Assembly: GCA_036507075.1 (NCBI GenBank)
Contig: DASXQR010000017.1
Span: 32,001 to 96,000, forward strand
From: Acidobacteriota bacterium
GTDB lineage: Bacteria; Acidobacteriota; UBA6911; JACQSX01
Direction of reading: 5' to 3'
DNA: 64,000 nucleotides
The translations under genes and the position numbers were made by a program. The notes under the pieces were generated by a model that did not search any database, was not told the DNA's origin, and was given only the letters and a program-made list of their open reading frames with translations. Every line of letters begins with the position of its first letter. Position 1 is the first letter of the stretch. Shown one piece after another: positions 1-64,000 of the stretch.

Positions 1-51
1 CCTTTGCGTTCTTGGCGCTCTTGGCGGTTCAATCCCTTTAAATACTCGTGC

Positions 52-1464
52 TCAGCGCCCCCCGACAATATCCTCTAACCTCAAGGGGCCATCGCGGTCC
101 CGGTCCTTTGTCTTGTCGTGATAAGAGTGGCATTCCGTGCATCCGGAGCGGACACGCGTGGAAGAATTGTGGCACCGCAGGCACTCTGCCCGGCCGGGCA
201 AGAGGACATCACGCGTCTTCGTGCTCTCTCTCGCGCCACTGTGGCAGGAAATGCACTGAAGCATCCTGTGCGGTCCATGCGCGAATCGACTGTGGTCGTA
301 CCAGCGCACGCGAATTTCCGGATCCAACACTTGCGGCAGCCTTGCTGAGGCCCGGCTGGTGTCGCGGATAGGTGCGGCAGTCCTGTAATCCCGGCCGGGA
401 AGATTCTCCAGTAGATGGCATTCCCGGCAGCGGACGCTGAACAAATATCTTTCGGCTGAGGCGATCTGCCTTTCCATCCATGCCGGCAGGTTGCGCGGCG
501 CTTCTTCCACCATCATGCTGAGAATGGAAAGCTGGCGGGCGCGATTCCAGTCAACAGGACGTCTCCATTCATTGGGATTCTTACCCGCGTACTTTGAAAA
601 CGCGATTCGGATAAAAGCGTCCACGATTTCTGGTTTGCTGTGCGGCGCCTGCTCGTCGATGCGTTCCTCAAAGGCGAGGGAGTGGCACGTTTGACAGTCG
701 CGCTGGAAATTGACCGGAAGCATGTACGCTCTCCGGGCATCCAGGTGATGGCAGGCAACGCAATCCAGTTTTACCGGGCCATGCGGCCCGCGCAGGTCCG
801 GCCGAAGATGCAGTTGGTGGTTCAGCTTTATCTTGGCAAGATCGGCTGTCTTGTCGCGAAGGAGCCGAAATTCCGGATGATTGGCCTCAAAGCTGGTAAT
901 CGATTTTTCATACCCGAGGACGGGGCGAACGGGCGGCGCGACGGGTGACGAATTCCGCATTTGGAATGCGCCGGCAGTGGTGGATTTGGATTGGCCGGGG
1001 GCATCGCCGGCGACAATCGGCGCAGTCTTAAGCGAACTATGGCACTGCGTGCAGTTCTGGTCGGAGGCCTGTTTTAACTGGGATTCGCCCTTGTGCTCCA
1101 CGTGGCAACTGGCGCACGGCGGCTGTGCGCCCGCTGCGCCTTGGTATATCTGGTTGATGTGGTGGATGGGTCCCGCATGACATTTTTCGCAGGCCTGGTC
1201 ACTGACAGGGCGGTGGAAGCGCTCCTTCCTCGCGCCGGTGTGACAGGAAGCGCAGTCAGATTCTAAAATGGAATGTGCTGTAGAAAGGGGACCTGGGTTG
1301 TACAATTTATCGTCGCGCATCAGAGCGTAGGCCAGCAACCACACCATTGCCGCGACGAGTGCCGCAATCGATAACCATCGCTTCCAGTTGCGAAACGGAT
1401 GGGGCTTCTGGAAATAATTCAGTTCGATTCGCTGGGCAATCTGTTTGGTTGTTCGCTTGCGCAT
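52..1464 (-). CDS. Membrane-anchored decaheme c-type cytochrome (cytochrome c3-like repeats)
   Basis: 470 aa; N-terminal TM helix (WLSIAALVAAMVWLLAYAL); 10 CxxCH motifs (CASCH, CEKCH, CASCH, CTQCH, CVACH, CQTCH, CRECH, CISCH, CLRCH, CTECH). Confidence 0.9.
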   Translation of the reverse strand: MRKRTTKQIAQRIELNYFQKPHPFRNWKRWLSIAALVAAMVWLLAYALMRDDKLYNPGPLSTAHSILESDCASCHTGARKERFHRPVSDQACEKCHAGPIHHINQIYQGAAGAQPPCASCHVEHKGESQLKQASDQNCTQCHSSLKTAPIVAGDAPGQSKSTTAGAFQMRNSSPVAPPVRPVLGYEKSITSFEANHPEFRLLRDKTADLAKIKLNHQLHLRPDLRGPHGPVKLDCVACHHLDARRAYMLPVNFQRDCQTCHSLAFEERIDEQAPHSKPEIVDAFIRIAFSKYAGKNPNEWRRPVDWNRARQLSILSMMVEEAPRNLPAWMERQIASAERYLFSVRCRECHLLENLPGRDYRTAAPIRDTSRASARLPQVLDPEIRVRWYDHSRFAHGPHRMLQCISCHSGARESTKTRDVLLPGRAECLRCHNSSTRVRSGCTECHSYHDKTKDRDRDGPLRLEDIVGGR

Positions 1465-1480
1465 TTACCGAGCCCGAGAC

Positions 1481-2371
1481 TTACGTATATCGCAGCGCTG
1501 CCACCGCATGGACCGCCGCCAGAACCAGCAGCGCGAAAGAGAGGGGTACATGCACAAGGAGCCACCCGTGAAGAAGGTGATGCAGTCGAACTTGCCGCAG
1601 CAATTGACGTCGCTCTTCCACCATGAGCTGCAAATCTTCCAGTTGCTGGTGAAGCTCCGGAGGCAGGATCTTGCGTATCTGATCAAAAACATTCTCCGCG
1701 TTCTGCCTGGTTGAAAGTTTCCCTTCCGCGCGGGCCTGGTCGTGCAGAAACGGCTTTACTTCTTGCAGATAAAAATCGCGCAATGCCGCGTCCGCGGGAG
1801 TCTTTTCAGTCGGGATAGTCACAGTCTTTGGGCGAGCGGACGCGACCTCCATCACAAAAGCCTCGGCTGTGTTCTTTTCCACGATGGCATTAACCAGGTC
1901 ATCCGCTTCCTTCCGCAATTGGTCCAGCACATGATCAATCTGTTCGTAGATGGATTCCATCGGCAGTTGCTCGAGCATTATTCGGGGTATGACCTGCTGT
2001 AATGCGAGGCCTGCAACGCCGCTGATCACAATCACGGTGAACAGAATCATCAGTATTGTTGTAAGCGGACCACCCAGGGAAAAACCCGCATGGAAAAGGA
2101 TCATTGGATAACTGAGCAAGCCCAGCCAGACGTGCCCCTGCATCCAGGTGTAGAGCCGGCCTACCCGCATGGTGGGCTTTTTCTTGCGGGCGTTAAGCAG
2201 CAGCGCAAATAACATCATCGCCGACCCGACGGCGCCATAAATCAAACCCGGCTGGCTCCCGCCCGAAGGGCCCGAAGCGCTCCTGGAATAGGGAATATAC
2301 AGCACGCCTGCAATCGCAAGGATAATCAGGCTGGCCGTGATCCAGGGCTTGCTGTCTCGGTTGATGATCAC
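1481..2371 (-). CDS. Integral membrane protein, probable di-heme b (ferric-reductase-like) subunit
   Basis: About 5 TM segments; two H-x13-H pairs in TM helices (GHVWLGLLSYPMILFH, VHVPLSFALLVLAAVH); start overlaps the stop of the upstream gene. Confidence 0.7.
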   Translation of the reverse strand: MIINRDSKPWITASLIILAIAGVLYIPYSRSASGPSGGSQPGLIYGAVGSAMMLFALLLNARKKKPTMRVGRLYTWMQGHVWLGLLSYPMILFHAGFSLGGPLTTILMILFTVIVISGVAGLALQQVIPRIMLEQLPMESIYEQIDHVLDQLRKEADDLVNAIVEKNTAEAFVMEVASARPKTVTIPTEKTPADAALRDFYLQEVKPFLHDQARAEGKLSTRQNAENVFDQIRKILPPELHQQLEDLQLMVEERRQLLRQVRLHHLLHGWLLVHVPLSFALLVLAAVHAVAALRYT

Positions 2372-4545
2372 TGGCGTTCATGCTTGGCAGACGCAAATTG
2401 CGATCCGATGAGCTGCACGTCGAAAAATTCCTGCGGATCCACGCGGTGGGCGGCGTCATGCGGGCAGGCGTAGACACAACTGGGCTCCTTGTGGTCGGTG
2501 CAAAGATCGCAAGCAGTCGCCTTTTTTCTGATTGCAGTGCGGGTCTCACCGGTCACCGGATCTTTTTCCTTTACTTCGAACGGGTGCATGTTGATGTTGC
2601 CGTAGGGGCACTGCTGCGCGCACAAACCGCAGCCAATGCACCAGTCTTCAATGATAATCTCGAGGGACTCCTTGCGATGAATCGATCCGACCGGGCACCC
2701 CACCATGCAAAGCGGATCGCGGCACTGGCGGCACGAAGTCGCCACCAGATATTTGTCAAATCTCAAGCCATCCCGGATCAGACGCGTCACGCCGTCGTGT
2801 GCCGCCGCGCACGCGCGCACGCAGTCATCACAACGGACGCACTTCTCGAGATCCAGGATCAACAGGCTCTGCGCCTCCATCAGGCCCTGGCCGAGAAAGT
2901 CATTCAGCGACGCCGTCTTCAGGAGTGTGGCTTGCTGGCGATTGGACTCCGTGCGCTGGCGCGCGATCGCTTCCAGTTGACGGCGAATATCAGGGAAGCG
3001 CTCCAACATACTGTTAAAATCCTCTTTGGAAATGCGCAGCACTTCCACGTGGTCCAGCGCCGTACAGGTGGCGGTGCGGACCCCCTCTGCCAGCAGGCCG
3101 ATTTCGCCGAAGTATTGTCCGCGCGCGAGATAGGAAAGCACCAAGTCTCCACCCTCGTAATTCTGCGTGACCTTCACATGTCCGATGCGCAACAGGAAGA
3201 ATGACTCTGAAACATCCCCCTGCCGGCAAATGACCTCGCCCGGCTCAAAGCGGAGCAGCTCCACGCGATCTCTCAGGTAGTCTATGAACTCCAGGCTGAG
3301 GTTGCGAAACATAGGGACGCTCCGCAGGTGGTTATCCAGTGCGCGCTGGCGGTATGCCGCGTCCAACTGTGCCTTGAACTGCCGGTTCTTCTGCAGGATC
3401 TGCAAGACATTGCGCAGCATCTCCAGAACCACGCAGTCTTCAGCCGCGCGCGCGGTGGCAGACCTGGGATAGAAATTCAAGCAGGTCATCTCGCCGAACA
3501 GATCTCCCTCTCTGAGTTGAGCCACGGGATTGTCAAGCGGCAGGTCCACGGTGGCATCAACCGGGATGTAGGACTGGGCTGCCGCGTCCGATCTGGGATG
3601 GGCATCGGGGCGGGCGAGCAGGCTGGTCATCTTCTTGAACCAACTTCCCGGCCGGTCACGCTGTGTTCTTACATGCGACAGGGGAGTCTCCACAAAAATG
3701 TCCACCGTTCCGTGAAGAATATAGAAGGCAGTCGAGCCGAATTCTCCCTGCCTGCATATGATTTCCCCTTTCTTGAGGCTGCGCCTGACAACACCGCCTT
3801 CATTGCGGGCGAGAAACGCGCTCGAGATGCCCGAAAAAACCGGATATTCGAGCAGCTCTTCCGCACCCAGCGACTCGCCTTCTTCCAGTCTGGTCCCGAT
3901 CAGTTTGCTGGCCGTAATGGCCCCTGTGGGACAGGAGACCATGCATTCGCCGCAGTTTACGCAACTGGATTGGCCCATGGGCTTATCGTTGTCAAAGGAG
4001 ATGCTGGTAAAGTATCCCTTGCCCATGCGTCCGATTACGTCATTGTGTTTGACATCGGTACAGGCGCGCACGCAGCGGTCACAAACAATGCAGGCGCTGT
4101 GATCGATGGCAATTGTTGGATTGGAGCGGTCGCCTCCTTTGGAATAAGCACGCGGCGAAAATGAAGGGTGCTCGATCCCCATTTTTTGCGCCAGCACTTC
4201 GAGTTCGCAGTCGCCGTATTCTCTATGACGTTCACAGGGAACGGGGTGATCGGCCAGCAACAGTTCCACCAGTGTTTTTCGCGACTGCTCCACGCGGTCG
4301 CCGCGCGTGTACACCTTCATGCCGTTTTCAGCCTGACGGACACATGAAGCCGCAAATACGCGGGCGCCTTCCACCGCCACGACACACACCCGGCACACCC
4401 CCACGGGAGCGAGGTTTGGCTGGTGACAGAGCGCTGGTATGGAAATGCCCAGAGCCAGGGCGGCTTCCCACAAAGTTGTTCCTTCAGCGACGGTAACCGG
4501 TTTGTCGTCTATTGTCAGGCTGATCGTCCGCGCTTCCGTGCTCAC
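2368..4545 (-). CDS. Fe-S protein: NuoG/HoxU-like N-terminal module + two cNMP-binding domains + DmsB-like 4x[4Fe-4S] ferredoxin
   Basis: 2Fe-2S motif CHQ..GVCRVC..ASC; CIVCDRCVRAC and CVNCGECMVSCP; cNMP cassettes FGEMTCLNFYPRSATA and FGEIGLLAEGVRTATC; CVRCDDCVRAC, CRQCRDPLCMVGCP, CIGCGLCAQQCP, CDLC..PSCVYACP. Confidence 0.85.
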   Translation of the reverse strand: MSTEARTISLTIDDKPVTVAEGTTLWEAALALGISIPALCHQPNLAPVGVCRVCVVAVEGARVFAASCVRQAENGMKVYTRGDRVEQSRKTLVELLLADHPVPCERHREYGDCELEVLAQKMGIEHPSFSPRAYSKGGDRSNPTIAIDHSACIVCDRCVRACTDVKHNDVIGRMGKGYFTSISFDNDKPMGQSSCVNCGECMVSCPTGAITASKLIGTRLEEGESLGAEELLEYPVFSGISSAFLARNEGGVVRRSLKKGEIICRQGEFGSTAFYILHGTVDIFVETPLSHVRTQRDRPGSWFKKMTSLLARPDAHPRSDAAAQSYIPVDATVDLPLDNPVAQLREGDLFGEMTCLNFYPRSATARAAEDCVVLEMLRNVLQILQKNRQFKAQLDAAYRQRALDNHLRSVPMFRNLSLEFIDYLRDRVELLRFEPGEVICRQGDVSESFFLLRIGHVKVTQNYEGGDLVLSYLARGQYFGEIGLLAEGVRTATCTALDHVEVLRISKEDFNSMLERFPDIRRQLEAIARQRTESNRQQATLLKTASLNDFLGQGLMEAQSLLILDLEKCVRCDDCVRACAAAHDGVTRLIRDGLRFDKYLVATSCRQCRDPLCMVGCPVGSIHRKESLEIIIEDWCIGCGLCAQQCPYGNINMHPFEVKEKDPVTGETRTAIRKKATACDLCTDHKEPSCVYACPHDAAHRVDPQEFFDVQLIGSQFASAKHERQ

Positions 4546-6224
4546 TGCAGGCTTCCCTCCGCTTTAAAGCAGGTTCCGGAAGGACACGTGCGTCGCACCA
4601 TGTGCTCTTCGACTTCCTGGGGAAAATGTTTGATCACCGAAGTAATCGGATTGGCGACCACCTGGCCCAGGCCGCAAATGGAAGTCATCAATAAAGTGTC
4701 GGCAAGCCGGTGGATGGTTTCCAAATCCTCTTTCGTTCCGCTTCCGTGGGTAATGCCGTAAATGATATCCACCATTTTCTGAGAACCAACGCGGCAGGGA
4801 ACGCACTTACCGCACGATTCATTGCGGTAAAAACGAACCTCGTTGAGAGCCAGATCGATCATGCATGTGCCTTCGGCAATCGCCACGATTGCGCCCGATC
4901 CAAGCATCGCTCCGGCCTGTGCCAGTGTCTTAAAATCGAGCGGGATATCGGCCATCGATGCAGGCAAGAATCCAGAGGAAGGTCCTGACGGGGCAAAGGC
5001 TTTCATTTTTCTGCCGCCTGAAATACCGCCGGCCAGTTCGAAGATCACGCGAGAAGCCGGCGTGCCCATCGGAATCTCAAACACCCCGGGGTTATTAACA
5101 TGTCCGCTGACCGCCACCCACTTCAATCCGGTGAAATCTGGTGCTCCCTGTGCCTTGAACCATTCGGCGCCCTTGATCAAAATAACGGGCACATAGCAGA
5201 GAGTCTCCACGTTGTTGATCACGGTCGGCTTGTTCCACAAACCGTTGGTTACCGGGAAGGGTGGCTTGTTGCGTGGCTGTCCCCGCCGGCCTTCGATCGC
5301 TTCCAGCAGCGCGCTCTCTTCGCCCTGGATGTATCCTCCCGGACTGACGAAGACTTCCAGATCAAAATTCATTCCTGACCCCAGAAGGTTCTTTCCAATC
5401 AATCCATCGCCCCGGGCACGAGCGATTTCCTGCTGCAGTATCTCTATCTGTTCTTCGTATTCGTGGCGGATATAGATGATCCCTCGCTGGGCGCCGGTCA
5501 CCACGCCTGCTGCGATCATTCCCTCGATCAGCAGATAGGGAAGATTTTTCATGATTTCGCGGTCTTTGAAGGTTCCCACTTCGCTTTCGTCTGCGTTGCA
5601 AATGACGTACTTTTCTCCGGCGGAGGCGTTGCGAACCAATTCCCATTTCAATCCTGCCCCGAAGCCCGCGCCTCCCATACCTTTCAAGTTGGCCGCCTTC
5701 AACTTTTCGATGGTTCCGGTAAGGTCACGTGAAGAAATCAGCGTTTTCACAGCGCCATACCTTTCACGTTCGTCTGCATAAGGGTCGGTCAGAAATCTGC
5801 GGTTCAGGGGGGGGAATTTTTGAGGTTCGGGAAGGTTGCCTCGGATGGCTGCGCCGGCGAGTTCCAGCGCTTCGTCGATTGATTTCCGCGCGTAGATATG
5901 ATCATTGACGGCAAAGGCGGGGGCCCCGTCGCACTGGCCCAGACACGAGACCGGACGCACCACTACTCCTTCGGCATGCTGATCGCGTACCATCTGGTTT
6001 ACCTGCCGGCGCAGTTGGTCGCAGCCGTGGAGGTGGCAAGGCATGTCGGCGCAGATGTGGATCTCAACCGGAGGCGGAGGCTGCAGGCGAAAATGGGGAT
6101 AAAAGCTCGCCACGCCGTACAACTCATAAACGGGAACGCGGATCCGGGCAGAAAGCTGCTGAAGCTCCTTCTCGGGAATGTAGCCAAATCTATGCTGGAT
6201 GGCCCGGAGCTCGTTAATGATCAT
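4542..6224 (-). CDS. NuoE-NuoF fusion (HoxF/FdsB-like FMN NAD(P)H diaphorase subunit)
   Basis: Thioredoxin-like 2Fe-2S (CADMPC..SCLGQC); GMGGAGF, CNADESEVGTFKDR, GEESALLEAIEG, INNVET, ESCGKCVPCRVG, SICGLG; ATG at 6224 preceded by GAAAGGGA. Confidence 0.9.
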   Translation of the reverse strand: MIINELRAIQHRFGYIPEKELQQLSARIRVPVYELYGVASFYPHFRLQPPPPVEIHICADMPCHLHGCDQLRRQVNQMVRDQHAEGVVVRPVSCLGQCDGAPAFAVNDHIYARKSIDEALELAGAAIRGNLPEPQKFPPLNRRFLTDPYADERERYGAVKTLISSRDLTGTIEKLKAANLKGMGGAGFGAGLKWELVRNASAGEKYVICNADESEVGTFKDREIMKNLPYLLIEGMIAAGVVTGAQRGIIYIRHEYEEQIEILQQEIARARGDGLIGKNLLGSGMNFDLEVFVSPGGYIQGEESALLEAIEGRRGQPRNKPPFPVTNGLWNKPTVINNVETLCYVPVILIKGAEWFKAQGAPDFTGLKWVAVSGHVNNPGVFEIPMGTPASRVIFELAGGISGGRKMKAFAPSGPSSGFLPASMADIPLDFKTLAQAGAMLGSGAIVAIAEGTCMIDLALNEVRFYRNESCGKCVPCRVGSQKMVDIIYGITHGSGTKEDLETIHRLADTLLMTSICGLGQVVANPITSVIKHFPQEVEEHMVRRTCPSGTCFKAEGSLQ

Positions 6225-6399
6225 TTGTCCCTTTCGTGACGCTTCTTTAACTCTTGCGATCCGGTAAGTGTGGGAGAAGCAGGTCAAGCCAATAAAGGAA
6301 AACTACGCCGCCACTACCGAGCGAGTTTGACAGAAGTAGCTGAATTTTATCGCAAAGCAAGCACCACGTATGTAATAAAAATAGCGGAGGAAAACCAGC

Positions 6400-7746
6400 T
6401 TGGTTGTTCATCGCACCCTGAACATCGCCGCACGATGGATCATACTGTCTGCGATCGTCGTGTTTCCGCGTTTCCTGCTTTCTGAAAGTACTGAATACCG
6501 TAACACCGAACCTCAGACTGCCGGAGCCGCGGTGGCTTACACGGGAGCCGGGTCGTGTACGTCCAGTAACTGCCACGGCAGCGTGTGGCCCAGGACTGGA
6601 AGTCGCATCAAGCAGAATGAATACAAAATATGGTCAGGCAAGGACCGGCATGCCAAGGCCTACAACGTGCTTCTTGAGCCTCGCTCCAAGCTGATTGCGC
6701 GCAACCTGGGAATTGATCGGGCCGAGACCGCAGGCAAATGTCTCGACTGCCACGCGCTGAACGTTCCCACGGGCGAGCAGGCGAAGAGCTTTGATCTTTC
6801 CGACGGTGTAAGCTGCGAGTCCTGCCACGGGCCTGCGGCCGGCTGGCTGGGGCCGCACACAACACGAGGGCAGACCCATCAGCGGAACCTTGCCCTCGGA
6901 ATGTACGAGACAAAAGATCTGCCCAAGAGGGTAGAGCGTTGTCTTTCCTGCCACATAGGCACCGAGAAAAAGACTGTCGACCATGAAATGATTGCTGCCG
7001 GACATCCTGACCTCATTTTCGAATTGGACACATTCAGCGCCCTGATGCCGCCTCACTGGGAGGAGCCAAAGAGCGCCTGGCAGGGAATGCGCCGATGGGC
7101 TGTGGGCCAGGCAGTGGCGCTGGGAGCGTCAATGGAGCAGTTGGAACGCAGGGTTCGCGGAAGTCCCTGGAACGGCTGGCCCGACTTTGCTGACTTCGAA
7201 TGCTTTTCCTGCCACCATAATCTGGTGCTTCCGAGCGCGCGCCAGGCCCGCGGCTACCCGGGACGCGCTGGTATTCCTCTGTGGAATCCATCGCGTTACA
7301 TGGTATTTCGGCAAGTCGTGGCGGCCATCTCTCCCGCAGAGCGGCGCATTCTGGATCAACTGATCGAAGAACTGAAGCAGCGCCTTCAAAACGCCGGATC
7401 AGGCCGAACGTTTGTGGCGGAAACGGCATCGCGGATTGCGCAGTTGATGGATAACCTGGTTCCGCAACTGGGAAAGGCTTCATACAGCGAATCGCTCGCC
7501 CGCACCGTTATGCGGGCCATCGCTGCAGATGGTGACGCCATTTCCAACGCTGGAATGCGCTCCGCCGAACAGGCCACGATGGCGCTGGAAGCTCTGTACA
7601 ATTCATACGAACAAACCACGGAAAAAAACAACAAACCGCTCAACGCTCAAATCAGCCGCCTGTATGAAACGCTCCAGTCCACTTCAAGATATGATCCCGA
7701 ACAATTCGCAGCGCAATTGAAGCAAGTGCGCAACCTCATCCCTTAG
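6400..7746 (+). CDS. Exported multiheme c-type cytochrome (c554/c552-like N-terminal domain + helical C-terminus)
   Basis: N-terminal hydrophobic segment; CTSSNCH (CX4CH), CLDCH, CESCH, CLSCH, CFSCH. Confidence 0.85.
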   Translation: MVVHRTLNIAARWIILSAIVVFPRFLLSESTEYRNTEPQTAGAAVAYTGAGSCTSSNCHGSVWPRTGSRIKQNEYKIWSGKDRHAKAYNVLLEPRSKLIARNLGIDRAETAGKCLDCHALNVPTGEQAKSFDLSDGVSCESCHGPAAGWLGPHTTRGQTHQRNLALGMYETKDLPKRVERCLSCHIGTEKKTVDHEMIAAGHPDLIFELDTFSALMPPHWEEPKSAWQGMRRWAVGQAVALGASMEQLERRVRGSPWNGWPDFADFECFSCHHNLVLPSARQARGYPGRAGIPLWNPSRYMVFRQVVAAISPAERRILDQLIEELKQRLQNAGSGRTFVAETASRIAQLMDNLVPQLGKASYSESLARTVMRAIAADGDAISNAGMRSAEQATMALEALYNSYEQTTEKNNKPLNAQISRLYETLQSTSRYDPEQFAAQLKQVRNLIP

Positions 7747-7758
7747 TGGGTTCTAGAA

Positions 7759-8053
7759 GCGTCATTCGTCACGCGTCATTGGTCATGCGTCATTGGTTAC
7801 GCGTCATTGGTCACTGGTTGTCGACATCGGCCGTCCGTTGTTCGTGATGGTTGCTTACCAATTGAAAATCTTCCAAAACCCTCGGCGATATTGGACGTCA
7901 TTGAAACCGCCGCACTGCGCATTTGAGCAACCAGATTATATTTTTCTTCTGCAGGAAAAGTTGATGTGACTTCATATGACGAATGACATATGACGAATGA
8001 CGCTGTTGTCTGACCTCCGCTCTAGCTCCTGCCTCCCGCCTCCTGCCTCCTGC
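7759..8053. repeat. Inverted heptamer tandem repeats (GTCATTG/GTCATTC ... GAATGAC) plus CTCCTGC tandem
   Basis: GTCATT(C/G)GTCA units at 7759-7817, complementary ATGACGAATGAC units at 7976-8003, CTCCTGC-like x4 at 8026-8053. Confidence 0.75.
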
Positions 8054-8054
8054 T

Positions 8055-11000
8055 TCACGGAGAAGCATCGGTCACCGTGTAAAGTTTCCCGTCGCGCAGA
8101 TACATTCGCTGCATCTCCTTCAAATTCAGGGGACGTGCTCCACGGCGGCCAAAGACCGCGATCTGGTTGCCGCTTTCGTCTGCGGCGCGATCGCGGTCCA
8201 AGCCCTTTGATAATGCCACGGCGGGGCCTCGTGTGCGGTATGTGGCGATCAGTTCGGGAGCGGGCGCCGGGCTGAAGCCGTAGTTGCCTTCTGTTCTGGC
8301 CGGGGAGGTCAATTGCAGTACACGCAATCCGTTTTGGCCGTCAGCGATGTAAGCGTAAAGGCTGGCACTGGTCATGGCCACTTTCACCGCATGAGCATCG
8401 TTGATTTTTCCGCCGGCGTTGTAAGTCAAAAAGAGCCTGGGAAATTCCGGCCTTTCGATGTCGAGAATCACCAACCCGTTTTTGCCGGCAGCGACATAGG
8501 CATACGTCCGTGCCAGGTAAATATCGCGGGCATCTTCAAGGCGCACCGTCCCGCTTTCCACGGGATGCGCTTTTTCAGGAATAGTCACATCGACCACCTT
8601 CAGCCCCTGGTCGTCTATTATGAAAGCGTAGCGAAATTGAATCGCGACCGCTTTGGCCTTCGAGAGAAATGGGCCTTCGATGATGGATGCCACTCTTGGT
8701 TTCAGGGGATCTGTCAGGTTCAGTATCGCCAAGCCGCGATCGCAGGTGATGTAGACATAGTTTCCCGCAATCGCCAGATTGCTCGCGCCGTTGAGCAGGC
8801 CATTGGGATTGTAGGTGAGTGAGCGTTCCAGGAAGTTGTTGGTTGGGTCTCCGTCCAGCAGAGTCGCGGCGCCAACAAGGATCAATCCTTCGTACCTGTC
8901 TGTAAAAAAGATGTACCCGTAAATCGGCGCGGGAAGTTGTTCGTCGTTTTCCTGTCTGTGACTTCGCGCCGGATCCACTGCCAGGGTAGAGGGCGCGGCC
9001 ACGGCGGTCGCGAATTTGCTTTTCACGTAAAAGCGCTGACCCGCCGGCGAGACCGGCGCTGACACCATTCTTTCTGAAAACCCCTTGTGGTCGATCTGCG
9101 CCACGTCGAAAACTTCAAGCCCCCCCGGGCCGTTCGCCGTGTAGAGATATTCCCCGCGCAGCTGCAGGCCGGCGGTTTCGCCGTGGTGATGATAGGCTTC
9201 TTTTAGCTGCTCGCCACGCTGCCTGTGTTTCCGGTAGTTCTCAGGATAGGCAATGCGATGCAGCTCGCTGCCGATGACTGCCTGCGGCTCGTCCCGCTCG
9301 GTGACGACGACAGCCTCGAACCCGTGTTTCTCTTCTCCCACATAGACGAACCTTCCCATGAAATTCACAAAATTGGTTCCCTGCATCAGCAACTGTGCCA
9401 TCACGGCATTGTTGTCGTTGTACTTTGAAACGTGGCAATCCGTGCAGGTCTTTGTCTCCGCGGCCCTCACTGTGTGCGGCACGTGGGTGCTGAACGCCTG
9501 GCCGCTGAAACCTTCGGCTGAGACAGTTTGCTGTTGTGAATAAACCCACTCGCGATTCCCCGTCTGTGAGGCAACAAGAACCGCGCTGCGTGATGCCGCG
9601 GGCGCCACACGGTGGCCGGTTACAGTGCCGTCGATTCCCAGCATATAGACATCGTCGCGAACGACTTGAAAGTTGTAGGAAGTCCAGTTTCGGGTGGTCT
9701 GTCCTTCGTTGTGCAGCATCGGTCGTTTCTTGTTTGCAGTCATCGACAGGTGGCACCCAAAACATCCGGTCATCCATGAGGAATGGCACGCGTAGCAGGT
9801 CATGCTGGAGTTGGGATGCGCCAGCAGTTTTTCATCTGCAGGTACTCCCCAGGTGGTTCCGTCCTTCTGAAGAGTTTTGGCCAGCCGGGACTTCTCACTG
9901 TAATGAGACAAACCGGGCGTGACCGAGTCCAATGTCTGCACGATTTCCCACTCCTGCCCCTCCTTGACCATGGAACGCTGGATTATCCTGTCTCCGATGA
10001 CCTCAAAGCGTTTCCGGCCCCAGGGAGTACGCAGCGTGCTCAGGTTTGTTCCCTGAGGCGGCGCCGCAAAGCCGCTGGTCTTGAGCGTGGTACGCTGCGT
10101 CACGGTCCCGTGGCAGTCAGTGCAGTCGATTTCAATGGCGCCACGCGGCTCGTTATAGAGCTTGCCGTTGCCGTGTGCGTCCTGCTCAAAGTGGCAGTCG
10201 ACACAGTGCATTCCTTTCTCCAGATGGATATCCTTCAAATGCACTGCCTTTCTGAATTTGTCAGGATCGCTATGAGGAACAATCTTGCCGTCTTTATCAA
10301 GCAGGTTGCCCTTTCGATCCTGTTTGTATACGGCGCGAAAGACCCAGCCATGCCCGTGGAAATCGGCAAATTGCGTGCGCTTCAGTTGCGGATTGAGATT
10401 GGTAAGATCCGCCAGGAATTGGGGATCGGACCAAAGGCCCCGGATTGCCGAGCCTTCAGGATTGCGCTGCTGAATCTCGGCCACCTGGTTGGGCGAAAGT
10501 TTCTTTTCCCTGGACGGATACATCAGTTCGCCATCGGTCTCGTTGTCCCACCAGGTGTATCCGAAGTAGGTGCTCACCATGTTCGTGCCCGGATGCATAT
10601 GACACACCATGCACTGGCTGGAGGGGATGGAGCGGGTCAGGCGATGGCGTATCGGATGCCCGGATTGATTTTTGGGAATAGTGGGATCGGGATTTGCCGT
10701 GCGTCCTGAATTTCCATAGACCGCATAAGCGCCCGAATGCAACGGCGAACGATCGTTTGCGTAGATGACGTGGCATGCAGTGCAACCGCTGTGTCGGTAA
10801 TCGCCGGGCTGATCGTTCGTACCCGGAAAATGCAGTATCGGATCGAGCAGTCTGGTCTTCTGCAATCCGAGGAATACCGGGTCGGTGCGATTGGCGGTTC
10901 CGAATCCCCGCACACTGAGGTTTTTGTCCGGCTTGCCGGGCTCTTCCTCCGGATTTGGAATCCCAATATCCGGCACCCGCAAGCCGCCGCGTTCAAATAC

Positions 11001-11813
11001 GCGGAGCACGTTTCCCGGCTGGGAGATTCCCCACTGCGATAGCGGATCCAGGTAAGGGAGAATCCCCTTCGCGCGCGTTTCCTCCGGTGTCGGGGGCGGA
11101 ACAGTTTGAATCCGCTGCGGCGTGCCGTCGCGTGCGTAACTCTCACCGAAGTGAGCATCCTTGAGCGGATAAGCGCCGTTGTTGTACAAAGCCGCTCCCC
11201 AAAGCATCGCGCCATGGGTCATCATGCTCTTTCGCACGTTGTAGGCTTCACGCGTATGACATCCTGCCGATCCACAGGTCTGATCCAGGACTCGAAGGTC
11301 GCCGGGGTTGTTAAAGCGGACAAATTCCTCGCTTTCCTGGTTCCACTGCGCGCCGATGCGAACGGGATTGGCGCTTGTCTTGAAAAAATCCTTCGATCGT
11401 GGCTGTGGATGCGCCTTCTCCTTCGCGCTGGTATCAGCGTTGCCGCCATGGCAATCGGTACATCCAAGGCGTACGGTTTCCTGTGCATGCATCGGTTCCA
11501 CGTTGGTGTGACAACCGGTGGAAGTGCATCCTGCACTCTTTCTGTCGGCTTCCTGCTGCGTTTGAAAGAGCAGGCTTTCTCGAAGGTCTGAAGAGGCGCG
11601 GATCTGAGAGAAAGTATTATAAGACCCGGTTTCGGGGCCCTTCTTGATCACGGACTGCCGGCCCGCCAGGGCCTCGTGCCGCGTTTGTGGCGAAGAGTCG
11701 CGAGCAACCTCTACAGGATCCAAAGCCGGCCGGAGCCCGGCGTTGCCCAGCGCGATAATTGCCGCACCGCCGATCAACGCAAGAATTCTCAGCGCCATCA
11801 ATCCTTGTTGCAT
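8055..11813 (-). CDS. Large exported multiheme cytochrome c with C-terminal LVIVD-repeat beta-propeller
   Basis: 1252 aa; signal-like N-terminus; 8 CxxCH + 2 CX4CH (CTSTGCH, CGSAGCH); repeats GLEVFDV, GLAILNL, GLKVVDV, GLVILDI, GLRVLQL. Confidence 0.85.
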
Positions 11814-14083
11814 CAGTACGTTACCGCCAGTCCGACGAAAGTCGAGAAAAGTGTTTTCGACGTGAAAATGTCCCGGAAGCCGCGGCCCGGAATAAATGCT
11901 CCTACGCCGCCATTGATGATGAAGTTATTATTCAGCCATGGGCGCCACTTGACTCCGAGGCTCGCATCCATGCCGACAAAGCGGCGGATTCCGGACTGAA
12001 AAAGCAGGGCCTCCAAAACTTGAGTATGTGCAAACCACATCACGTTGACGTTGGCTGAGCCTCGTAATTTCGGAGTGACTTCTGCATCCATTCCCAGACC
12101 ACCCAGGTACAGTCCCGGGTTGACATAATTAGCCTGGCCTTCATCCTTGCTGCTTCGCAGACTTGGATTCAAGCTGAACCTTTGAGTGAGCCCCAAGCCC
12201 GTTCCCGTGAGCCGAAATCCTTGTCGCGTCCAAAAGCTGTTGCCCGCTCCGGCAAAGTTCACGTTATCGAAAATACTGTCGAAACCGCGCGAGCGATTGT
12301 CATTCGGGTTATCGTCGCCCGACACGTAGAAGAAAGACGCCTTATACCGCTTCCAGTCCCTGTCCAGTGACAACTCCAGAGCCGCCAGTTGCGCATTGAT
12401 GTCGGAATTGAGCGGCGCGAAGACCGCGTTTTGACCTGCAATCTGGCTGGGGATTTCCTGGCCCAGCACCTGGTAAAAGGCATGATCAATATTCCAGGAT
12501 CCGAAGTGGCCGTCTCCGGTCCATCCGAGGTAAACCGCGCTGATACTTTTGGGAATGACGTTCCCCACCTGGGCGGGACGAACCAGAAAACCATTCTCGT
12601 CAAAATGTACGCTGGGCCGGTCATGATTGAAATGAGCGCTGAATTGCGCCGTATAGCCGAGCGCGCCCAGGAAATCCTGGATGTAATAATTTGCGATTAA
12701 CACTTCCTGGCGTCTTTGCCTGAAAGTATTCAACCCGCTGTTAGTGTCCTTTTCCAGCATGTTGAAATAGGCCAGATTGTACTGGTGCTTGTTGGCTTTA
12801 AAGTTGCCAAACAGGCGTACGCCCGGCTCATTGTCCGAGAAGACAAAACCGCGAAAATCACTGGTGAACCCCTGCGTGCCCACCCGCAGCGACGCGAAGT
12901 CATAGAAGGGACTGGTCTCGGCCAGACGCGCTTCCACAAATGCCTCCTGCAGGGCGATGTGGGAATCGCTTCGCGTGTTGAAACGGCGCACATCGATATT
13001 CACCACCGCGTTTTCGCGGGCCTCAAGATAATTGACATTGAAAACGGGTGTGATGCGAAACCGAATGTCCACCGGCTTGAAAGTAGAGTAACCGCGAAAC
13101 AAGTCTGCCGACAGGATGAAATTCTGGTTGAACAGAAATGTTTCTCCGCGCGCGAAGAACTCCGGATTGTTCGGCTGCAAAGAACTGGGAGGACTGGGAA
13201 CGGGAAAACGCCGGTATTCCTCCAGGGAATCGCTGATGGCGCTGAAATTCAAAAACCAGCGATTGCCGAAAATCGGGTAATCGCCCTTCAGGACATTCTG
13301 GTTGAACGGGTCCCACCAGTGGCCGCGCACATAAGGATAGTCTCCATTGGCGGAGCGATACGGGGTGTAGCGATCCCAGCCGGGAAAGCCGATGCGCCAC
13401 CGATCAGCCACCGGAATGAAGTCTTCAGTCGCCTCCACGCGCGGGCGGTTGGAAACACGGCCGGCGTATCCAAGTGGCTGGTACTGGGAGGTGCGTGACG
13501 GATGCGCCACGTTTTCGACTGTTTCTGCTTCTTCAACCTGAGGCACGGGCCTGCGAAATGCCGGCGCAGTCTGGCTGGTCTCGGGTAGCTCCGGCTCTGC
13601 TTCCTTTGCGCCGGGTTCCTCCTGACCGGGGCGCCGGCGCAATCTTCGATCCGGGGGTACGCTCTCTTCGACCTTCATTTCTAAATTGAGCGTATATCGG
13701 TCGCGCAGAATAATTTCCCTGACTGACAGAGTCGGAAATCCGCTGCGCTCAGCAGTCAGGTCGTAAGTCCCCGGCTGAAGATTTTCAATCAGGAAGTTTC
13801 CTTCATTTCCGGTAACGGCTCCTTGCTGTTCTCCTGTTTGTCTGTTTATGACAGTGATGATGACCTGCGACAGGGGCGCGCCGGCAGTGTCGCGCACAGT
13901 CCCCTGCAGACGCGCTTGTTCGGACAGCCCCGGGCGTTCAGGGCGCCGAATCTGTGGCCGTGCCGCTTCCTTTCCCAACAAGGAAGAAAGGAAGCAGGAA
14001 AAAACAACCACGAGCGGAAGAAGTGTGTACCGCAAGCAGCCAACTGACCCGATCAAGCGCCCTTCTCTGGAGATCAAATTCAA
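11813..14083 (-). CDS. Outer-membrane beta-barrel protein with N-terminal carboxypeptidase-regulatory-like domain
   Basis: Signal peptide; [29 protein letters not shown] domain; amphipathic aromatic-rich strands; C-terminal beta-signal VGLAVTY; TGATG coupling to the downstream cytochrome. Confidence 0.7.
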
Positions 14084-14195
14084 CGGAAGTAGAGACGCGA
14101 TATTATCGCGTCTCTGTGTTCGAATTGCAAAACTCTCCCCGTTGTGTAAAAATCTCCATCCTTTCCACTCCCTTCAATGCGTGTTTGAGCTCACG

Positions 14196-15890
14196 ATGAC
14201 GCGACGCGACTTGGCATTTGTTTTGTTTCTCTTTGCCCTTTGCTGTTTGACCAGCCGGGTCTCGGCTCAGACCGGGACCATCCGGTTTATTCCGCCCCGA
14301 GTGCCGGCTGCGGTAGAAGAGACGGTAGCAGAGAAGGTGTCGGACTCAAGCATTCTCACTGCCAGTGAAGTGGACTTGACAGTAAAGGGCGCCCTGCAGG
14401 CAGCCGGCGTTCCGGGATACTCCGTTGTTGTAGTAGACAGGGCTGGAAGAATTCTCGCGGTCTGGCAGCAGCCCGGAGCCACTCTGGAAACCGCCGAGCG
14501 GGCCCTTTCCCTGGCTCGAACGGGCGCTTTTTTCAGCAACGATCAAGCGCCGCTCTCTTCTCGAACGGTGCGCTTCATCAGCGGCATTCATTTACCGCCG
14601 GGAATTCGGCTGCAGCCGAACGCAGACCTTTACGGGATTGAAAATACCAATCGGGGCTGCGATTTCAATGCGCAATTCAACGAAGGCAAGTTTGTCCCGC
14701 GCGCCAAGTCGCTTCTGGCATTGCTGCGCGATGAGAATCCGCAACTTGGCCCCTCGCTTCCCTGCAATGCTTTCGACCAAAGTGGATGCGGAGTTGGAAT
14801 CAGCACGGGCAAGTACTCAGGACGCTTTGAAGAGGGCCGCTTGATTGACATCGAGCTTGACGAGAAGTTGGATCAAAAGCCGCTGCAGGTGGACGGAGGC
14901 GGCATACCGTTATTTAAAGACTGCCGCGTAGCCGGCGGTATAGGTATTTTTGGTATTCCGCCGGCGCAGGCAGAATTTGCAGCGCTGGTGGGAAGTATTT
15001 CAGGTGGGCCTTCATTTGGGCCGCTTTCCTGCCTCCCGCCGCCCGGTGCTGTTTTCCTCGCCGGATTACGGCTTCCTTTCATTGGGCCATTGGCAGCGCA
15101 ATTGCTCCAGTCTGGAAAGACTACTTTGCCGGGAACCAGCCCGGGAACGTCCGTGGGCGCGTATCTCGTGCTGCCGCGTGATGGCGTCGTCGCTGCGGAT
15201 GGATGGCTGGTTGGGGGGCCTGATAATCCAAAAAACAGCGCTGAACTGTCAGCTTCCGAAGTTCAGACCATTGTCCAGCAGGCGATTGATCAGGCAAATA
15301 AGACGCGCGCAGCGATTCGGCTGCCGCCTGGCAGCCGCACCCGTATGGTCATTGCCGTTTCTGATGTGCGCGGCAATCTGCTGGGCCTGTATCGGATGAC
15401 CGATGCCACCGTGTTCAGCATCGATGTGGCTGTGGCCAAATCACGTAACGTGGTTTACTTCAGTAGTGAGCGGCTCGACCCGCGTGATTTACCCGGCGTC
15501 ACGCCGGGCACAGCCGTGACCAATCGAACCATTAGCTTTGGATCCCAGCCGCTGTTTCCCCCGGGCATTGATTCTACCCTCCATGAACGGGGTCCCTTCT
15601 TTGACCTTTTTTTGCGCGACCTGGCCAGTCCCTGCTCTCAGGGATTCGACACGGAAAACAAGGAGAACGTTAACGGGATTGTCTTCTTTCCTGGCAGCGC
15701 GCCCCTTTTCAGAAATGGAAAGCTGATCGGAGGACTGGGGATCAGCGGCGACGGCGTGGATCAGGACGACGTGGTCACCGCTGCTGGAACCATCGGCTTT
15801 GAGGCGCCGCTTTCCATTCGCGCCGATCAATTTCTTTTGCGCAGCGTGCGCTTGCCCTATATAAAGTTCAATCGGAACCCTGAGAACTGA
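14196..15890 (+). CDS. Exported tandem GlcG/HbpS-family heme-binding protein
   Basis: Signal peptide MTRRDLAFVLFLFALCCL; two GlcG-like domains (VVVVDRAGRIL..GGIPLF..AGGIGIFG; IAVSDVRGNLL..PGSAPLF..GGLGISGDGVDQD); start moved from 13848. Confidence 0.75.
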   Translation: MTRRDLAFVLFLFALCCLTSRVSAQTGTIRFIPPRVPAAVEETVAEKVSDSSILTASEVDLTVKGALQAAGVPGYSVVVVDRAGRILAVWQQPGATLETAERALSLARTGAFFSNDQAPLSSRTVRFISGIHLPPGIRLQPNADLYGIENTNRGCDFNAQFNEGKFVPRAKSLLALLRDENPQLGPSLPCNAFDQSGCGVGISTGKYSGRFEEGRLIDIELDEKLDQKPLQVDGGGIPLFKDCRVAGGIGIFGIPPAQAEFAALVGSISGGPSFGPLSCLPPPGAVFLAGLRLPFIGPLAAQLLQSGKTTLPGTSPGTSVGAYLVLPRDGVVAADGWLVGGPDNPKNSAELSASEVQTIVQQAIDQANKTRAAIRLPPGSRTRMVIAVSDVRGNLLGLYRMTDATVFSIDVAVAKSRNVVYFSSERLDPRDLPGVTPGTAVTNRTISFGSQPLFPPGIDSTLHERGPFFDLFLRDLASPCSQGFDTENKENVNGIVFFPGSAPLFRNGKLIGGLGISGDGVDQDDVVTAAGTIGFEAPLSIRADQFLLRSVRLPYIKFNRNPEN

Positions 15891-15908
15891 GCAAATTCTC
15901 CGAATGCC

Positions 15909-17333
15909 ATGGCCAAAAAGAAATACGATCTGATCGTCATTGGTTCAGGACCTGCCGGAGAAAAAGGCGCTGCACAGGCGGCTTATTTCGGAAAAAAAGT
16001 AGCCCTCATTGAAAAGGAGCCTGTGCTCGGGGGCGCCGCTGCCAACACGGGGACTCTTCCTTCTAAAACATTGCGAGAGACTGCTCTCTACCTGTCCGGT
16101 TTTCAACAACGCGAATTGTACGGCGTCAATATCGGAATGAAGGAAAAACTAACGGTTCCAGATTTTTTGTTCCGGGAAAGACTGGTAAAGGAAAATGAGA
16201 GAGCCAGGATCATGGAAAATTTGAAGCGCCACAACGTGGAGCTGTATATGGGGATCGCCTCCTTTGTCGACCCGCACACGGTCTTGATCCATCCAGCCAG
16301 ATCCGCGGATGTGCAGATTCAGGGGGCGGTCATTCTTATCGCCACTGGTTCATATCCTCATCGGCCGCCCATTTTTCCATTTCATGATCCGCGCATTTAT
16401 GACTCCGATTCCATTCTTACCATGCACAATATGCCTCCCACGATGGTGGTGGCCGGCGGAGGCGTGATCGGCTGCGAATATGCGTGTATGTTTGCGGCTT
16501 TCGGTATCGATGTTTCGCTTGTGGAAGTACGAGAGACGTTAATGGGTTTTTTGGATCCGGAAATCTCCGACATGCTGCGCGTGAGAATGGAGGCGATGGG
16601 AATTCACATGAAGATGCCTGACTCCATAGAGACGGTTGAGCCGGGCGCTGAGACCATCGAAATCCGGCTACAGTCGGGCTCTGTGCTCAATGCGCATACG
16701 ATTTTGGTCGCCTCCGGGCGCAGTGGCAACACTGAGACCCTGGCTTTGCAGAAAATCGGAATTGCGACCGGCAAACGTGGACAAATAGAGGTGAATGAGA
16801 ATTATCAGACCAATGTGCCAAATGTGTATGCCGTCGGGGATGTCATCGGCTTTCCGGCCCTGGCCTCTACCTCGATGGAACAGGCCCGTGTTGCAGTGGT
16901 TCACGCATTCGATTTGAAGTACAAAACACAACTGGCCAGCGTGCTGCCTTACGGAGTCTTCACCATTCCGGAATGTTCCATGGCTGGCGAGACGGAAGAC
17001 ACCCTTAAGGAGAAAAAGATACCCTATGTCGCGGGTAAGGCGCTCTATTCCGGCAACGCCCGCGGACAAATCATTGGTGACAACACGGGCTTTCTAAAAC
17101 TCCTTTTCCGCGAGGAAGACATGAAGCTCTTGGGTGTTCACATAATCGGCGAGCAGGCAACCGAAATTATTCATGTGGGTCTTAGCGCCCTGCTGCTCGG
17201 CGCCGGAGCCGACCTTTTCATTCAGACCTGCTACAACTACCCCACCCTCACTGAGATGTACAAATACGCCACCTATGACGCGCTCGGGCGCAAGGCGGCG
17301 AGACGCAAAAGCAAGGTCGCAGCTCAAGCGTAA
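15909..17333 (+). CDS. sthA: Soluble pyridine nucleotide transhydrogenase
   Basis: GSGPAGE FAD motif, NTGTLPSKTLRE, GGGVIGCEYA, GDVIGFPALASTSMEQ, C-terminal NYPTL. Confidence 0.85.
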   Translation: MAKKKYDLIVIGSGPAGEKGAAQAAYFGKKVALIEKEPVLGGAAANTGTLPSKTLRETALYLSGFQQRELYGVNIGMKEKLTVPDFLFRERLVKENERARIMENLKRHNVELYMGIASFVDPHTVLIHPARSADVQIQGAVILIATGSYPHRPPIFPFHDPRIYDSDSILTMHNMPPTMVVAGGGVIGCEYACMFAAFGIDVSLVEVRETLMGFLDPEISDMLRVRMEAMGIHMKMPDSIETVEPGAETIEIRLQSGSVLNAHTILVASGRSGNTETLALQKIGIATGKRGQIEVNENYQTNVPNVYAVGDVIGFPALASTSMEQARVAVVHAFDLKYKTQLASVLPYGVFTIPECSMAGETEDTLKEKKIPYVAGKALYSGNARGQIIGDNTGFLKLLFREEDMKLLGVHIIGEQATEIIHVGLSALLLGAGADLFIQTCYNYPTLTEMYKYATYDALGRKAARRKSKVAAQA

Positions 17334-17412
17334 GAGTTTCTTGTCAAAATTGAAAATTCGCGCCTTCGCGGTGAACCTCAGCGAGCAAGCCAAAACCGCC
17401 AATCCGTAGCCT

Positions 17413-18522
17413 TTAGTTCGGCTTTTTCGTCATCTTCACCTTCAGCTCCACTTCCTTTGTCGGCATCATCTGAGGCGCACCCGGACCCTTCATACCAGCA
17501 TAGGCCTGCAGCTCGCGGATTTTTTCCATCAGTTTCGTCGAGAACCCGTTGATCTCTGCGGGAGTCGCACCGGCTGCTTCAAACGCCTTCCTGAACTGCG
17601 GCTCACTCAATTGTCCTGCCAGATTGGCAAACCAACGCGCATGCTCGGTAGGCACTACCCCGACGGAAGCCTTGCCTCGATAATGCAGTTTAATCTCGTT
17701 GCCATTATTCAAGTAGCGATCGATGAATTTCTGGCGCCGGAAGTCTTCCAGATCCCAGCGATTTTTATTCATCGGCAGCACGGCCATTTTTCCGAAAGTG
17801 GCGCCCAGGTCGGAGATGATGTACCAGTCTTCAATCTCACCGCTTTCCTTCTTTGTCTCGATGATGTCGTTGTTGCTGCTCTTTGTATCCCAGTTATTAA
17901 GCATGGTCATCAGGATCTTTAACCCCGACAGTTCCCTGGTCCCGGCGAACGGATTGTCATCCCACTTCCATTGATAACCGAGATGATGCCGAGCCGGGGA
18001 CTTGTTTTTGAAGCGCGCGTTTGTGAAATTGCCGTCTGCGCGCAGAGATGAGTTCTTCTCGCGCTTCAATTTCCCGATGCCCTCAATGCGGCCTGATGGG
18101 ACAAAGTAGGTCTCGTCGACCATGTAGCCCAGAGACCATAAGATCCGGCCAGCGGCGACCTCGGAATGCACTTCATTGGTGCTGGATTCAAACTTGACGC
18201 CCCATTTGACGCCGCCTGCGTCCGTTACTTCGACTTTGGGGTTGCTGCCGCTGAGATCTTCCTTGATGAATTGAAAGGGCGGCTTGGGGGCACTCGCCGG
18301 ACTCCCTATTCCCCAGTAAAGGTCTTTGGAAGCGATGTCCCCCGGATCCTGCCAAAGCCTGGCTGTCCCGCTCGGTTTAGGTATCTCCTTGGTCTGCTTC
18401 GGTTTTTCAGCCGCGAACGAAGAAACACTGCAAAACGCAAAAACGAGCAGCCACAGCACCAACGCCGCTCGTCGCACACTCTCGTTGTAACGCATCATTT
18501 GACCCCTCTCAGTTCTGCTCAC
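17413..18522 (-). CDS. Exported protein with atypical protein-kinase-like (HipA/PI3-4K-like) motifs
   Basis: Signal peptide; KWGVKF, EVAAGRIL, NWDTKSSNN, ISDLG; start may be near 18498. Confidence 0.55.
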   Translation of the reverse strand: MSRTERGQMMRYNESVRRAALVLWLLVFAFCSVSSFAAEKPKQTKEIPKPSGTARLWQDPGDIASKDLYWGIGSPASAPKPPFQFIKEDLSGSNPKVEVTDAGGVKWGVKFESSTNEVHSEVAAGRILWSLGYMVDETYFVPSGRIEGIGKLKREKNSSLRADGNFTNARFKNKSPARHHLGYQWKWDDNPFAGTRELSGLKILMTMLNNWDTKSSNNDIIETKKESGEIEDWYIISDLGATFGKMAVLPMNKNRWDLEDFRRQKFIDRYLNNGNEIKLHYRGKASVGVVPTEHARWFANLAGQLSEPQFRKAFEAAGATPAEINGFSTKLMEKIRELQAYAGMKGPGAPQMMPTKEVELKVKMTKKPN

Positions 18523-18670
18523 CTGATTTCAGGATACCAAAGACGATAAGCCAGTCCGCCCTGGAGGCCGAAAATTTTTGACATTTTCGGCCGCGCTGCA
18601 AGGCGGCGCTTCGAGCCAATTGCACCAATGGCAGAGCCCGTTGCGTTAGCAACCGGCCCTGCATGTTGCA

Positions 18671-18748
18671 AGCGGAGAGACGGCCTGAGGGCCGTCTAAG
18701 GGAATCTTCCATTTTGTGAGATGAGACGGCCCTTAGGCCGTCTCTCCG
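18671..18748. repeat. REP doublet (REPIN), left
   Basis: GGAG-AGACGGCC-TGAG-GGCCGTCT and an inverted copy AGACGGCCCTTAGGCCGTCT-CTCC. Confidence 0.85.
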
Positions 18749-18805
18749 ATCATCCCGATCATCTTTTTTTTTCGCAAAATCGCTTCCTGTCCGGTTATGT
18801 CCTGC

Positions 18806-19064
18806 ATGACTCTTTTTCGTAACTATTACCGAGTTGAATCCGCCAGACTGCAGCATTGGGACTATCGGTCTGGTTGTTATCACGTCACTGTCAATACCAG
18901 AGAAGGAAAGCACTGGTTTGGTGCCGTCAAAAGAAGTGAATCAATCTTTTCAATGGCAGGAAAGATTCCGTGATCAAGTTGTCCACAGCGAGAAACAGTT
19001 GAACGAGTTTAGAGAATATCTCGCGTTGAACCCGAGCAGATGGGAGATGAAACGGCAGAGGTAA
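18806..19064 (+). pseudogene. Internally deleted REP-associated tyrosine transposase (RAYT, Y1/HUH family)
   Basis: N-terminus MTLFRNYYRVESARLQHWDYRSGCYHVTVNTREGKHWFGAV joined out of frame near 18928 to C-terminus FQWQERFRDQVVHSEKQLNEFREYLALNPSRWE; central HUH segment absent. Confidence 0.8.
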
Positions 19065-19067
19065 GCC

Positions 19068-19147
19068 AGCGGAGAGACGGCCTAAGGGCCGTCTCCGCCG
19101 CGATGTAAATTGCCAAGCTGAGACGGCCCTCAGGCCGTTTCTCCGCT
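19068..19147. repeat. REP doublet (REPIN), right
   Basis: GGAG-AGACGGCC-TAAG-GGCCGTCT and an inverted copy AGACGGCCCTCAGGCCGTTT-CTCC. Confidence 0.85.
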
Positions 19148-19177
19148 CCCACGGCGGGCGGTGTGGATCACACGATT

Positions 19178-20857
19178 CTATGCCAGAGTGAATTGGAGGC
19201 GAGTTACCGAGGCAGGCGCGAATCGGTGGATGGCTGTTTTGCCGTTGACGGCCAGATCTGCGCTGGTCGGGATAAGAGCGGTCGGGTTGGCGAAGCTGTT
19301 GTGGGCATGAATATCCGAGGCAGACAGGGTCTGAATCTGGCACGATCGCAGGGAAGCTCCGGCGACGGATATTTCCGTATCGCGGCTTTCGCTCGCATGG
19401 GGATTGACCAGAGTCAGCAGCAGCGTCTTTCCCTGCAGTGAGGCCGAACCAGCCAGGCCCCACAGGCTGGCTGGTTTTTCCGCTCGCTGATAGGACACGC
19501 GTGGCGCAGAGATCACGGTTCGCACCGCTTGGGCGCCCTGGTGGGCGGCGTACATTTCAAAGACATGGAAATTGGGCGTGGCGACAAAGCGGTCCTCGTG
19601 GGCGACAAAGAGGGAGTGGATGGTGTTGATCAACTGGGCCACGTTTGCCATCACGATTTTGTCGGCGTGGCGGTTGAAAGTATCCAGAGTGAGAGCGGCA
19701 ATCAGCGCATCGCGCAGTGTGGGAAGATAACCGAACAAAAATGCAGCCGGAACGTCCTGAGACTGCGCGTGCCAGGCTCCCCATTCGTCCACGATCAGCT
19801 TGACGCGGTGTTCCGGGTCTGCTTCTCCCATGGCCAGCCAATGCTGCTCGACCAGAGCTTCCATTCGGTCCGCGCGGTTTAGCAGTTCGTACCAGTCTTC
19901 CAGCGTAAAATCGATCGACTGGCGCTTGCCGACTGTTCCGCAGTAATAATGAAGCGCCCAGCCATAAAGATTGTTAAGTTGCCCTCTGCCTTTCTCGACC
20001 ATGTTGGCAAAGAAACGGCGAGTCCAGTCCACGCTTCCATTGGGTGAGCCACCGTTTGGCCCGGCCGCGATAAAAGAGGGCATCCGTCCGTAGCGAGGAA
20101 CCCAACTGATGAATTTGCGGTACTCTGTCGCATAATCCTCGGGTGTAAAATTTCCTCCACAGCCCCAGGGCTCGTTTCCGACCCCCCAGAAGCGAACGTC
20201 AAAGGGGGCGGTGTCACCATTGGCTGACCGCAGATCGGAAAGGCTGGTCAATCCGGAAGGGGCGTTACAATACTCAACCCACTCGTAAAAGTCCCTGGGC
20301 GTAAGGCTGCGGACGTTGGCCGCCAGATAAGGCTGTGATCCGGTGAGCCTGCAGAAACGCATGAATTCGTGAGTGCCGAAATGGTTCGGATCGTATTTCT
20401 GAGGCCCGTTCGGGGCATTATTCATCGAACCGGCCCAGAAATTCGTGCGCCGCGAACGCGCCTCACGCGGCCCGATGCCATCGCGCCAGTTGTAACTGTC
20501 GGCAAAGCAGCCGCCTGGCCACCGAACCACCGGCGGTTTGATTCTACGCATGTACTCGATCAACTGGCTGCGAATGCCGGCCTGATTTGCAATCTTCGAG
20601 TTTTCACCTACCCAGACGCCGTCATAGATTACCCCTCCCAGATGCTCGATGAAGTGCCCGTAAATGTCAGGTGTAATTGTGCCGATCGGTTCGTTGATCA
20701 GAACTTCAATCCTGGAATCGGCCGAGCGGGCGCTGCGGGGCGCCAAAAGAGCGGCGGCGGCGGCAAGCGTCGAGGCCAGGAACTGGCGGCGGCCTGCTGC
20801 GGTGGGACGGCGGTTGTTGCGGTTTTGTGATTGCACTATGGTTGTTTTCAAGTCCAT
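19178..20857 (-). CDS. abfA: Alpha-L-arabinofuranosidase (GH51), Tat-exported
   Basis: GRRQFL Tat signal; IYGHFIEHLG, RWPGGCFAD, WGVGNE, IVDEWG, MANVAQLIN. Confidence 0.9.
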   Translation of the reverse strand: MDLKTTIVQSQNRNNRRPTAAGRRQFLASTLAAAAALLAPRSARSADSRIEVLINEPIGTITPDIYGHFIEHLGGVIYDGVWVGENSKIANQAGIRSQLIEYMRRIKPPVVRWPGGCFADSYNWRDGIGPREARSRRTNFWAGSMNNAPNGPQKYDPNHFGTHEFMRFCRLTGSQPYLAANVRSLTPRDFYEWVEYCNAPSGLTSLSDLRSANGDTAPFDVRFWGVGNEPWGCGGNFTPEDYATEYRKFISWVPRYGRMPSFIAAGPNGGSPNGSVDWTRRFFANMVEKGRGQLNNLYGWALHYYCGTVGKRQSIDFTLEDWYELLNRADRMEALVEQHWLAMGEADPEHRVKLIVDEWGAWHAQSQDVPAAFLFGYLPTLRDALIAALTLDTFNRHADKIVMANVAQLINTIHSLFVAHEDRFVATPNFHVFEMYAAHQGAQAVRTVISAPRVSYQRAEKPASLWGLAGSASLQGKTLLLTLVNPHASESRDTEISVAGASLRSCQIQTLSASDIHAHNSFANPTALIPTSADLAVNGKTAIHRFAPASVTRLQFTLA

Positions 20858-20863
20858 GTCAAC

Positions 20864-21110
20864 CGAGCCGGGAACCGGTGAAAGAATCTACCACAGAGGC
20901 GCATCCCGGCCCTAGGCCGCAAACAAACGCGTCATCGGTCATCAGTCATTGGTCATTAGTAGAATTTTGCTAAGAATTTTTTTAACAAGGGTTCTCCAAA
21001 GCCGTCTACGTCCACGAACGTGCACGTGACCGTCTTCGGCTTTTTGTTTGGTTGCGGCCTACGGCCGCCCTTCGGTGGTGAATCTTTTCACCGGCTCTCC
21101 CGGGCGGCTG
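20864..21110. repeat. Nested composite inverted-repeat element
   Basis: Outer arms CCGGTGAAAAGA..CCAC / GTGG..TCTTTTCACCGG; inner TAGGCCGCAA / TTGCGGCCTA; encloses GTCATTG heptamers and an AAAGCCG..CGGCTTT unit. Confidence 0.7.
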
Positions 21111-21112
21111 TC

Positions 21113-22564
21113 TTACGGGAAAATTCCCAGTTCGCCGTAGGAGCGTTCAATCTTGCCGATGGCCAGGACATAGGCTGCCGTCCTGAGGCTTTTTAAATTC
21201 TGCTTGCGATAAATGTCCAGGATGGCCTGAAAAGCCTGGATCATGGTTCCTTCCAGCCCGGAGTTGACCAGTTCGATTTCGTCCGGTCCGTGCACCAGCA
21301 GGTTTCGCGTACCCGGTGAAATGGGCGCGTGCAGGCACTCCTCGAGGGCTTTCACGACGGTGTCGCCGCGAATTTCTTCCAGCCGCTTTTCCATGCGGCC
21401 ATAGCGCATGTGCGCTAGGTTTTTCCCCCATTCGAAATAGGAAACAATGACGCCGCCGGCGTTCAGGTAAATATCGGGAATGATCCAGACGTCACGCTTC
21501 AGAAGCTCTTTCTCCGCCTCAACCGTAGTGGGACCATTGGCCGCTTCCGCCAGGATCCGGCATTGCACGCGTCCCACGTTGTCCAGAGCAATCTGGTTTT
21601 GCAATGCCGCAGGAATCAAGATGTCGCACGGCACCTCAAGGCAGCCCCTGGATCCATCGAATGTCTTGGCGCCGTCGAAATTCCGAATGCTGCCCTGCTT
21701 GTCGCGATGCTCTTTCAGTTTCGCTATGTCCAGCCCCGAAGGGTTGTAGATCCATCCGTCAAGCTCCCCGACGGCGATGATCCGGCAACGATCTTCTTCC
21801 CAGAGGAAGCGCGCAGCGTGATAGCCGACGTTTCCGAATCCCTGGATCACCACCGACTTGCCTTCCAGTCCGGGAGCAATCTTGCGCCTTTTCAACTCGT
21901 CTGTCTGGCGCATCGCTTCCCGGAGCCCGAATTGGACCCCTCGCCCCGTGGCTTCGGTCCGGCCGCGGATCCCGCCCTGAGTCACGGGCTTGCCGGTGAC
22001 ACAGGCCATGTTGTTGATGCCACCCGGGAAAAAAGCATCATACGTATCGGCGATCCAGGCCATCTCGCGCTCGCCGGTGCCCATGTCGGGAGCCGGGACA
22101 TTGATTCCCGGACCGATGAATCCCTTGCGGATCAGCTCGGCTGTGTACCGGCGGGTGATTTTTTCAAGCTCATCAGGTGTGTATTCTCGCGTGTCGATTG
22201 CCACGCCGCCCTTCGATCCCCCGAACGGCACGTCTACGATGGCGCACTTGTAGGTCATCAGAGCCGCCAGCGCCATGATCTCGTCCTGGTCAACAGTGGG
22301 GCTGAAGCGGATCCCGCCCTTGAGCGGCTTGCGATGGTGGGAGTGCTCCGCCCGCCAGCCCTGGAAGATCTGGTACCGATTCCCGAACTTTACCGGGAAC
22401 TGCATGAAAAACACGTTGTCGCAGGTCTTGATTTGAAGCGCCAGGTCCCTGGGAATTTTCATGTGGGTGGCCGCTTCGTCAAACTGTGCTGAAACGATCC
22501 GATTCAAATTGAGGTCTTCGGTGAGCGCTCCGTGGCGCGGTTTCTTCGGTGCTGTCGCCTTCAT
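21113..22564 (-). CDS. gdhA: Glu/Leu/Phe/Val dehydrogenase (glutamate dehydrogenase)
   Basis: KGGIRF, MTYKCA, PFGGSKGG, VPAPDMGT, GRTEATGRG, QGFGNVG, NAGGVIVSYFEW. Confidence 0.9.
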   Translation of the reverse strand: MKATAPKKPRHGALTEDLNLNRIVSAQFDEAATHMKIPRDLALQIKTCDNVFFMQFPVKFGNRYQIFQGWRAEHSHHRKPLKGGIRFSPTVDQDEIMALAALMTYKCAIVDVPFGGSKGGVAIDTREYTPDELEKITRRYTAELIRKGFIGPGINVPAPDMGTGEREMAWIADTYDAFFPGGINNMACVTGKPVTQGGIRGRTEATGRGVQFGLREAMRQTDELKRRKIAPGLEGKSVVIQGFGNVGYHAARFLWEEDRCRIIAVGELDGWIYNPSGLDIAKLKEHRDKQGSIRNFDGAKTFDGSRGCLEVPCDILIPAALQNQIALDNVGRVQCRILAEAANGPTTVEAEKELLKRDVWIIPDIYLNAGGVIVSYFEWGKNLAHMRYGRMEKRLEEIRGDTVVKALEECLHAPISPGTRNLLVHGPDEIELVNSGLEGTMIQAFQAILDIYRKQNLKSLRTAAYVLAIGKIERSYGELGIFP

Positions 22565-22952
22565 TTGTTGTCCTTTGTCACGGGGTCCTCAGCCGCGTAG
22601 AAACCAAGCTCAGGCTGAAGAAGAAAATACATCACTTTGGCTGGCGATATGAACAAGGTTTCACAACATCTTGAAAAAATTAGGTTTTCGACTGTACCTG
22701 TCCTATGGTACAGTTCAATCAAAAATTTGAAGCTGTCCCCCTTTCACGGGGTTTGGCCGCTTGATCTCGACGATTTTTAGTGCAAGACTGCCAGCCTCTA
22801 AAAGATCTCTTGAGCAACGTTTGGAAAACAACCGTTTTCATTAGCTAAGGTTTACGAGGCGAGAGACGAAGGAAGGGGCTTCGTATTTGGCCATCGGACA
22901 GTCAGTCCCCGCGCCTGTCATTTTCGCTAATCCAGTTCATAAGGAGGGAAGA

Positions 22953-25028
<2,076 letters not shown>

Positions 25029-25029
25029 G

Positions 25030-25118
25030 AGCACGAATTTTCAAGGCACGAATTTCACGAATTTCACGAATTCTTTAAATAACTTCGTGAAATTCGTGGA
25101 AATTCGTGAAATTCGTGC
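25030..25118. repeat. Inverted 9-mer tandem repeats (CACGAATTT / AAATTCGTG)
   Basis: About four units per arm, forming a hairpin downstream of the Tes homolog. Confidence 0.85.
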
Positions 25119-25252
25119 TCAACTGCCCGGGTCCGCTCCGCTTTTTTTCTCCCGTCCATCTTCAACCAGCCTAAAATAGAACGTGCTGACGTTCACAGGG
25201 GTGCGGATAACCCGACTTCCCGTGTCTGCGTCTTAGGGCTGTCTTGCCGCTT

Positions 25253-26698
25253 ATGAATCTGCGTGAACCGGGTGCCGTGTTGTTGATTTCCTGTTACGAG
25301 CTTGGGCACCAGCCTGCAGGCATCGCATTTCCAATGGCGTTTCTCGAGGCAGACGGGTACCGCCCGCACGCCCTGGACATCGCCGTGGAGAATTTTGACG
25401 CCGCCAAGGCCGCCGCCCTCTTTGTCGGTATTTCCGTTCCCATGCACACGGCGCTGCGTTTGGGAGTCAGGGTGGCCGAGCGTGTGCGCAGCGTCAATCC
25501 GAATTGCCACATATGCTTCTATGGCCTGTACGCGGCTTTGAACAGCGATTATCTTCTGACCACCGTCGCCGATTCGACGATCGGAGGGGAATTTGAAACT
25601 TCGCTGATTGCGCTTTGCCAGGCTTTGCAGGAAGGCACCCGACCCGAAATTGAAGGTGTCAGTTATCGCGACGGCTTCAGGTCAGGACCGAGGCTGAAGA
25701 AATCTTTATTCCCCACTCCTCGCCGTGGCCATCTTCCCTCGCTGGAACATTATGCCCGCCTGGAATACCGGGGAAACAGAGAGCTGGCTGGTTACGCAGA
25801 AGCAACCCGGGGCTGCCTGCATCATTGCCTCCATTGTCCCTGGCCTCCGGTGTACGACGGGCGCTTCTTTGTCGTTCCGGCGCAGACGGTCATTGCCGAT
25901 GTACGAGGCCAGATAGAGCAGGGCGCGCGTCATATCACCTTCGGAGACCCTGATTTCCTGAACGGACCGGCGCATTCACTAAGGATCGCGCGCCTGCTGC
26001 ATGAGGAGTTTCCGCAACTGACCTTTGATTTCACCGCCAAGGTGGAGCACCTGTTGAAGCACCAATCGTTGCTTCCCGAAATGGCGAGACTGGGCTGCCT
26101 TTTCATTGTTACTGCGGCCGAGTCTTTGAGCGCCGCGGTGCTCAAAAACCTGCACAAGGGACACACGCCTGCCGACGTTGTCGCGGCCCTGGAAGCTGTC
26201 CGGCGCGCAGGTATTTGTTTCCGGCCCACATGGGTCGCGTTCACGCCATGGACCGGGCTGCAGGATTACCTGGAGATGCTCGATTTCATCGAGCGAGAAG
26301 ATTTAATAGACCACGTGGACGCGGTTCAGTATTCCATCCGCCTGCTGGTGCCGCCGGGATCCAGGCTTTTGCAGCAGCCGGCAATGAAGCCTCATTTGCT
26401 TGAATTGGACCAGGCGTCATTCAGTTATCGTTGGAAGCATCCTGACCGTCGTATGGAACAACTCTACTGTTGGGTAACGGAATTGGTGCGACGGGAGACA
26501 GAGCGGTCTTCACCAGCCATCGACATCTTTCATCAAGTTCAAAAACGAGTGTTCAAGATTTCGGGCGCCGGAAGGAAGCGTGATGCCGGATTTTCCTCCC
26601 TGTCGGTTATCCGAGAGCAGGCTGCGCGACTTACCGAACCATGGTTCTGCTGAGCGGAGCCGACAGAGAGCCAGTTTGGCTCTCTTGGCCGGTTGTGA
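25253..26698 (+). CDS. CUAEP-tail radical SAM selenoprotein (Sec at UGA 26651-26653)
   Basis: B12-binding-like N-terminal domain; EATRGCLHHCLHC; read-through gives RLTEPWFC-U-AEPTESQFGSLGRL*. Confidence 0.85.
26659..26689 (+). promoter_or_regulatory. Bacterial SECIS-like hairpin
   Basis: AGAGAGCCA-GTT-TGGCTCTCT perfect stem with lower GCCG/TGGC; apical GU 20 nt after the UGA. Confidence 0.75.
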
Positions 26699-26699
26699 G

Positions 26700-26857
26700 T
26701 AGTCAGTTGGCCGTAGTCCGTTGAAGTCTAGAAGTCGAAAGTCAAAGGTCGAAAGTCGAAATTCAGACTTTTGACTTTCGACCTTTGACCTTCGACTTTC
26801 AACTCCAACTGACAACGGACAACGGACGATTGACTACTGGCAATCGACTACGGACAA
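26700..26857. repeat. Nested inverted heptamer repeats (AAGTCGA/TCGACTT inside GTTGTCC/GGACAAC-type arms)
   Basis: Tandem 7-mers and their reverse complements. Confidence 0.8.
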
Positions 26858-26872
26858 AATCAGGAGGTTAAA

Positions 26873-27469
26873 GTGAACGACGAGATAAAAATTACAGCCG
26901 AGGTCGACAAGCTGAATATTTCAACTTGTAGATTTACCGTCGACCGACCTGTGTACACGGGCAGGGCGACGTTCAACAACGCTGAAGAAGCCAAAGGGAA
27001 TGCATTAGCGGAGCGGCTTTTCCGGATTGAAGAGGTCGTAGGTGTGGAGCTTTTGGGAAGTATCGTGGTGCTCACCTGCCTGGGCGGCCGCGGGTGGAGA
27101 GAGATCGGCCCGCAGGTGGGCTCCGCCATCCGGGAGTTTATTGCATCAGGCAAGGCGCCCAGCGAAGAACAATATAAAGCCAGCTTGCCGGATCCGGCTC
27201 TGCTGCGGGAAAAAGTGCGGGAGCTTCTTGAGCTTCAGATCAACCCTGGCGTGGCATCGCATGGAGGCTACGTGGAGTTGATTGATGTAAAGGATCACAA
27301 CGCATACGTGCGGATGGGTGGGGGCTGTCAGGGTTGCGGCGCCGCCGACGTTACACTGAAGCAGGGAATCGAGACCCTGATTCGCGACGAGGTTCCCGAG
27401 ATTTGGCAGGTCATCGACATCACCGACCACGCCGCCGGCACCAATCCGTACTACGAGGCGGCGAAGTAA
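26873..27469 (+). CDS. nfuA: NifU/NfuA-family Fe-S cluster carrier
   Basis: Nfu N-terminal scaffold domain + INPGVASHGG..MGGGCQGCG..TLKQGIE..DITDHAAGTNPYY; RBS AGGAGG. Confidence 0.85.
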   Translation: MNDEIKITAEVDKLNISTCRFTVDRPVYTGRATFNNAEEAKGNALAERLFRIEEVVGVELLGSIVVLTCLGGRGWREIGPQVGSAIREFIASGKAPSEEQYKASLPDPALLREKVRELLELQINPGVASHGGYVELIDVKDHNAYVRMGGGCQGCGAADVTLKQGIETLIRDEVPEIWQVIDITDHAAGTNPYYEAAK

Positions 27470-27752
27470 TTCGTTGTCCGTTGCCAGTTGTCCGTTTTCA
27501 GTTGTCCGTTGTTAGTTGTCCGTTGTCAGTTGTTCGTTGTCCGTTGTCAGTTGTCCGTTGTCGGTTGAAGTAAACGCCCTCAAAGTTGAAGGCCGGTTGT
27601 CGGAGCGTTGAACTCCAAGATGGTGTTGGGATGTTTGACGTGCGGACCTTCGGCCTTTTAATCTTCGACCTTCGACAGACCACTGACAACGAACAACTGA
27701 CAACGGACAACTAACAACTGACAACCGACAACGGACAACGGACAACTGACAA
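27470..27752. repeat. Inverted heptamer tandem arrays (GTTGTCC/GTTGTCA ... GGACAAC/TGACAAC)
   Basis: About 13 units on the left and 10 on the right around a ~110-bp core. Confidence 0.9.
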
Positions 27753-28973
27753 ATGCGCGTACTATTACTCCTTCCCGGCACTTCTTATCGTAGCGGCGCG
27801 TTCCTGGCCGCTGCTCAAAAACTTGGCGCTGAAATCGTGGTGGCAAGCGAAGAGAAGAACGCACTGGCCGGGTTGAATCCGGCAGGGCTCCTGACGCTGG
27901 ATTTCGACGCTCCCGACGCTTGCGCCGCGCAGTTGGCCGCGCAGGTGCAGCCGGCAATCGACGCCGTAATTGGCGTCGATGAGCGAACAGCCGTCGTCGC
28001 CGCGACGGTTTCTGCGAAGCTGGGGCTTCGCCACAATCCGATTGAAGCTGTGGTGGCTGCGGGCGACAAGCTTAAGATGCGCCGGAAACTCTCAGAGAGT
28101 GGAATTCCGGTCCCCCCATTCGAGTCTTGCAGCCTGTCAGAAGATCCCACGCAGTTGTCCAAACGGGTCGCCTATCCATGCGTGCTGAAGCCGTTGAATC
28201 TTTCCGCAAGCCGTGGCGTAATACGCGCCAACAACGAGGCCGAGTTCATTCAAAGTTTTCTGCGGGTGCGGTCAATCGTGCAGGGCCCGGCGTCCGGCAA
28301 CGGGAATTCCACCTCCCGCAACATCCTGGTGGAACAGTATTTGCCCGGAAAGGAAGTTGCCGTGGAGGGTCTTCTGCTTGATGGAAATCTTCACCCGCTC
28401 GCGATCTTCGACAAACCCGATCCTCTGGAGGGTCCGTTCTTTGAAGAGACCATCTACGTCACGCCGTCGCGACTGTCGCACGATCAACAGGGATCGATCA
28501 TAGCCGCGGCAGGCCTCGCCGCCGGCGCGCTGGGCCTGCGGCACGGGCCGGTGCATGTGGAGCTGCGGATCAATGAGCGCGGGCCGTGGATTTTAGAAAT
28601 CGCAGGGCGTTCCATAGGCGGCCGCTGCTCGCGGGCGCTGCGGTTTGGAGACGGCGTCTCCCTGGAAGAACTGACTTTGCGGCACGCCCTGCGGTTGCCC
28701 TTGATGCTGGAAAGAGAGCGCGCGGCGTCGGGAGTTATGATGATTCCGATTCCACGAGGCGGCATTTTGCGCGAAGTGCGGGGCCTGGATGAAGCCCGGT
28801 CCGTGCCGGGAGTGGATGAGGTCAGCATCACGGCGCACCGGGGCCAGCGGCTGGTCCCCTGGCCGGAAGGCTCGCAATACCTGGGTTTCCTGTTTGCACG
28901 CTCCCAGGAACCGGAACAGGTGGAGGCGGCGCTGCGGCTTGCTCACAGCCGGCTGGAGATAGTTTTCGAATAG
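27753..28973 (+). CDS. ATP-grasp domain protein (amino-acid/carboxylate-amine ligase family)
   Basis: DKLKMR, YPCVLKPLNLSASRGV, LVEQYLPGKEVAVEG, HVELR, LEIAGRSIGG. Confidence 0.9.
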   Translation: MRVLLLLPGTSYRSGAFLAAAQKLGAEIVVASEEKNALAGLNPAGLLTLDFDAPDACAAQLAAQVQPAIDAVIGVDERTAVVAATVSAKLGLRHNPIEAVVAAGDKLKMRRKLSESGIPVPPFESCSLSEDPTQLSKRVAYPCVLKPLNLSASRGVIRANNEAEFIQSFLRVRSIVQGPASGNGNSTSRNILVEQYLPGKEVAVEGLLLDGNLHPLAIFDKPDPLEGPFFEETIYVTPSRLSHDQQGSIIAAAGLAAGALGLRHGPVHVELRINERGPWILEIAGRSIGGRCSRALRFGDGVSLEELTLRHALRLPLMLERERAASGVMMIPIPRGGILREVRGLDEARSVPGVDEVSITAHRGQRLVPWPEGSQYLGFLFARSQEPEQVEAALRLAHSRLEIVFE

Positions 28974-28985
28974 CCTCGGCCGGTT

Positions 28986-29115
28986 TTTGCCACGAAGACA
29001 CTAAGGATCAGGAATCTATCCAGTAGTGACACTTCTCGAATCAACCACGATCGAGCAAGAGTGTCAGTTCTAACTAAATTATTAAATCTTTGTGTCTTCG
29101 TGTCTTCGTGGCAAA
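28986..29115. mobile_element. MITE-like element, family TTGCCACGAAG (copy 1)
   Basis: Terminal IR TTTGCCACGAAGACAC / GTGTCTTCGTGGCAAA; core AGTGACACTTCTC..ATCAACCACGATCG shared with other copies. Confidence 0.7.
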
Positions 29116-30560
29116 GAACCCTCGGCATAGATTTCCGTACGGTTGCGGCCCAGTTCTTTTGCCTTGTACAGGGCTCGATCGGCACATTCGATCAGCTCTC
29201 GCACATCCTTGGCATGCTCGGGAAAAGTTGCCACCCCTGCGCTTAGTTCAATCATGCCGCACGGTGCGGGATGGCACTGGAGTTCATTTCGCAGTCTATC
29301 TATGAGCATCTTTGCGCGCGTGGGATGGGTTTCCGGCAGCAGGATGGTGAACTCGTCGCCTCCGTAGCGGGCCAGGAGATCGGTTGAGCGTGTGGTCCGT
29401 TTCAATAGCTGGGCAACATAAGCTAAAACCTTGTCTCCCTCGGCATGTCCCTGAGTGTCGTTTACCTGTTTGAATTGATCCAGGTCCAGCATCACGATGG
29501 TGCATTCACGGTGCTTGCGGCGTGATCGCTCTATTTCGTCTTCAAGACGCTCGTAGAAGTAGCGGCGGTTGTAGAGCTCAGTCAAGCCGTCAGTGCGGGC
29601 CTGGTTTTCTATGGTCTTGAAAAGCTGCGCCATTTGAAGAGCCACTGCAGTTTGCGTGCCCAGAAAATCAAATTTAAGCTGTTCCTCTTCTGTCCAGCGA
29701 TGAGACTCTTTGTGATAGATGCGGAGTTCGCCGAAATCCTGAGCGTCACTCTGAAGTCGTGTCACCAGTCGTGAGTGGAATGAAAGCTCCCCCACGGGAG
29801 ACTGCTTCATGTCCGCCGAGCAGAAGAGTCCCGGATTGGTCGAACCATCGAAATCGGTCGAAGAGTCATCGACGCAGAAGGCGCCCATACGCACGGTTTG
29901 GCCTTCCATTACCAGGAGTTCCACCGCATCGCACTTCATGATGTCTCGGACCGCTCGCGGGCATCTGGAGACAATCTGCGCCTCATTGAGAGAGCGGGTC
30001 AGATGTCGTCCGAACCCGACAAGATCCTGAGTGAAACCGATGGATCGCCGCGTGAGCGGAAGGTGCCGGCTGGGTCTGGAAACGAGCGCGGCGACGATTG
30101 AGGAAAGACAAAAAAGTAAAACAAGGCGCAATGAAAAATCGGCCTTATCCGCCCATGCTTCGATTGCGAAGTAGGCGGCCAGACCAACATACAGAATCAT
30201 GACTGCCGAAATCGCTATCATAGCCAGCCGATAGCCGGGAACAAAACCGGCCACGCCGAGTAAAAACAGCAGTACTGCAAACGGCGCAGTGTTTGAGAAT
30301 GGGAACAAATAAAGGGCGGCAGCGGCGGCGATATTGACCGTCGACAAGCGCAGCAGCAGCGATGGATTAGTGAACAGAGTGGAGCGGTTGACGGTTATAA
30401 AAGTTGAGATCCCGATGAGTGCCAGAGAGGCTAGAAGGTACGGCAGATAGTACGCATGTTCGCGGGACAGGTAAACCAGACAGACAGCAGTCCCTGACAT
30501 TGCCCATTGCGGCAATAGGATATAGAGATCACCTGAAGAAAGGTATCGCTGCCTCGCCAA
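29082..30560 (-). CDS. Membrane-bound diguanylate cyclase (TM region + GAF-like + GGDEF)
   Basis: TDGLTELYNRR, RSTD I-site, ARYGGDEF, ADRALYKAKELGRN; about 6 N-terminal TM helices. Confidence 0.9.
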   Translation of the reverse strand: MARQRYLSSGDLYILLPQWAMSGTAVCLVYLSREHAYYLPYLLASLALIGISTFITVNRSTLFTNPSLLLRLSTVNIAAAAALYLFPFSNTAPFAVLLFLLGVAGFVPGYRLAMIAISAVMILYVGLAAYFAIEAWADKADFSLRLVLLFCLSSIVAALVSRPSRHLPLTRRSIGFTQDLVGFGRHLTRSLNEAQIVSRCPRAVRDIMKCDAVELLVMEGQTVRMGAFCVDDSSTDFDGSTNPGLFCSADMKQSPVGELSFHSRLVTRLQSDAQDFGELRIYHKESHRWTEEEQLKFDFLGTQTAVALQMAQLFKTIENQARTDGLTELYNRRYFYERLEDEIERSRRKHRECTIVMLDLDQFKQVNDTQGHAEGDKVLAYVAQLLKRTTRSTDLLARYGGDEFTILLPETHPTRAKMLIDRLRNELQCHPAPCGMIELSAGVATFPEHAKDVRELIECADRALYKAKELGRNRTEIYAEGSLPRRHEDTKI

Positions 30561-30624
30561 TGATTAACATGTTATAAATAAAGGCCTTCGACCGCAAGCA
30601 GTCTTTGATTACCGAAAGATCTTC

Positions 30625-30881
30625 TGCCACGAAGCCACGAAGACACGAAGATTTAACAACTCAATTGGAATTGGCACTTCTGCACGAAATGATGATTGAT
30701 TTGAGAATTGTTTTTTGGCAAGTTTATCAAAGCCGTCTACGTCCACGAGACGTCCACGACTACGTCCAACGTCCACGAGGGACGGCCACGTCTACGATAA
30801 CGTCTACAATCTGGTGGAGTGCAGCCTGGGTTGCAGGCAATTGAAGCTGATCATCCTGCGTGCCTTCGTGGCTTCGTGGCA
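30625..30881. mobile_element. MITE-like element, family TTGCCACGAAG (copy 2, reversed, with nested CGTCCAC/CGTCTAC insert)
   Basis: Same IRs; core is the reverse complement of copy 1; insert AAAGCCGTCTACGTCCACGA also seen near 21000 and related near 43290. Confidence 0.7.
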
Positions 30882-30889
30882 AACTCCGG

Positions 30890-31480
30890 CTAGAGCAGGT
30901 GGCCCAGTTTTTCCCGTTTGGCTCTCATGTAGGACTCGGCCCGTTTTGAATGGTCGACTTTCAACGGCAGCATGGTCGGCACGGCGATGCCTTCACGCTC
31001 CAGTCCTTTCTTCTTTGCAGGGTTGTTTGTGAGCAATCTTATTTCGTGGACGCCCAGATATTTGAGAATCTCGGCGCAGAACTGATATTGCCTTTGATCG
31101 GCTGCAAAACCGAGGCGCTCGTTGGCTTCCACCGTGTCGACACCCTGGTCCTGAAGCTCATAAGCCATCAGCTTGTTGATCAATCCAATCCCCCGACCCT
31201 CCTGCATCTGGTAAAGCAGGATGCCCGCCGGAGTGGAAGCGATCTCCTTGAGTGCGGCTCTCAGTTGCGCTCCGCAGTCGCATCGATGCGATCCGAACAC
31301 ATCACCCGTAAGGCACTGCGAGTGAATACGCACCAGCGGTATACCGGAAAACGGGACGGCGCCATGCACGAGCGCAACCGCTTCTTCACCCGATGTGGTA
31401 TCTTCGAAGCCATAAATGGTAAATGTTCCGGTATCGGTTGGAAGAGTCGATCTCGGTATTCTGGTCTTGTTTAGAGCCAT
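30890..31480 (-). CDS. ribA: GTP cyclohydrolase II
   Basis: VRIHSQCLTGDVFGSHRCDCG, QEGRGIGL, LLTNNP. Confidence 0.95.
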   Translation of the reverse strand: MALNKTRIPRSTLPTDTGTFTIYGFEDTTSGEEAVALVHGAVPFSGIPLVRIHSQCLTGDVFGSHRCDCGAQLRAALKEIASTPAGILLYQMQEGRGIGLINKLMAYELQDQGVDTVEANERLGFAADQRQYQFCAEILKYLGVHEIRLLTNNPAKKKGLEREGIAVPTMLPLKVDHSKRAESYMRAKREKLGHLL

Positions 31481-31530
31481 GCAGGAAAGTATAACACTCG
31501 CTCACTGCGCGGTTGCGAGTTACGGGTTCT

Positions 31531-31647
31531 TTGCCACGAAGCCACGAAGGCCAGGGTTTACCGTACAGTGACACTTCTCAAATCAACCACGATCGCGCAG
31601 GAGTCGCACGTCTAACTGAATTGTTGATCTTCGTGGCTTCGTGGCAA
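31531..31647. mobile_element. MITE-like element, family TTGCCACGAAG (copy 3)
   Basis: TTGCCACGAAGCCACGAAG / CTTCGTGGCTTCGTGGCAA; shared core. Confidence 0.7.
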
Positions 31648-31663
31648 CCCCCCCCGCAAACTC

Positions 31664-32239
31664 TTAGGGGAGGCGAAGATCGTCGGCGGTGTCAGGTTTC
31701 CGGTCGGGGCCGTTGGAGATGACTGCGAATCCACCGGCCTGCCGCTGAATTCGGAATTCGGAATTCCACGCGTCAAGGCGAATCACTTCGGGCAGATAAC
31801 CCGGCGAAAGCTTGTCCACCAGGTCGACAAAATCCACTGCGGCCGGATAGGCGCCGTTCACCTGCCGGTACTTTTCGGCGGCCTGCAGAATAGTCTTCAT
31901 TTCCCCCTGCGTGCGGCGGCGCAGTATCTGATCGAGAGCCTCCTTCAGGTCCTGCACCCTGATCCATTGCATTTCGGCCAGCCTGATGTCCTTTAGAACC
32001 CATTTTCCATTTTCTCTCTCGAACCGGAATCCCGTGGTAACGGTTCCTTCGGCGACGGCTGAGCTTCCCGTAGGCGAAAAGCTGGTGAACTCGATTGTGG
32101 GGCTGAGCGACTCGAGTTCGGTCCCCTGGAGCAGATTGATCGCCAGTTTGTTTGCCTTGCTTTTTCCGGCACACGAGGCCCACAGCATCGCGCCGCCAAT
32201 GAGCAATATCGCCGGCCAGAGGATTTCACGCCTTTTCAT
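31664..32239 (-). CDS. Exported protein with GspG (T2SS pseudopilin) C-terminal domain
   Basis: YRQVNGAYP..LSPGYL..DAWNSEF..VISNGPDRKPDTADD; possible lipoprotein signal. Confidence 0.7.
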   Translation of the reverse strand: MKRREILWPAILLIGGAMLWASCAGKSKANKLAINLLQGTELESLSPTIEFTSFSPTGSSAVAEGTVTTGFRFERENGKWVLKDIRLAEMQWIRVQDLKEALDQILRRRTQGEMKTILQAAEKYRQVNGAYPAAVDFVDLVDKLSPGYLPEVIRLDAWNSEFRIQRQAGGFAVISNGPDRKPDTADDLRLP

Positions 32240-32302
32240 GGCAGCACCTTAATATTTTTTCGCAAATTTCAGTACCCACCTGTTAAGTATAAGTGTACTG
32301 AA

Positions 32303-34423
32303 ATGCCGAATCCTAATTTAAAGCTGGACAACCAGGTTCAATTTCTTAAAGGCGTCGGTCCGCGGCGCGCCTCCGACTTGTCCCGGGAAGGCATCCTTAC
32401 CGTCGAAGATCTTTTGCTCTATCTCCCTTTCAGATACGAAGATCGCACCAGCTTCAGAAAAATCAGCTCCCTGCGCGACGGCGACTGGGCCGTGGTTTTT
32501 GGGCAGGTGGCGCTGGCGGGTGTTTACCGCACGCCGGTGAGAAAAATGAGCATTTTTGAGGCGGTAGTCCGCGACGACACCGGCACGCTCATTCTGAAAT
32601 ACTTCAACCAGCCCTTCATGCGAAACGTGATTCACAATGGAGACTGGCTGGTCGCCTATGGGCAGGTGCGCCGCGACCCCTTTAAATCCAGCTACCTGGC
32701 AATGCAAAAGCCGGAGGTGGAAATCATTGAGAATCCGGAGAGCAAGCAGGCGCACGCGGGGCGCATCACTCCCATTTACAGGAGGATCGGCTCGCTCACG
32801 GGGAAAGTAATCCGGCAGATTGTATGGGATTTGCTGGCACAGCTTGATGAGGAGCTCCCCCCTCTGGTGCCGCAGAAAGTCGCCGCAAAATGGAAAATGC
32901 CCGAAAGAACTGAAGCCGTAATGCGGCTGCACGCTCCTTTGGAAGAATACTCCCGACCCGAAAAACTGGGAGAACTGAACGAGTTCCGGTCCCCGTTCCA
33001 TTTCAGGCTGATCTTTGAGGAATTCTTTTTGTTCCAGACAGGCGTGATGATCGCGCGCGAACAAAAAAAGCAGCGGCTCAAAGGCCGCACGCTGCAGATC
33101 TCCGATTCGATCAGGGCCCGGCTCAAAACGATGCTCCCATTCCATCCCACCGAGGCGCAGAAGAAAACCCTGAAGCAGATCGTTGATGATCTGAAAGGCA
33201 GACATCCCATGAATCGCCTGCTGCAGGGAGATGTGGGAAGCGGCAAAACGATCGTCGCCGCTCAGACGGCGGTGATTGCCGTCGACAATGGATGGCAGGT
33301 GGCGATGATGGCCCCGACCGAGATTCTGGCAGAACAGCATTACCAGACATTCCGGCGACTGGTCGCGCCTCTCGGGGTTGAAACGGCCCTGCTTACATCG
33401 GCGGTCAGCAAGAAAGAGCGCACCGCGATTCTGAAATCGCTGGAGGCGGGTAAAGTGAGCCTGGTAATCGGGACTCACGCTTTGATTCAGGAAAAAGTGA
33501 ATTTTGCCAATCTCGGCTTGGCGATCATCGACGAGCAGCAACGGTTCGGGGTGATGCAAAGATCGGCTCTGATGGAGAAGGGAGAAAACGTCGACGTTCT
33601 GATCATGACCGCTACACCTATTCCCCGCTCGCTGGCCATGGTGCAATACGGGGACCTGGATGTTTCTGTGATCGACCAACTGCCGCCCGGACGGAAGCCC
33701 GTGCGCACGGTGCTGAAAGCCGAAACCAGCCGGGAGGAAGTTTACAACCTGATTTACCGGCAAGTCGCGGCCGGGAGGCAGGCGTACGTCGTGTATCCAC
33801 TGATTGAAGAGTCGGAGAAGATCGATTTGCGCGCCGTCAAGGCCATGGGAGAGGAATTGCGGCAGCGCTTCCGTAATTTTGAAGTCGGTGTCCTTCATGG
33901 CCGTATGAAACCGCCGGAGAAGGAGGAGCTGATGGAGAAATTCTCGACGGGAGAGGTACAGATCCTTGCAGCCACCACTGTGATCGAGGTCGGTATTGAT
34001 GTTCCCAACGCCAGCCTGATGGTCATCGAGCACGCAGAAAGATTCGGCCTGTCCCAGCTCCATCAACTGCGGGGGCGGGTGGGGCGTGACGCGAGGGAAT
34101 CCATTTGCGTGCTTCTCGTCGATCGTGTTGCCTCACAGGAGGCATGGGAGCGACTGCAAATCATGAAGGAAACGCAGGACGGATTCCTGATCGCGGAAAA
34201 AGACCTGGAAATCCGGGGGCCAGGAGAGTTCGCCGGGACGCGCCAGTCAGGCGTTCCTCTGTTTCGCCATGGCAACCTGGTGCGCGACCGGAAGATCATG
34301 GAGCTGGCGCGCGAAGAAGCGCGCTTGTTCCTGCAAGGATTGAGCGGCGCTGAAAGACAGCAATACATCGTGAACATGAGACAGGTCTGGAAGGACCGTT
34401 TTCATTTGAGCCGGGTGGGTTGA
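32303..34423 (+). CDS. recG: ATP-dependent DNA helicase RecG
   Basis: LKGVGP, MNRLLQGDVGSGKT, IIDEQQRFG, MTATPIPRSL, QLHQLRGRVGR, DLEIRGPGE. Confidence 0.97.
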   Translation: MPNPNLKLDNQVQFLKGVGPRRASDLSREGILTVEDLLLYLPFRYEDRTSFRKISSLRDGDWAVVFGQVALAGVYRTPVRKMSIFEAVVRDDTGTLILKYFNQPFMRNVIHNGDWLVAYGQVRRDPFKSSYLAMQKPEVEIIENPESKQAHAGRITPIYRRIGSLTGKVIRQIVWDLLAQLDEELPPLVPQKVAAKWKMPERTEAVMRLHAPLEEYSRPEKLGELNEFRSPFHFRLIFEEFFLFQTGVMIAREQKKQRLKGRTLQISDSIRARLKTMLPFHPTEAQKKTLKQIVDDLKGRHPMNRLLQGDVGSGKTIVAAQTAVIAVDNGWQVAMMAPTEILAEQHYQTFRRLVAPLGVETALLTSAVSKKERTAILKSLEAGKVSLVIGTHALIQEKVNFANLGLAIIDEQQRFGVMQRSALMEKGENVDVLIMTATPIPRSLAMVQYGDLDVSVIDQLPPGRKPVRTVLKAETSREEVYNLIYRQVAAGRQAYVVYPLIEESEKIDLRAVKAMGEELRQRFRNFEVGVLHGRMKPPEKEELMEKFSTGEVQILAATTVIEVGIDVPNASLMVIEHAERFGLSQLHQLRGRVGRDARESICVLLVDRVASQEAWERLQIMKETQDGFLIAEKDLEIRGPGEFAGTRQSGVPLFRHGNLVRDRKIMELAREEARLFLQGLSGAERQQYIVNMRQVWKDRFHLSRVG

Positions 34424-34996
34424 GTGCGCATCATCGCCGGCCGGTATCGAGGCAGGGTTCTTCAGTCCTTTCGCGGTCACGAGATTCGTCCCACCAGCGA
34501 TCGCCTGCGCGAATCGCTCTTCAATATTCTTCAGGCGCGCGTGGAAAGGGCTGCCGTGTGGGATGCATTCGCCGGGACGGGCGCTCTTGGCCTGGAAGCG
34601 CTCAGCCGTGGCGCTTCCCATGTGGTGTTTACGGAAAAGGATCGATCCGCCCTGAAAATATTGAAAAAGAATATTGAAATTCTGAACGCAGGCGACCTGG
34701 TGGAAGTGATTGAAGCGGATGCGGTCCGTTGGGCCAGATCCGCCGGGACTCATTTCGATCTGGTTTTTGTCGACCCCCCCTATGATTTCAAGTTGTATCT
34801 GGAGCTGGCCGACGCCATCCGCGACTCGGGTGTCTGCGGGCCGGAAAGTCTGGTGGTCATCGAGCACTCCAGGCGCTCACAGACGGCCAGCCGGCTGACG
34901 GAACAACTCACGCCCTACCGCCAGGTGCGGCAGGGAGACACCGTTATTTCGTTTTTCGCGGGATCGGAGTTCAGCCCTCCGCCGCAGCCGAAGTGA
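34424..34996 (+). CDS. rsmD: 16S rRNA (guanine(966)-N2)-methyltransferase
   Basis: MRIIAG, RPTSDRLRESLFNIL, FAGTGALGLEALSRGA, DPPY. Confidence 0.95.
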   Translation: MRIIAGRYRGRVLQSFRGHEIRPTSDRLRESLFNILQARVERAAVWDAFAGTGALGLEALSRGASHVVFTEKDRSALKILKKNIEILNAGDLVEVIEADAVRWARSAGTHFDLVFVDPPYDFKLYLELADAIRDSGVCGPESLVVIEHSRRSQTASRLTEQLTPYRQVRQGDTVISFFAGSEFSPPPQPK

Positions 34997-35534
34997 CCTG
35001 CAGCCGGGCGATATAGGGCAGGTTACCGTAGCGATCGCGATAATCCAGCCCGTATCCCACCACGTAATCTTCGCCGACGGTGAATCCTCTATATTCCACG
35101 GGAACATCGATAATGCGGATCGATCGCCTGTCAAGGAGCGCGCAAACAGCCAGCTCGCCCGGATGGCGCGCTTTCAGGTTCTTAAGCAGGTAGTTGGTTG
35201 TGAAGCCGGTGTCCACGATATCCTGAACCATCAGAATGCTCTTGCCGCTGATGTCCTGATCGATATCTTTCAGAATCCGAACCCCTCTGGCGGGTTGTTC
35301 CTTCTTGAATCGTGTGATGGCCAGGAAGTCTACCTGCACCGGCAGGTCGATGTTTCGAATCAAGTCGCACGCAAAAACAGTCGCGTTCTTCAAAACCGCA
35401 ATCACGAGCGGCGGGTCGTTTCGGTAGGCCAGTGTAATTTCATTTCCCAACTCGGCCACCCTGCGCCCGAGCGCCTCGGCTGAGAAGAGAACTTCGCCGA
35501 CTTCAGATTCCGAGTTTGAGCAGGAGGCTTTCAA
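34971..35534 (-). CDS. hpt: Hypoxanthine phosphoribosyltransferase
   Basis: ILMVQDIVDTGFT PRPP loop, LLDR, YVVGYGLDYRDRYGNLPYI; start uncertain (TTG overlapping the upstream ORF). Confidence 0.85.
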   Translation of the reverse strand: MKASCSNSESEVGEVLFSAEALGRRVAELGNEITLAYRNDPPLVIAVLKNATVFACDLIRNIDLPVQVDFLAITRFKKEQPARGVRILKDIDQDISGKSILMVQDIVDTGFTTNYLLKNLKARHPGELAVCALLDRRSIRIIDVPVEYRGFTVGEDYVVGYGLDYRDRYGNLPYIARLQVTSAAAEG

Positions 35535-35868
35535 AATTCCTTTTATAGATGATAACCAGGCTGACTTCGGGGTAAGTTTGTCGAAAGAGGCGGATCTTCC
35601 GATTTTTCCGCGTGACGAGCCTCTGCTTCAAAGTCGTAACTTCAACATAGACGTCGTATTCGGGGAGATAAAAATCGGGAGTGAAACTCTCGGTAACGAT
35701 GCCCGAGCCGTTGCGCCTGAGGGGGAAGCAGACAGCCTCATAGAGCCACGTTATTCCATAGAAGGTCAGAAGATCGGCAAAATCACTTTCGCTGGTGTGA
35801 GCAAAGGGTAGCGAGCAGTGCGCTGAATCCTGGGGAAAGTCTTGAAGGGCTTCGAGTTTGGTTTCCAA
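35503..35868 (-). CDS. Small PD-(D/E)XK-like nuclease-fold protein
   Basis: SESDFADLL..WLYE..FTPDFYLPEYDVYVEVTT motif order typical of restriction-endonuclease-like folds. Confidence 0.6.
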   Translation of the reverse strand: METKLEALQDFPQDSAHCSLPFAHTSESDFADLLTFYGITWLYEAVCFPLRRNGSGIVTESFTPDFYLPEYDVYVEVTTLKQRLVTRKNRKIRLFRQTYPEVSLVIIYKRNFESLLLKLGI

Positions 35869-36065
35869 TACCTCGTCCTTGTTGGGATTGTAGGGACTGA
35901 CCGGGATGGTGTCAAGGCGGAATGCGGAGCCAGAGAGAAAGCGGCAGAACCGCTGCTATCTCTGCACGAGTTCTGAGACAGCCTCGCTTTGTTTTCCGCG
36001 CCCTACTCCTCCCCTTTTCTGCGACGGATTCCTGCCAGCAGTTCGAGAATCGCTGCCGCGACCGC

Positions 36066-36288
36066 ATGGGGCTGGCTACCGGCGATTAGATGATCGCTGC
36101 CGGGGACAATTTGCCATGTACCTCGCGTGGAGCGCCGAGACAGGCGCTACTGGAGATCGCGCCACTCGGGACCGTGCGCTGCGGCGTACGAATCCCAACC
36201 GGGAGGAAGTAACCCCGCTGGTCTATCGTGACTCAGAACGACCAGGGGTACATCGGCTCTGCGGTGAACATAATGTAGCCGTCTCCAT
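36066..36288 (+). ncRNA. Candidate structured non-coding RNA of unknown family (~220 nt)
   Basis: Terminal helix 36066-36079/36275-36288, long-range GCCATGTACCTC/GGGGTACATCGGC helix, several internal hairpins; G-U wobbles favour the + strand. Confidence 0.55.
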
Positions 36289-36345
36289 TCTGTTCCGATT
36301 CGGGCAACACGCTCTTCGGCGCGCGGCTCTGACTGTGACTCTCCT

Positions 36346-38862
36346 TCACTCTCCGGCTCCTCGCGCTCTCTCTTCCGCCTTCCGCCTTCTTCTCCGTGTG
36401 TAAGCCAATCGCCCGCTGACTATTGCCAGCGGCACGATCAGGCTCAAAAAGTCGCCGGCCATGCGGTGCATCTGAGAGGCATGAGCGTAGTGCGGTGCGA
36501 TCAGCACATAGGGTCCCCAAAAATAAGGGCTCGCCATGGAAACAACATGCGTCTGGACCGGATAGGATTTCGCTCGAAATTTCAGGCGGGCCCTTCGAAA
36601 ATTCGCGGCAAGCTCTGATTCAACCAGCGGAAGACGGTAAAAATCCGCCAGGATCAGGCTCGAGTGCTGGTCAATCGGCCAGAGCGTCGCGATGATCTGT
36701 CGCGCGCCCGCCGTTTGAAAAGCAGCGGACAGCCCAAGCAGGCCGTTTCCGTAGCCGGAAACTTCCCCTGCCGACTCGCAGGAGCTGAGAACGACCAGGC
36801 GGTAGGAGAGCGACGTGTGCGCGATCTGGCGCGCAGTAACCGGTTCGCCGCCGGCAAGCATCGAGAGCGCGGGAAAAGTCTGGTTCAGAAGCGAGTGTCC
36901 TGCGTAATGCAGCGTATCCCGATTCATGGTCCTGGCTTCCTCCCAGTTGCGGGCGATCTTTGTGTCGGCCGGCAAAAAGGAACGGTCCGAATTGGATTCT
37001 TCCATCCAGGCGGTAAAAGTTTTCAGGGAATCTTCAGTGCCCGGAGGAAATCTCAGCGTTGACCAGTAACGAATGGAAGCCCGATCCAACAGCGCCTGAC
37101 CTCCACCTGATTCAAGGATTTCGAATGGAATAGCGTGTAACTGCCCGTCTGGAAGTAATGTCCAACAGTCCGTATTGTCGAGATGTCTCTCCAGAGGTCG
37201 TATCAGGATGTCGAAAAGCTGCCGCGAGGCATGCCGGTTGTAATTGGGTGCCAGCAGGTTGGAGGTCGCAACCATCGAGCCGAGTAGCGTGTCTATAAGA
37301 GGCAGACACTTCTCCGGAGGACACGAAAGAGGAACAAAGTCGATTCTGTTGCGACGGATAATCCACGCCATTAGCTGTTCGCGTGTGAAACAAAAATCGA
37401 TTACCGCGCACGAAGGGCCCAGAGTCTGCTGCAGCGCGGCGATATCGACTTGCTTATCGCGCCGTGTATGACTCCTAGCCATCTCCCAGACCAGTAAAGC
37501 GGAATGCCAACGGTTCTGTCGAATCAGGCTTACGGTCCATAGACGAGCCACTTCCAGCAGGCGGCTGGTAAAATTGAATTCAAAGTCGGCAATGCTGCTT
37601 TCGCCGGCGAGCAGATTAAAAGCATTTCGAGCCGATATTGCAGCAGCCGGGTAGTTTCCTTCCGCCAGTTGGATCCGTGCCAGCAAATGCTGCATGCGCC
37701 AACGACCCGGATCGCCCGCCGGCAACCTGGATTCGAGCTGGCGCAGCAGATTCGAAGCCTCTGAGGCTGAATCAAGCGACATCAGGCGATCGCACACGGC
37801 GTCGGAGACGAATTCCGGATTGTTCACCAGCAGCGCCTGCCTCAGGGCGATCTGCGACAAATGAGCCGCCTGGCGATCCTGATGCAGGGCGCGAAAATAA
37901 TGCTGCCGCAATGTGAGCCTCTGAAAGTAGGCGTTCGAACCGGCTGGCAACCGGCGATCCAGAAGTTCACCGGCCTCCCCGGCCCTGTTGAGCATCAGCA
38001 GACATTCGGCGACGTTGTTTTGGACAATGGGAAAGTTAACGTGGTGTTTCGGAAGTGTCGCCAGGCAGCGCCGATAGAATGTGAGGGCGGCCTGAAGGTT
38101 TCCGCATTCCTTGTGCAGCTCAGCCAGGTTGTTTGCTTCCGTGGCTACGCCTTCGGAATAACCGATTGCAGAATGGAGCTCGAGCGCCGCCTGGTAATGC
38201 TTGAGCGCCTGATAGAAAAGACCTTGCTTCTGAGCTACTGCTCCCAGGTTCTCCTGAATCATTCCGTCCAGGTGGGTGGGCTTCCCCGGAGTTCTCAATT
38301 CCCAACTTCGCAAGAGGTATTTTCTGGCCTCCTGCAGTCGAGCCTGGTCGACCAGCGTGTAGCCGATCAGAAAGAGAAGATGATGCTGTTGCCAGCGTAG
38401 TGCATAGCTTTGCGCCGCTTCCAGAGCCTCCCGGAAATGCTTTTGCGCCGCCGCCAGATTGCCCGTTGACAGGTCACGCCAGCCCTGCTCTTTGTGTGAA
38501 TAAACAAGGGCCAGCGCATCGGGATCTTCGGCCTCGATCCGATGCAGGCTCTGATTCTTCAGGCGAGGCTGCAATGCCCTGACGGCATTACGGCAGATCT
38601 CAGTCGAGCCGGATTGCGTAACCAAAAATCTCTCGAAGGCCTTGCAGGCTTCGTTCTGATTCGCAAGAAAAATCCTTTCTGCCCGGCTGATATGCGAGAC
38701 TTTCAGAGCGCGAATAAAGCTTGCCCCTTCGTCGGCCAAAGCGCTGGAGCCGGCCAGGAGGACGCACGTGATGCACAACAATGGGCTGAGGGTCCGCTTG
38801 CTGACGCGCGCGGCTTGGTTAAAGATTTCACGCATGGCAGGCAGCCGCCTGAAACGAGTCAC
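36346..38862 (-). CDS. TPR + CHAT (caspase-like) domain protein with N-terminal signal and C-terminal TM anchor
   Basis: TPR helices; LLPDGQLHAIPFE, LHYAGHS (His), VVLSSCES (Cys), ATLWPID, PYFWGPY. Confidence 0.85.
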   Translation of the reverse strand: MTRFRRLPAMREIFNQAARVSKRTLSPLLCITCVLLAGSSALADEGASFIRALKVSHISRAERIFLANQNEACKAFERFLVTQSGSTEICRNAVRALQPRLKNQSLHRIEAEDPDALALVYSHKEQGWRDLSTGNLAAAQKHFREALEAAQSYALRWQQHHLLFLIGYTLVDQARLQEARKYLLRSWELRTPGKPTHLDGMIQENLGAVAQKQGLFYQALKHYQAALELHSAIGYSEGVATEANNLAELHKECGNLQAALTFYRRCLATLPKHHVNFPIVQNNVAECLLMLNRAGEAGELLDRRLPAGSNAYFQRLTLRQHYFRALHQDRQAAHLSQIALRQALLVNNPEFVSDAVCDRLMSLDSASEASNLLRQLESRLPAGDPGRWRMQHLLARIQLAEGNYPAAAISARNAFNLLAGESSIADFEFNFTSRLLEVARLWTVSLIRQNRWHSALLVWEMARSHTRRDKQVDIAALQQTLGPSCAVIDFCFTREQLMAWIIRRNRIDFVPLSCPPEKCLPLIDTLLGSMVATSNLLAPNYNRHASRQLFDILIRPLERHLDNTDCWTLLPDGQLHAIPFEILESGGGQALLDRASIRYWSTLRFPPGTEDSLKTFTAWMEESNSDRSFLPADTKIARNWEEARTMNRDTLHYAGHSLLNQTFPALSMLAGGEPVTARQIAHTSLSYRLVVLSSCESAGEVSGYGNGLLGLSAAFQTAGARQIIATLWPIDQHSSLILADFYRLPLVESELAANFRRARLKFRAKSYPVQTHVVSMASPYFWGPYVLIAPHYAHASQMHRMAGDFLSLIVPLAIVSGRLAYTRRRRRKAEERARGAGE

Positions 38863-39548
38863 CGTCTTATTCTCCGCAGGAGGGACTTGGCTTGATCAGT
38901 GAACTCACCCGAACCGCCAGCCAGCTTCTCCAAGACGGCTTTTGCCCCATTTCGGTCTCCTTGTTTGAGCCGGCCATTTGCAAGGTACCACTGGACTCTG
39001 TCGTCGCCCGGATTGCGGGTGGCAAGCTGTGTAAGGATGCGCTCGGATTCTGAGTATTTTCCCAGCACGTACTCGACATTGGCCAGGTAAAAGGCGGCAT
39101 CGTAATTGAGAGGATCCGCGGCCAGATACCGCTGGAATTTGCTTTCGGCCAGGGGCCAGTTTCGGTTCGAATATGCCCGCATGGCCTCGAGAAACTCGCT
39201 GCTCACCCGGGACGTTCTCAATTCCGGAGGAACCAAGGGATATGGAGTGTTAACGGCAAGCTGGCGAGGACTCGGTGCCCTTAGACCCACCCAAAATCCC
39301 AGCAGCACCATAAACACGATGGCCGCTGCGATTGGCCAGACGAGCGCATGCGGCCTGGAATGTTTCTTCAGCCGCTGCAATTCCGTTCGGTTTTGCCGGA
39401 TTTCCATCAACAGGAGCAACCGCTCGTGACAGTCGGGGCACTGTTCCAGGTGCCCGGCTACAGCCGCCGTGTGGTCAGGGTCCAGGTCAGAATTTAAGAA
39501 TCCGGTCAGGTCTGCGTCTTCACATTTCATACTTACATAACTTCCCAA
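38859..39548 (-). CDS. Zinc-finger (zf-HC2) anti-sigma factor with TM helix and periplasmic TPR
   Basis: HLEQCPDC; TM LVWPIAAAIVFMVLLGFWV; TPR motifs. Confidence 0.8.
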   Translation of the reverse strand: MGSYVSMKCEDADLTGFLNSDLDPDHTAAVAGHLEQCPDCHERLLLLMEIRQNRTELQRLKKHSRPHALVWPIAAAIVFMVLLGFWVGLRAPSPRQLAVNTPYPLVPPELRTSRVSSEFLEAMRAYSNRNWPLAESKFQRYLAADPLNYDAAFYLANVEYVLGKYSESERILTQLATRNPGDDRVQWYLANGRLKQGDRNGAKAVLEKLAGGSGEFTDQAKSLLRRIRR

Positions 39549-40093
39549 AGGTTCTTTTTGCGAAGATTTTTTCTAATTTTATCTAACCCATTGTTAAGAC
39601 GGCTCTTAAGAGTAGACGACGGCACTCCCGTCGACTGGCTGAGCGCCGCCAGCGTGGGTGGTGACTCACTCAGGACCAGAGCATCAATTACCAGGCGCTG
39701 CTCCGGGGGCAGGCTTTCAATCTCACGCATGATTTCCTGCAGGCGACGACTCTTCAGGCTTTCCTCTTCCGACCGCACCACCTGCCGAAGCGGTGAGGAT
39801 GAACCCAGTTCGGACACTCGGTCCGCCATCTGAAGGTCCTGATCCTGCAGTTGCCGGCGCCTGCGATGGTAGTGGTCGATGGAAACATTCGTGACCACCT
39901 TCTTAAGATAGAGCAGGGCTTCCTCGGGTGTGCTGATCAGGGTTTTGGATTTAAGGGCGCGAACAAAAGCTTCCTGTGTAACTTCATCCACATAGTCGGT
40001 GTGGCGGAGAATCGCGTAGGCGATGTGTCGGAACAACCGCAGGTGGGATGTCCAGAGATCTTCCAGCAGGCCGGGATCCATATCCGCTCTCAA
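39533..40093 (-). CDS. ECF RNA polymerase sigma-70 factor
   Basis: DEVTQEAFVRA, YLKKVVTNVSIDHYHRR, LPPEQR, TGVPSSTLKSRL. Confidence 0.85.
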   Translation of the reverse strand: MRADMDPGLLEDLWTSHLRLFRHIAYAILRHTDYVDEVTQEAFVRALKSKTLISTPEEALLYLKKVVTNVSIDHYHRRRRQLQDQDLQMADRVSELGSSSPLRQVVRSEEESLKSRRLQEIMREIESLPPEQRLVIDALVLSESPPTLAALSQSTGVPSSTLKSRLNNGLDKIRKNLRKKNLWEVM

Positions 40094-40206
40094 ATGTGGA
40101 TTTCGGAATGCGGAATGCGGAATGTATCCAGGTCAAATTCTCAAAGCTGAAACCCAATCACTCCCTATTCCACATTCCGCATTCCACATTCCGCATTCCG
40201 CATTTG
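40091..40206. repeat. Inverted heptamer repeats ATGCGGA / TTCCGCA
   Basis: Same family, opposite orientation, at 47943-48099. Confidence 0.85.
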
Positions 40207-40254
40207 GACATACGGCTAGAAAAATCGAAAAACCGCGAAGTTAAGGCCCTGCAA

Positions 40255-40620
40255 TTAAGGTCCGGGCTTTGACCGGCCCCTCTGGTTATCAATCTTATGC
40301 GTCTGTTCGATGAATCTGAGTAGTAAATGCTTGTGTTCCGGCGTCAAACCCTTCCACAAAAGAACGACCTTCTTCAATTCTTTATCCAGCCTGGGGGGAA
40401 TGATTTCGAATTCCGCCTGAGGGACGGGAAAAAAGTCTCGAACGCCGACTTCCAGAGCTTCAGCCAGCTTCAGCATGGTGGCAAGTGTCGGGCTGGTATG
40501 ATCATTTTCGACGCGCGAAATATAGTAGACGTCCGTCTTCATTCGCTGGGCAATCTGCTTTTGGGTGAATTTCTTTTCTTCGCGAATTTCCCGGACACGC
40601 TCGCCGAAACTCTTCGGCAT
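40255..40620 (-). CDS. XRE-family helix-turn-helix transcriptional regulator
   Basis: FGERVREIREEKKFTQKQIA..YISRVEN..PTLATMLKLAEALEV. Confidence 0.9.
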   Translation of the reverse strand: MPKSFGERVREIREEKKFTQKQIAQRMKTDVYYISRVENDHTSPTLATMLKLAEALEVGVRDFFPVPQAEFEIIPPRLDKELKKVVLLWKGLTPEHKHLLLRFIEQTHKIDNQRGRSKPGP

Positions 40621-40727
40621 TTCTCCGCTCCTTTGGGGAAAACATGGAAAATCGTCGGACCGAAGGGTGCTTGAAAAAAAATCTAAAATTTCGTCGCAAA
40701 TTTTGATTGCGCTCAGTTATATAGTGC

Positions 40728-40967
40728 GTGGACCCAGAAATCAACAAGCTAAAGAGTGAAGTGGCGGTGCTGCTCGCCTTCAATCGAACACGTCTGGACA
40801 AGACTCGCTGGGCTTCAATTCAGCAACTGCTGCACGACTCGGTAAACCGCAACGGGCCCCCGCCCGGGCTGCACGGAAAGCTTCTGAGAGAACGTGATTA
40901 TTTGCAGGAGATTATTGAAGAGGCCCGTAGAAGGGAAGCTGCTATAATGTCGCGGCGATTGTTATGA
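40728..40967 (+). CDS. Small hypothetical protein
   Basis: 79 aa helical ORF coupled (ATGA overlap) to coaD. Confidence 0.45.
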
Positions 40968-41476
40968 ACCTGTCCCGCGGCGTCATCGCCATCTATCCGG
41001 GCTCCTTTGATCCCATCACGAACGGCCACCTCGATATCGTGGAGCGTTGTGCGGCGCTGTTTGAGGAAGTAATCGTCGCCATCCTGGGAAACCCGGAGAA
41101 GAATCCGTTGTTTACCATGCAGGAACGAGTCGAGATGCTCCGGAACGTAACCAGCGCCTGGAAAAATGTTTCTGTGGACACTTTTGACGGCCTGCTGGTC
41201 GATTACGCGCGCCGGAAGGGCGCCCGGGTGATCATCCGAGGCATCCGCGCTGTTTCCGATTATGAGTATGAACTGCAGATGGCTTTGATGAACCGCCGTC
41301 TGGATGACAGAATTGAAACCGTCTTTCTGATGCCCGCCGAATCCTATTCGTACCTCAGTTCCCGCCTGGTGAAAGAGGTCTTCCTGCTGGGCGGAAATGT
41401 GAGCGGCCTGGTTCCCCCCCTGGTCGAAGCCGCACTGGCCCAGAAAATCAAGCGCCCGGCGGCAGCCAGACGATAG
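40964..41476 (+). CDS. coaD: Phosphopantetheine adenylyltransferase
   Basis: [35 protein letters not shown]. Confidence 0.97.
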
Positions 41477-41495
41477 AAATTCAGGACTTGCCGCC

Positions 41496-41664
41496 TAAGA
41501 ATCTTCACCACAGAGACACGGGGAACACAGAGACGGACGAGGGCAGGCAGTGTCCGCCCAGGTCCAATAACGTGTGCCACAACTCAGTTTGCGAGACTAA
41601 ACGGACCCTGCCTGCCCCTCGTCCGTCTCTGTGTTCCCTGTATCTCTGTGGTGAAAAATTCTTA
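41496..41664. repeat. Long imperfect inverted repeat (CACCACAGAG..CTCTGTGGTG family)
   Basis: About 55-bp arms around a 57-bp spacer. Confidence 0.85.
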
Positions 41665-41902
41665 CGCGGATTTATGCCTTAGTCAGATTTGGGTAGCCAA
41701 GTAATCTCATTCATTTCGTGTTTTCGAACCTTATTGCATTTACTTCCGTCTTATTCTCACTCGGCCTTAAAGGGCTGGAAGAGTTTGTGAGAAGCTCCTT
41801 TTTTCACTTTTTGCTTTTCAGATCACAGTCGGTGTGTGTTAGAGTTCTTGCCAGTTTTTTGAACCTCCTCCTTTTTTTGCTGCTTCATCCATCGGAGGCA
41901 GA

Positions 41903-43234
41903 ATGAAACCAAGGATTTTCTGGACATCGTGCGCGTTTGTCTGTCTGGTTGCCGTCGGCTATTGGATCCATTGGCAGACGCGTCCGGCATTGCAGGCAGC
42001 TCCGGTATCCAGCCTTTCAGGTCCGGCGACAAAGACCGGCATCGCGGTTCCCACTCTGGTCCAGGGAAGTCTTGAAGAACACACCACTTTGAGCGACCTG
42101 CTTTCGCGTCTGGGAATGAATTCAGCCGAGGTTCAGGCGCTGATAGCCGACGTGCGACCCTCATACGACCTGGGGCGAGTTCGCGCCGGGAACCGCTATG
42201 CCGCGGAGCGCGGCAGTTCCGGAGAGCTGATATTCTTTCGATACGAAATCGACCACGACCGTTACCTGACGGTGCACCGGCAGCAGGATCGGTTTACCGC
42301 CAGCGTCGAGAATTACCAATACGAGATACGACAGGAAGAGCTGGGCGGCTCGATTGAAGGTTCGCTGTTTGCGACGCTGACCAACCTGGGAGAATCTGAA
42401 GAGCTGGCTGACGCGCTGTACAACATCTTCCGTTGGGATATCGACTTCAATTCCGACATCCGGCCGGGCGACACTTTCCGGCTGATCTTTGAAAAGAAGA
42501 TGCTGGATGGAAAATTCAGCGGGTATGGCCGGATTTTATCGGCCGAGTTCGTCAATCAGAATAAGGTTCATCAGGCTTTTTATTTTGAAAGGAAGAATGC
42601 GATCCGTGAAGATCGCCTCTTGGGCCGGATGAGTCGGCTCCCGAAGCCTCGCAAGGTCAGGGAAGCAGATAGAGGAGAATACTTTGATCCCTTCGGGCGG
42701 CCTCTTCGAAAGGCTTTCTTGAGATCGCCACTGGCCATGGTATATCGAGTTACATCGCGCTTTACGCGCGCCCGCTTCCATCCGATTTTAAAGCGATATC
42801 GCCCTCATCTTGGCGTCGACTTTGGAGCGCCGGAAGGAACGCTGGTGCTGGCCAGCGGAAGCGGAGTCGTCCGGTTCGCGGGGTATAGAGCGGGATTCGG
42901 CAAATACATCGAAGTGGATCACGGGAATCGGTACGTCACAAGCTACGGACACCTTTCGGCTCTTCTGGTCCGCGCGGGAACTTATGTAAGTCAGGGAGCG
43001 CGAATCGGCCGCGTAGGTTCGACCGGCCTGTCGACTGGCCCCCATTTGGATTATCGGATTCGCTTTGGAAAGAAGTTTGTAAATCCCCTCGATCCGGTTC
43101 GCTTTCCTACAACAGCACCGCTTGAAAAGAGACATATGCCAGAATTTCTCGCCGTTGTGCGCCGGTTTCAGCCGCGTCTTCGCGGCATTCAACTCGCCAC
43201 GGTGCTCAATTCCGAGCGGCGAGCTGACTCATAG
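41903..43234 (+). CDS. M23-family peptidoglycan endopeptidase (MepM/Csd3-like)
   Basis: HLGVD, YGHL, STGPHLDY; N-terminal TM. Confidence 0.9.
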   Translation: MKPRIFWTSCAFVCLVAVGYWIHWQTRPALQAAPVSSLSGPATKTGIAVPTLVQGSLEEHTTLSDLLSRLGMNSAEVQALIADVRPSYDLGRVRAGNRYAAERGSSGELIFFRYEIDHDRYLTVHRQQDRFTASVENYQYEIRQEELGGSIEGSLFATLTNLGESEELADALYNIFRWDIDFNSDIRPGDTFRLIFEKKMLDGKFSGYGRILSAEFVNQNKVHQAFYFERKNAIREDRLLGRMSRLPKPRKVREADRGEYFDPFGRPLRKAFLRSPLAMVYRVTSRFTRARFHPILKRYRPHLGVDFGAPEGTLVLASGSGVVRFAGYRAGFGKYIEVDHGNRYVTSYGHLSALLVRAGTYVSQGARIGRVGSTGLSTGPHLDYRIRFGKKFVNPLDPVRFPTTAPLEKRHMPEFLAVVRRFQPRLRGIQLATVLNSERRADS

Positions 43235-43383
43235 AATTGGAGCCTTTCACCGCAGGGACAGATCTCGGCAGAGCTGCAACCAAAGAAAAAGCCGAAGACC
43301 GGCCACGAGCGCGTGCACGTCAACGATAGAGGTTGACGACCACGTCCACGCATAGTGGAGATGAGTTATAATCCCTGTCACGC

Positions 43384-43965
43384 ATGCGCCGTAAACTCCC
43401 TCCCATTCTTGGCATCAGCGCCGTCGTGTTGTGGATTGTTCTCTTTGGTTATGTTCGGTGGAGGACTACCCGTTACGATTATCTGATCGCTGTAGAGGCC
43501 GCCAAGTATAAGCTCGATTTCCATCTGGTCAAATCCGTGGTTTATGAAGAGACCTGGTTCAACAGCGGCGCCCATGGCAAGGCGGGTGAAATCGGCCTGA
43601 TGCAAATCACACCGGTTGCAGCACAGGATTTCAGCCGCGCCGGCAATAAAGAGGTGAGACCCCAACAGCTTTATGACCCGGAGATGAATCTGGAGGTGGG
43701 TTGCTGGTATCTGCGAAACTCCATCGATCATTATTCGAATTTCGAAGATCCCTTGCCATACGCACTGGCCCGATACAACGCGGGTGAAGCGCGAGTTGAG
43801 AAGTGGCTCGAGCCTTCACCGCGCGATCATTCCGAGCCGGCGCAGAATTTTCTGGATCGCATCGACTACCCGAGCACGCGCCAATACATTAAGAACGTGC
43901 TGCGTCGTTATACGCTGCAGAACTATTACATTCCGGTAACCTACAAGTCCCAGTTCTTTCGCTGA
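43384..43965 (+). CDS. Lytic transglycosylase (SLT domain)
   Basis: VVYEET, GLMQI, NLEVGCWYL, ARYNAG, TRQYIKNV. Confidence 0.9.
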   Translation: MRRKLPPILGISAVVLWIVLFGYVRWRTTRYDYLIAVEAAKYKLDFHLVKSVVYEETWFNSGAHGKAGEIGLMQITPVAAQDFSRAGNKEVRPQQLYDPEMNLEVGCWYLRNSIDHYSNFEDPLPYALARYNAGEARVEKWLEPSPRDHSEPAQNFLDRIDYPSTRQYIKNVLRRYTLQNYYIPVTYKSQFFR

Positions 43966-43978
43966 CCCCCGAGGTTGA

Positions 43979-44521
43979 TCAACGGACGGGCTCGCCGCTT
44001 ACCTGCTTGCGGCCGAGAAAGTCGAGCTTGACAACGCGAAAGTCCTCGCGCACGTCGGGAGAATCAAAATTAACTTTGTTAATCTTGTCGGCCGCGATGT
44101 TGAATTGCAGTTCTGAAAGGGAATCGAGCGAATAAATGGTATTGCCGAACTGTACTGAAGCAAATTTTAGCTGCTCCACATTGGAAAAATCTCCCTGCAA
44201 CGTCAGCCCGATGAAGGAATTTGGCAGGATCTTCATGTTTGAGGTCTTGAAAGGATCGCTGGGGTTTCCCGTTTCCATCACGATCTTCTGGACTGGAACG
44301 GGATTGTTCTTTGAGTCAATGAGGGAGATGTGCTGTGGCCGAACAAAGTAAGTGCGCTCGGTGAAATTTACCACATTAAGAATGGCTTCCTTCTGACCGG
44401 TAAGCTCAAATGTCAGAATGAAATCGTACTGTGCATAAATAAAATGCCGCCCTGAAGGCTCAGCACCAAACGCAACAACCGCAAGCAGCGAAAACAAAAC
44501 CAAAGCGAGAAAACTTTTCAT
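43979..44521 (-). CDS. Exported hypothetical protein
   Basis: Signal peptide MKSFLALVLFSLLAVVAFG; 180 aa. Confidence 0.7.
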   Translation of the reverse strand: MKSFLALVLFSLLAVVAFGAEPSGRHFIYAQYDFILTFELTGQKEAILNVVNFTERTYFVRPQHISLIDSKNNPVPVQKIVMETGNPSDPFKTSNMKILPNSFIGLTLQGDFSNVEQLKFASVQFGNTIYSLDSLSELQFNIAADKINKVNFDSPDVREDFRVVKLDFLGRKQVSGEPVR

Positions 44522-44559
44522 GCCTCTATGTTAAACCGAAAGGAAGGAAAACTTGAAGA

Positions 44560-44637
44560 GGGACAGTCCCCAATTAGAAAAAGGGGACAGTCCCCAATTA
44601 CGAAAAGGGGACTGTCCCCAATTAACGGTCCCCAATT
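44560..44637. repeat. Short GGGGAC(A/T)GTCCCCAATT repeats (x3 + partial)
   Basis: Palindromic units at ~23-bp period. Confidence 0.85.
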
Positions 44638-44643
44638 AACGAA

Positions 44644-45330
44644 TTAGGACATTTCTTTGGCGATGGCGCGGACGGCCAGAATCGGGTCGGCGGCGCGGGT
44701 AATGGGGCGGCCGATCACAAGGTAATCCGCGCCTGCGGCGATGGCGCCTGCCGGTGTCATGGTTCGCTGCTGATCGTCCGGACCGCTCCGAGCCGGTCGT
44801 ACTCCGGGCACGATCTTTTTCATGTCGACGTGGCGCAGCTGTGCCAGCTCCTTCGGGGAACAAACCAATCCCGGCAGGCCGGCGTCACGCGCCAGCAGGG
44901 CCAGCCTGGTCGCAGCCTGGGGCAGCGAGTCGTGAGGAAAGGTTTGCTGCCACTGAGATACGGAAAAGCTGGTCAGCACGGTAACGGCCAGCAACAGCGG
45001 CCTGTCATGTTCCGGCAGAGAACGAATGACGGTAATGGCAGTCTTCATCATCTCCAGGCCGCCGGCCGCATGGATGGTCAGCATTGACACTCCCAGATCG
45101 CACGCATTGCGAACCGCGCCTGCCACAACATCTGGAATGTCATGAAACTTCAGGTCCAGAAAGACCTGATAGTCCCGTTCTCTCATCTGCCGGATAAGCG
45201 CAGGGCCTTCGAGTGTGAAAAGATAACTGCCGATTTTGAAGCGCCGCGTGACAGGAGACAGTTTTTCGGCCAAGTCGAGCGCCTGCCGCCCGGACGCAAC
45301 ATCGAGTGCAATGATCAATCGATCTTCCAT
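44644..45330 (-). CDS. pyrF: Orotidine-5'-phosphate decarboxylase
   Basis: IIALD, FLDLKFHDIP, VTVLTS, PGVRP, VIGRPI. Confidence 0.95.
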   Translation of the reverse strand: MEDRLIIALDVASGRQALDLAEKLSPVTRRFKIGSYLFTLEGPALIRQMRERDYQVFLDLKFHDIPDVVAGAVRNACDLGVSMLTIHAAGGLEMMKTAITVIRSLPEHDRPLLLAVTVLTSFSVSQWQQTFPHDSLPQAATRLALLARDAGLPGLVCSPKELAQLRHVDMKKIVPGVRPARSGPDDQQRTMTPAGAIAAGADYLVIGRPITRAADPILAVRAIAKEMS

Positions 45331-45353
45331 ATAGGCCCGCCAGCCTGCCAGCT

Positions 45354-45562
45354 CGGATCATTCGAAAACACTTAACCGCGAAGAACGCCAAGAACGCCAA
45401 GATGGCGCAAAGATCGGGGCTGAAGCTTGAAGGATGAAGGCCAATCAAAGGCGCGTCAAACGCTGACTTGACGTCCTTCATCCTTCAAGCTTCAGCCCCG
45501 ATCTTTGCGCTATTCTTAGCGCTCTTGGCGGCCTTGGCGGTTAAGTGTTTTTGAATGATCCG
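45354..45562. repeat. Long inverted repeat (~90-bp arms) between pyrD and pyrF
   Basis: CGCAAAGATCGGGGCTGAAGCTTGAAGGATGAAGG has a perfect reverse complement; CGCCAAGAA 9-mers are also seen at window positions 1-29. Confidence 0.9.
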
Positions 45563-45564
45563 GA

Positions 45565-46494
45565 CTAGCATGTCTGTGCTTTTTCAGACTTCATGGCCTC
45601 TCTCAGCGCGGCGACGTCGGGTATCTTCTTGCGTTCGCAATAACACACCAGGCCGTCCAGAACTTCTTTGGCGACCGTCGGTTTGTAAAAATTGGCTGTT
45701 CCAATCTGGATAGCAGTGGCCCCGGCAAGAAAGAATTCAACGGCATCCTGCCACCGGCTGATACCTCCGATTCCCACCACCGGAATTTTCACCGCCCGGG
45801 CAACCTGGTAAACCATTCGCAGTGCAATCGGCTTTATGGCCGGACCGCTCAGACCGCCAAAAATTGTGGAGAGCACCGGTTCCCGGCGTTCGATGTCAAT
45901 GGCCATGGCCACCAGAGTGTTGATCAGCGTGACTGCATCCGCGCCGGCATCCTGGCACGCAATTGCAATTGGGCAGATGTCGGTGACATTCGGTGACAGC
46001 TTGACGTACAATGGCAGCCTGCACTTCTTACGGACGCTTGAAACCACGCGCCGTGTCAACTCCGGATTGCTGCCGAACTCGATCCCGCCTTCTTTCACGT
46101 TGGGACATGAAATATTCAGCTCCACCCCGGCAATATCGGCGTGGTCACTCAGGTATGCGGCGACCTGCACATATTCTTCTTCCGTCTTGCCGAAAATGTT
46201 GGCGATTACCTGAGTTCGATAATGCTTCAGTCGCGGCAGTTTCTCCTTGACGAAATTCTCCATGCCCACGTTCTGCAGTCCAATGGAGTTAAGCATTCCG
46301 GAAGGTGTCTCGTAAATGCGGTTTGGGGCATTTCCGGCCCGCGGCTGAATGGAGAGACCCTTAACGACAACAGCGCCGATCTCGTTCAGATCCAAGAAGG
46401 GCTCGAATTCGGCGCCGTATGCGAACGTTCCGCTCGCAGTCCAGACAGGGTTCTGGAAATTCTTTCCGGCGATTTGAATACGCGGATCAAACAT
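45565..46494 (-). CDS. pyrD: Dihydroorotate dehydrogenase 1B catalytic subunit
   Basis: ASGTF, NSIGLQN, ELNISCPNV, VKLSPNV, GGLSGPAIKP. Confidence 0.95.
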   Translation of the reverse strand: MFDPRIQIAGKNFQNPVWTASGTFAYGAEFEPFLDLNEIGAVVVKGLSIQPRAGNAPNRIYETPSGMLNSIGLQNVGMENFVKEKLPRLKHYRTQVIANIFGKTEEEYVQVAAYLSDHADIAGVELNISCPNVKEGGIEFGSNPELTRRVVSSVRKKCRLPLYVKLSPNVTDICPIAIACQDAGADAVTLINTLVAMAIDIERREPVLSTIFGGLSGPAIKPIALRMVYQVARAVKIPVVGIGGISRWQDAVEFFLAGATAIQIGTANFYKPTVAKEVLDGLVCYCERKKIPDVAALREAMKSEKAQTC

Positions 46495-47281
46495 GGCCGG
46501 ACGTGTCCCATTTCATCTTATGACCATCGAATACCGGCCCATACTGGCATGCCAGGCGGTATCCCTCTGTCGTCTCTACGGCACAGCCAAAGCAAACACC
46601 GAACCCACATCCCATGAAGCACTCAACGGAGACCTGAAGCGGAACCCGGTGCTGCCGCGCTATGCGCGAAACCGCCTCGAGCATCGGGCCGGGGCCGCAA
46701 GCGAGGATCTGTGAGTTGGAGGAGTCTTTCAAATATGTGACCAGCAGATCGGTAACTCTGCCTTTGGTGCCGAAGCTTCCATCTTCGGTAGAGGCACGAA
46801 CCTCCACGCCGAGTTCCTCGAAGGCTTCCATTGTCACCAGATCGGACCGGGAACGTGCGCCATAGAGCAGCAATAAAGGGCCTCCGCCGTGAATCAATTT
46901 CTGGGCCAGCAGGTAAAAAGGCGCGATTCCCACGCCTCCCGCCACCATCACCGCCGCTTTTTGCGCGTCGACCTCAAAATGATTTCCCAGCAAACCGATC
47001 ATAGGCACATCGGCTCCCAGGCCGAACTGCGACATTTGACGCGTTCCCAAGCCGATCACTTTGACCAGAATTGAAAAGCTTCCTTCCTGGGGAGAAACGC
47101 CAAACACGCTGAATGGTCGCATCAGGATTGGATAAGGGCTGAGCGCGTCGACGTCGGCGGCGATCATCAGGAATTGGCCGGGCAAAGCCTGAGCGGCAAT
47201 TTGAGGATCCGCAAAATGGAGGAGGAAGTTATCGCCGTTCAACCTTTGATGCCTTACCAGTCTTGCGGTGAAGTAGCGCAT
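46487..47281 (-). CDS. pyrK: Dihydroorotate dehydrogenase electron transfer subunit
   Basis: PGQF, RPFS, GGVGIAP, CGPGPML, MGCGFGVCFGC..C. Confidence 0.9.
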   Translation of the reverse strand: MRYFTARLVRHQRLNGDNFLLHFADPQIAAQALPGQFLMIAADVDALSPYPILMRPFSVFGVSPQEGSFSILVKVIGLGTRQMSQFGLGADVPMIGLLGNHFEVDAQKAAVMVAGGVGIAPFYLLAQKLIHGGGPLLLLYGARSRSDLVTMEAFEELGVEVRASTEDGSFGTKGRVTDLLVTYLKDSSNSQILACGPGPMLEAVSRIARQHRVPLQVSVECFMGCGFGVCFGCAVETTEGYRLACQYGPVFDGHKMKWDTSGHV

Positions 47282-47378
47282 CCTCGATCCGAAAATAACA
47301 GACCCCGCTGCAAAACACAATTTTGGCGATTCCTTTTTAAAAAAACATCGGGTATTGTACGGACGCTCCGAGGTCACT

Positions 47379-47936
47379 ATGGAACACCAAATCATGTCGG
47401 CCCGCCAGATGGATCTGGCGCTCGCCCGCATTGCCGCTGAAATTGTTGAAAATCACCCTCAATTGGAAAGCCTGCTTCTGGTAGGGATCCGCCGGCGGGG
47501 CATTCCCCTGAGCGAGCGGCTGCAAAAGCACGTTGAAAAGCTTACGCAAAAGAAGGTGGCGATCGGAATTCTTGACATCACTCTTTACCGCGACGACCTG
47601 AGCACCGTGGCGGCGCAACCGGTTGTGGAAAGCACGCGCATAGACACGCCGGTTGAGGGTCGTGAAGTGATTCTGGTTGATGACGTGCTCTATACGGGCA
47701 GGACCATTCGAGCGGCTCTTGATCACCTGATCGATTTCGGCCGGCCCAGGAAGGTGGAACTTGCCGTGTTGATCGACCGGGGCCACCGGGAACTTCCAAT
47801 CCAGGCGGATTACATCGGAAAGACAGTCCAGACAGCAGATGAGGAAATTGTGGAAGTGCAACTCCCCGAGATCGATCATGCGGAAAGAGTGATGCTTACC
47901 AATCGTGACTCAGTCAGAACTAAGAAGGGACTCTAA
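47379..47936 (+). CDS. pyrR: Bifunctional pyr regulator / uracil phosphoribosyltransferase
   Basis: LDITLYRDD, LVDDVLYTGRTIRAA, DRGHRELPI. Confidence 0.95.
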   Translation: MEHQIMSARQMDLALARIAAEIVENHPQLESLLLVGIRRRGIPLSERLQKHVEKLTQKKVAIGILDITLYRDDLSTVAAQPVVESTRIDTPVEGREVILVDDVLYTGRTIRAALDHLIDFGRPRKVELAVLIDRGHRELPIQADYIGKTVQTADEEIVEVQLPEIDHAERVMLTNRDSVRTKKGL

Positions 47937-47942
47937 TCTACA

Positions 47943-48099
47943 TTTGAATGCGGAATATACAAATGCGGAATGCGGAATGCAGAATGCGGAATATTTTCCA
48001 ATGCAGATTCCGGAATGCGGAATGGGGTGAGAGGTTTGCTCGTGGCTTCCAACACCTACTTGGATAAATTCCGCATTCCGCATTCCGAAATCCGCATTT
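47943..48099. repeat. Inverted heptamer repeats ATGCGGA / TTCCGCA
   Basis: Similar to the reverse complement of 40091-40206. Confidence 0.85.
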
Positions 48100-48130
48100 G
48101 GGTACAATCCGCATCTGTTTTAGTCACAAC

Positions 48131-49075
48131 ATGCCGTTAAATCGTCCTCACCTTCTCGGAATCGAAGATCTCGAACCGGCCGAGATCGAGTTGATTTTGA
48201 AGACGGCCGAATCGTTCCGTGAAATTTCCGCCCGCCCCATTAAGAAGGTTCCGGCTCTTCGCGGAAAGACGGTTATCAACCTGTTCTTCGAGCCATCCAC
48301 CCGTACTCGCTCCTCCTTTGAGATTGCCGCCAAAAGACTGAGCGCCGACACGATAAATTTTTCAGCTTCCACGAGCAGCGCAAGCAAGGGCGAAACCTTG
48401 TTGGATACGGCAAAGAACCTGCAGTCGATGGCGCCGGATGCGCTGGTAATTCGTCATTCAGCCAGCGGTACGCCGCTTGTCCTGTCAAAGCACTTAAAGA
48501 CGGTTGTGATTAACGCGGGCGACGGAATGCATGAGCATCCAACGCAGGCGCTGCTCGATATGTTGACCATTCGCGAGCACAAGAAGCGGCTGAAAGGGCT
48601 CAAGGTCGCCATCATCGGCGATATTCTCCACAGCCGGGTGGCGCGATCTAACATTTACGGGCTTACCAAAATGGGAGCCAGGGTCTGGCTGTGCGGCCCT
48701 TCAACTCTTATGCCCGGACAGTTCCGGCAGTTCGGCGTCAAGTTGACTTGGGATCTTCGCGAGGCCCTCGAAAATGCCGACGTCGCCATGATGCTGCGAA
48801 TTCAACAGGAAAGGCAGCAGGAAAACTTCTTTCCCTCGGTGAAGGAATACTTTGATCTTTTCGGCCTGGACCGGCAAAAGCTCCGGGTGGCAAAGCCAGA
48901 CGTGCTGGTAATGCATCCGGGACCGATAAACAGGGGAGTGGAGATATCTTCCGACGTGGCGGACGGAGAATTCTCTGTAATTCTGGAGCAGGTGACAAAC
49001 GGCATTGCCGTCAGGATGGCGCTGCTTTACCTGCTGCTCTTGCCCGGGGCTTCCACAAAAGTTGTATGGGAGTAA
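48131..49075 (+). CDS. pyrB: Aspartate carbamoyltransferase catalytic subunit
   Basis: [44 protein letters not shown]. Confidence 0.97.
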
Positions 49076-50382
49076 ATCAGACACTGTTTCGCGGCGCGCA
49101 CATCGTGGATCCGGCCTCCCGGTGGGATGGCCCGGGAGAGCTGCTGGTGCGCAATGGCAAGGTCGCTGAGCTGAAGAGAAGGATTGCGGTCGGCGAGGAC
49201 TGCGAGGTGATTCATGCCGCCGGCCTGATTCTGACGCCCGGGCTCATCGACATGCACGTTCACTTGCGCGAGCCCGGCAGGGAGGATGAAGAAACAATTG
49301 AGTCCGGATGTCGGAGCGCCGTCGCCGGAGGTTTTACGGGTGTTGCCTGTATGCCCAACACCGAACCGGTCAACGATTCGGAGACCGTGACCCGCTTTAT
49401 TTTGGAGAAAGCGCGAGCGGCAGCTTTGGCCCATGTTTATCCGGTAGGAGCGATCAGCCGCGGAAGCAACGGTGAAAAGCTGGCTGAAATCGGGGAAATG
49501 GCCAAGGCAGGCGCCCGCGCTGTCAGCGACGACGGGCAGCCGGTTATGAATGCTCAACTGATGCGGCGGGCGATGGAATATGCCTCCATGCTGGACATCC
49601 CTGTGATCGATCATTGTGAAGACAGGAACCTGGCCGGCGACGGTTGTATGAATGAGGGCGAGGCAAGCATTCGACTTGGGTTGAAGGGAATTCACTGCTG
49701 CGCTGAGGATGTTCAGGTGGCGCGCGACATCATCCTGGCTGAGGTGACCGGGGCACGCGTGCATATAGCCCATTTGTCTTCCGCACGATCACTCGAGCTG
49801 GTCTCCCGCGCCAAAGAAAAATCGATTCCGATCACCTGTGAGGTAACGCCGCACCATTTTTCTCTGGCGGATGAAGACATCCCCGATTACGACCCAAATT
49901 TCAAGATGAATCCGCCGCTGCGCAACCGGCAAGACGTGAGATCGCTGCTGGCCGGTTTGGCGGACCGGTCCGTGGATGCTATCGCCTCGGACCATGCTCC
50001 TCACAATCCCAACGAAAAGATGCTCGATTTTCAGAGCGCCCCGTTTGGCGTGCTGGGTCTGGAAACAACGCTCCCGCTGGCAATCACCTATCTGATTCGC
50101 AAGAAGGTCATTGGGTGGGGCCGGTTGGTGGAATTACTGTCGTCCGGCCCGGCCCGTATTCTGGGCCTGCCCGGGAAGGGAAGTCTCAAACTGGGTTGCG
50201 ATGCCGACATCACTGTGATCGACCCGCGACCGGCATGGAAAATCGAAGGGGCGCGCTTTCAATCGCGCAGCCGCAATACTCCATTTGAGGGTTGGAAGGT
50301 TTACGGCCGTTGCGCAGGAACGATGGTAGCAGGACGGTGGGTGTTCCGGAGCTTTAAGGGGATTGAGAGATGGAGGGATTGA
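49066..50382 (+). CDS. pyrC: Dihydroorotase
   Basis: [29 protein letters not shown]. Confidence 0.95.
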
Positions 50383-50508
50383 GAGATGGAGGGATTGAGA
50401 GATAGTGGAATTGAACCCTCAGTCTTTCTGTCCCTCCATCCCTCGGTCTCTCCATCCCTCTATCCCTCCGTCCCTCCATCCCTCAATCCCTCCGTCCCTC
50501 CATCCCTC
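50359..50508. repeat. Inverted 8-mer tandem repeats (GAGGGATT/GAGAGATG ... CATCCCTC)
   Basis: Overlaps the pyrC stop; between convergent pyrC and ftsB. Confidence 0.85.
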
Positions 50509-50803
50509 ATTTCTCCGCCAGATTTACAATGATGTCCCCTGGTCTGGCGAAGTTGTAGTCTTCCCGGGCAATCCTTTCAATGACGCCGGCATCTGTTTTC
50601 AGCCCCCTTATATTCTTCATCAGCGCATCGTTTTCGGCTCTCAATCGGGTATTTTCCAGACGCAGGATTTCCATCTGCTGGCGCTGCTGCTGCAATTTTC
50701 GATAACCTCCCTGGCCTAAAATGCAAAAATAAACGAGGAAAATAATGAACAAAAGCAACAGGATAAAAAAGCTCTCCCGGCGTAACCGTTCTGACGCGCT
50801 CAT
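50507..50803 (-). CDS. ftsB: Septum formation initiator (FtsB/DivIC)
   Basis: TM helix, coiled coil, IERIAREDYNFARPGD. Confidence 0.85.
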   Translation of the reverse strand: MSASERLRRESFFILLLLFIIFLVYFCILGQGGYRKLQQQRQQMEILRLENTRLRAENDALMKNIRGLKTDAGVIERIAREDYNFARPGDIIVNLAEK

Positions 50804-50847
50804 GATATTTTCCCCATGTCGAGCAACCGGACAAAAAGGGACGAATA

Positions 50848-51174
50848 ATGACAGACTTTTCGGTGGTGTTGACTACGGTCAATTCTGAGGAGGAAGCCCG
50901 CAAGCTGGCGCAAAAACTGGTTGAAACACGCCTTGCCGCCTGCGTCAATATTATTCCAGACGTTGTTTCAGTTTACAACTGGAAAGATAAGTTGCAGCAG
51001 GACAAGGAGTGGCTCCTGCTGATCAAAACCCGCTCGGATTTGACCGCCAGGATAGGGGAAATCTTCAGGAGAAATCACCCGTACGATCTTCCCGAGCTTG
51101 TGGAAATCAAAATCGAACACGGCTCGGCCGCCTATTTAAGCTGGCTGGGGGAATGGTTGATACAGGACGGTTGA
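50848..51174 (+). CDS. cutA: Divalent-cation tolerance protein CutA
   Basis: LVETRLAACVN, SVYNW, LLIKT, HPYDLPE. Confidence 0.9.
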   Translation: MTDFSVVLTTVNSEEEARKLAQKLVETRLAACVNIIPDVVSVYNWKDKLQQDKEWLLLIKTRSDLTARIGEIFRRNHPYDLPELVEIKIEHGSAAYLSWLGEWLIQDG

Positions 51175-51180
51175 TCTAAA

Positions 51181-51834
51181 ATGCTCAAAAAGTTCGGGGA
51201 AGAAAAGCTCAATTTCCAACTGCGCCAGCATTTCGTCACCGCCGTAGCCGCTTTTAACGAGCATTGGAACGGGGCGGTTGCTGAACCGGATAAGATGCTT
51301 GATCATTTCTTTGGAGAGCTGAGCCGGCGTTCTGTGGAAGACTCGGAAAATTTTCGAGTGCGCCTGATTCCACGGCGTTTCGACCATCCGAAAGCCCGTG
51401 GCGCCGCCCTGATGATAAGTCTTTATGAACCGGAGCTCCGGTTTCAGAAGGGTATTCTGTTTCGCGCCCGCGCCAGTTTGAACCGGGCGGCCACCGAGGA
51501 GGGGAATCTGTTTGACTCGGATAATATCAAGGAGGAAGCGGCAGAAATTCTCGGAATCAGCCAGTCAGCATGCTTTACGACATTTTCCCCGCAAGGGATT
51601 CATGTTCTCTCGGCAAGCAGCATCGTGGGAGATCATGCCAGTGATGCCTACCTGTTGAAGAATTTTTATTACTTGAACATCGCGGATTTTATCGGCAATC
51701 TGTTTTTCAAGTGTTTCGTCGGGGATACCCGGCCGCTGTTCATCCAGGGGCTGCAGGCGGGAGAGTGGTGTCGCAACCTTCTTGAGATCCGCATCACTGT
51801 CACCCCGCAATTAGCTCAACAACCTTTGTTTTGA
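51181..51834 (+). CDS. Hypothetical protein
   Basis: 217 aa ORF directly after cutA; no family confidently recognised. Confidence 0.65.
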   Translation: MLKKFGEEKLNFQLRQHFVTAVAAFNEHWNGAVAEPDKMLDHFFGELSRRSVEDSENFRVRLIPRRFDHPKARGAALMISLYEPELRFQKGILFRARASLNRAATEEGNLFDSDNIKEEAAEILGISQSACFTTFSPQGIHVLSASSIVGDHASDAYLLKNFYYLNIADFIGNLFFKCFVGDTRPLFIQGLQAGEWCRNLLEIRITVTPQLAQQPLF

Positions 51835-51902
51835 TATATGGTTTACGGAGCGTTCGCTACGCTGCGGAGATCGGTCCATCAGTCATAGGTCAGGTTCAGG
51901 AG

Positions 51903-51965
51903 CTTGGTGCCTTGGTGTCTGGGTGGTTTCAATTTTTTTTTACCACCAAGGCACCAAGGCACCAA
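51903..51965. repeat. Inverted 8-mer repeats CTTGGTGC / GCACCAAG
   Basis: Three units per arm. Confidence 0.75.
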
Positions 51966-52035
51966 ACTCCTGAACCTTCACACTACATAGCCGATGACCA
52001 AATCGATGACCGAATCGCTGCAAGAGCGAGGGTGT

Positions 52036-52716
52036 ATGAATATAAAGCGAATCATGGTTGGACTGGCCGTTGTGATACTCCTGATTGCAGGAGCTGGAGG
52101 CACCTACCTTTACCTGTTGAAAACGGCCAGGATCAAGTACAACCAGTACGACAGGCGCCGCGAGGGGAGTTTACGGGCGGGAGGCGCGGCGCCTGATGTC
52201 CGGTTGACTACTTTGCAGGGAACTCCACTACAGCTTTCCTCGCTCTGGAAAAGCAAGCCTCTGGTCGTGATCTTTGCGAGCTGCACCTGAAATCTCTTCC
52301 GAGGGAAGATCGTCGATCTTCTAAGTTTCTACGATCGTTACAAGGACCATGCAAACTTCCTGACGGTATACATTCTGGAGGCCCACCCCGAAGATGAATG
52401 GCCGTTGAAGGTGAACCGGCTTGCCGGGATTTCATACAAACAACCGACCACTCTGCAGGAACGGCGGAGCGGGGCCACACTGCTGATGCAGCGATTTCGG
52501 TATCGCATTCCTATTGCCATTGACGCGATGGATAATCGCGCGGAGGACCTTTTCGCCGCCTGGCCGGAACGTCTCTACATCATCAGTCCCGGTGGACGAA
52601 TTCTTTATAAAGGAAAAATGGGCCCATTCGGCTTCGATCCGAAAGAAGCCGAGAAGGTGCTTGAGGCGAGTTTGCCACGAAGCCACGAAGGCACAAAGGC
52701 AGTTCTTTTCTATTGA
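52036..52716 (+). CDS. Iodothyronine-deiodinase-like thioredoxin-fold selenoprotein (Sec at UGA 52288-52290)
   Basis: N-terminal TM; APDV..KPLVVIFASCT-U-NLF..FLTVYILEAHPEDEW..DAMDN..AWPERLYII; the two ORF-track fragments are in frame across the UGA. Confidence 0.85.
52304..52322 (+). promoter_or_regulatory. Bacterial SECIS-like hairpin
   Basis: GGAAGATC-GTC-GATCTTCT; apical GU 21 nt after the UGA. Confidence 0.6.
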
Positions 52717-52799
52717 AGTGAAACTTTTTTACAACTCAACCCTTATTCGCAGAAGTGTCACGTTCGACTGTATCGTCAACTTCGTGGCTTCGGGGCAAA
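52671..52799. mobile_element. MITE-like element, family TTGCCACGAAG (copy 4, diverged)
   Basis: TTTGCCACGAAGCCACGAAG / CTTCGTGGCTTCGGGGCAAA; diverged core. Confidence 0.6.
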
Positions 52800-52837
52800 T
52801 CCGCGCCTTCCGGTCGAGGCTCTGTCGCTGCTTGTGA

Positions 52838-53932
52838 TCAGATAAACTTCAGGTTTCGCTCAAAGTCGTCAGGGCTGGTGGCGTTCCGCTTGGCTTCATC
52901 AAGGGAGATGTTGCCCGCTTTGTAAAGCTCCATCAGATGCTGGTCGAAAGTCTGCATTCCGTAGGGATCTTTACCGGTTTTCATGAACTCGTAGATAGCA
53001 TCCGTTTTTTCAGGATTCTCGATGCAGTCTCGAACAGCCAGCGTGTTGCGCATGATTTCAATGGCCACAATGCGTCCCGGTATGTCCAGTCTGGTCAGCA
53101 GGCGCTGCGAGATAATGGCCTTCATGGATTCGGAAAGCCGCAGCCGCATCAGTTTCTGCTCGCTCAGGTCAAAATAGGAGACGATTCTTTGGATGGTTTT
53201 GGCGGTGTCGGTGGTATGCAGCGTGCTCAGCACCAGGTGACCGGTCTCTCCCGCCCTTAGCGCGGTTTCAATCGTTTCGCGGTCGCGCATTTCGCCCACG
53301 AGAATCACATCCGGGTCCTGACGGAGGCTGGCGCGCATGGCACGCGCGAAACTCTCGGTGTCTATGCCGACTTCACGCTGCACAACGGAGGCCTTTTTAT
53401 TCTCGTGCAGGAATTCAATCGGGTCTTCGATGGTGATGATCTTTCCTCCCTTGAGCTTGTTGATATAGTCAACCATCGCCGCCAGCGTGGTTGACTTTCC
53501 ACTTCCGGTGATCCCTGTTACCAGGATCAGGCCACGTTCCTCCATGGCTATTTCTGCCAGGACCGGGGGGAGATTGAGCTCTTCAAAGCCGGGGATGCGG
53601 TTGGGAATGTTCCGAAGAACCAGCGAAAGAGTGCCGCGCTGGCAACAGATGTTCACGCGGAAACGGCCCAACCCTGTAATGGAATAAGACAAATCCTCAT
53701 CACTCATCTGAGTGATCACGTCGCGGACGTTTTCAGGAGTGGCTTTGCGAGACTTGAGCAGAATCTTGGCCGCAAACTTGGCCGTATCCTGCGCGGTGAG
53801 AGCCTGGCCGCCGTTTTGCGCAATTATGTCGCCGTGAATGCGGTATTGGCACGGTACTCCGACGGAGAGGTGCACGTCAGAAGCGTTCAGTTCCACGGCA
53901 CGCTTTAGAAGCAAATCGAGATTATCTTCCAT
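52838..53932 (-). CDS. pilT: Type IV pilus retraction ATPase PilT/PilU family
   Basis: ASDVHL, GITGSGKSTT, TIEDPIE, LRQDPDVILVGEMRD, STLHT, GMQTFDQ. Confidence 0.9.
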   Translation of the reverse strand: MEDNLDLLLKRAVELNASDVHLSVGVPCQYRIHGDIIAQNGGQALTAQDTAKFAAKILLKSRKATPENVRDVITQMSDEDLSYSITGLGRFRVNICCQRGTLSLVLRNIPNRIPGFEELNLPPVLAEIAMEERGLILVTGITGSGKSTTLAAMVDYINKLKGGKIITIEDPIEFLHENKKASVVQREVGIDTESFARAMRASLRQDPDVILVGEMRDRETIETALRAGETGHLVLSTLHTTDTAKTIQRIVSYFDLSEQKLMRLRLSESMKAIISQRLLTRLDIPGRIVAIEIMRNTLAVRDCIENPEKTDAIYEFMKTGKDPYGMQTFDQHLMELYKAGNISLDEAKRNATSPDDFERNLKFI

Positions 53933-54677
53933 TTAAACCTTCTTCCAGAACTTTGATCACGTCTTTGGCCGAGGGTTCCTGGGCCACAAGATCGACACGC
54001 AGCCTGAGTTCGCGCATACGCCGCTCGGTGATCGAACCGACCGCACAGAGCCGGACATCACTTTCATTCCAGCACACCGGAGCGCTTGTGGCAAAAACTT
54101 CCGCAGCCGAACCGCTCATGAAAACTACTGCATCGGTCCGGGACCAGCGGATTCCCTTCAGGACGCTCACGCCGGTCGGATCGGGCATGGTCCGATATAA
54201 AGGGACCTGGGTCACAACCGCTCCCTGTTTTTCCAGTGCCGCCGGAAGCACATCGCGGGTCCGTTCGGCCACAAACAGGGCAATCGGTTCTCCTTTGATC
54301 GGTTCTTTCTCAAACGCGTTGGCCAAACCCTCGGAATCCGCGCGAGTGGGCACCAGCGATACTTTCCAACCGAATTCATTCACTGCCGCAGCCGTTGCAG
54401 GCCCGATGACGGCGACGCGCACCGTCTGCGGCAAATGTAACCTTAAAAGGGACAAGCGTTGTTGAAAATACCTTACTCCGTTTGTGCTGGTGAACACAAT
54501 CCAACCAAAACGGCCCAGATCTGCCAGTTGCAAATCCGTGTTTTCGCTGTGGATGGGCTCGGTCTGGATCAATGGCGCAACCCGCACGCTGGCCCCTTTT
54601 TCGGTCAGTTCCCGCAGTAATCCGGCGCACTGCCGCCTGGCTCTGGTGAGAACGATATTCTTGCCCTGCAAGCTCAT
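53922..54677 (-). CDS. hemD: Uroporphyrinogen-III synthase
   Basis: VLTRA, WIVFTSTNGV, IGPATA, YRT, GSIT. Confidence 0.9.
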   Translation of the reverse strand: MSLQGKNIVLTRARRQCAGLLRELTEKGASVRVAPLIQTEPIHSENTDLQLADLGRFGWIVFTSTNGVRYFQQRLSLLRLHLPQTVRVAVIGPATAAAVNEFGWKVSLVPTRADSEGLANAFEKEPIKGEPIALFVAERTRDVLPAALEKQGAVVTQVPLYRTMPDPTGVSVLKGIRWSRTDAVVFMSGSAAEVFATSAPVCWNESDVRLCAVGSITERRMRELRLRVDLVAQEPSAKDVIKVLEEGLNGR

Positions 54678-55558
54678 GTCCGGATGCGCTGCTTGACTAA
54701 CAACAGCATCATTTTATCCGCCACTTCTGCGGCTGAACTGCCTGACACCTCTCCCCAAATCGGGGCTGACCCATCCGGTCTCGCCACCATTGCCTTCAGC
54801 ACCAGGCGATCGTCTTTCCAGCTCGCGAACGCCCCCAATGGATAGCGACACCCTCCGCCCAGATTCTGCAAAAGCAGGCGCTCGGCCGATGTGGCCGTAC
54901 GCGTTTCCGGATGATCGAGCTGACTGAGGATCTCCCGCAATCGCGTATTTTCTTCATGTACTTCGACTGCCAGAGCGCCTTGGCCGGGCGCCGGGATCAT
55001 CTCGTCGATTTCCAGTTGTTTTGAAATATGTCTTTCCATTCCCAGGCGGTGCACTCCCGCGTATGCCAGAATTACCGCTTCCAGATGGCCGTCCTGAACC
55101 TTCCTGATTCGTGTTTCCACATTTCCGCGAAGCTCCTGGCACTGGATATCAGACCGAATCGACCGCAATTGCGTGATTCTGCGCAAGCTGCTTGTGCCGA
55201 CTTTCGCTCCGGCCGGCAGATCCTGGATTGAATGGGCCCGGCGCGCAATCAGCACGTCGCGTGGGTTTTCACGCTCCAGAATCGCACCTACAGTCAGCCC
55301 CGCCGGCTGGGCGGTGGGAAGGTCTTTAAGGCTGTGAACCGCCAGGTCAATGTCTCGCCGCAGCAGGGCCTCCTCGATCTCCTTGACAAAAATCCCTTTG
55401 CCAGGAATCTCCAGGAAGCGATTGCGGTTTATGTCGCCGGTGGTCTTGATCACCTCGATTTCGCACTCCAGATCAAACCGGGACAGCCGCTCAATTACGG
55501 AACGCGCCTGCCACAACGCCAGATTGCTGCCACGCGAGCCGACCTTAATCTTCTTCAT
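54674..55558 (-). CDS. hemC: Hydroxymethylbilane synthase
   Basis: GSRGSNLALWQA, KTTGD, AVHSLKD, GTSSLRR, LRGNVETR, LGGGC. Confidence 0.95.
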   Translation of the reverse strand: MKKIKVGSRGSNLALWQARSVIERLSRFDLECEIEVIKTTGDINRNRFLEIPGKGIFVKEIEEALLRRDIDLAVHSLKDLPTAQPAGLTVGAILERENPRDVLIARRAHSIQDLPAGAKVGTSSLRRITQLRSIRSDIQCQELRGNVETRIRKVQDGHLEAVILAYAGVHRLGMERHISKQLEIDEMIPAPGQGALAVEVHEENTRLREILSQLDHPETRTATSAERLLLQNLGGGCRYPLGAFASWKDDRLVLKAMVARPDGSAPIWGEVSGSSAAEVADKMMLLLVKQRIRT

Positions 55559-56816
55559 CGGAGACACTGAAGATTTCCGACAGTACCCGGGATGTCTCCT
55601 GGGGATGCTTTCGCAGCCTTTCGATGAAGGGATGGGAAATTTTGTTTGAAATACGCTGTGCCATGTTCTGGAACATGTCTTCTGATTCCGGAGGCAGCCG
55701 GGGAAGACGATTGACAGTGCGCACCACCTCCTCTTCGCAGATCCGGCGAATTGCTTCCCGCAAGCCGACAATGATCGAAGAGCTCTCCCTGATGTTCGTT
55801 TCCCGCAGAAAAGACTCCACTTCGGAATCCACGATCTGTTCGGCGGCCACGGCTTCACCGGCGCGGCCCTGACGGTTGCTATCCGAAACGCTCTTCAGAT
55901 CGTCAATGTCGTAGAGGAATATGTTGTCGAGCTGGTTCACGTTCGGATCGACGTTTCGGGGAACTGAAATATCGATAATGAAGATGGGAGCGTTTTTTCT
56001 CTGGCGAACCACCTGCGCCATATCGGCCTGCTCGATAATGAAGTGGGGCGCGCTGGTGGAGACAATCACAATGTCGGAAGCCACCAGCGCCTCCTTCAAA
56101 TTTTGAAAGGGAAGGGGCTTTCCTCCCACAGAGTGCGCAAGCTGCAACGCCTTTTCGGGACGGCGGCTGGAAACCCACACCCGCCCGATGCCGCTCTTCA
56201 GGAGTTGGCGCGAGGTGAGCTGGCCCATTTTTCCCGCGCCTACCAGAAGAATCGACTTGCCCTCCAGTTTGTCGAATATTTTCTTGGCTAACTCCACGGC
56301 TACCGCGCCGATGCTGATCGAGGCGGCTGAGATTTCCGTTTCCGAACGAACTTTCTTTGCGACACGAAAAGCGCGCGGGAAGAGGTCTCTCAGCACCGGC
56401 CCTGCCGTGCCGAAATCACAGGCACGCGAGAACGCTTCCTTGACCTGGCCGAGAATCTGTGCCTCGCCTACGACCATGGAATCCAGGCTGCTGGCCACGC
56501 GAAACAGATGCCGCACCGCATCCTGGGCGGCGTACTGATACAGGTAAGGCTCCAGGGTCGCAGTCGAAAGACCATGATACCTGGCCACGAATTCTTTGAG
56601 TCTTTCGAAGGCGGCGTTTTGTTCTTCGGCGGCGGCGATGATTTCCACGCGGTTGCAGGTAGAAAGGATCACGGCCTCCGAAACACCGCCCAGGCCGACC
56701 AGATCCCTGAGAGCGCTGTCCATTTTGTCCGAATTGAACGCAAGGCGCTCGCGGACTTCAACCGGGGCCATGCGGTGGTTGGTACCAACCAGGATGAGCT
56801 TCACGTCAGAAGGCAT
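55545..56816 (-). CDS. hemA: Glutamyl-tRNA reductase
   Basis: NHRMAPVEVRE, STCNRVE, SLDSMVVGEAQILGQ, GAGKMG, DISVPRN. Confidence 0.95.
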   Translation of the reverse strand: MPSDVKLILVGTNHRMAPVEVRERLAFNSDKMDSALRDLVGLGGVSEAVILSTCNRVEIIAAAEEQNAAFERLKEFVARYHGLSTATLEPYLYQYAAQDAVRHLFRVASSLDSMVVGEAQILGQVKEAFSRACDFGTAGPVLRDLFPRAFRVAKKVRSETEISAASISIGAVAVELAKKIFDKLEGKSILLVGAGKMGQLTSRQLLKSGIGRVWVSSRRPEKALQLAHSVGGKPLPFQNLKEALVASDIVIVSTSAPHFIIEQADMAQVVRQRKNAPIFIIDISVPRNVDPNVNQLDNIFLYDIDDLKSVSDSNRQGRAGEAVAAEQIVDSEVESFLRETNIRESSSIIVGLREAIRRICEEEVVRTVNRLPRLPPESEDMFQNMAQRISNKISHPFIERLRKHPQETSRVLSEIFSVSDEED

Positions 56817-57609
56817 GCATTCCCTTGAAGTAATTCGCTCCCAGGAAGGTAAAGAGCACCGAAATAAAACCGATTACATTTACAATCGCGGCGCGTTTTC
56901 CTCTCCAGCCCGCCGCCAACCGGCAGTGGATCAGAAAGAGATAGATCAGCCAGGTAACCAGTGCGGCAATCTCCTTGGGATCCCATCCCCAGTATCGCCC
57001 CCATACACGCTCAGCCCAGATTGCGCCTGTAAGAATGCCAAGCGTCATGGTAACAATACCCGTCAGAAGGGAACCGACCAGCAGGCGGTCAAGGGCCTGC
57101 AGCGACGGAAGCTTCCCCGGAAAACTCTTCATCCGTTTTGTCTTCAGCGAATGCTCCTGCAGGAGGTACAGGATGCTGGCGATGAATGTAAGAAAGAATG
57201 CGGCATATGCGATCAGGACCAGCACCATATGCATCAACACCCAGTATCCTCGCCAGCCGGGAGGTAGCGGCTGGCGTTCCAGCGAGCCGGCAATCAACAT
57301 GAAAACGGAAACCAACGGCAGGACAAACACGGCCAGAAGCTTAACTCTGTATCTGAAGTAGGAGATGAAGAAGCTTAATGTAACCAGCCAGGAAAAAAAG
57401 GAAAAAGCCTCTCGCGAGGTGTAAACCGGCAGCCGGCGCGTTTCAATAGTGAGGCTGGCCAAAGAGATCGTGTGGCACAGAAAGCCCGCCCCCAGGAACC
57501 ACAGCGCCAGTCGAGACAAGCCTTCCTTTTTGCCGCGCAGGCTGATCAGCGACAGGAGCAGGCCTCCCAGATAAAAACAAACTGCCAGAATGAAGCTGAG
57601 GAGCATCAC
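56806..57609 (-). CDS. ccsA: Cytochrome c biogenesis protein CcsA (WWD-domain heme transporter)
   Basis: About 8 TM helices; TGAIWAERVWGRYWGWDPKE; C-terminal GMHAF. Confidence 0.85.
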   Translation of the reverse strand: MMLLSFILAVCFYLGGLLLSLISLRGKKEGLSRLALWFLGAGFLCHTISLASLTIETRRLPVYTSREAFSFFSWLVTLSFFISYFRYRVKLLAVFVLPLVSVFMLIAGSLERQPLPPGWRGYWVLMHMVLVLIAYAAFFLTFIASILYLLQEHSLKTKRMKSFPGKLPSLQALDRLLVGSLLTGIVTMTLGILTGAIWAERVWGRYWGWDPKEIAALVTWLIYLFLIHCRLAAGWRGKRAAIVNVIGFISVLFTFLGANYFKGMHAF

Positions 57610-57647
57610 GAAACCGTTGAAAAGAAAAGCAATTATAGCACTCCTTT

Positions 57648-58400
57648 GTGTTTGCAGCGGCCATTTGCTATAGTCGCCTGGCGGGTTCTTACTGGTTTCC
57701 TCACAGATCGTTCCCTGGTGCGAACCCTTTGGGGGGTACTGCGATTTCTCTGGCGAATCTGGATCTGGCGCACGTCTTAATTTCGCTTGTCGTTTTGCTG
57801 TTTTCGCTCAGCATTCATGAATCCGCGCATGCCTGGACCGCCGATCGTCTGGGCGATCCCACAGGCCGCCACTTGGGCCGGGTTTCTTTGAACCCGATTG
57901 TTCATATCGATCCCATCGGAACGGTTCTTTTCCCACTGATTGCTGCGATTACCGGAATACCGCTTATCGGCTGGGCCAAGCCGGTTCCTGTCAATCTCCT
58001 CAACTTAAGAAACCCGAGACGCGACCACGTTTACATTGCGGCTGCCGGGCCGGCAGTCAATTTGATCGCCGGGGTCATTTTCCTCGTGCTGTTGAGAATC
58101 ATCCTCGCCACCTACGGGCAGGTTGGAATCGGCAGTACCGGGATCATCACTCCGGTCTTCAAGCTCCTGCTCCAGGGGGTCTTCGTGAATTTTCTGCTGG
58201 CCATTTTTAATCTCATTCCGATTCCGCCTCTGGACGGAAGCTGGATACTCTCGGGTGTTCTGCCGCTTCGGTTGTCAAACGCGTACAATCGACTCAGACC
58301 GTACGGCGGTTTTCTGCTGATGGCTCTGGTTTATACCCGCGCGTTGAATGTGGTTTTTCAACCGTTGGTGGATACTCTGGAGCTGTTGATTCAGATCTAA
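57648..58400 (+). CDS. Site-2 protease (M50 family)
   Basis: HESAH, GDPT, GWAKPVP, AGPAVN, FNLIPIPPLDG; true start may be further downstream. Confidence 0.9.
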   Translation: MFAAAICYSRLAGSYWFPHRSFPGANPLGGTAISLANLDLAHVLISLVVLLFSLSIHESAHAWTADRLGDPTGRHLGRVSLNPIVHIDPIGTVLFPLIAAITGIPLIGWAKPVPVNLLNLRNPRRDHVYIAAAGPAVNLIAGVIFLVLLRIILATYGQVGIGSTGIITPVFKLLLQGVFVNFLLAIFNLIPIPPLDGSWILSGVLPLRLSNAYNRLRPYGGFLLMALVYTRALNVVFQPLVDTLELLIQI

Positions 58401-58409
58401 AGGCAAAGC

Positions 58410-59189
58410 ATGGAAGAACAAGGCCCCGCTGCCCCGATGGAATCCGGCACCGCCTTTCAAGACGAGACCGCCGAAGAAACGCCTGAAGTACTGAAAGTCA
58501 AGCTCGATATCTTTGAAGGTCCGCTCGATCTGCTCTTGCACCTTATCAGGAAAGAAGAGATCGACATTTACGACATCCCGATCGCGCGCATCACCGAGCG
58601 GTACCTGGAATACCTGCAGATGATGCAGGATTTGAACATCAACGTGGCCGGCGAATGGCTGGTAATGGCGTCAACCCTGATCCTGATCAAGAGCAGGATG
58701 CTTCTGCCTCCCGATCCGGAAGCTCCTGGAACCCCGGAGGAAGAAGACCCGCGAATGCCGTTGGTGCAGCAACTGCTCGAACACCAGAAATTCAAGAATG
58801 CGGCGCAGATGCTTTATGAACGCGAGACGATCGAGCTGGCGGTGTGGGAAAATCCAAAAACGGAATTCAGGGAAGAAGAAGAGGAGTTGATTTCGGCGAC
58901 GGTTTTCGACCTGATAAAGTCCTTCCACGCGGTGGTGCAGCGCTTCCAGGACAAGATTGTATTGGAAGTCGAGCATGACACGGTCACCCTTGAACAGAAG
59001 CTGCTGGAGCTTCGGAGCCTTCTGGCCCTGCAGCCGACCCTGTACTTTTCCAGTTTTTTTGAGCGCAAGATCAGCAAGCTGCACCTGATTGTGACATTTC
59101 TGGCACTGCTGGAAATGGTGCGCCTGCGTGAGATACTGGTCTACCAGGACCGGATCCACAGCGATATAAAAATTGTCAAAGTGGCATGA
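58410..59189 (+). CDS. scpA: Segregation and condensation protein A
   Basis: FEGPLDLLLHLI, DIYDIPI, IKSRMLLP, FLALLEM. Confidence 0.95.
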   Translation: MEEQGPAAPMESGTAFQDETAEETPEVLKVKLDIFEGPLDLLLHLIRKEEIDIYDIPIARITERYLEYLQMMQDLNINVAGEWLVMASTLILIKSRMLLPPDPEAPGTPEEEDPRMPLVQQLLEHQKFKNAAQMLYERETIELAVWENPKTEFREEEEELISATVFDLIKSFHAVVQRFQDKIVLEVEHDTVTLEQKLLELRSLLALQPTLYFSSFFERKISKLHLIVTFLALLEMVRLREILVYQDRIHSDIKIVKVA

Positions 59190-59199
59190 GGGGTCAGGT

Positions 59200-59805
59200 A
59201 TGGAAAAGTCTGAATTGAAACAGATTTTGCAGGCGCTGGTTTTTGTTGCCGACGAGCCGCTAACCCTGAACCAGCTTCGCGAAGTTTTCCCCGACGAAGA
59301 CGTCGCATTGCTGAAGGACTCCATGGAAGAGATGATTCGTGAGTTCAACGAGTTTCACAAGGGGATGGAGATCCGCGAAATCGCAAGCGGGTACCGGATC
59401 TCCACGCGTCCGGAACATCATGAATGGGTACGTCGCTACCTGAAGACAAAACCATCTGCCAAGCTTTCGCTTGCCGCGCTTGAGACCCTGGCTGTAATCG
59501 CCTACAAACAGCCTGTGACCTTTCCCGAGATCCTCGAGATTCGCGGCATCAAGTCCAGCACCGCCGTCAAGACTCTCCTGGACAAAAAGCTTATCGAAAC
59601 CCGGGGTCGCAAGAAGGTGGTTGGCCGGCCGATCCTGTATGGAACCTCGACGGACTTTCTGGTGCACTTCGGCTTAAAAGATCTGGCCGAGCTCCCGACG
59701 CTGGAAGAATTCGAGGAGCTGTTGCATGCAGAGACGGGATCCGTGTCCGAAATAACCCCACGCGGATTCAACGGCGACGAGCAGGACTCGGCCGAACCGA
59801 AATAA
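59200..59805 (+). CDS. scpB: Segregation and condensation protein B
   Basis: LSLAALETLAVIAYKQPVT, GRPILYGT, FGLKDLAELP. Confidence 0.95.
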   Translation: MEKSELKQILQALVFVADEPLTLNQLREVFPDEDVALLKDSMEEMIREFNEFHKGMEIREIASGYRISTRPEHHEWVRRYLKTKPSAKLSLAALETLAVIAYKQPVTFPEILEIRGIKSSTAVKTLLDKKLIETRGRKKVVGRPILYGTSTDFLVHFGLKDLAELPTLEEFEELLHAETGSVSEITPRGFNGDEQDSAEPK

Positions 59806-59806
59806 C

Positions 59807-60203
59807 TGTTGTCGGGTTATCGGGTTGCGAGTTGTCGGGTTGTCGGGTTGCGAGTTAGTTACGGGTTGTCGGGTTACGAGTTGCGGGTTGTCGAATTGCG
59901 GGTTGTCGAGTTACGGGTTGGGGGGTTACGAGTTGTCGGGTTGTCGAATTGCGGGTTGTCGAGTTACGAGTTGGCGAGTTGCGATTTTCTGTTGGCCAAT
60001 TTGGAAGCTCAGTATTGGAACACTTCGAACCTAATTCTTGATTCTCAATCTTCGGATTCGACAACCCGTAACCCGACAACCCATAACCCGACAACCCGTA
60101 ACCCGACAACTCGCAACCCGACAACTCGCAACCTGACAACCCGACAACCCATAACCCGACAACCCGTAACTCGGCAACCCGTAACTCATAACTCGCCAAC
60201 CCC
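59807..60203. repeat. Inverted GGGTTGTC/GGGTTAC tandem arrays around an ~80-bp core (copy A)
   Basis: 7/8-mer arrays and their complements; core nearly identical to copy B. Confidence 0.9.
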
Positions 60204-60938
60204 ATGCTTGCTCGCCTTCAGAAGATAATCGCCGCAGCCGGAATCGCGTCGCGCCGCAAAGCGGAAGATCTGATCGTTCAGGGTCAGGTGACGGTTAACG
60301 GGCGCGCGGCCTGCCTTGGCGACAAGGCGGATCCCGAGACGGATTCTATCAAGGTTGCCGGCAGGAGAATTCAACCGGAAAGGAAGGCCTATATTGCGCT
60401 TAACAAGCCGAAGAATTTTCTCAGCACCGTTTCTGATCCTCAAGGCCGGCCTGGCGTGCTGGATCTGGTCAAGGTGCGTGAACGAGTCGTACCGGCGGGT
60501 AGATTGGACTACCAGAGTGAAGGTCTGATGATTCTGACCAATGACGGCGATCTCACGCGCGCCATCACGCGGGCCGGAAATTGTCCCAAAGTCTATCTTG
60601 TCAAGATCAGGGGCTCTCTGAACGAAGAGGATCGCCAAAAACTGGAGTCCGGGGTGGTGCTGGATGGAAGGAAGCTGTCATCCTGTCAAATTGTGCCGCA
60701 CAAACTTGCAGAAAACAGTTGGTATCGCGTGACGCTTTTTCAGGGAGTGAATCGCCAGATACGACGAATGTTTGAAAAGCGCCGTTACCGTGTGACCAAA
60801 ATCAAACGCATCGCGATCGGACCGGTGAAACTGGGGTCTTTGAAACCAGGCCAGTTTCGCTCGCTGACTGCCCAGGAAATCGCGGGACTGAAGAAGAGCG
60901 TTGAGGGCCGGTTGACGAAATTGCGCGATACCAGCTGA
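60204..60938 (+). CDS. rluB: rRNA pseudouridine synthase (RluB/RsuA family)
   Basis: S4 domain RLQKIIAAAGIASRR; LNKP; GRLD; GVNRQIRRM. Confidence 0.85.
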   Translation: MLARLQKIIAAAGIASRRKAEDLIVQGQVTVNGRAACLGDKADPETDSIKVAGRRIQPERKAYIALNKPKNFLSTVSDPQGRPGVLDLVKVRERVVPAGRLDYQSEGLMILTNDGDLTRAITRAGNCPKVYLVKIRGSLNEEDRQKLESGVVLDGRKLSSCQIVPHKLAENSWYRVTLFQGVNRQIRRMFEKRRYRVTKIKRIAIGPVKLGSLKPGQFRSLTAQEIAGLKKSVEGRLTKLRDTS

Positions 60939-60952
60939 AGTCATCGGTCACA

Positions 60953-61182
60953 GTGGGTTACGGGCTATCGAGTTGCGGGTTGTCGGGTTACCGGTTGTCG
61001 GGTTACGGATTGTCGGATCACGAGTTGCGGGTTGTCGAGTTACGGGTTGTCGGGTTGCGATTTTCTGTTGGCCAATTTGGAAGCTCAGTATTAGAATACT
61101 TCAAACCTAATTTTGATTTTCAATCTTCGAATTCGACAACCCGTAACCCGACAACCCGTAACCCGCAACTCGGCAACCCGTA
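60953..61182. repeat. Inverted GGGTTGTC/GGGTTAC tandem arrays around an ~80-bp core (copy B)
   Basis: Core GCGATTTTCTGTTGGCCAATTTGGAAGCTCAGTATT shared with copy A. Confidence 0.9.
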
Positions 61183-61231
61183 AACAGTGTGACCGACGTT
61201 ATACCGCGTAGAGTCGGTTTATAATCTAGCC

Positions 61232-61864
61232 ATGTTCACAGGCATTATCGAAGCGGTTGGCAACGTTCGGAGCAGTAAGAAGATCGATCGCGGCATGAAG
61301 GTTGAAGTCACCTGCAGCCGCAATCTCAAATTGAGGAAAGGGAACAGTCTGGCCGTTGATGGTGTTTGCCTTACATGTGAGAAGGTGAAAGGACGCGTCG
61401 TAGAATTCACTCTTTCCTCCGAGACACTGGAACGCACGCACTTCGGCTCGCTGACGAAAGGCAGGACGGTAAACCTGGAGCGGCCGCTGGCCGCCAGCGG
61501 CCGCCTCGGAGGGCACTTTGTTCAGGGGCACGTCGACGGCACGGGAGCGGTTGCCTCGGTTGACCAGGATTCTCCCGGATGGCGTCTGGCGCTGGAATTG
61601 CCTTTGAACCTTCTCCCCTACTGCGTTGAGAAAGGATCCATTGCCATTAACGGCGTAAGTCTCACCATTGCCGGAATTCGCGGAAACCGGATCTGGATTG
61701 CCCTGATACCCTTCACCTGGGAGAATACGGCCCTGTCCGAACTGGGGCCCGGAGACCTGGTGAACGTGGAAGTTGACTTGCTGGCAAAGTATGTAAGAAA
61801 TTTCACGGCGACGACCGACGCTTCAGACGAACAGTTTCTCTGGAAATTTGTCAGGGAAGGATAG
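61232..61864 (+). CDS. ribE: Riboflavin synthase alpha chain
   Basis: MFTGII, GVCLT, VNLER, GGHFVQGHVD, KGSIAINGVSLT. Confidence 0.95.
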   Translation: MFTGIIEAVGNVRSSKKIDRGMKVEVTCSRNLKLRKGNSLAVDGVCLTCEKVKGRVVEFTLSSETLERTHFGSLTKGRTVNLERPLAASGRLGGHFVQGHVDGTGAVASVDQDSPGWRLALELPLNLLPYCVEKGSIAINGVSLTIAGIRGNRIWIALIPFTWENTALSELGPGDLVNVEVDLLAKYVRNFTATTDASDEQFLWKFVREG

Positions 61865-61867
61865 GGA

Positions 61868-62506
61868 ATGACATTCAGCAGACTCGTTGATCCGGTCAAA
61901 AGAGGCGCGATGCGCATCGTTCTCTGTGTTCTCTGTGCCTCTGTGGTGATTCCGTTATTCCCTGAAACAGTCCCCTCACTGAAATTGGACGAGGGAGCCA
62001 TCATTGTCTGGGACACGAAAGCCCGGGACTACACCTCCGAGTTCATCATCCGAATCGCCCAGTATTCACCGGAGCGTTTTTTCGAATGGGAAAGTCGCGC
62101 CCATCAGGGCACCATTAAGATTCCGGCAAAAATCCTTAAGGAAGGGAAGAAGCTTACCTTCGCCAGGCTCTTTGACAACGGCGTAGATATTGATAAGACC
62201 GATTCGCTCACGCTCTGGCTTAGCGAACAGATCTACCAGGAGCTCAAGACCAGCAATCGGGCGCGCGTAACCGTAGATTCTCTGAAGGATGAGTTTGTGC
62301 TGGACGAATCCTTGCAGTATCCGCTGTTGCTCAACAAGCAAGCCGTCACGGTACCGGCGCTGAAAGTTAGAGACACGCGCGGCGCCACCTGGATCTTTCT
62401 CGACAGCGCCGTCAATCCGTTGATGCTCGAGTATCAGAATCAGTACTACACGCAGAAGATTCGCAGCATGACCACAAAGGGGAGTATTCTCCGCTGGGTG
62501 CGCTAA
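61868..62506 (+). CDS. Hypothetical exported protein
   Basis: 212 aa (alternative start 61910); no family recognised. Confidence 0.65.
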   Translation: MTFSRLVDPVKRGAMRIVLCVLCASVVIPLFPETVPSLKLDEGAIIVWDTKARDYTSEFIIRIAQYSPERFFEWESRAHQGTIKIPAKILKEGKKLTFARLFDNGVDIDKTDSLTLWLSEQIYQELKTSNRARVTVDSLKDEFVLDESLQYPLLLNKQAVTVPALKVRDTRGATWIFLDSAVNPLMLEYQNQYYTQKIRSMTTKGSILRWVR

Positions 62507-62514
62507 AAAACGCC

Positions 62515-62808
62515 GGTTGGCGAGTTCGCGGGCTGGCGAGTTACGGGTTGTCTGGTTGCGGGTCGTCGGGTTGTCGGATTACGGGTTGCGAGTTGACGGG
62601 TTACGGGTTGTCGGGTTGACTGGCCGGTACGTCACGATACCAATTTTCCAATTTTGAGTTTCAATCTGCCAAGTCGTAACCCGTAACACGCCGACTCGCA
62701 AGCCGACAACCCGTTAACCCGCAACCTGTCAACCGGTCAACCCGTGAACCCGCAACCCGGAACTCGCAACCCGCTCACCCGGAACCCGTGAACCCGCAAC
62801 CCGGAACG
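62515..62808. repeat. Inverted GGGTTGTC-family tandem arrays (copy C, different core)
   Basis: Same repeat units as 59807-60203. Confidence 0.85.
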
Positions 62809-62814
62809 CCGCGT

Positions 62815-63870
62815 TTAGAAGACGTACCGCAAGCCGAGCCAGATTTCACGCCTTCCGCCGTCGGTGCCCCATTGGTTGAGAAAATTTGAGGAGTTAACGC
62901 GCCCCTCCGGAATGCCAAAGTTCCGCGTATTGGTGGCGTTGAACATATCCACCCGGAACTGCAGGCGATGGTTCTCCGTGATGCGGGTATTTTTCTGGAA
63001 TCCCATATCCAGATTTCCAATGCCGTCTGCTCGCAGGGTGTTTCTTCCCACGTTCCCGGTTCGCACTCCTGAGCTCGGCAAGCGTGAAAACAGACTTGCG
63101 CCGCCGGCCTTCACCAGTTCCTCAATCGACATAGAAGCAATATTGAGATTTGTATTCAGGTTGGGGCGAATAGCGTTCCCAACCAGGCTATCAATACCAC
63201 TCAGGGCGCCTGTCGGATCTGCGCCATTCAGGACGGTGAACGGCGCTCCGCTCTGAAACGTGAAAAAGGAATTCAACTGCCAGCCACCAAGGATATGGCC
63301 CGTCACTCCCTGTTGTTCTCTAAAAAAGGGAAGTTCATACACAATATTCCCGGTGAGACGGTGCGGACGATCATACGAAGATCTTGCGCGATCCGCCCGC
63401 CTGTTGAATGAATCCTGCGAAACGGCAACTTCGCCTCCAGACGGGTTGAAGATTTCCGATGCGTCGTCGATATAAGCGCTCCAGGTATAGTGCAACTCGG
63501 AAGGGTGCTTCTTTTCTCCCGGCACTTTTATCCAGATTACTTAAAGAATTCAATTTGTTGCCGTTGTAGAACTCGAAGGCGGAGCCGTGAAAGCGGTTGG
63601 ACCCGCTTTTGGTAATAATGTTCATGACCGAGCCGGCGCTCCGGCCGTACTCTGCGGCAAACTGGTTTGTAATCAGCCGGACCTCTTGAACAATGTCGGT
63701 GTTGTTGATCGGCTGCTGTCGACCGGAAACACTCGGATCATTGCTATCCTGCCCGTCGATCATGAAGTTATTCGAGCGCAGCCTCATTCCGTTGACCGAG
63801 AAATTCACTCCGCTGGCGAAATCGGATTGACCGCTGCCGAGCTGGCTTACGCCCGGTGCCGAGAGGGCCC
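62815..63870 (-). pseudogene. Oar-like TonB-dependent receptor, 5'-truncated and internally deleted
   Basis: Plug fragment (SVNGMR..NNFMIDG..AEYGRSAG..TKSGSNRFHGS) joined out of frame near 63495 to the C-terminal barrel fragment (HYTWS..GNVGRN..FRVDMFN..LGLRYVF). Confidence 0.8.
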
Positions 63871-63886
63871 TCGGGCCGTCTCTCCA
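63862..63886 (-). repeat. REP copy of the same family as 18671/19068
   Basis: Minus strand GGAG-AGACGGCC-CGAG-GGCCCTCT. Confidence 0.7.
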
Positions 63887-63990
63887 CCCTGAAAATTGTC
63901 CCACCCTAAAATTGTCCCACCCTAAAATTGTCCTGCTCTAAAAATTGTCCCAGTCTAAAAATTGGTCGCACTCTAAAAAATGTCCAAACT
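63883..63990. repeat. Degenerate 16-18-bp tandem repeat (CCACCCTAAAATTGTC)
   Basis: About 6 progressively diverging units at the window end. Confidence 0.8.
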
Positions 63991-64000
63991 CCAGCCCCTT

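Follow-up and report, generated by a model that had tools for sequence, protein, structure and literature searches.

A conserved gene cluster in an Acidobacteriota genome with a predicted electron path from NAD(P)H to multihaem cytochromes

Gene content of the locus

The window analysed here is a 64,000-nt stretch (forward-strand positions 32,001-96,000) of contig DASXQR010000017.1 from the Acidobacteriota bacterium assembly GCA_036507075.1, the host being probably a soil acidobacterium. The feature at positions 52-17333 comprises nine ORFs in four transcription units on both strands, with start/stop overlaps at 2368-2371, 4542-4545 and 11813. An ORF check of the window confirmed all nine at the coordinates of the initial annotation, and Pfam searches and motif counts bore out the domains assigned to them there (Table 1). 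The absence of hydrogenase, Mo/W and complex I membrane subunits, also claimed there, holds for the window to 22 kb and for the 18 kb upstream. A second nuoE/F/G set lies ~120 kb off on the same contig. Short contigs 90-99.5% alike to five of the nine genes were found in one soil RNA run (5% word share), a weak hint of transcription in which DNA carry-over is possible.

Table 1. Genes of the feature, with window positions and strand.
Product	Position	Strand	Evidence
Membrane-anchored periplasmic decahaem cytochrome c, 470 aa	52..1464	-	10 CXXCH, N-terminal hydrophobic segment
5-helix membrane protein, predicted di-haem b (cyt b), 296 aa	1481..2371	-	AF2 model, four invariant His
Fe-S/cNMP protein, predicted cytoplasmic relay, 725 aa	2368..4545	-	Pfam domains, Cys motifs
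NuoE-NuoF fusion, FMN/NADH diaphorase module, 581 aa	4542..6287	-	Pfam domains
Secreted c554-like cytochrome, 448 aa, PtdD counterpart	6400..7746	+	4 CXXCH + 1 CX4CH, Cytochrome_C554
Secreted 10-haem cytochrome, C-terminal LVIVD beta-propeller, 1252 aa	8055..11813	-	8 CXXCH + 2 CX4CH, LVIVD
Outer-membrane beta-barrel, 756 aa	11813..14083	-	CarboxypepD_reg domain, aromatic last residue
Secreted tandem HbpS/GlcG-like protein	14196..15890	+	Pfam HbpS-like
SthA-type flavoprotein (soluble pyridine nucleotide transhydrogenase family)	15909..17333	+	NF003585

The NuoEF fusion combines a NuoE-type 2Fe-2S domain (2Fe-2S_thioredx) with Complex1_51K, SLBB and NADH_4Fe-4S, and scores 458.7 bits against TIGR01959, under the cutoff of 558.65. 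Its true start may be the ATG at 6224, since relatives align from residue 12-23. A paralogue at C17:157072-159769 is part of the genome's nuoEFG. The 725-aa protein matches Fer2_4, the NuoG 4Fe-4S region, a 2x[4Fe-4S] domain and, in three stretches, cNMP_binding. Its N-terminal part is HoxU/NuoG-N-like, with a [2Fe-2S] site, a degenerate His/Cys site (H100-x3-C104-x8-C113, the NuoG-type middle Cys being missing in nearly all relatives) and 2x[4Fe-4S]; its C-terminal part has the four Cys motifs of a four-cluster ferredoxin, whose 16 Cys are invariant wherever relatives have a residue in the column (44-46 of 47). Both phosphate-binding cassettes, FGE..R[ST]A, are present in 46-47 of 47 relatives, and in one relative the cNMP position carries an inserted PilZ domain. 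SthA scores 557.9 bits against NF003585 (cutoff 465) and is the genome's sole copy, with paralogues reaching only about 30% identity.

The 296-aa membrane protein, hereafter cyt b, matched no Pfam or NCBIfam family at threshold. Its AF2 model (pLDDT 80.8) has five membrane helices, not four, and a helical insert. Of the di-haem b with bis-His ligation proposed in the initial annotation, four conserved His were found: His80, His94, His274 and His288 are invariant in 10/10 sequences spanning all subfamilies and form pairs 14 positions apart on two helices, from which the haems are deduced rather than observed. The protein is thus predicted to be a di-haem b transmembrane wire of an unnamed family. 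This family has 4377 representatives at E<=0.001; among 25 members, sub-threshold Pfam matches were to DUF4405 (12), Ni_hydr_CYTB (2) and Ferric_reduct (1), and related clusters carry the name 'ferric reductase like' in the Atlas. Fold searches returned generic helical matches only (best Foldseek E 0.23; VIA Z up to 10.5, under the level trusted for helical bundles).

All ten CXXCH motifs of the decahaem cytochrome, which matches Cytochrom_c3_2, Cytochrome_C7 and Paired_CXXCH_1, are invariant in 22 sequences. The c554-like protein matches Pfam Cytochrome_C554 (2.2e-11) and cytochrome c554 in the PDB (1bvb, 1.4e-5); its C-terminal half is helical and its haem motifs are retained in relatives. 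The barrel has an N-terminal CarboxypepD_reg sandwich and a long linker, and its relatives end in F or Y. Its AF2 model, poor at a mean pLDDT of 56.3, has 18 long strands over residues 276-755. MtrB has 26 strands, and a cytochrome inside the smaller barrel is therefore doubtful. The barrel gene's stop and the LVIVD cytochrome gene's start overlap. The HbpS-like protein matches Pfam HbpS-like (1.1e-22) and EfgA (6bws, 1.1e-10), and its halves are mutually related (E 6e-6).

Conservation of the cluster and its relation to ptd

A gene-neighbourhood survey, as proposed in the initial annotation, covered 58 loci from Acidobacteriota, Planctomycetota, Verrucomicrobiota and MAGs labelled Deltaproteobacteria, Pseudomonadota or Cloacimonadota; many absences in it are contig ends. 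The core of Fe-S/cNMP protein, membrane protein and decahaem cytochrome recurs in 49-51 of the 58 loci and in at least four phyla, a neighbourhood conserved far beyond chance. Cyt b was found in 51 loci, the decahaem cytochrome in 49, the c554-like cytochrome in 33, the LVIVD cytochrome in 18, the HbpS-like protein in 17 and the barrel in 15. NuoEF (33 loci) never occurs without the HoxU-like N-terminus on the next gene (34 loci). All 16 metagenome loci of at least 14 kb carry the core with NuoEF, and 12 each the barrel and the c554-like gene. The outer module stands up- or downstream and in either orientation, yet remains linked. Four loci from other Acidobacteriota (L066, L067, L070 and L079) hold Fe-S/cNMP, cyt b, decahaem, HbpS-like, barrel, LVIVD and c554-like genes as one co-directional operon, the HbpS-like gene sitting between the decahaem and barrel genes; L065 has the same run from cyt b through the LVIVD gene. 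In L073, L075, L077 and L078 the Fe-S/cNMP protein is fused to cyt b (815-913 aa, with five helices and both His pairs retained), which places the cyt b N-terminus in the cytoplasm.

The same association appears at genome level. Among 300 other Acidobacteriota genomes, 30 have a full-length LVIVD cytochrome orthologue; 23 combine it with a cyt b-like match (threshold 1e-10), seven have it alone and eight have cyt b alone, where ~3 joint occurrences would be expected if the two were independent, kin genomes not being so. The LVIVD cytochrome was present in 5/5 core-bearing genomes tested from other lineages, even where unlinked. Among 250 Verrucomicrobiota genomes, cyt b occurs in two and the LVIVD cytochrome in three, both together only once. 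From the synteny across phyla, the single co-directional operons and the Fe-S/cNMP-cyt b fusions we conclude that, as far as sequences can tell, the nine genes form a single conserved system, in line with the initial annotation.

The composition of this system resembles that of ptdABCDEFG, named by Elbon, Stewart and Glass (2024 preprint, bioRxiv 10.1101/2023.11.21.568154), who call its function "completely unknown". The earlier statement that no characterised system has this composition thus holds, but the composition itself had already been published. As described in the preprint, ptd shares with the window the order of a c554-like tetrahaem cytochrome (by CXXCH count), a protein with cNMP and 4Fe-4S domains, a ferric-reductase-like membrane protein and a decahaem cytochrome; nearby genes encode a barrel, another multihaem protein and a flavoprotein linked to NAD(P). 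Homology was tested on four Planctomycetota loci (L164-L167) with the exact seven-gene layout published, in place of the authors' sequences. Their D-G counterparts are homologous to four window proteins: Fe-S/cNMP at 26-30% identity (E 1e-51 to 1e-58), cyt b at E 1e-11 to 1e-23 with the four His in common, c554-like at E 1e-8 to 5e-13, and decahaem at E 1e-6 to 1e-9 in three of the four loci, with no match in L164.

Judged by sequence, then, the window set is a variant of the ptd-type cluster in which the input and outer modules differ. NuoEF, the HoxU-like N-terminal extension and SthA stand where ptd has an FNR-like + Fer2 PtdC, and the 1252-aa LVIVD protein where ptd, as its authors describe it, has a pentahaem PtdA. 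Between the window barrel and the PtdB-like ORF no similarity was detected, and the HbpS-like protein is found in the window set, unlike ptd. Loci of the window type come from soil and peat lineages, whereas ptd is described as marine.

Four kinds of flavoprotein module accompany the core: NuoEF with the HoxU-like domain, an N-terminally fused Pyr_redox domain (L066, L070), an adjacent SthA-type gene, and FNR-like FAD_binding_6 + NAD_binding_1 + Fer2 proteins in ptd-type loci. That four interchangeable modules of NAD(P)H type occur on one core suggests that the cytoplasmic partner is NAD(P)H. Against this stands the short Fe-S/cNMP form, with no NAD(P)H module within 10 kb, in all 16 loci of Verrucomicrobiota and in some further loci. 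SthA, read initially as a balancer of NADH and NADPH, adjoins the core in seven of the 58 genome loci and five of the 16 long metagenome loci. An SthA-type gene in L046 runs into the start of a short Fe-S/cNMP gene, at the place otherwise NuoEF's; SthA thus looks less like a balancer than like an alternative or additional point of NAD(P)H entry, one among several. As the sole copy in the genome, it may also be a housekeeping gene merely sited here.

Proposed electron path and alternative readings

We give about an even chance to the proposal that in this ptd-type variant electrons leave NAD(P)H in the cytoplasm for the periplasm and probably reach the outer membrane. Gene content, conservation, fusions and ligand residues were seen; from these we infer each electron-transfer step, the direction, the absence of a quinone and the gating. 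NADH would be oxidised at the FMN of the NuoEF fusion, with SthA as a second entry or NADPH link. In the 725-aa protein, electrons would move along the HoxU-like clusters to the C-terminal four-cluster ferredoxin, which likely meets the 5-helix membrane protein at its cytoplasmic face, and two haems b, on His80/His274 and His94/His288, would pass them across the membrane to the anchored decahaem cytochrome. The c554-like cytochrome, and possibly the HbpS-like protein, may carry them over the periplasm to the LVIVD 10-haem cytochrome; the latter would be co-produced with the barrel. The final acceptor may be humics, Fe(III) or some other oxidant. The cNMP domains lie between the Fe-S parts on the input side and those on the output side and likely control the rate in response to cAMP or cGMP. 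Contact between the Fe-S/cNMP protein and cyt b is supported by their fusions, and these, like the tight three-gene order of the core, fit a direct relay. Counting against the proposal are the merely generic fold matches of cyt b and its lack of a Pfam family, the poor 18-strand barrel model, the Cys missing from the NuoG-type site, the presence of the LVIVD gene in only 18 of the 58 loci, and the genomes of Acidobacteriota (seven and eight) and Verrucomicrobiota in which the LVIVD cytochrome and cyt b occur apart. Outward flow would be helped by the membrane potential and spend it, and the system may therefore be an NAD+-regenerating outlet under oxygen shortage rather than a coupling site. 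The chain from NAD(P)H to the cell surface that the initial annotation had outlined is thus retained in part, its parts being linked and its NAD(P)H partner fitting the four flavoprotein modules.

Desulfovibrio Tmc/Hmc and Geobacter Cbc-type complexes bridge the cytoplasmic membrane with a periplasmic multihaem c, a membrane cytochrome b and a cytoplasmic Fe-S protein. The window set is predicted to have the same layout, but its families differ (TmcA match of only 29 bits, cutoff 114; no HdrD-like CCG protein), and an NAD(P)H flavoprotein and cNMP domains are integral to it. In NOX, FRE and MsrQ proteins, electrons run from NAD(P)H through a flavin to two stacked bis-His haems b, with His pairs ~13 residues apart on two helices. 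The window set would share NAD(P)H, a flavin and, with its predicted di-haem b, transmembrane haems on His pairs of two helices; in the window, however, the flavin module is separate and joined via 8-9 Fe-S clusters, cyt b has no match to the Ferric_reduct Pfam model at threshold, and the proposed acceptor is a decahaem cytochrome instead of O2, Fe(III) or MsrP.

As in MtrCAB and the Geobacter porin-cytochrome complexes, so far as described in PMC5615132, a barrel gene is directly coupled to a multihaem gene, and further periplasmic multihaem proteins are present. No MtrB_PioB, MtrA/DmsE or MtrC family match above threshold was found in the window, whose barrel is modelled with 18 strands, and the proposed input is a cytoplasmic NAD(P)H module via haem b, in contrast to the quinol dehydrogenase of MtrCAB-type systems. 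He et al. (2017; PMC5615132) proposed, on bioinformatic grounds, putative novel porin-multihaem clusters in Verrucomicrobia of humic-rich habitats. By description, their barrel and adjacent cytochrome of eight CXXCH are like the window pair, the LVIVD protein also having eight; in that description they come with no inner-membrane or NAD(P)H module, unlike the window. The barrel/LVIVD pair is borne by Verrucomicrobiota loci L036 and L056.

A possible, if somewhat unlikely, alternative leaves the inner wiring as it is and reads the outer module as an enzyme system, not as a conduit across the outer membrane. On that reading the LVIVD protein would be a periplasmic or surface reductase or oxidase whose soluble substrate is an N-oxide, an S, Se or Te species or peroxide; the barrel would be a channel for substrate or product, and NAD(P)H would bear the cost of reduction or detoxification. 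Such a role would suit the 18-strand barrel model with its weak Alginate_exp match (Pfam), the partial match of the LVIVD protein to ExtM of a selenite/tellurite reduction operon (5.5e-22), and the CX4CH motifs and propeller domain, which could hold a site. The ptd type has a c552/NrfA-like pentahaem protein in the outer module's stead, and its authors also weighed a nitrogen-cycle role (10.1101/2023.11.21.568154). However, the LVIVD protein has no catalytic family above threshold (Pfam, NCBIfam) and no solved relative, LVIVD repeats are described as cell-surface repeats in one published account, and the overlap of the barrel and cytochrome genes is a hallmark of porin-cytochrome pairs.

It is unlikely that the system is quinone-linked, with cyt b and the decahaem cytochrome as a CbcL/CbcBA-like quinol:cytochrome c module and NuoEF and the Fe-S/cNMP protein as an NADH:quinone reductase that does not pump and is built on that haem b protein too, so that electrons would run via the quinone pool and not directly between Fe-S clusters and haem c. 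The precedent is set by quinone enzymes, among them di-haem b proteins that pair with a four-cluster Fe-S subunit (NarHI, FdnHI) and b/c fusions (CbcL), and a few cyt b relatives match Ni_hydr_CYTB; yet Pfam and NCBIfam searches found no quinone-site family or NrfD-type subunit in the locus, the decahaem cytochrome has no NapC/NirT domain, and a direct relay better suits the order and fusions of the core. Inward flow, from an extracellular or periplasmic donor through barrel, cytochromes and haem b to NAD(P)+, is quite improbable: NuoEF modules are reversible in principle, and multihaem/barrel pairs are also described for iron oxidation, but inward transfer would oppose the membrane potential, NAD+ at about -320 mV would demand a donor of very low potential, and the locus has no periplasmic hydrogenase or formate dehydrogenase. 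That unrelated redox genes are neighbours by chance, as four transcription units on two strands and a single-copy SthA might suggest, is extremely improbable, being contradicted by the cross-phylum synteny, the single-operon forms, the fusions and the genome-level co-occurrence.

Gene set and its conservation

Nine ORFs called within positions 52–17333 of the window form four units (see the table), and all domains that the initial annotation had named for them were confirmed with Pfam and NCBIfam. Four-base overlaps join the NuoEF, Fe-S/cNMP and membrane-protein genes of unit 1, and the barrel and LVIVD cytochrome genes share one base. The flanks are unrelated, with DUF4214, DUF2207, SLT, PAP2 and sulfatase genes upstream and genes for a secreted protein, an arabinofuranosidase and a glutamate dehydrogenase downstream. 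The same contig bears another nuoE/F/G set, and no second SthA was found in the genome. The closest labelled relatives are Acidobacteriota (Terriglobia). A promoter and terminator scan was uninformative (11 promoter-like sites, 7.7 expected). One soil RNA run, at 5% of words, gave short contigs 90–99.5% alike on five genes, the uncovered parts carrying no information.

Features of the window, with the number of the 58 genome loci at which each gene was found; contig ends account for many of the misses
Unit	Feature	Position	Strand	Loci (of 58)	Remarks
1	NuoEF fusion	4542–6287	−	33	Pfam
1	Fe-S/cNMP protein	2368–4545	−		Pfam
1	NuoG/HoxU-type site of Fe-S/cNMP protein	4234–4248			residues 100–113
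1	membrane protein (predicted cytochrome b)	1481–2371	−	51	no family at threshold
1	decahaem cytochrome	52–1464	−	49	10 CXXCH
2	c554-like cytochrome	6400–7746	+	33	4 CXXCH and 1 CX4CH; Cytochrome_C554
3	barrel	11813–14083	−	15	with CarboxypepD_reg
3	LVIVD cytochrome	8055–11813	−	18	8 CXXCH and 2 CX4CH
4	HbpS-like protein	14196–15890	+	17	
4	SthA	15909–17333	+	7	
	secreted protein	17413–18522	−		369 aa
	radical SAM and ATP-grasp genes	22887–28973			

The initial annotation had proposed a survey of the gene neighbourhood; this survey covered 58 genome loci, 49–51 of which show the core (Fe-S/cNMP protein, membrane protein and decahaem cytochrome), and 80 metagenome loci with a similar pattern. 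The genome loci stem from a scan with the Fe-S/cNMP protein in one genome per species, which gave 59 loci; L062 was dropped because only a NuoG-like N-terminus matched. The others lie in Acidobacteriota (22), Verrucomicrobiota (16), Planctomycetota (14) and metagenome-assembled genomes labelled Deltaproteobacteria (3), Pseudomonadota (1), Cloacimonadota (1) and Acidobacteriaceae (1). NuoEF, at its 33 loci, accompanies an Fe-S/cNMP protein that has a HoxU-like N-terminus (34 loci). The outer pair of barrel and LVIVD cytochrome lies upstream at some loci and downstream and inverted at others, its linkage being kept. The metagenome loci were found via the membrane protein and counted where they span at least 14 kb: all 16 such loci have the core with NuoEF, 12 each the barrel and the c554-like gene, 7 each the LVIVD and HbpS-like genes, and 5 SthA.

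Variant loci fetched from the genome survey of Acidobacteriota include one with the layout of the window (L074, proteins 51–74% identical) and four with a single co-directional operon for the Fe-S/cNMP protein, membrane protein, decahaem, HbpS-like protein, barrel, LVIVD cytochrome and c554-like protein (L066, L067, L070 and L079); L065 has an identical run from the membrane-protein gene through the LVIVD gene. Among 300 other Acidobacteriota genomes, 31 had a membrane-protein match (E ≤ 1e-10) and 30 a full-length LVIVD cytochrome; both genes were present in 23, the LVIVD gene alone in 7 and the membrane-protein gene alone in 8, kin among these genomes not being independent. Two of the seven genomes with the LVIVD gene alone carry a fused form of the membrane protein below the match threshold. 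All five core-bearing genomes tested from other lineages encode a full-length LVIVD cytochrome (52–59% identity), two of them away from the core. In a sparse sample of 250 Verrucomicrobiota genomes, the membrane protein was found in 2, the LVIVD cytochrome in 3 and both in 1. The gene set is real, conserved and uncharacterised.

In two Verrucomicrobiota genomes, the LVIVD genes (G404:C5:1077197-1081171 and G476:C12:7909-11910, given as genome, contig and position) contain in-frame TGA/TAA stops, and a membrane-protein match is absent from both genomes. These genes may be decaying remnants or reflect sequencing errors.

Membrane protein and cytoplasmic input

The membrane protein matched no family at threshold in Pfam or NCBIfam, its profile found no match in the PDB, and every name seen in its family is 'hypothetical protein'. 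This family comprises 4377 cluster representatives at E ≤ 0.001 and 753 at 1e-30. The AF2 model (pLDDT 80.8) has five membrane helices, the last two of which are separated by a long helical insert. His80, His94, His274 and His288 are invariant in all ten sequences covering the subfamilies; 14 positions separate His80 from His94 on helix 3, and likewise His274 from His288 on helix 5. Two histidine pairs on two membrane helices, with about 13 residues between, are the pattern of transmembrane di-haem b proteins such as NOX and MsrQ. The 296-aa protein carries the histidine pairs expected of a transmembrane di-haem cytochrome b of the DUF4405, cytochrome b561 and ferric-reductase superfamily, and is predicted to be a di-haem b wire. 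Sub-threshold Pfam matches of its relatives are to DUF4405, Ni_hydr_CYTB and Ferric_reduct (the last in 1 of 25 relatives), and the Atlas label for relatives is 'ferric reductase like'. A Foldseek search of the PDB with the model had no match at E ≤ 0.001 (STEAP2 ranked 32nd, with E 2.2), and a VIA wide search returned generic helical bundles only (Z ≤ 10.5).

At four Acidobacteriota variant loci (L073, L075, L077 and L078), the cNMP/Fe-S protein is fused to the membrane protein (815–913 aa), and these forms retain five hydrophobic helices and both histidine pairs. The fusions, together with a basic loop after helix 2, indicate that the N-terminus and the insert are cytoplasmic; the His80/274 pair would therefore lie near the inner face and the His94/288 pair near the outer face.

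The Fe-S/cNMP protein matched cNMP_binding (PF00027, 136.9 bits) over three stretches, as well as Fer4 families. Its phosphate-binding cassettes, FGE..RSA and FGE..RTA, are kept in 46–47 of 47 relatives; by domain model and arginine cassette it has cNMP-binding domains, and nucleotide binding is predicted. Among the 28–32 relatives that have the N-terminal part, 28–30 retain the cysteines of its [2Fe-2S] cluster and of both its [4Fe-4S] clusters, and each of the 16 C-terminal cysteines is kept wherever a relative has a residue in the column (44–46 of 47). The NuoG/HoxU-type His-ligated [4Fe-4S] site reads H-x3-C-x8-C instead of the usual H-x3-C-x2-C-x5-C, the middle cysteine being absent in nearly all long-form relatives, and this cluster of the 725-aa protein may be absent or otherwise ligated. 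A CRP/FNR-type regulator was rejected, as the protein has no DNA-binding domain in Pfam and is fused to the membrane cytochrome in relatives. Cys264, Cys355, Cys371 and Cys494, in the cNMP-binding region, are kept in 42–47 of 47 relatives and may make up an additional site for metal binding or redox sensing.

NuoEF has the four Pfam NuoE/NuoF domains and scores 458.7 bits with TIGR01959, below the cutoff of 558.65. The match of the Fe-S/cNMP protein to complex I is limited to NuoG residues 1–200, the molybdopterin-like domain being absent. Nuo membrane genes were found neither in the window up to 22 kb nor in the 18 kb upstream. A diaphorase of complex I, or of a hydrogenase or formate dehydrogenase, was rejected because no catalytic or membrane partner is present in these stretches. 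SthA is assigned to the Si-specific NAD(P)+ transhydrogenase equivalog NF003585 (557.9 bits, cutoff 465). At L066 and L070, the co-directional loci with a Pfam run, an N-terminal Pyr_redox flavoprotein domain replaces the HoxU-like part of the Fe-S/cNMP protein. The Verrucomicrobiota forms are short, made up of three cNMP stretches and the four-cluster part, and lack a nearby flavoprotein; short forms show no visible electron donor. A short form is found in a record labelled Prosthecobacter debontii (L049), and Gemmatales and Tepidisphaerales have long forms. An SthA-type gene overlaps the beginning of the short form at L046. The core carries four NAD(P)H-type flavoprotein heads that are unrelated to one another, a finding best accounted for by NAD(P)(H) as the cytoplasmic partner.

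Relation to the ptd cluster and proposed direction of electron flow

Elbon, Stewart and Glass (bioRxiv 10.1101/2023.11.21.568154) named a cluster ptdABCDEFG, the function of which they call completely unknown. They describe a pentahaem protein whose C-terminal part is a beta-sandwich (PtdA), along with a porin (PtdB), an FAD/NAD(P) oxidoreductase (PtdC), a tetrahaem protein (PtdD), a cNMP-binding 4Fe-4S protein (PtdE), a ferric-reductase-like membrane protein (PtdF) and a decahaem protein (PtdG), in marine Alpha- and Gammaproteobacteria, Nitrospirales and Planctomycetes. Besides this direct precedent, the literature searched yielded no description of combinations of NuoF, cNMP or multihaem proteins. 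A metagenome scan with the cytochrome b alignment returned close relatives and did not reach the marine ptd forms. The membrane-protein profile matched 63 of 300 other Planctomycetota genomes, from which ten loci were fetched. L164–L167, from Planctomycetota, show exactly the published seven-gene layout, with FAD_binding_6, NAD_binding_1 and Fer2 at the PtdC position; they are assigned to ptd on the basis of this layout.

The Fe-S/cNMP protein of the window is 26–30% identical to the PtdE-position ORFs of L164–L167 (E 1e-51 to 1e-58). The membrane protein lies next downstream, as does PtdF, and matches the 275-aa ORFs there (tblastn E 1e-11 to 1e-23) with the four histidines invariant. Next follows the decahaem cytochrome, like PtdG with 10 CXXCH, which is weakly similar (E 1e-6 to 1e-9) at three of the four loci, L164 being the exception. 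The c554-like cytochrome, upstream, is the counterpart of PtdD (E 1e-8 to 5e-13 to the four-haem ORFs). In contrast, the window has NuoEF and SthA instead of a protein of the PtdC kind, and instead of PtdA and PtdB it has an LVIVD protein with 10 haems and a barrel with CarboxypepD_reg. The LVIVD protein and barrel gave no tblastn match at 1e-3 on L161–L168 or L170, and L164–L167 hold no counterpart of the window's NuoEF, SthA, LVIVD protein, barrel or HbpS-like protein. The system had initially been considered undescribed; it is uncharacterised, but its cluster type already bears the name ptd, the counterparts of PtdD–PtdG at L164–L167 being homologous to four window proteins. We conclude that the window holds a ptd-type cluster whose input head and outer module are new, and that this cluster belongs to a wider modular superfamily.

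Outer modules of at least two unrelated kinds occur on the core. The barrel model, which is weak (pLDDT 56.3), shows a sandwich at the N-terminus, a disordered linker and 18 long strands, and the barrel may not have room for a cytochrome. Its profile matched no solved barrel in the PDB, with matches to the N-terminal sandwich only, and no solved relative of the LVIVD protein or the decahaem was found there. The LVIVD cytochrome belongs to large clusters of LVIVD-plus-multihaem proteins from several phyla. One preprint reads an LVIVD protein as an attachment factor, in a passage that does not tie it to cytochromes. The HbpS-like protein consists of two halves in tandem, akin to each other; among solved structures, EfgA, PduO-C and an extracellular haem-binding protein are closest to it. 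Unlike MtrCAB, the outer module has no match of the barrel to MtrB/PioB PF11854 at E ≤ 0.01, and MtrA/DmsE TIGR03508 matched the c554-like protein with 20.3 bits (cutoff 192.2) and neither of the two 10-haem proteins. A novel barrel/eight-haem pair was proposed in Verrucomicrobia by He et al. 2017 (PMC5615132), and may correspond to the LVIVD pair.

The core would form a cytoplasmic Fe-S relay with nucleotide-binding domains, leading through the predicted di-haem b wire to the periplasmic decahaem. We favour outward electron flow on energetic grounds, since NADH is a strong reductant and the membrane potential aids outward electron movement; inward flow is the rival to which this argument is opposed. 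An outward system would regenerate NAD+ while spending membrane potential, a cost that would explain the regulatory domain. Two further rivals are that the system may be quinone-linked, and that the outer module may be enzymatic. Known routes of Gram-negative extracellular electron transfer begin at the quinone pool.

Tentatively, and with doubt prevailing, we propose a second-messenger-gated, quinone-independent NAD(P)H:extracellular-acceptor oxidoreductase spanning both membranes, a bacterial 'outward NOX'. It would combine an exchangeable flavoprotein head with an Fe-S relay switched by cNMP, a di-haem b protein of a new family, multihaem cytochromes and a terminal LVIVD cytochrome/barrel pair. 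If this proposal is true, a direct NAD(P)H route via a dedicated haem b wire, controlled by cyclic nucleotides, would be a different design, found in lineages that dominate soils, peat and lakes yet are not regarded as electroactive. In that case, mostly aerobic members of Acidobacteriota, Planctomycetota and Verrucomicrobiota in soil and peat would unload reducing power onto humics or Fe(III) once oxygen is gone. Soil and peat forms with different outer modules are here linked to marine ptd, which extends the observation of the preprint and suggests a modular superfamily rather than a single operon. The interchangeable NAD(P)H heads, the Fe-S/cytochrome b fusions and the four invariant histidines provide a basis for clear, cheap experiments.

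Further variants and neighbouring genes

Additional signalling domains occur at several loci. In a 'Delta' relative of the Fe-S/cNMP protein (L038:9953-11863), an inserted c-di-GMP-binding PilZ domain (Pfam 4.2e-13) follows the second cNMP stretch. A small FHA gene lies between the decahaem and HbpS-like genes of L070 (13503-14042), an FHA domain is fused to an FNR-like and Fer2 protein at L161 (12698-14326), and a large Ser/Thr kinase-TPR gene adjoins the cluster at L011. The FHA domains within these systems hint at control by Ser/Thr phosphorylation.

The system is duplicated and more elaborate at L078 (G221:C8:4001-24000), where two fused cNMP/Fe-S::cytochrome b genes flank a barrel carrying 4 CXXCH, as well as an LVIVD cytochrome and three 4–9-haem genes. 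A protein with Fer4 and Pyr_redox is also encoded there.

Within the window, the secreted protein adjoining SthA has no Pfam or NCBIfam family and is not kept beside the system at other loci. Further downstream, two radical SAM genes, of which one also encodes an HMPTM-type zinc ribbon and the other a B12-binding domain, are followed by an ATP-grasp/L-amino-acid-ligase gene, possibly forming a small peptide or natural-product locus.
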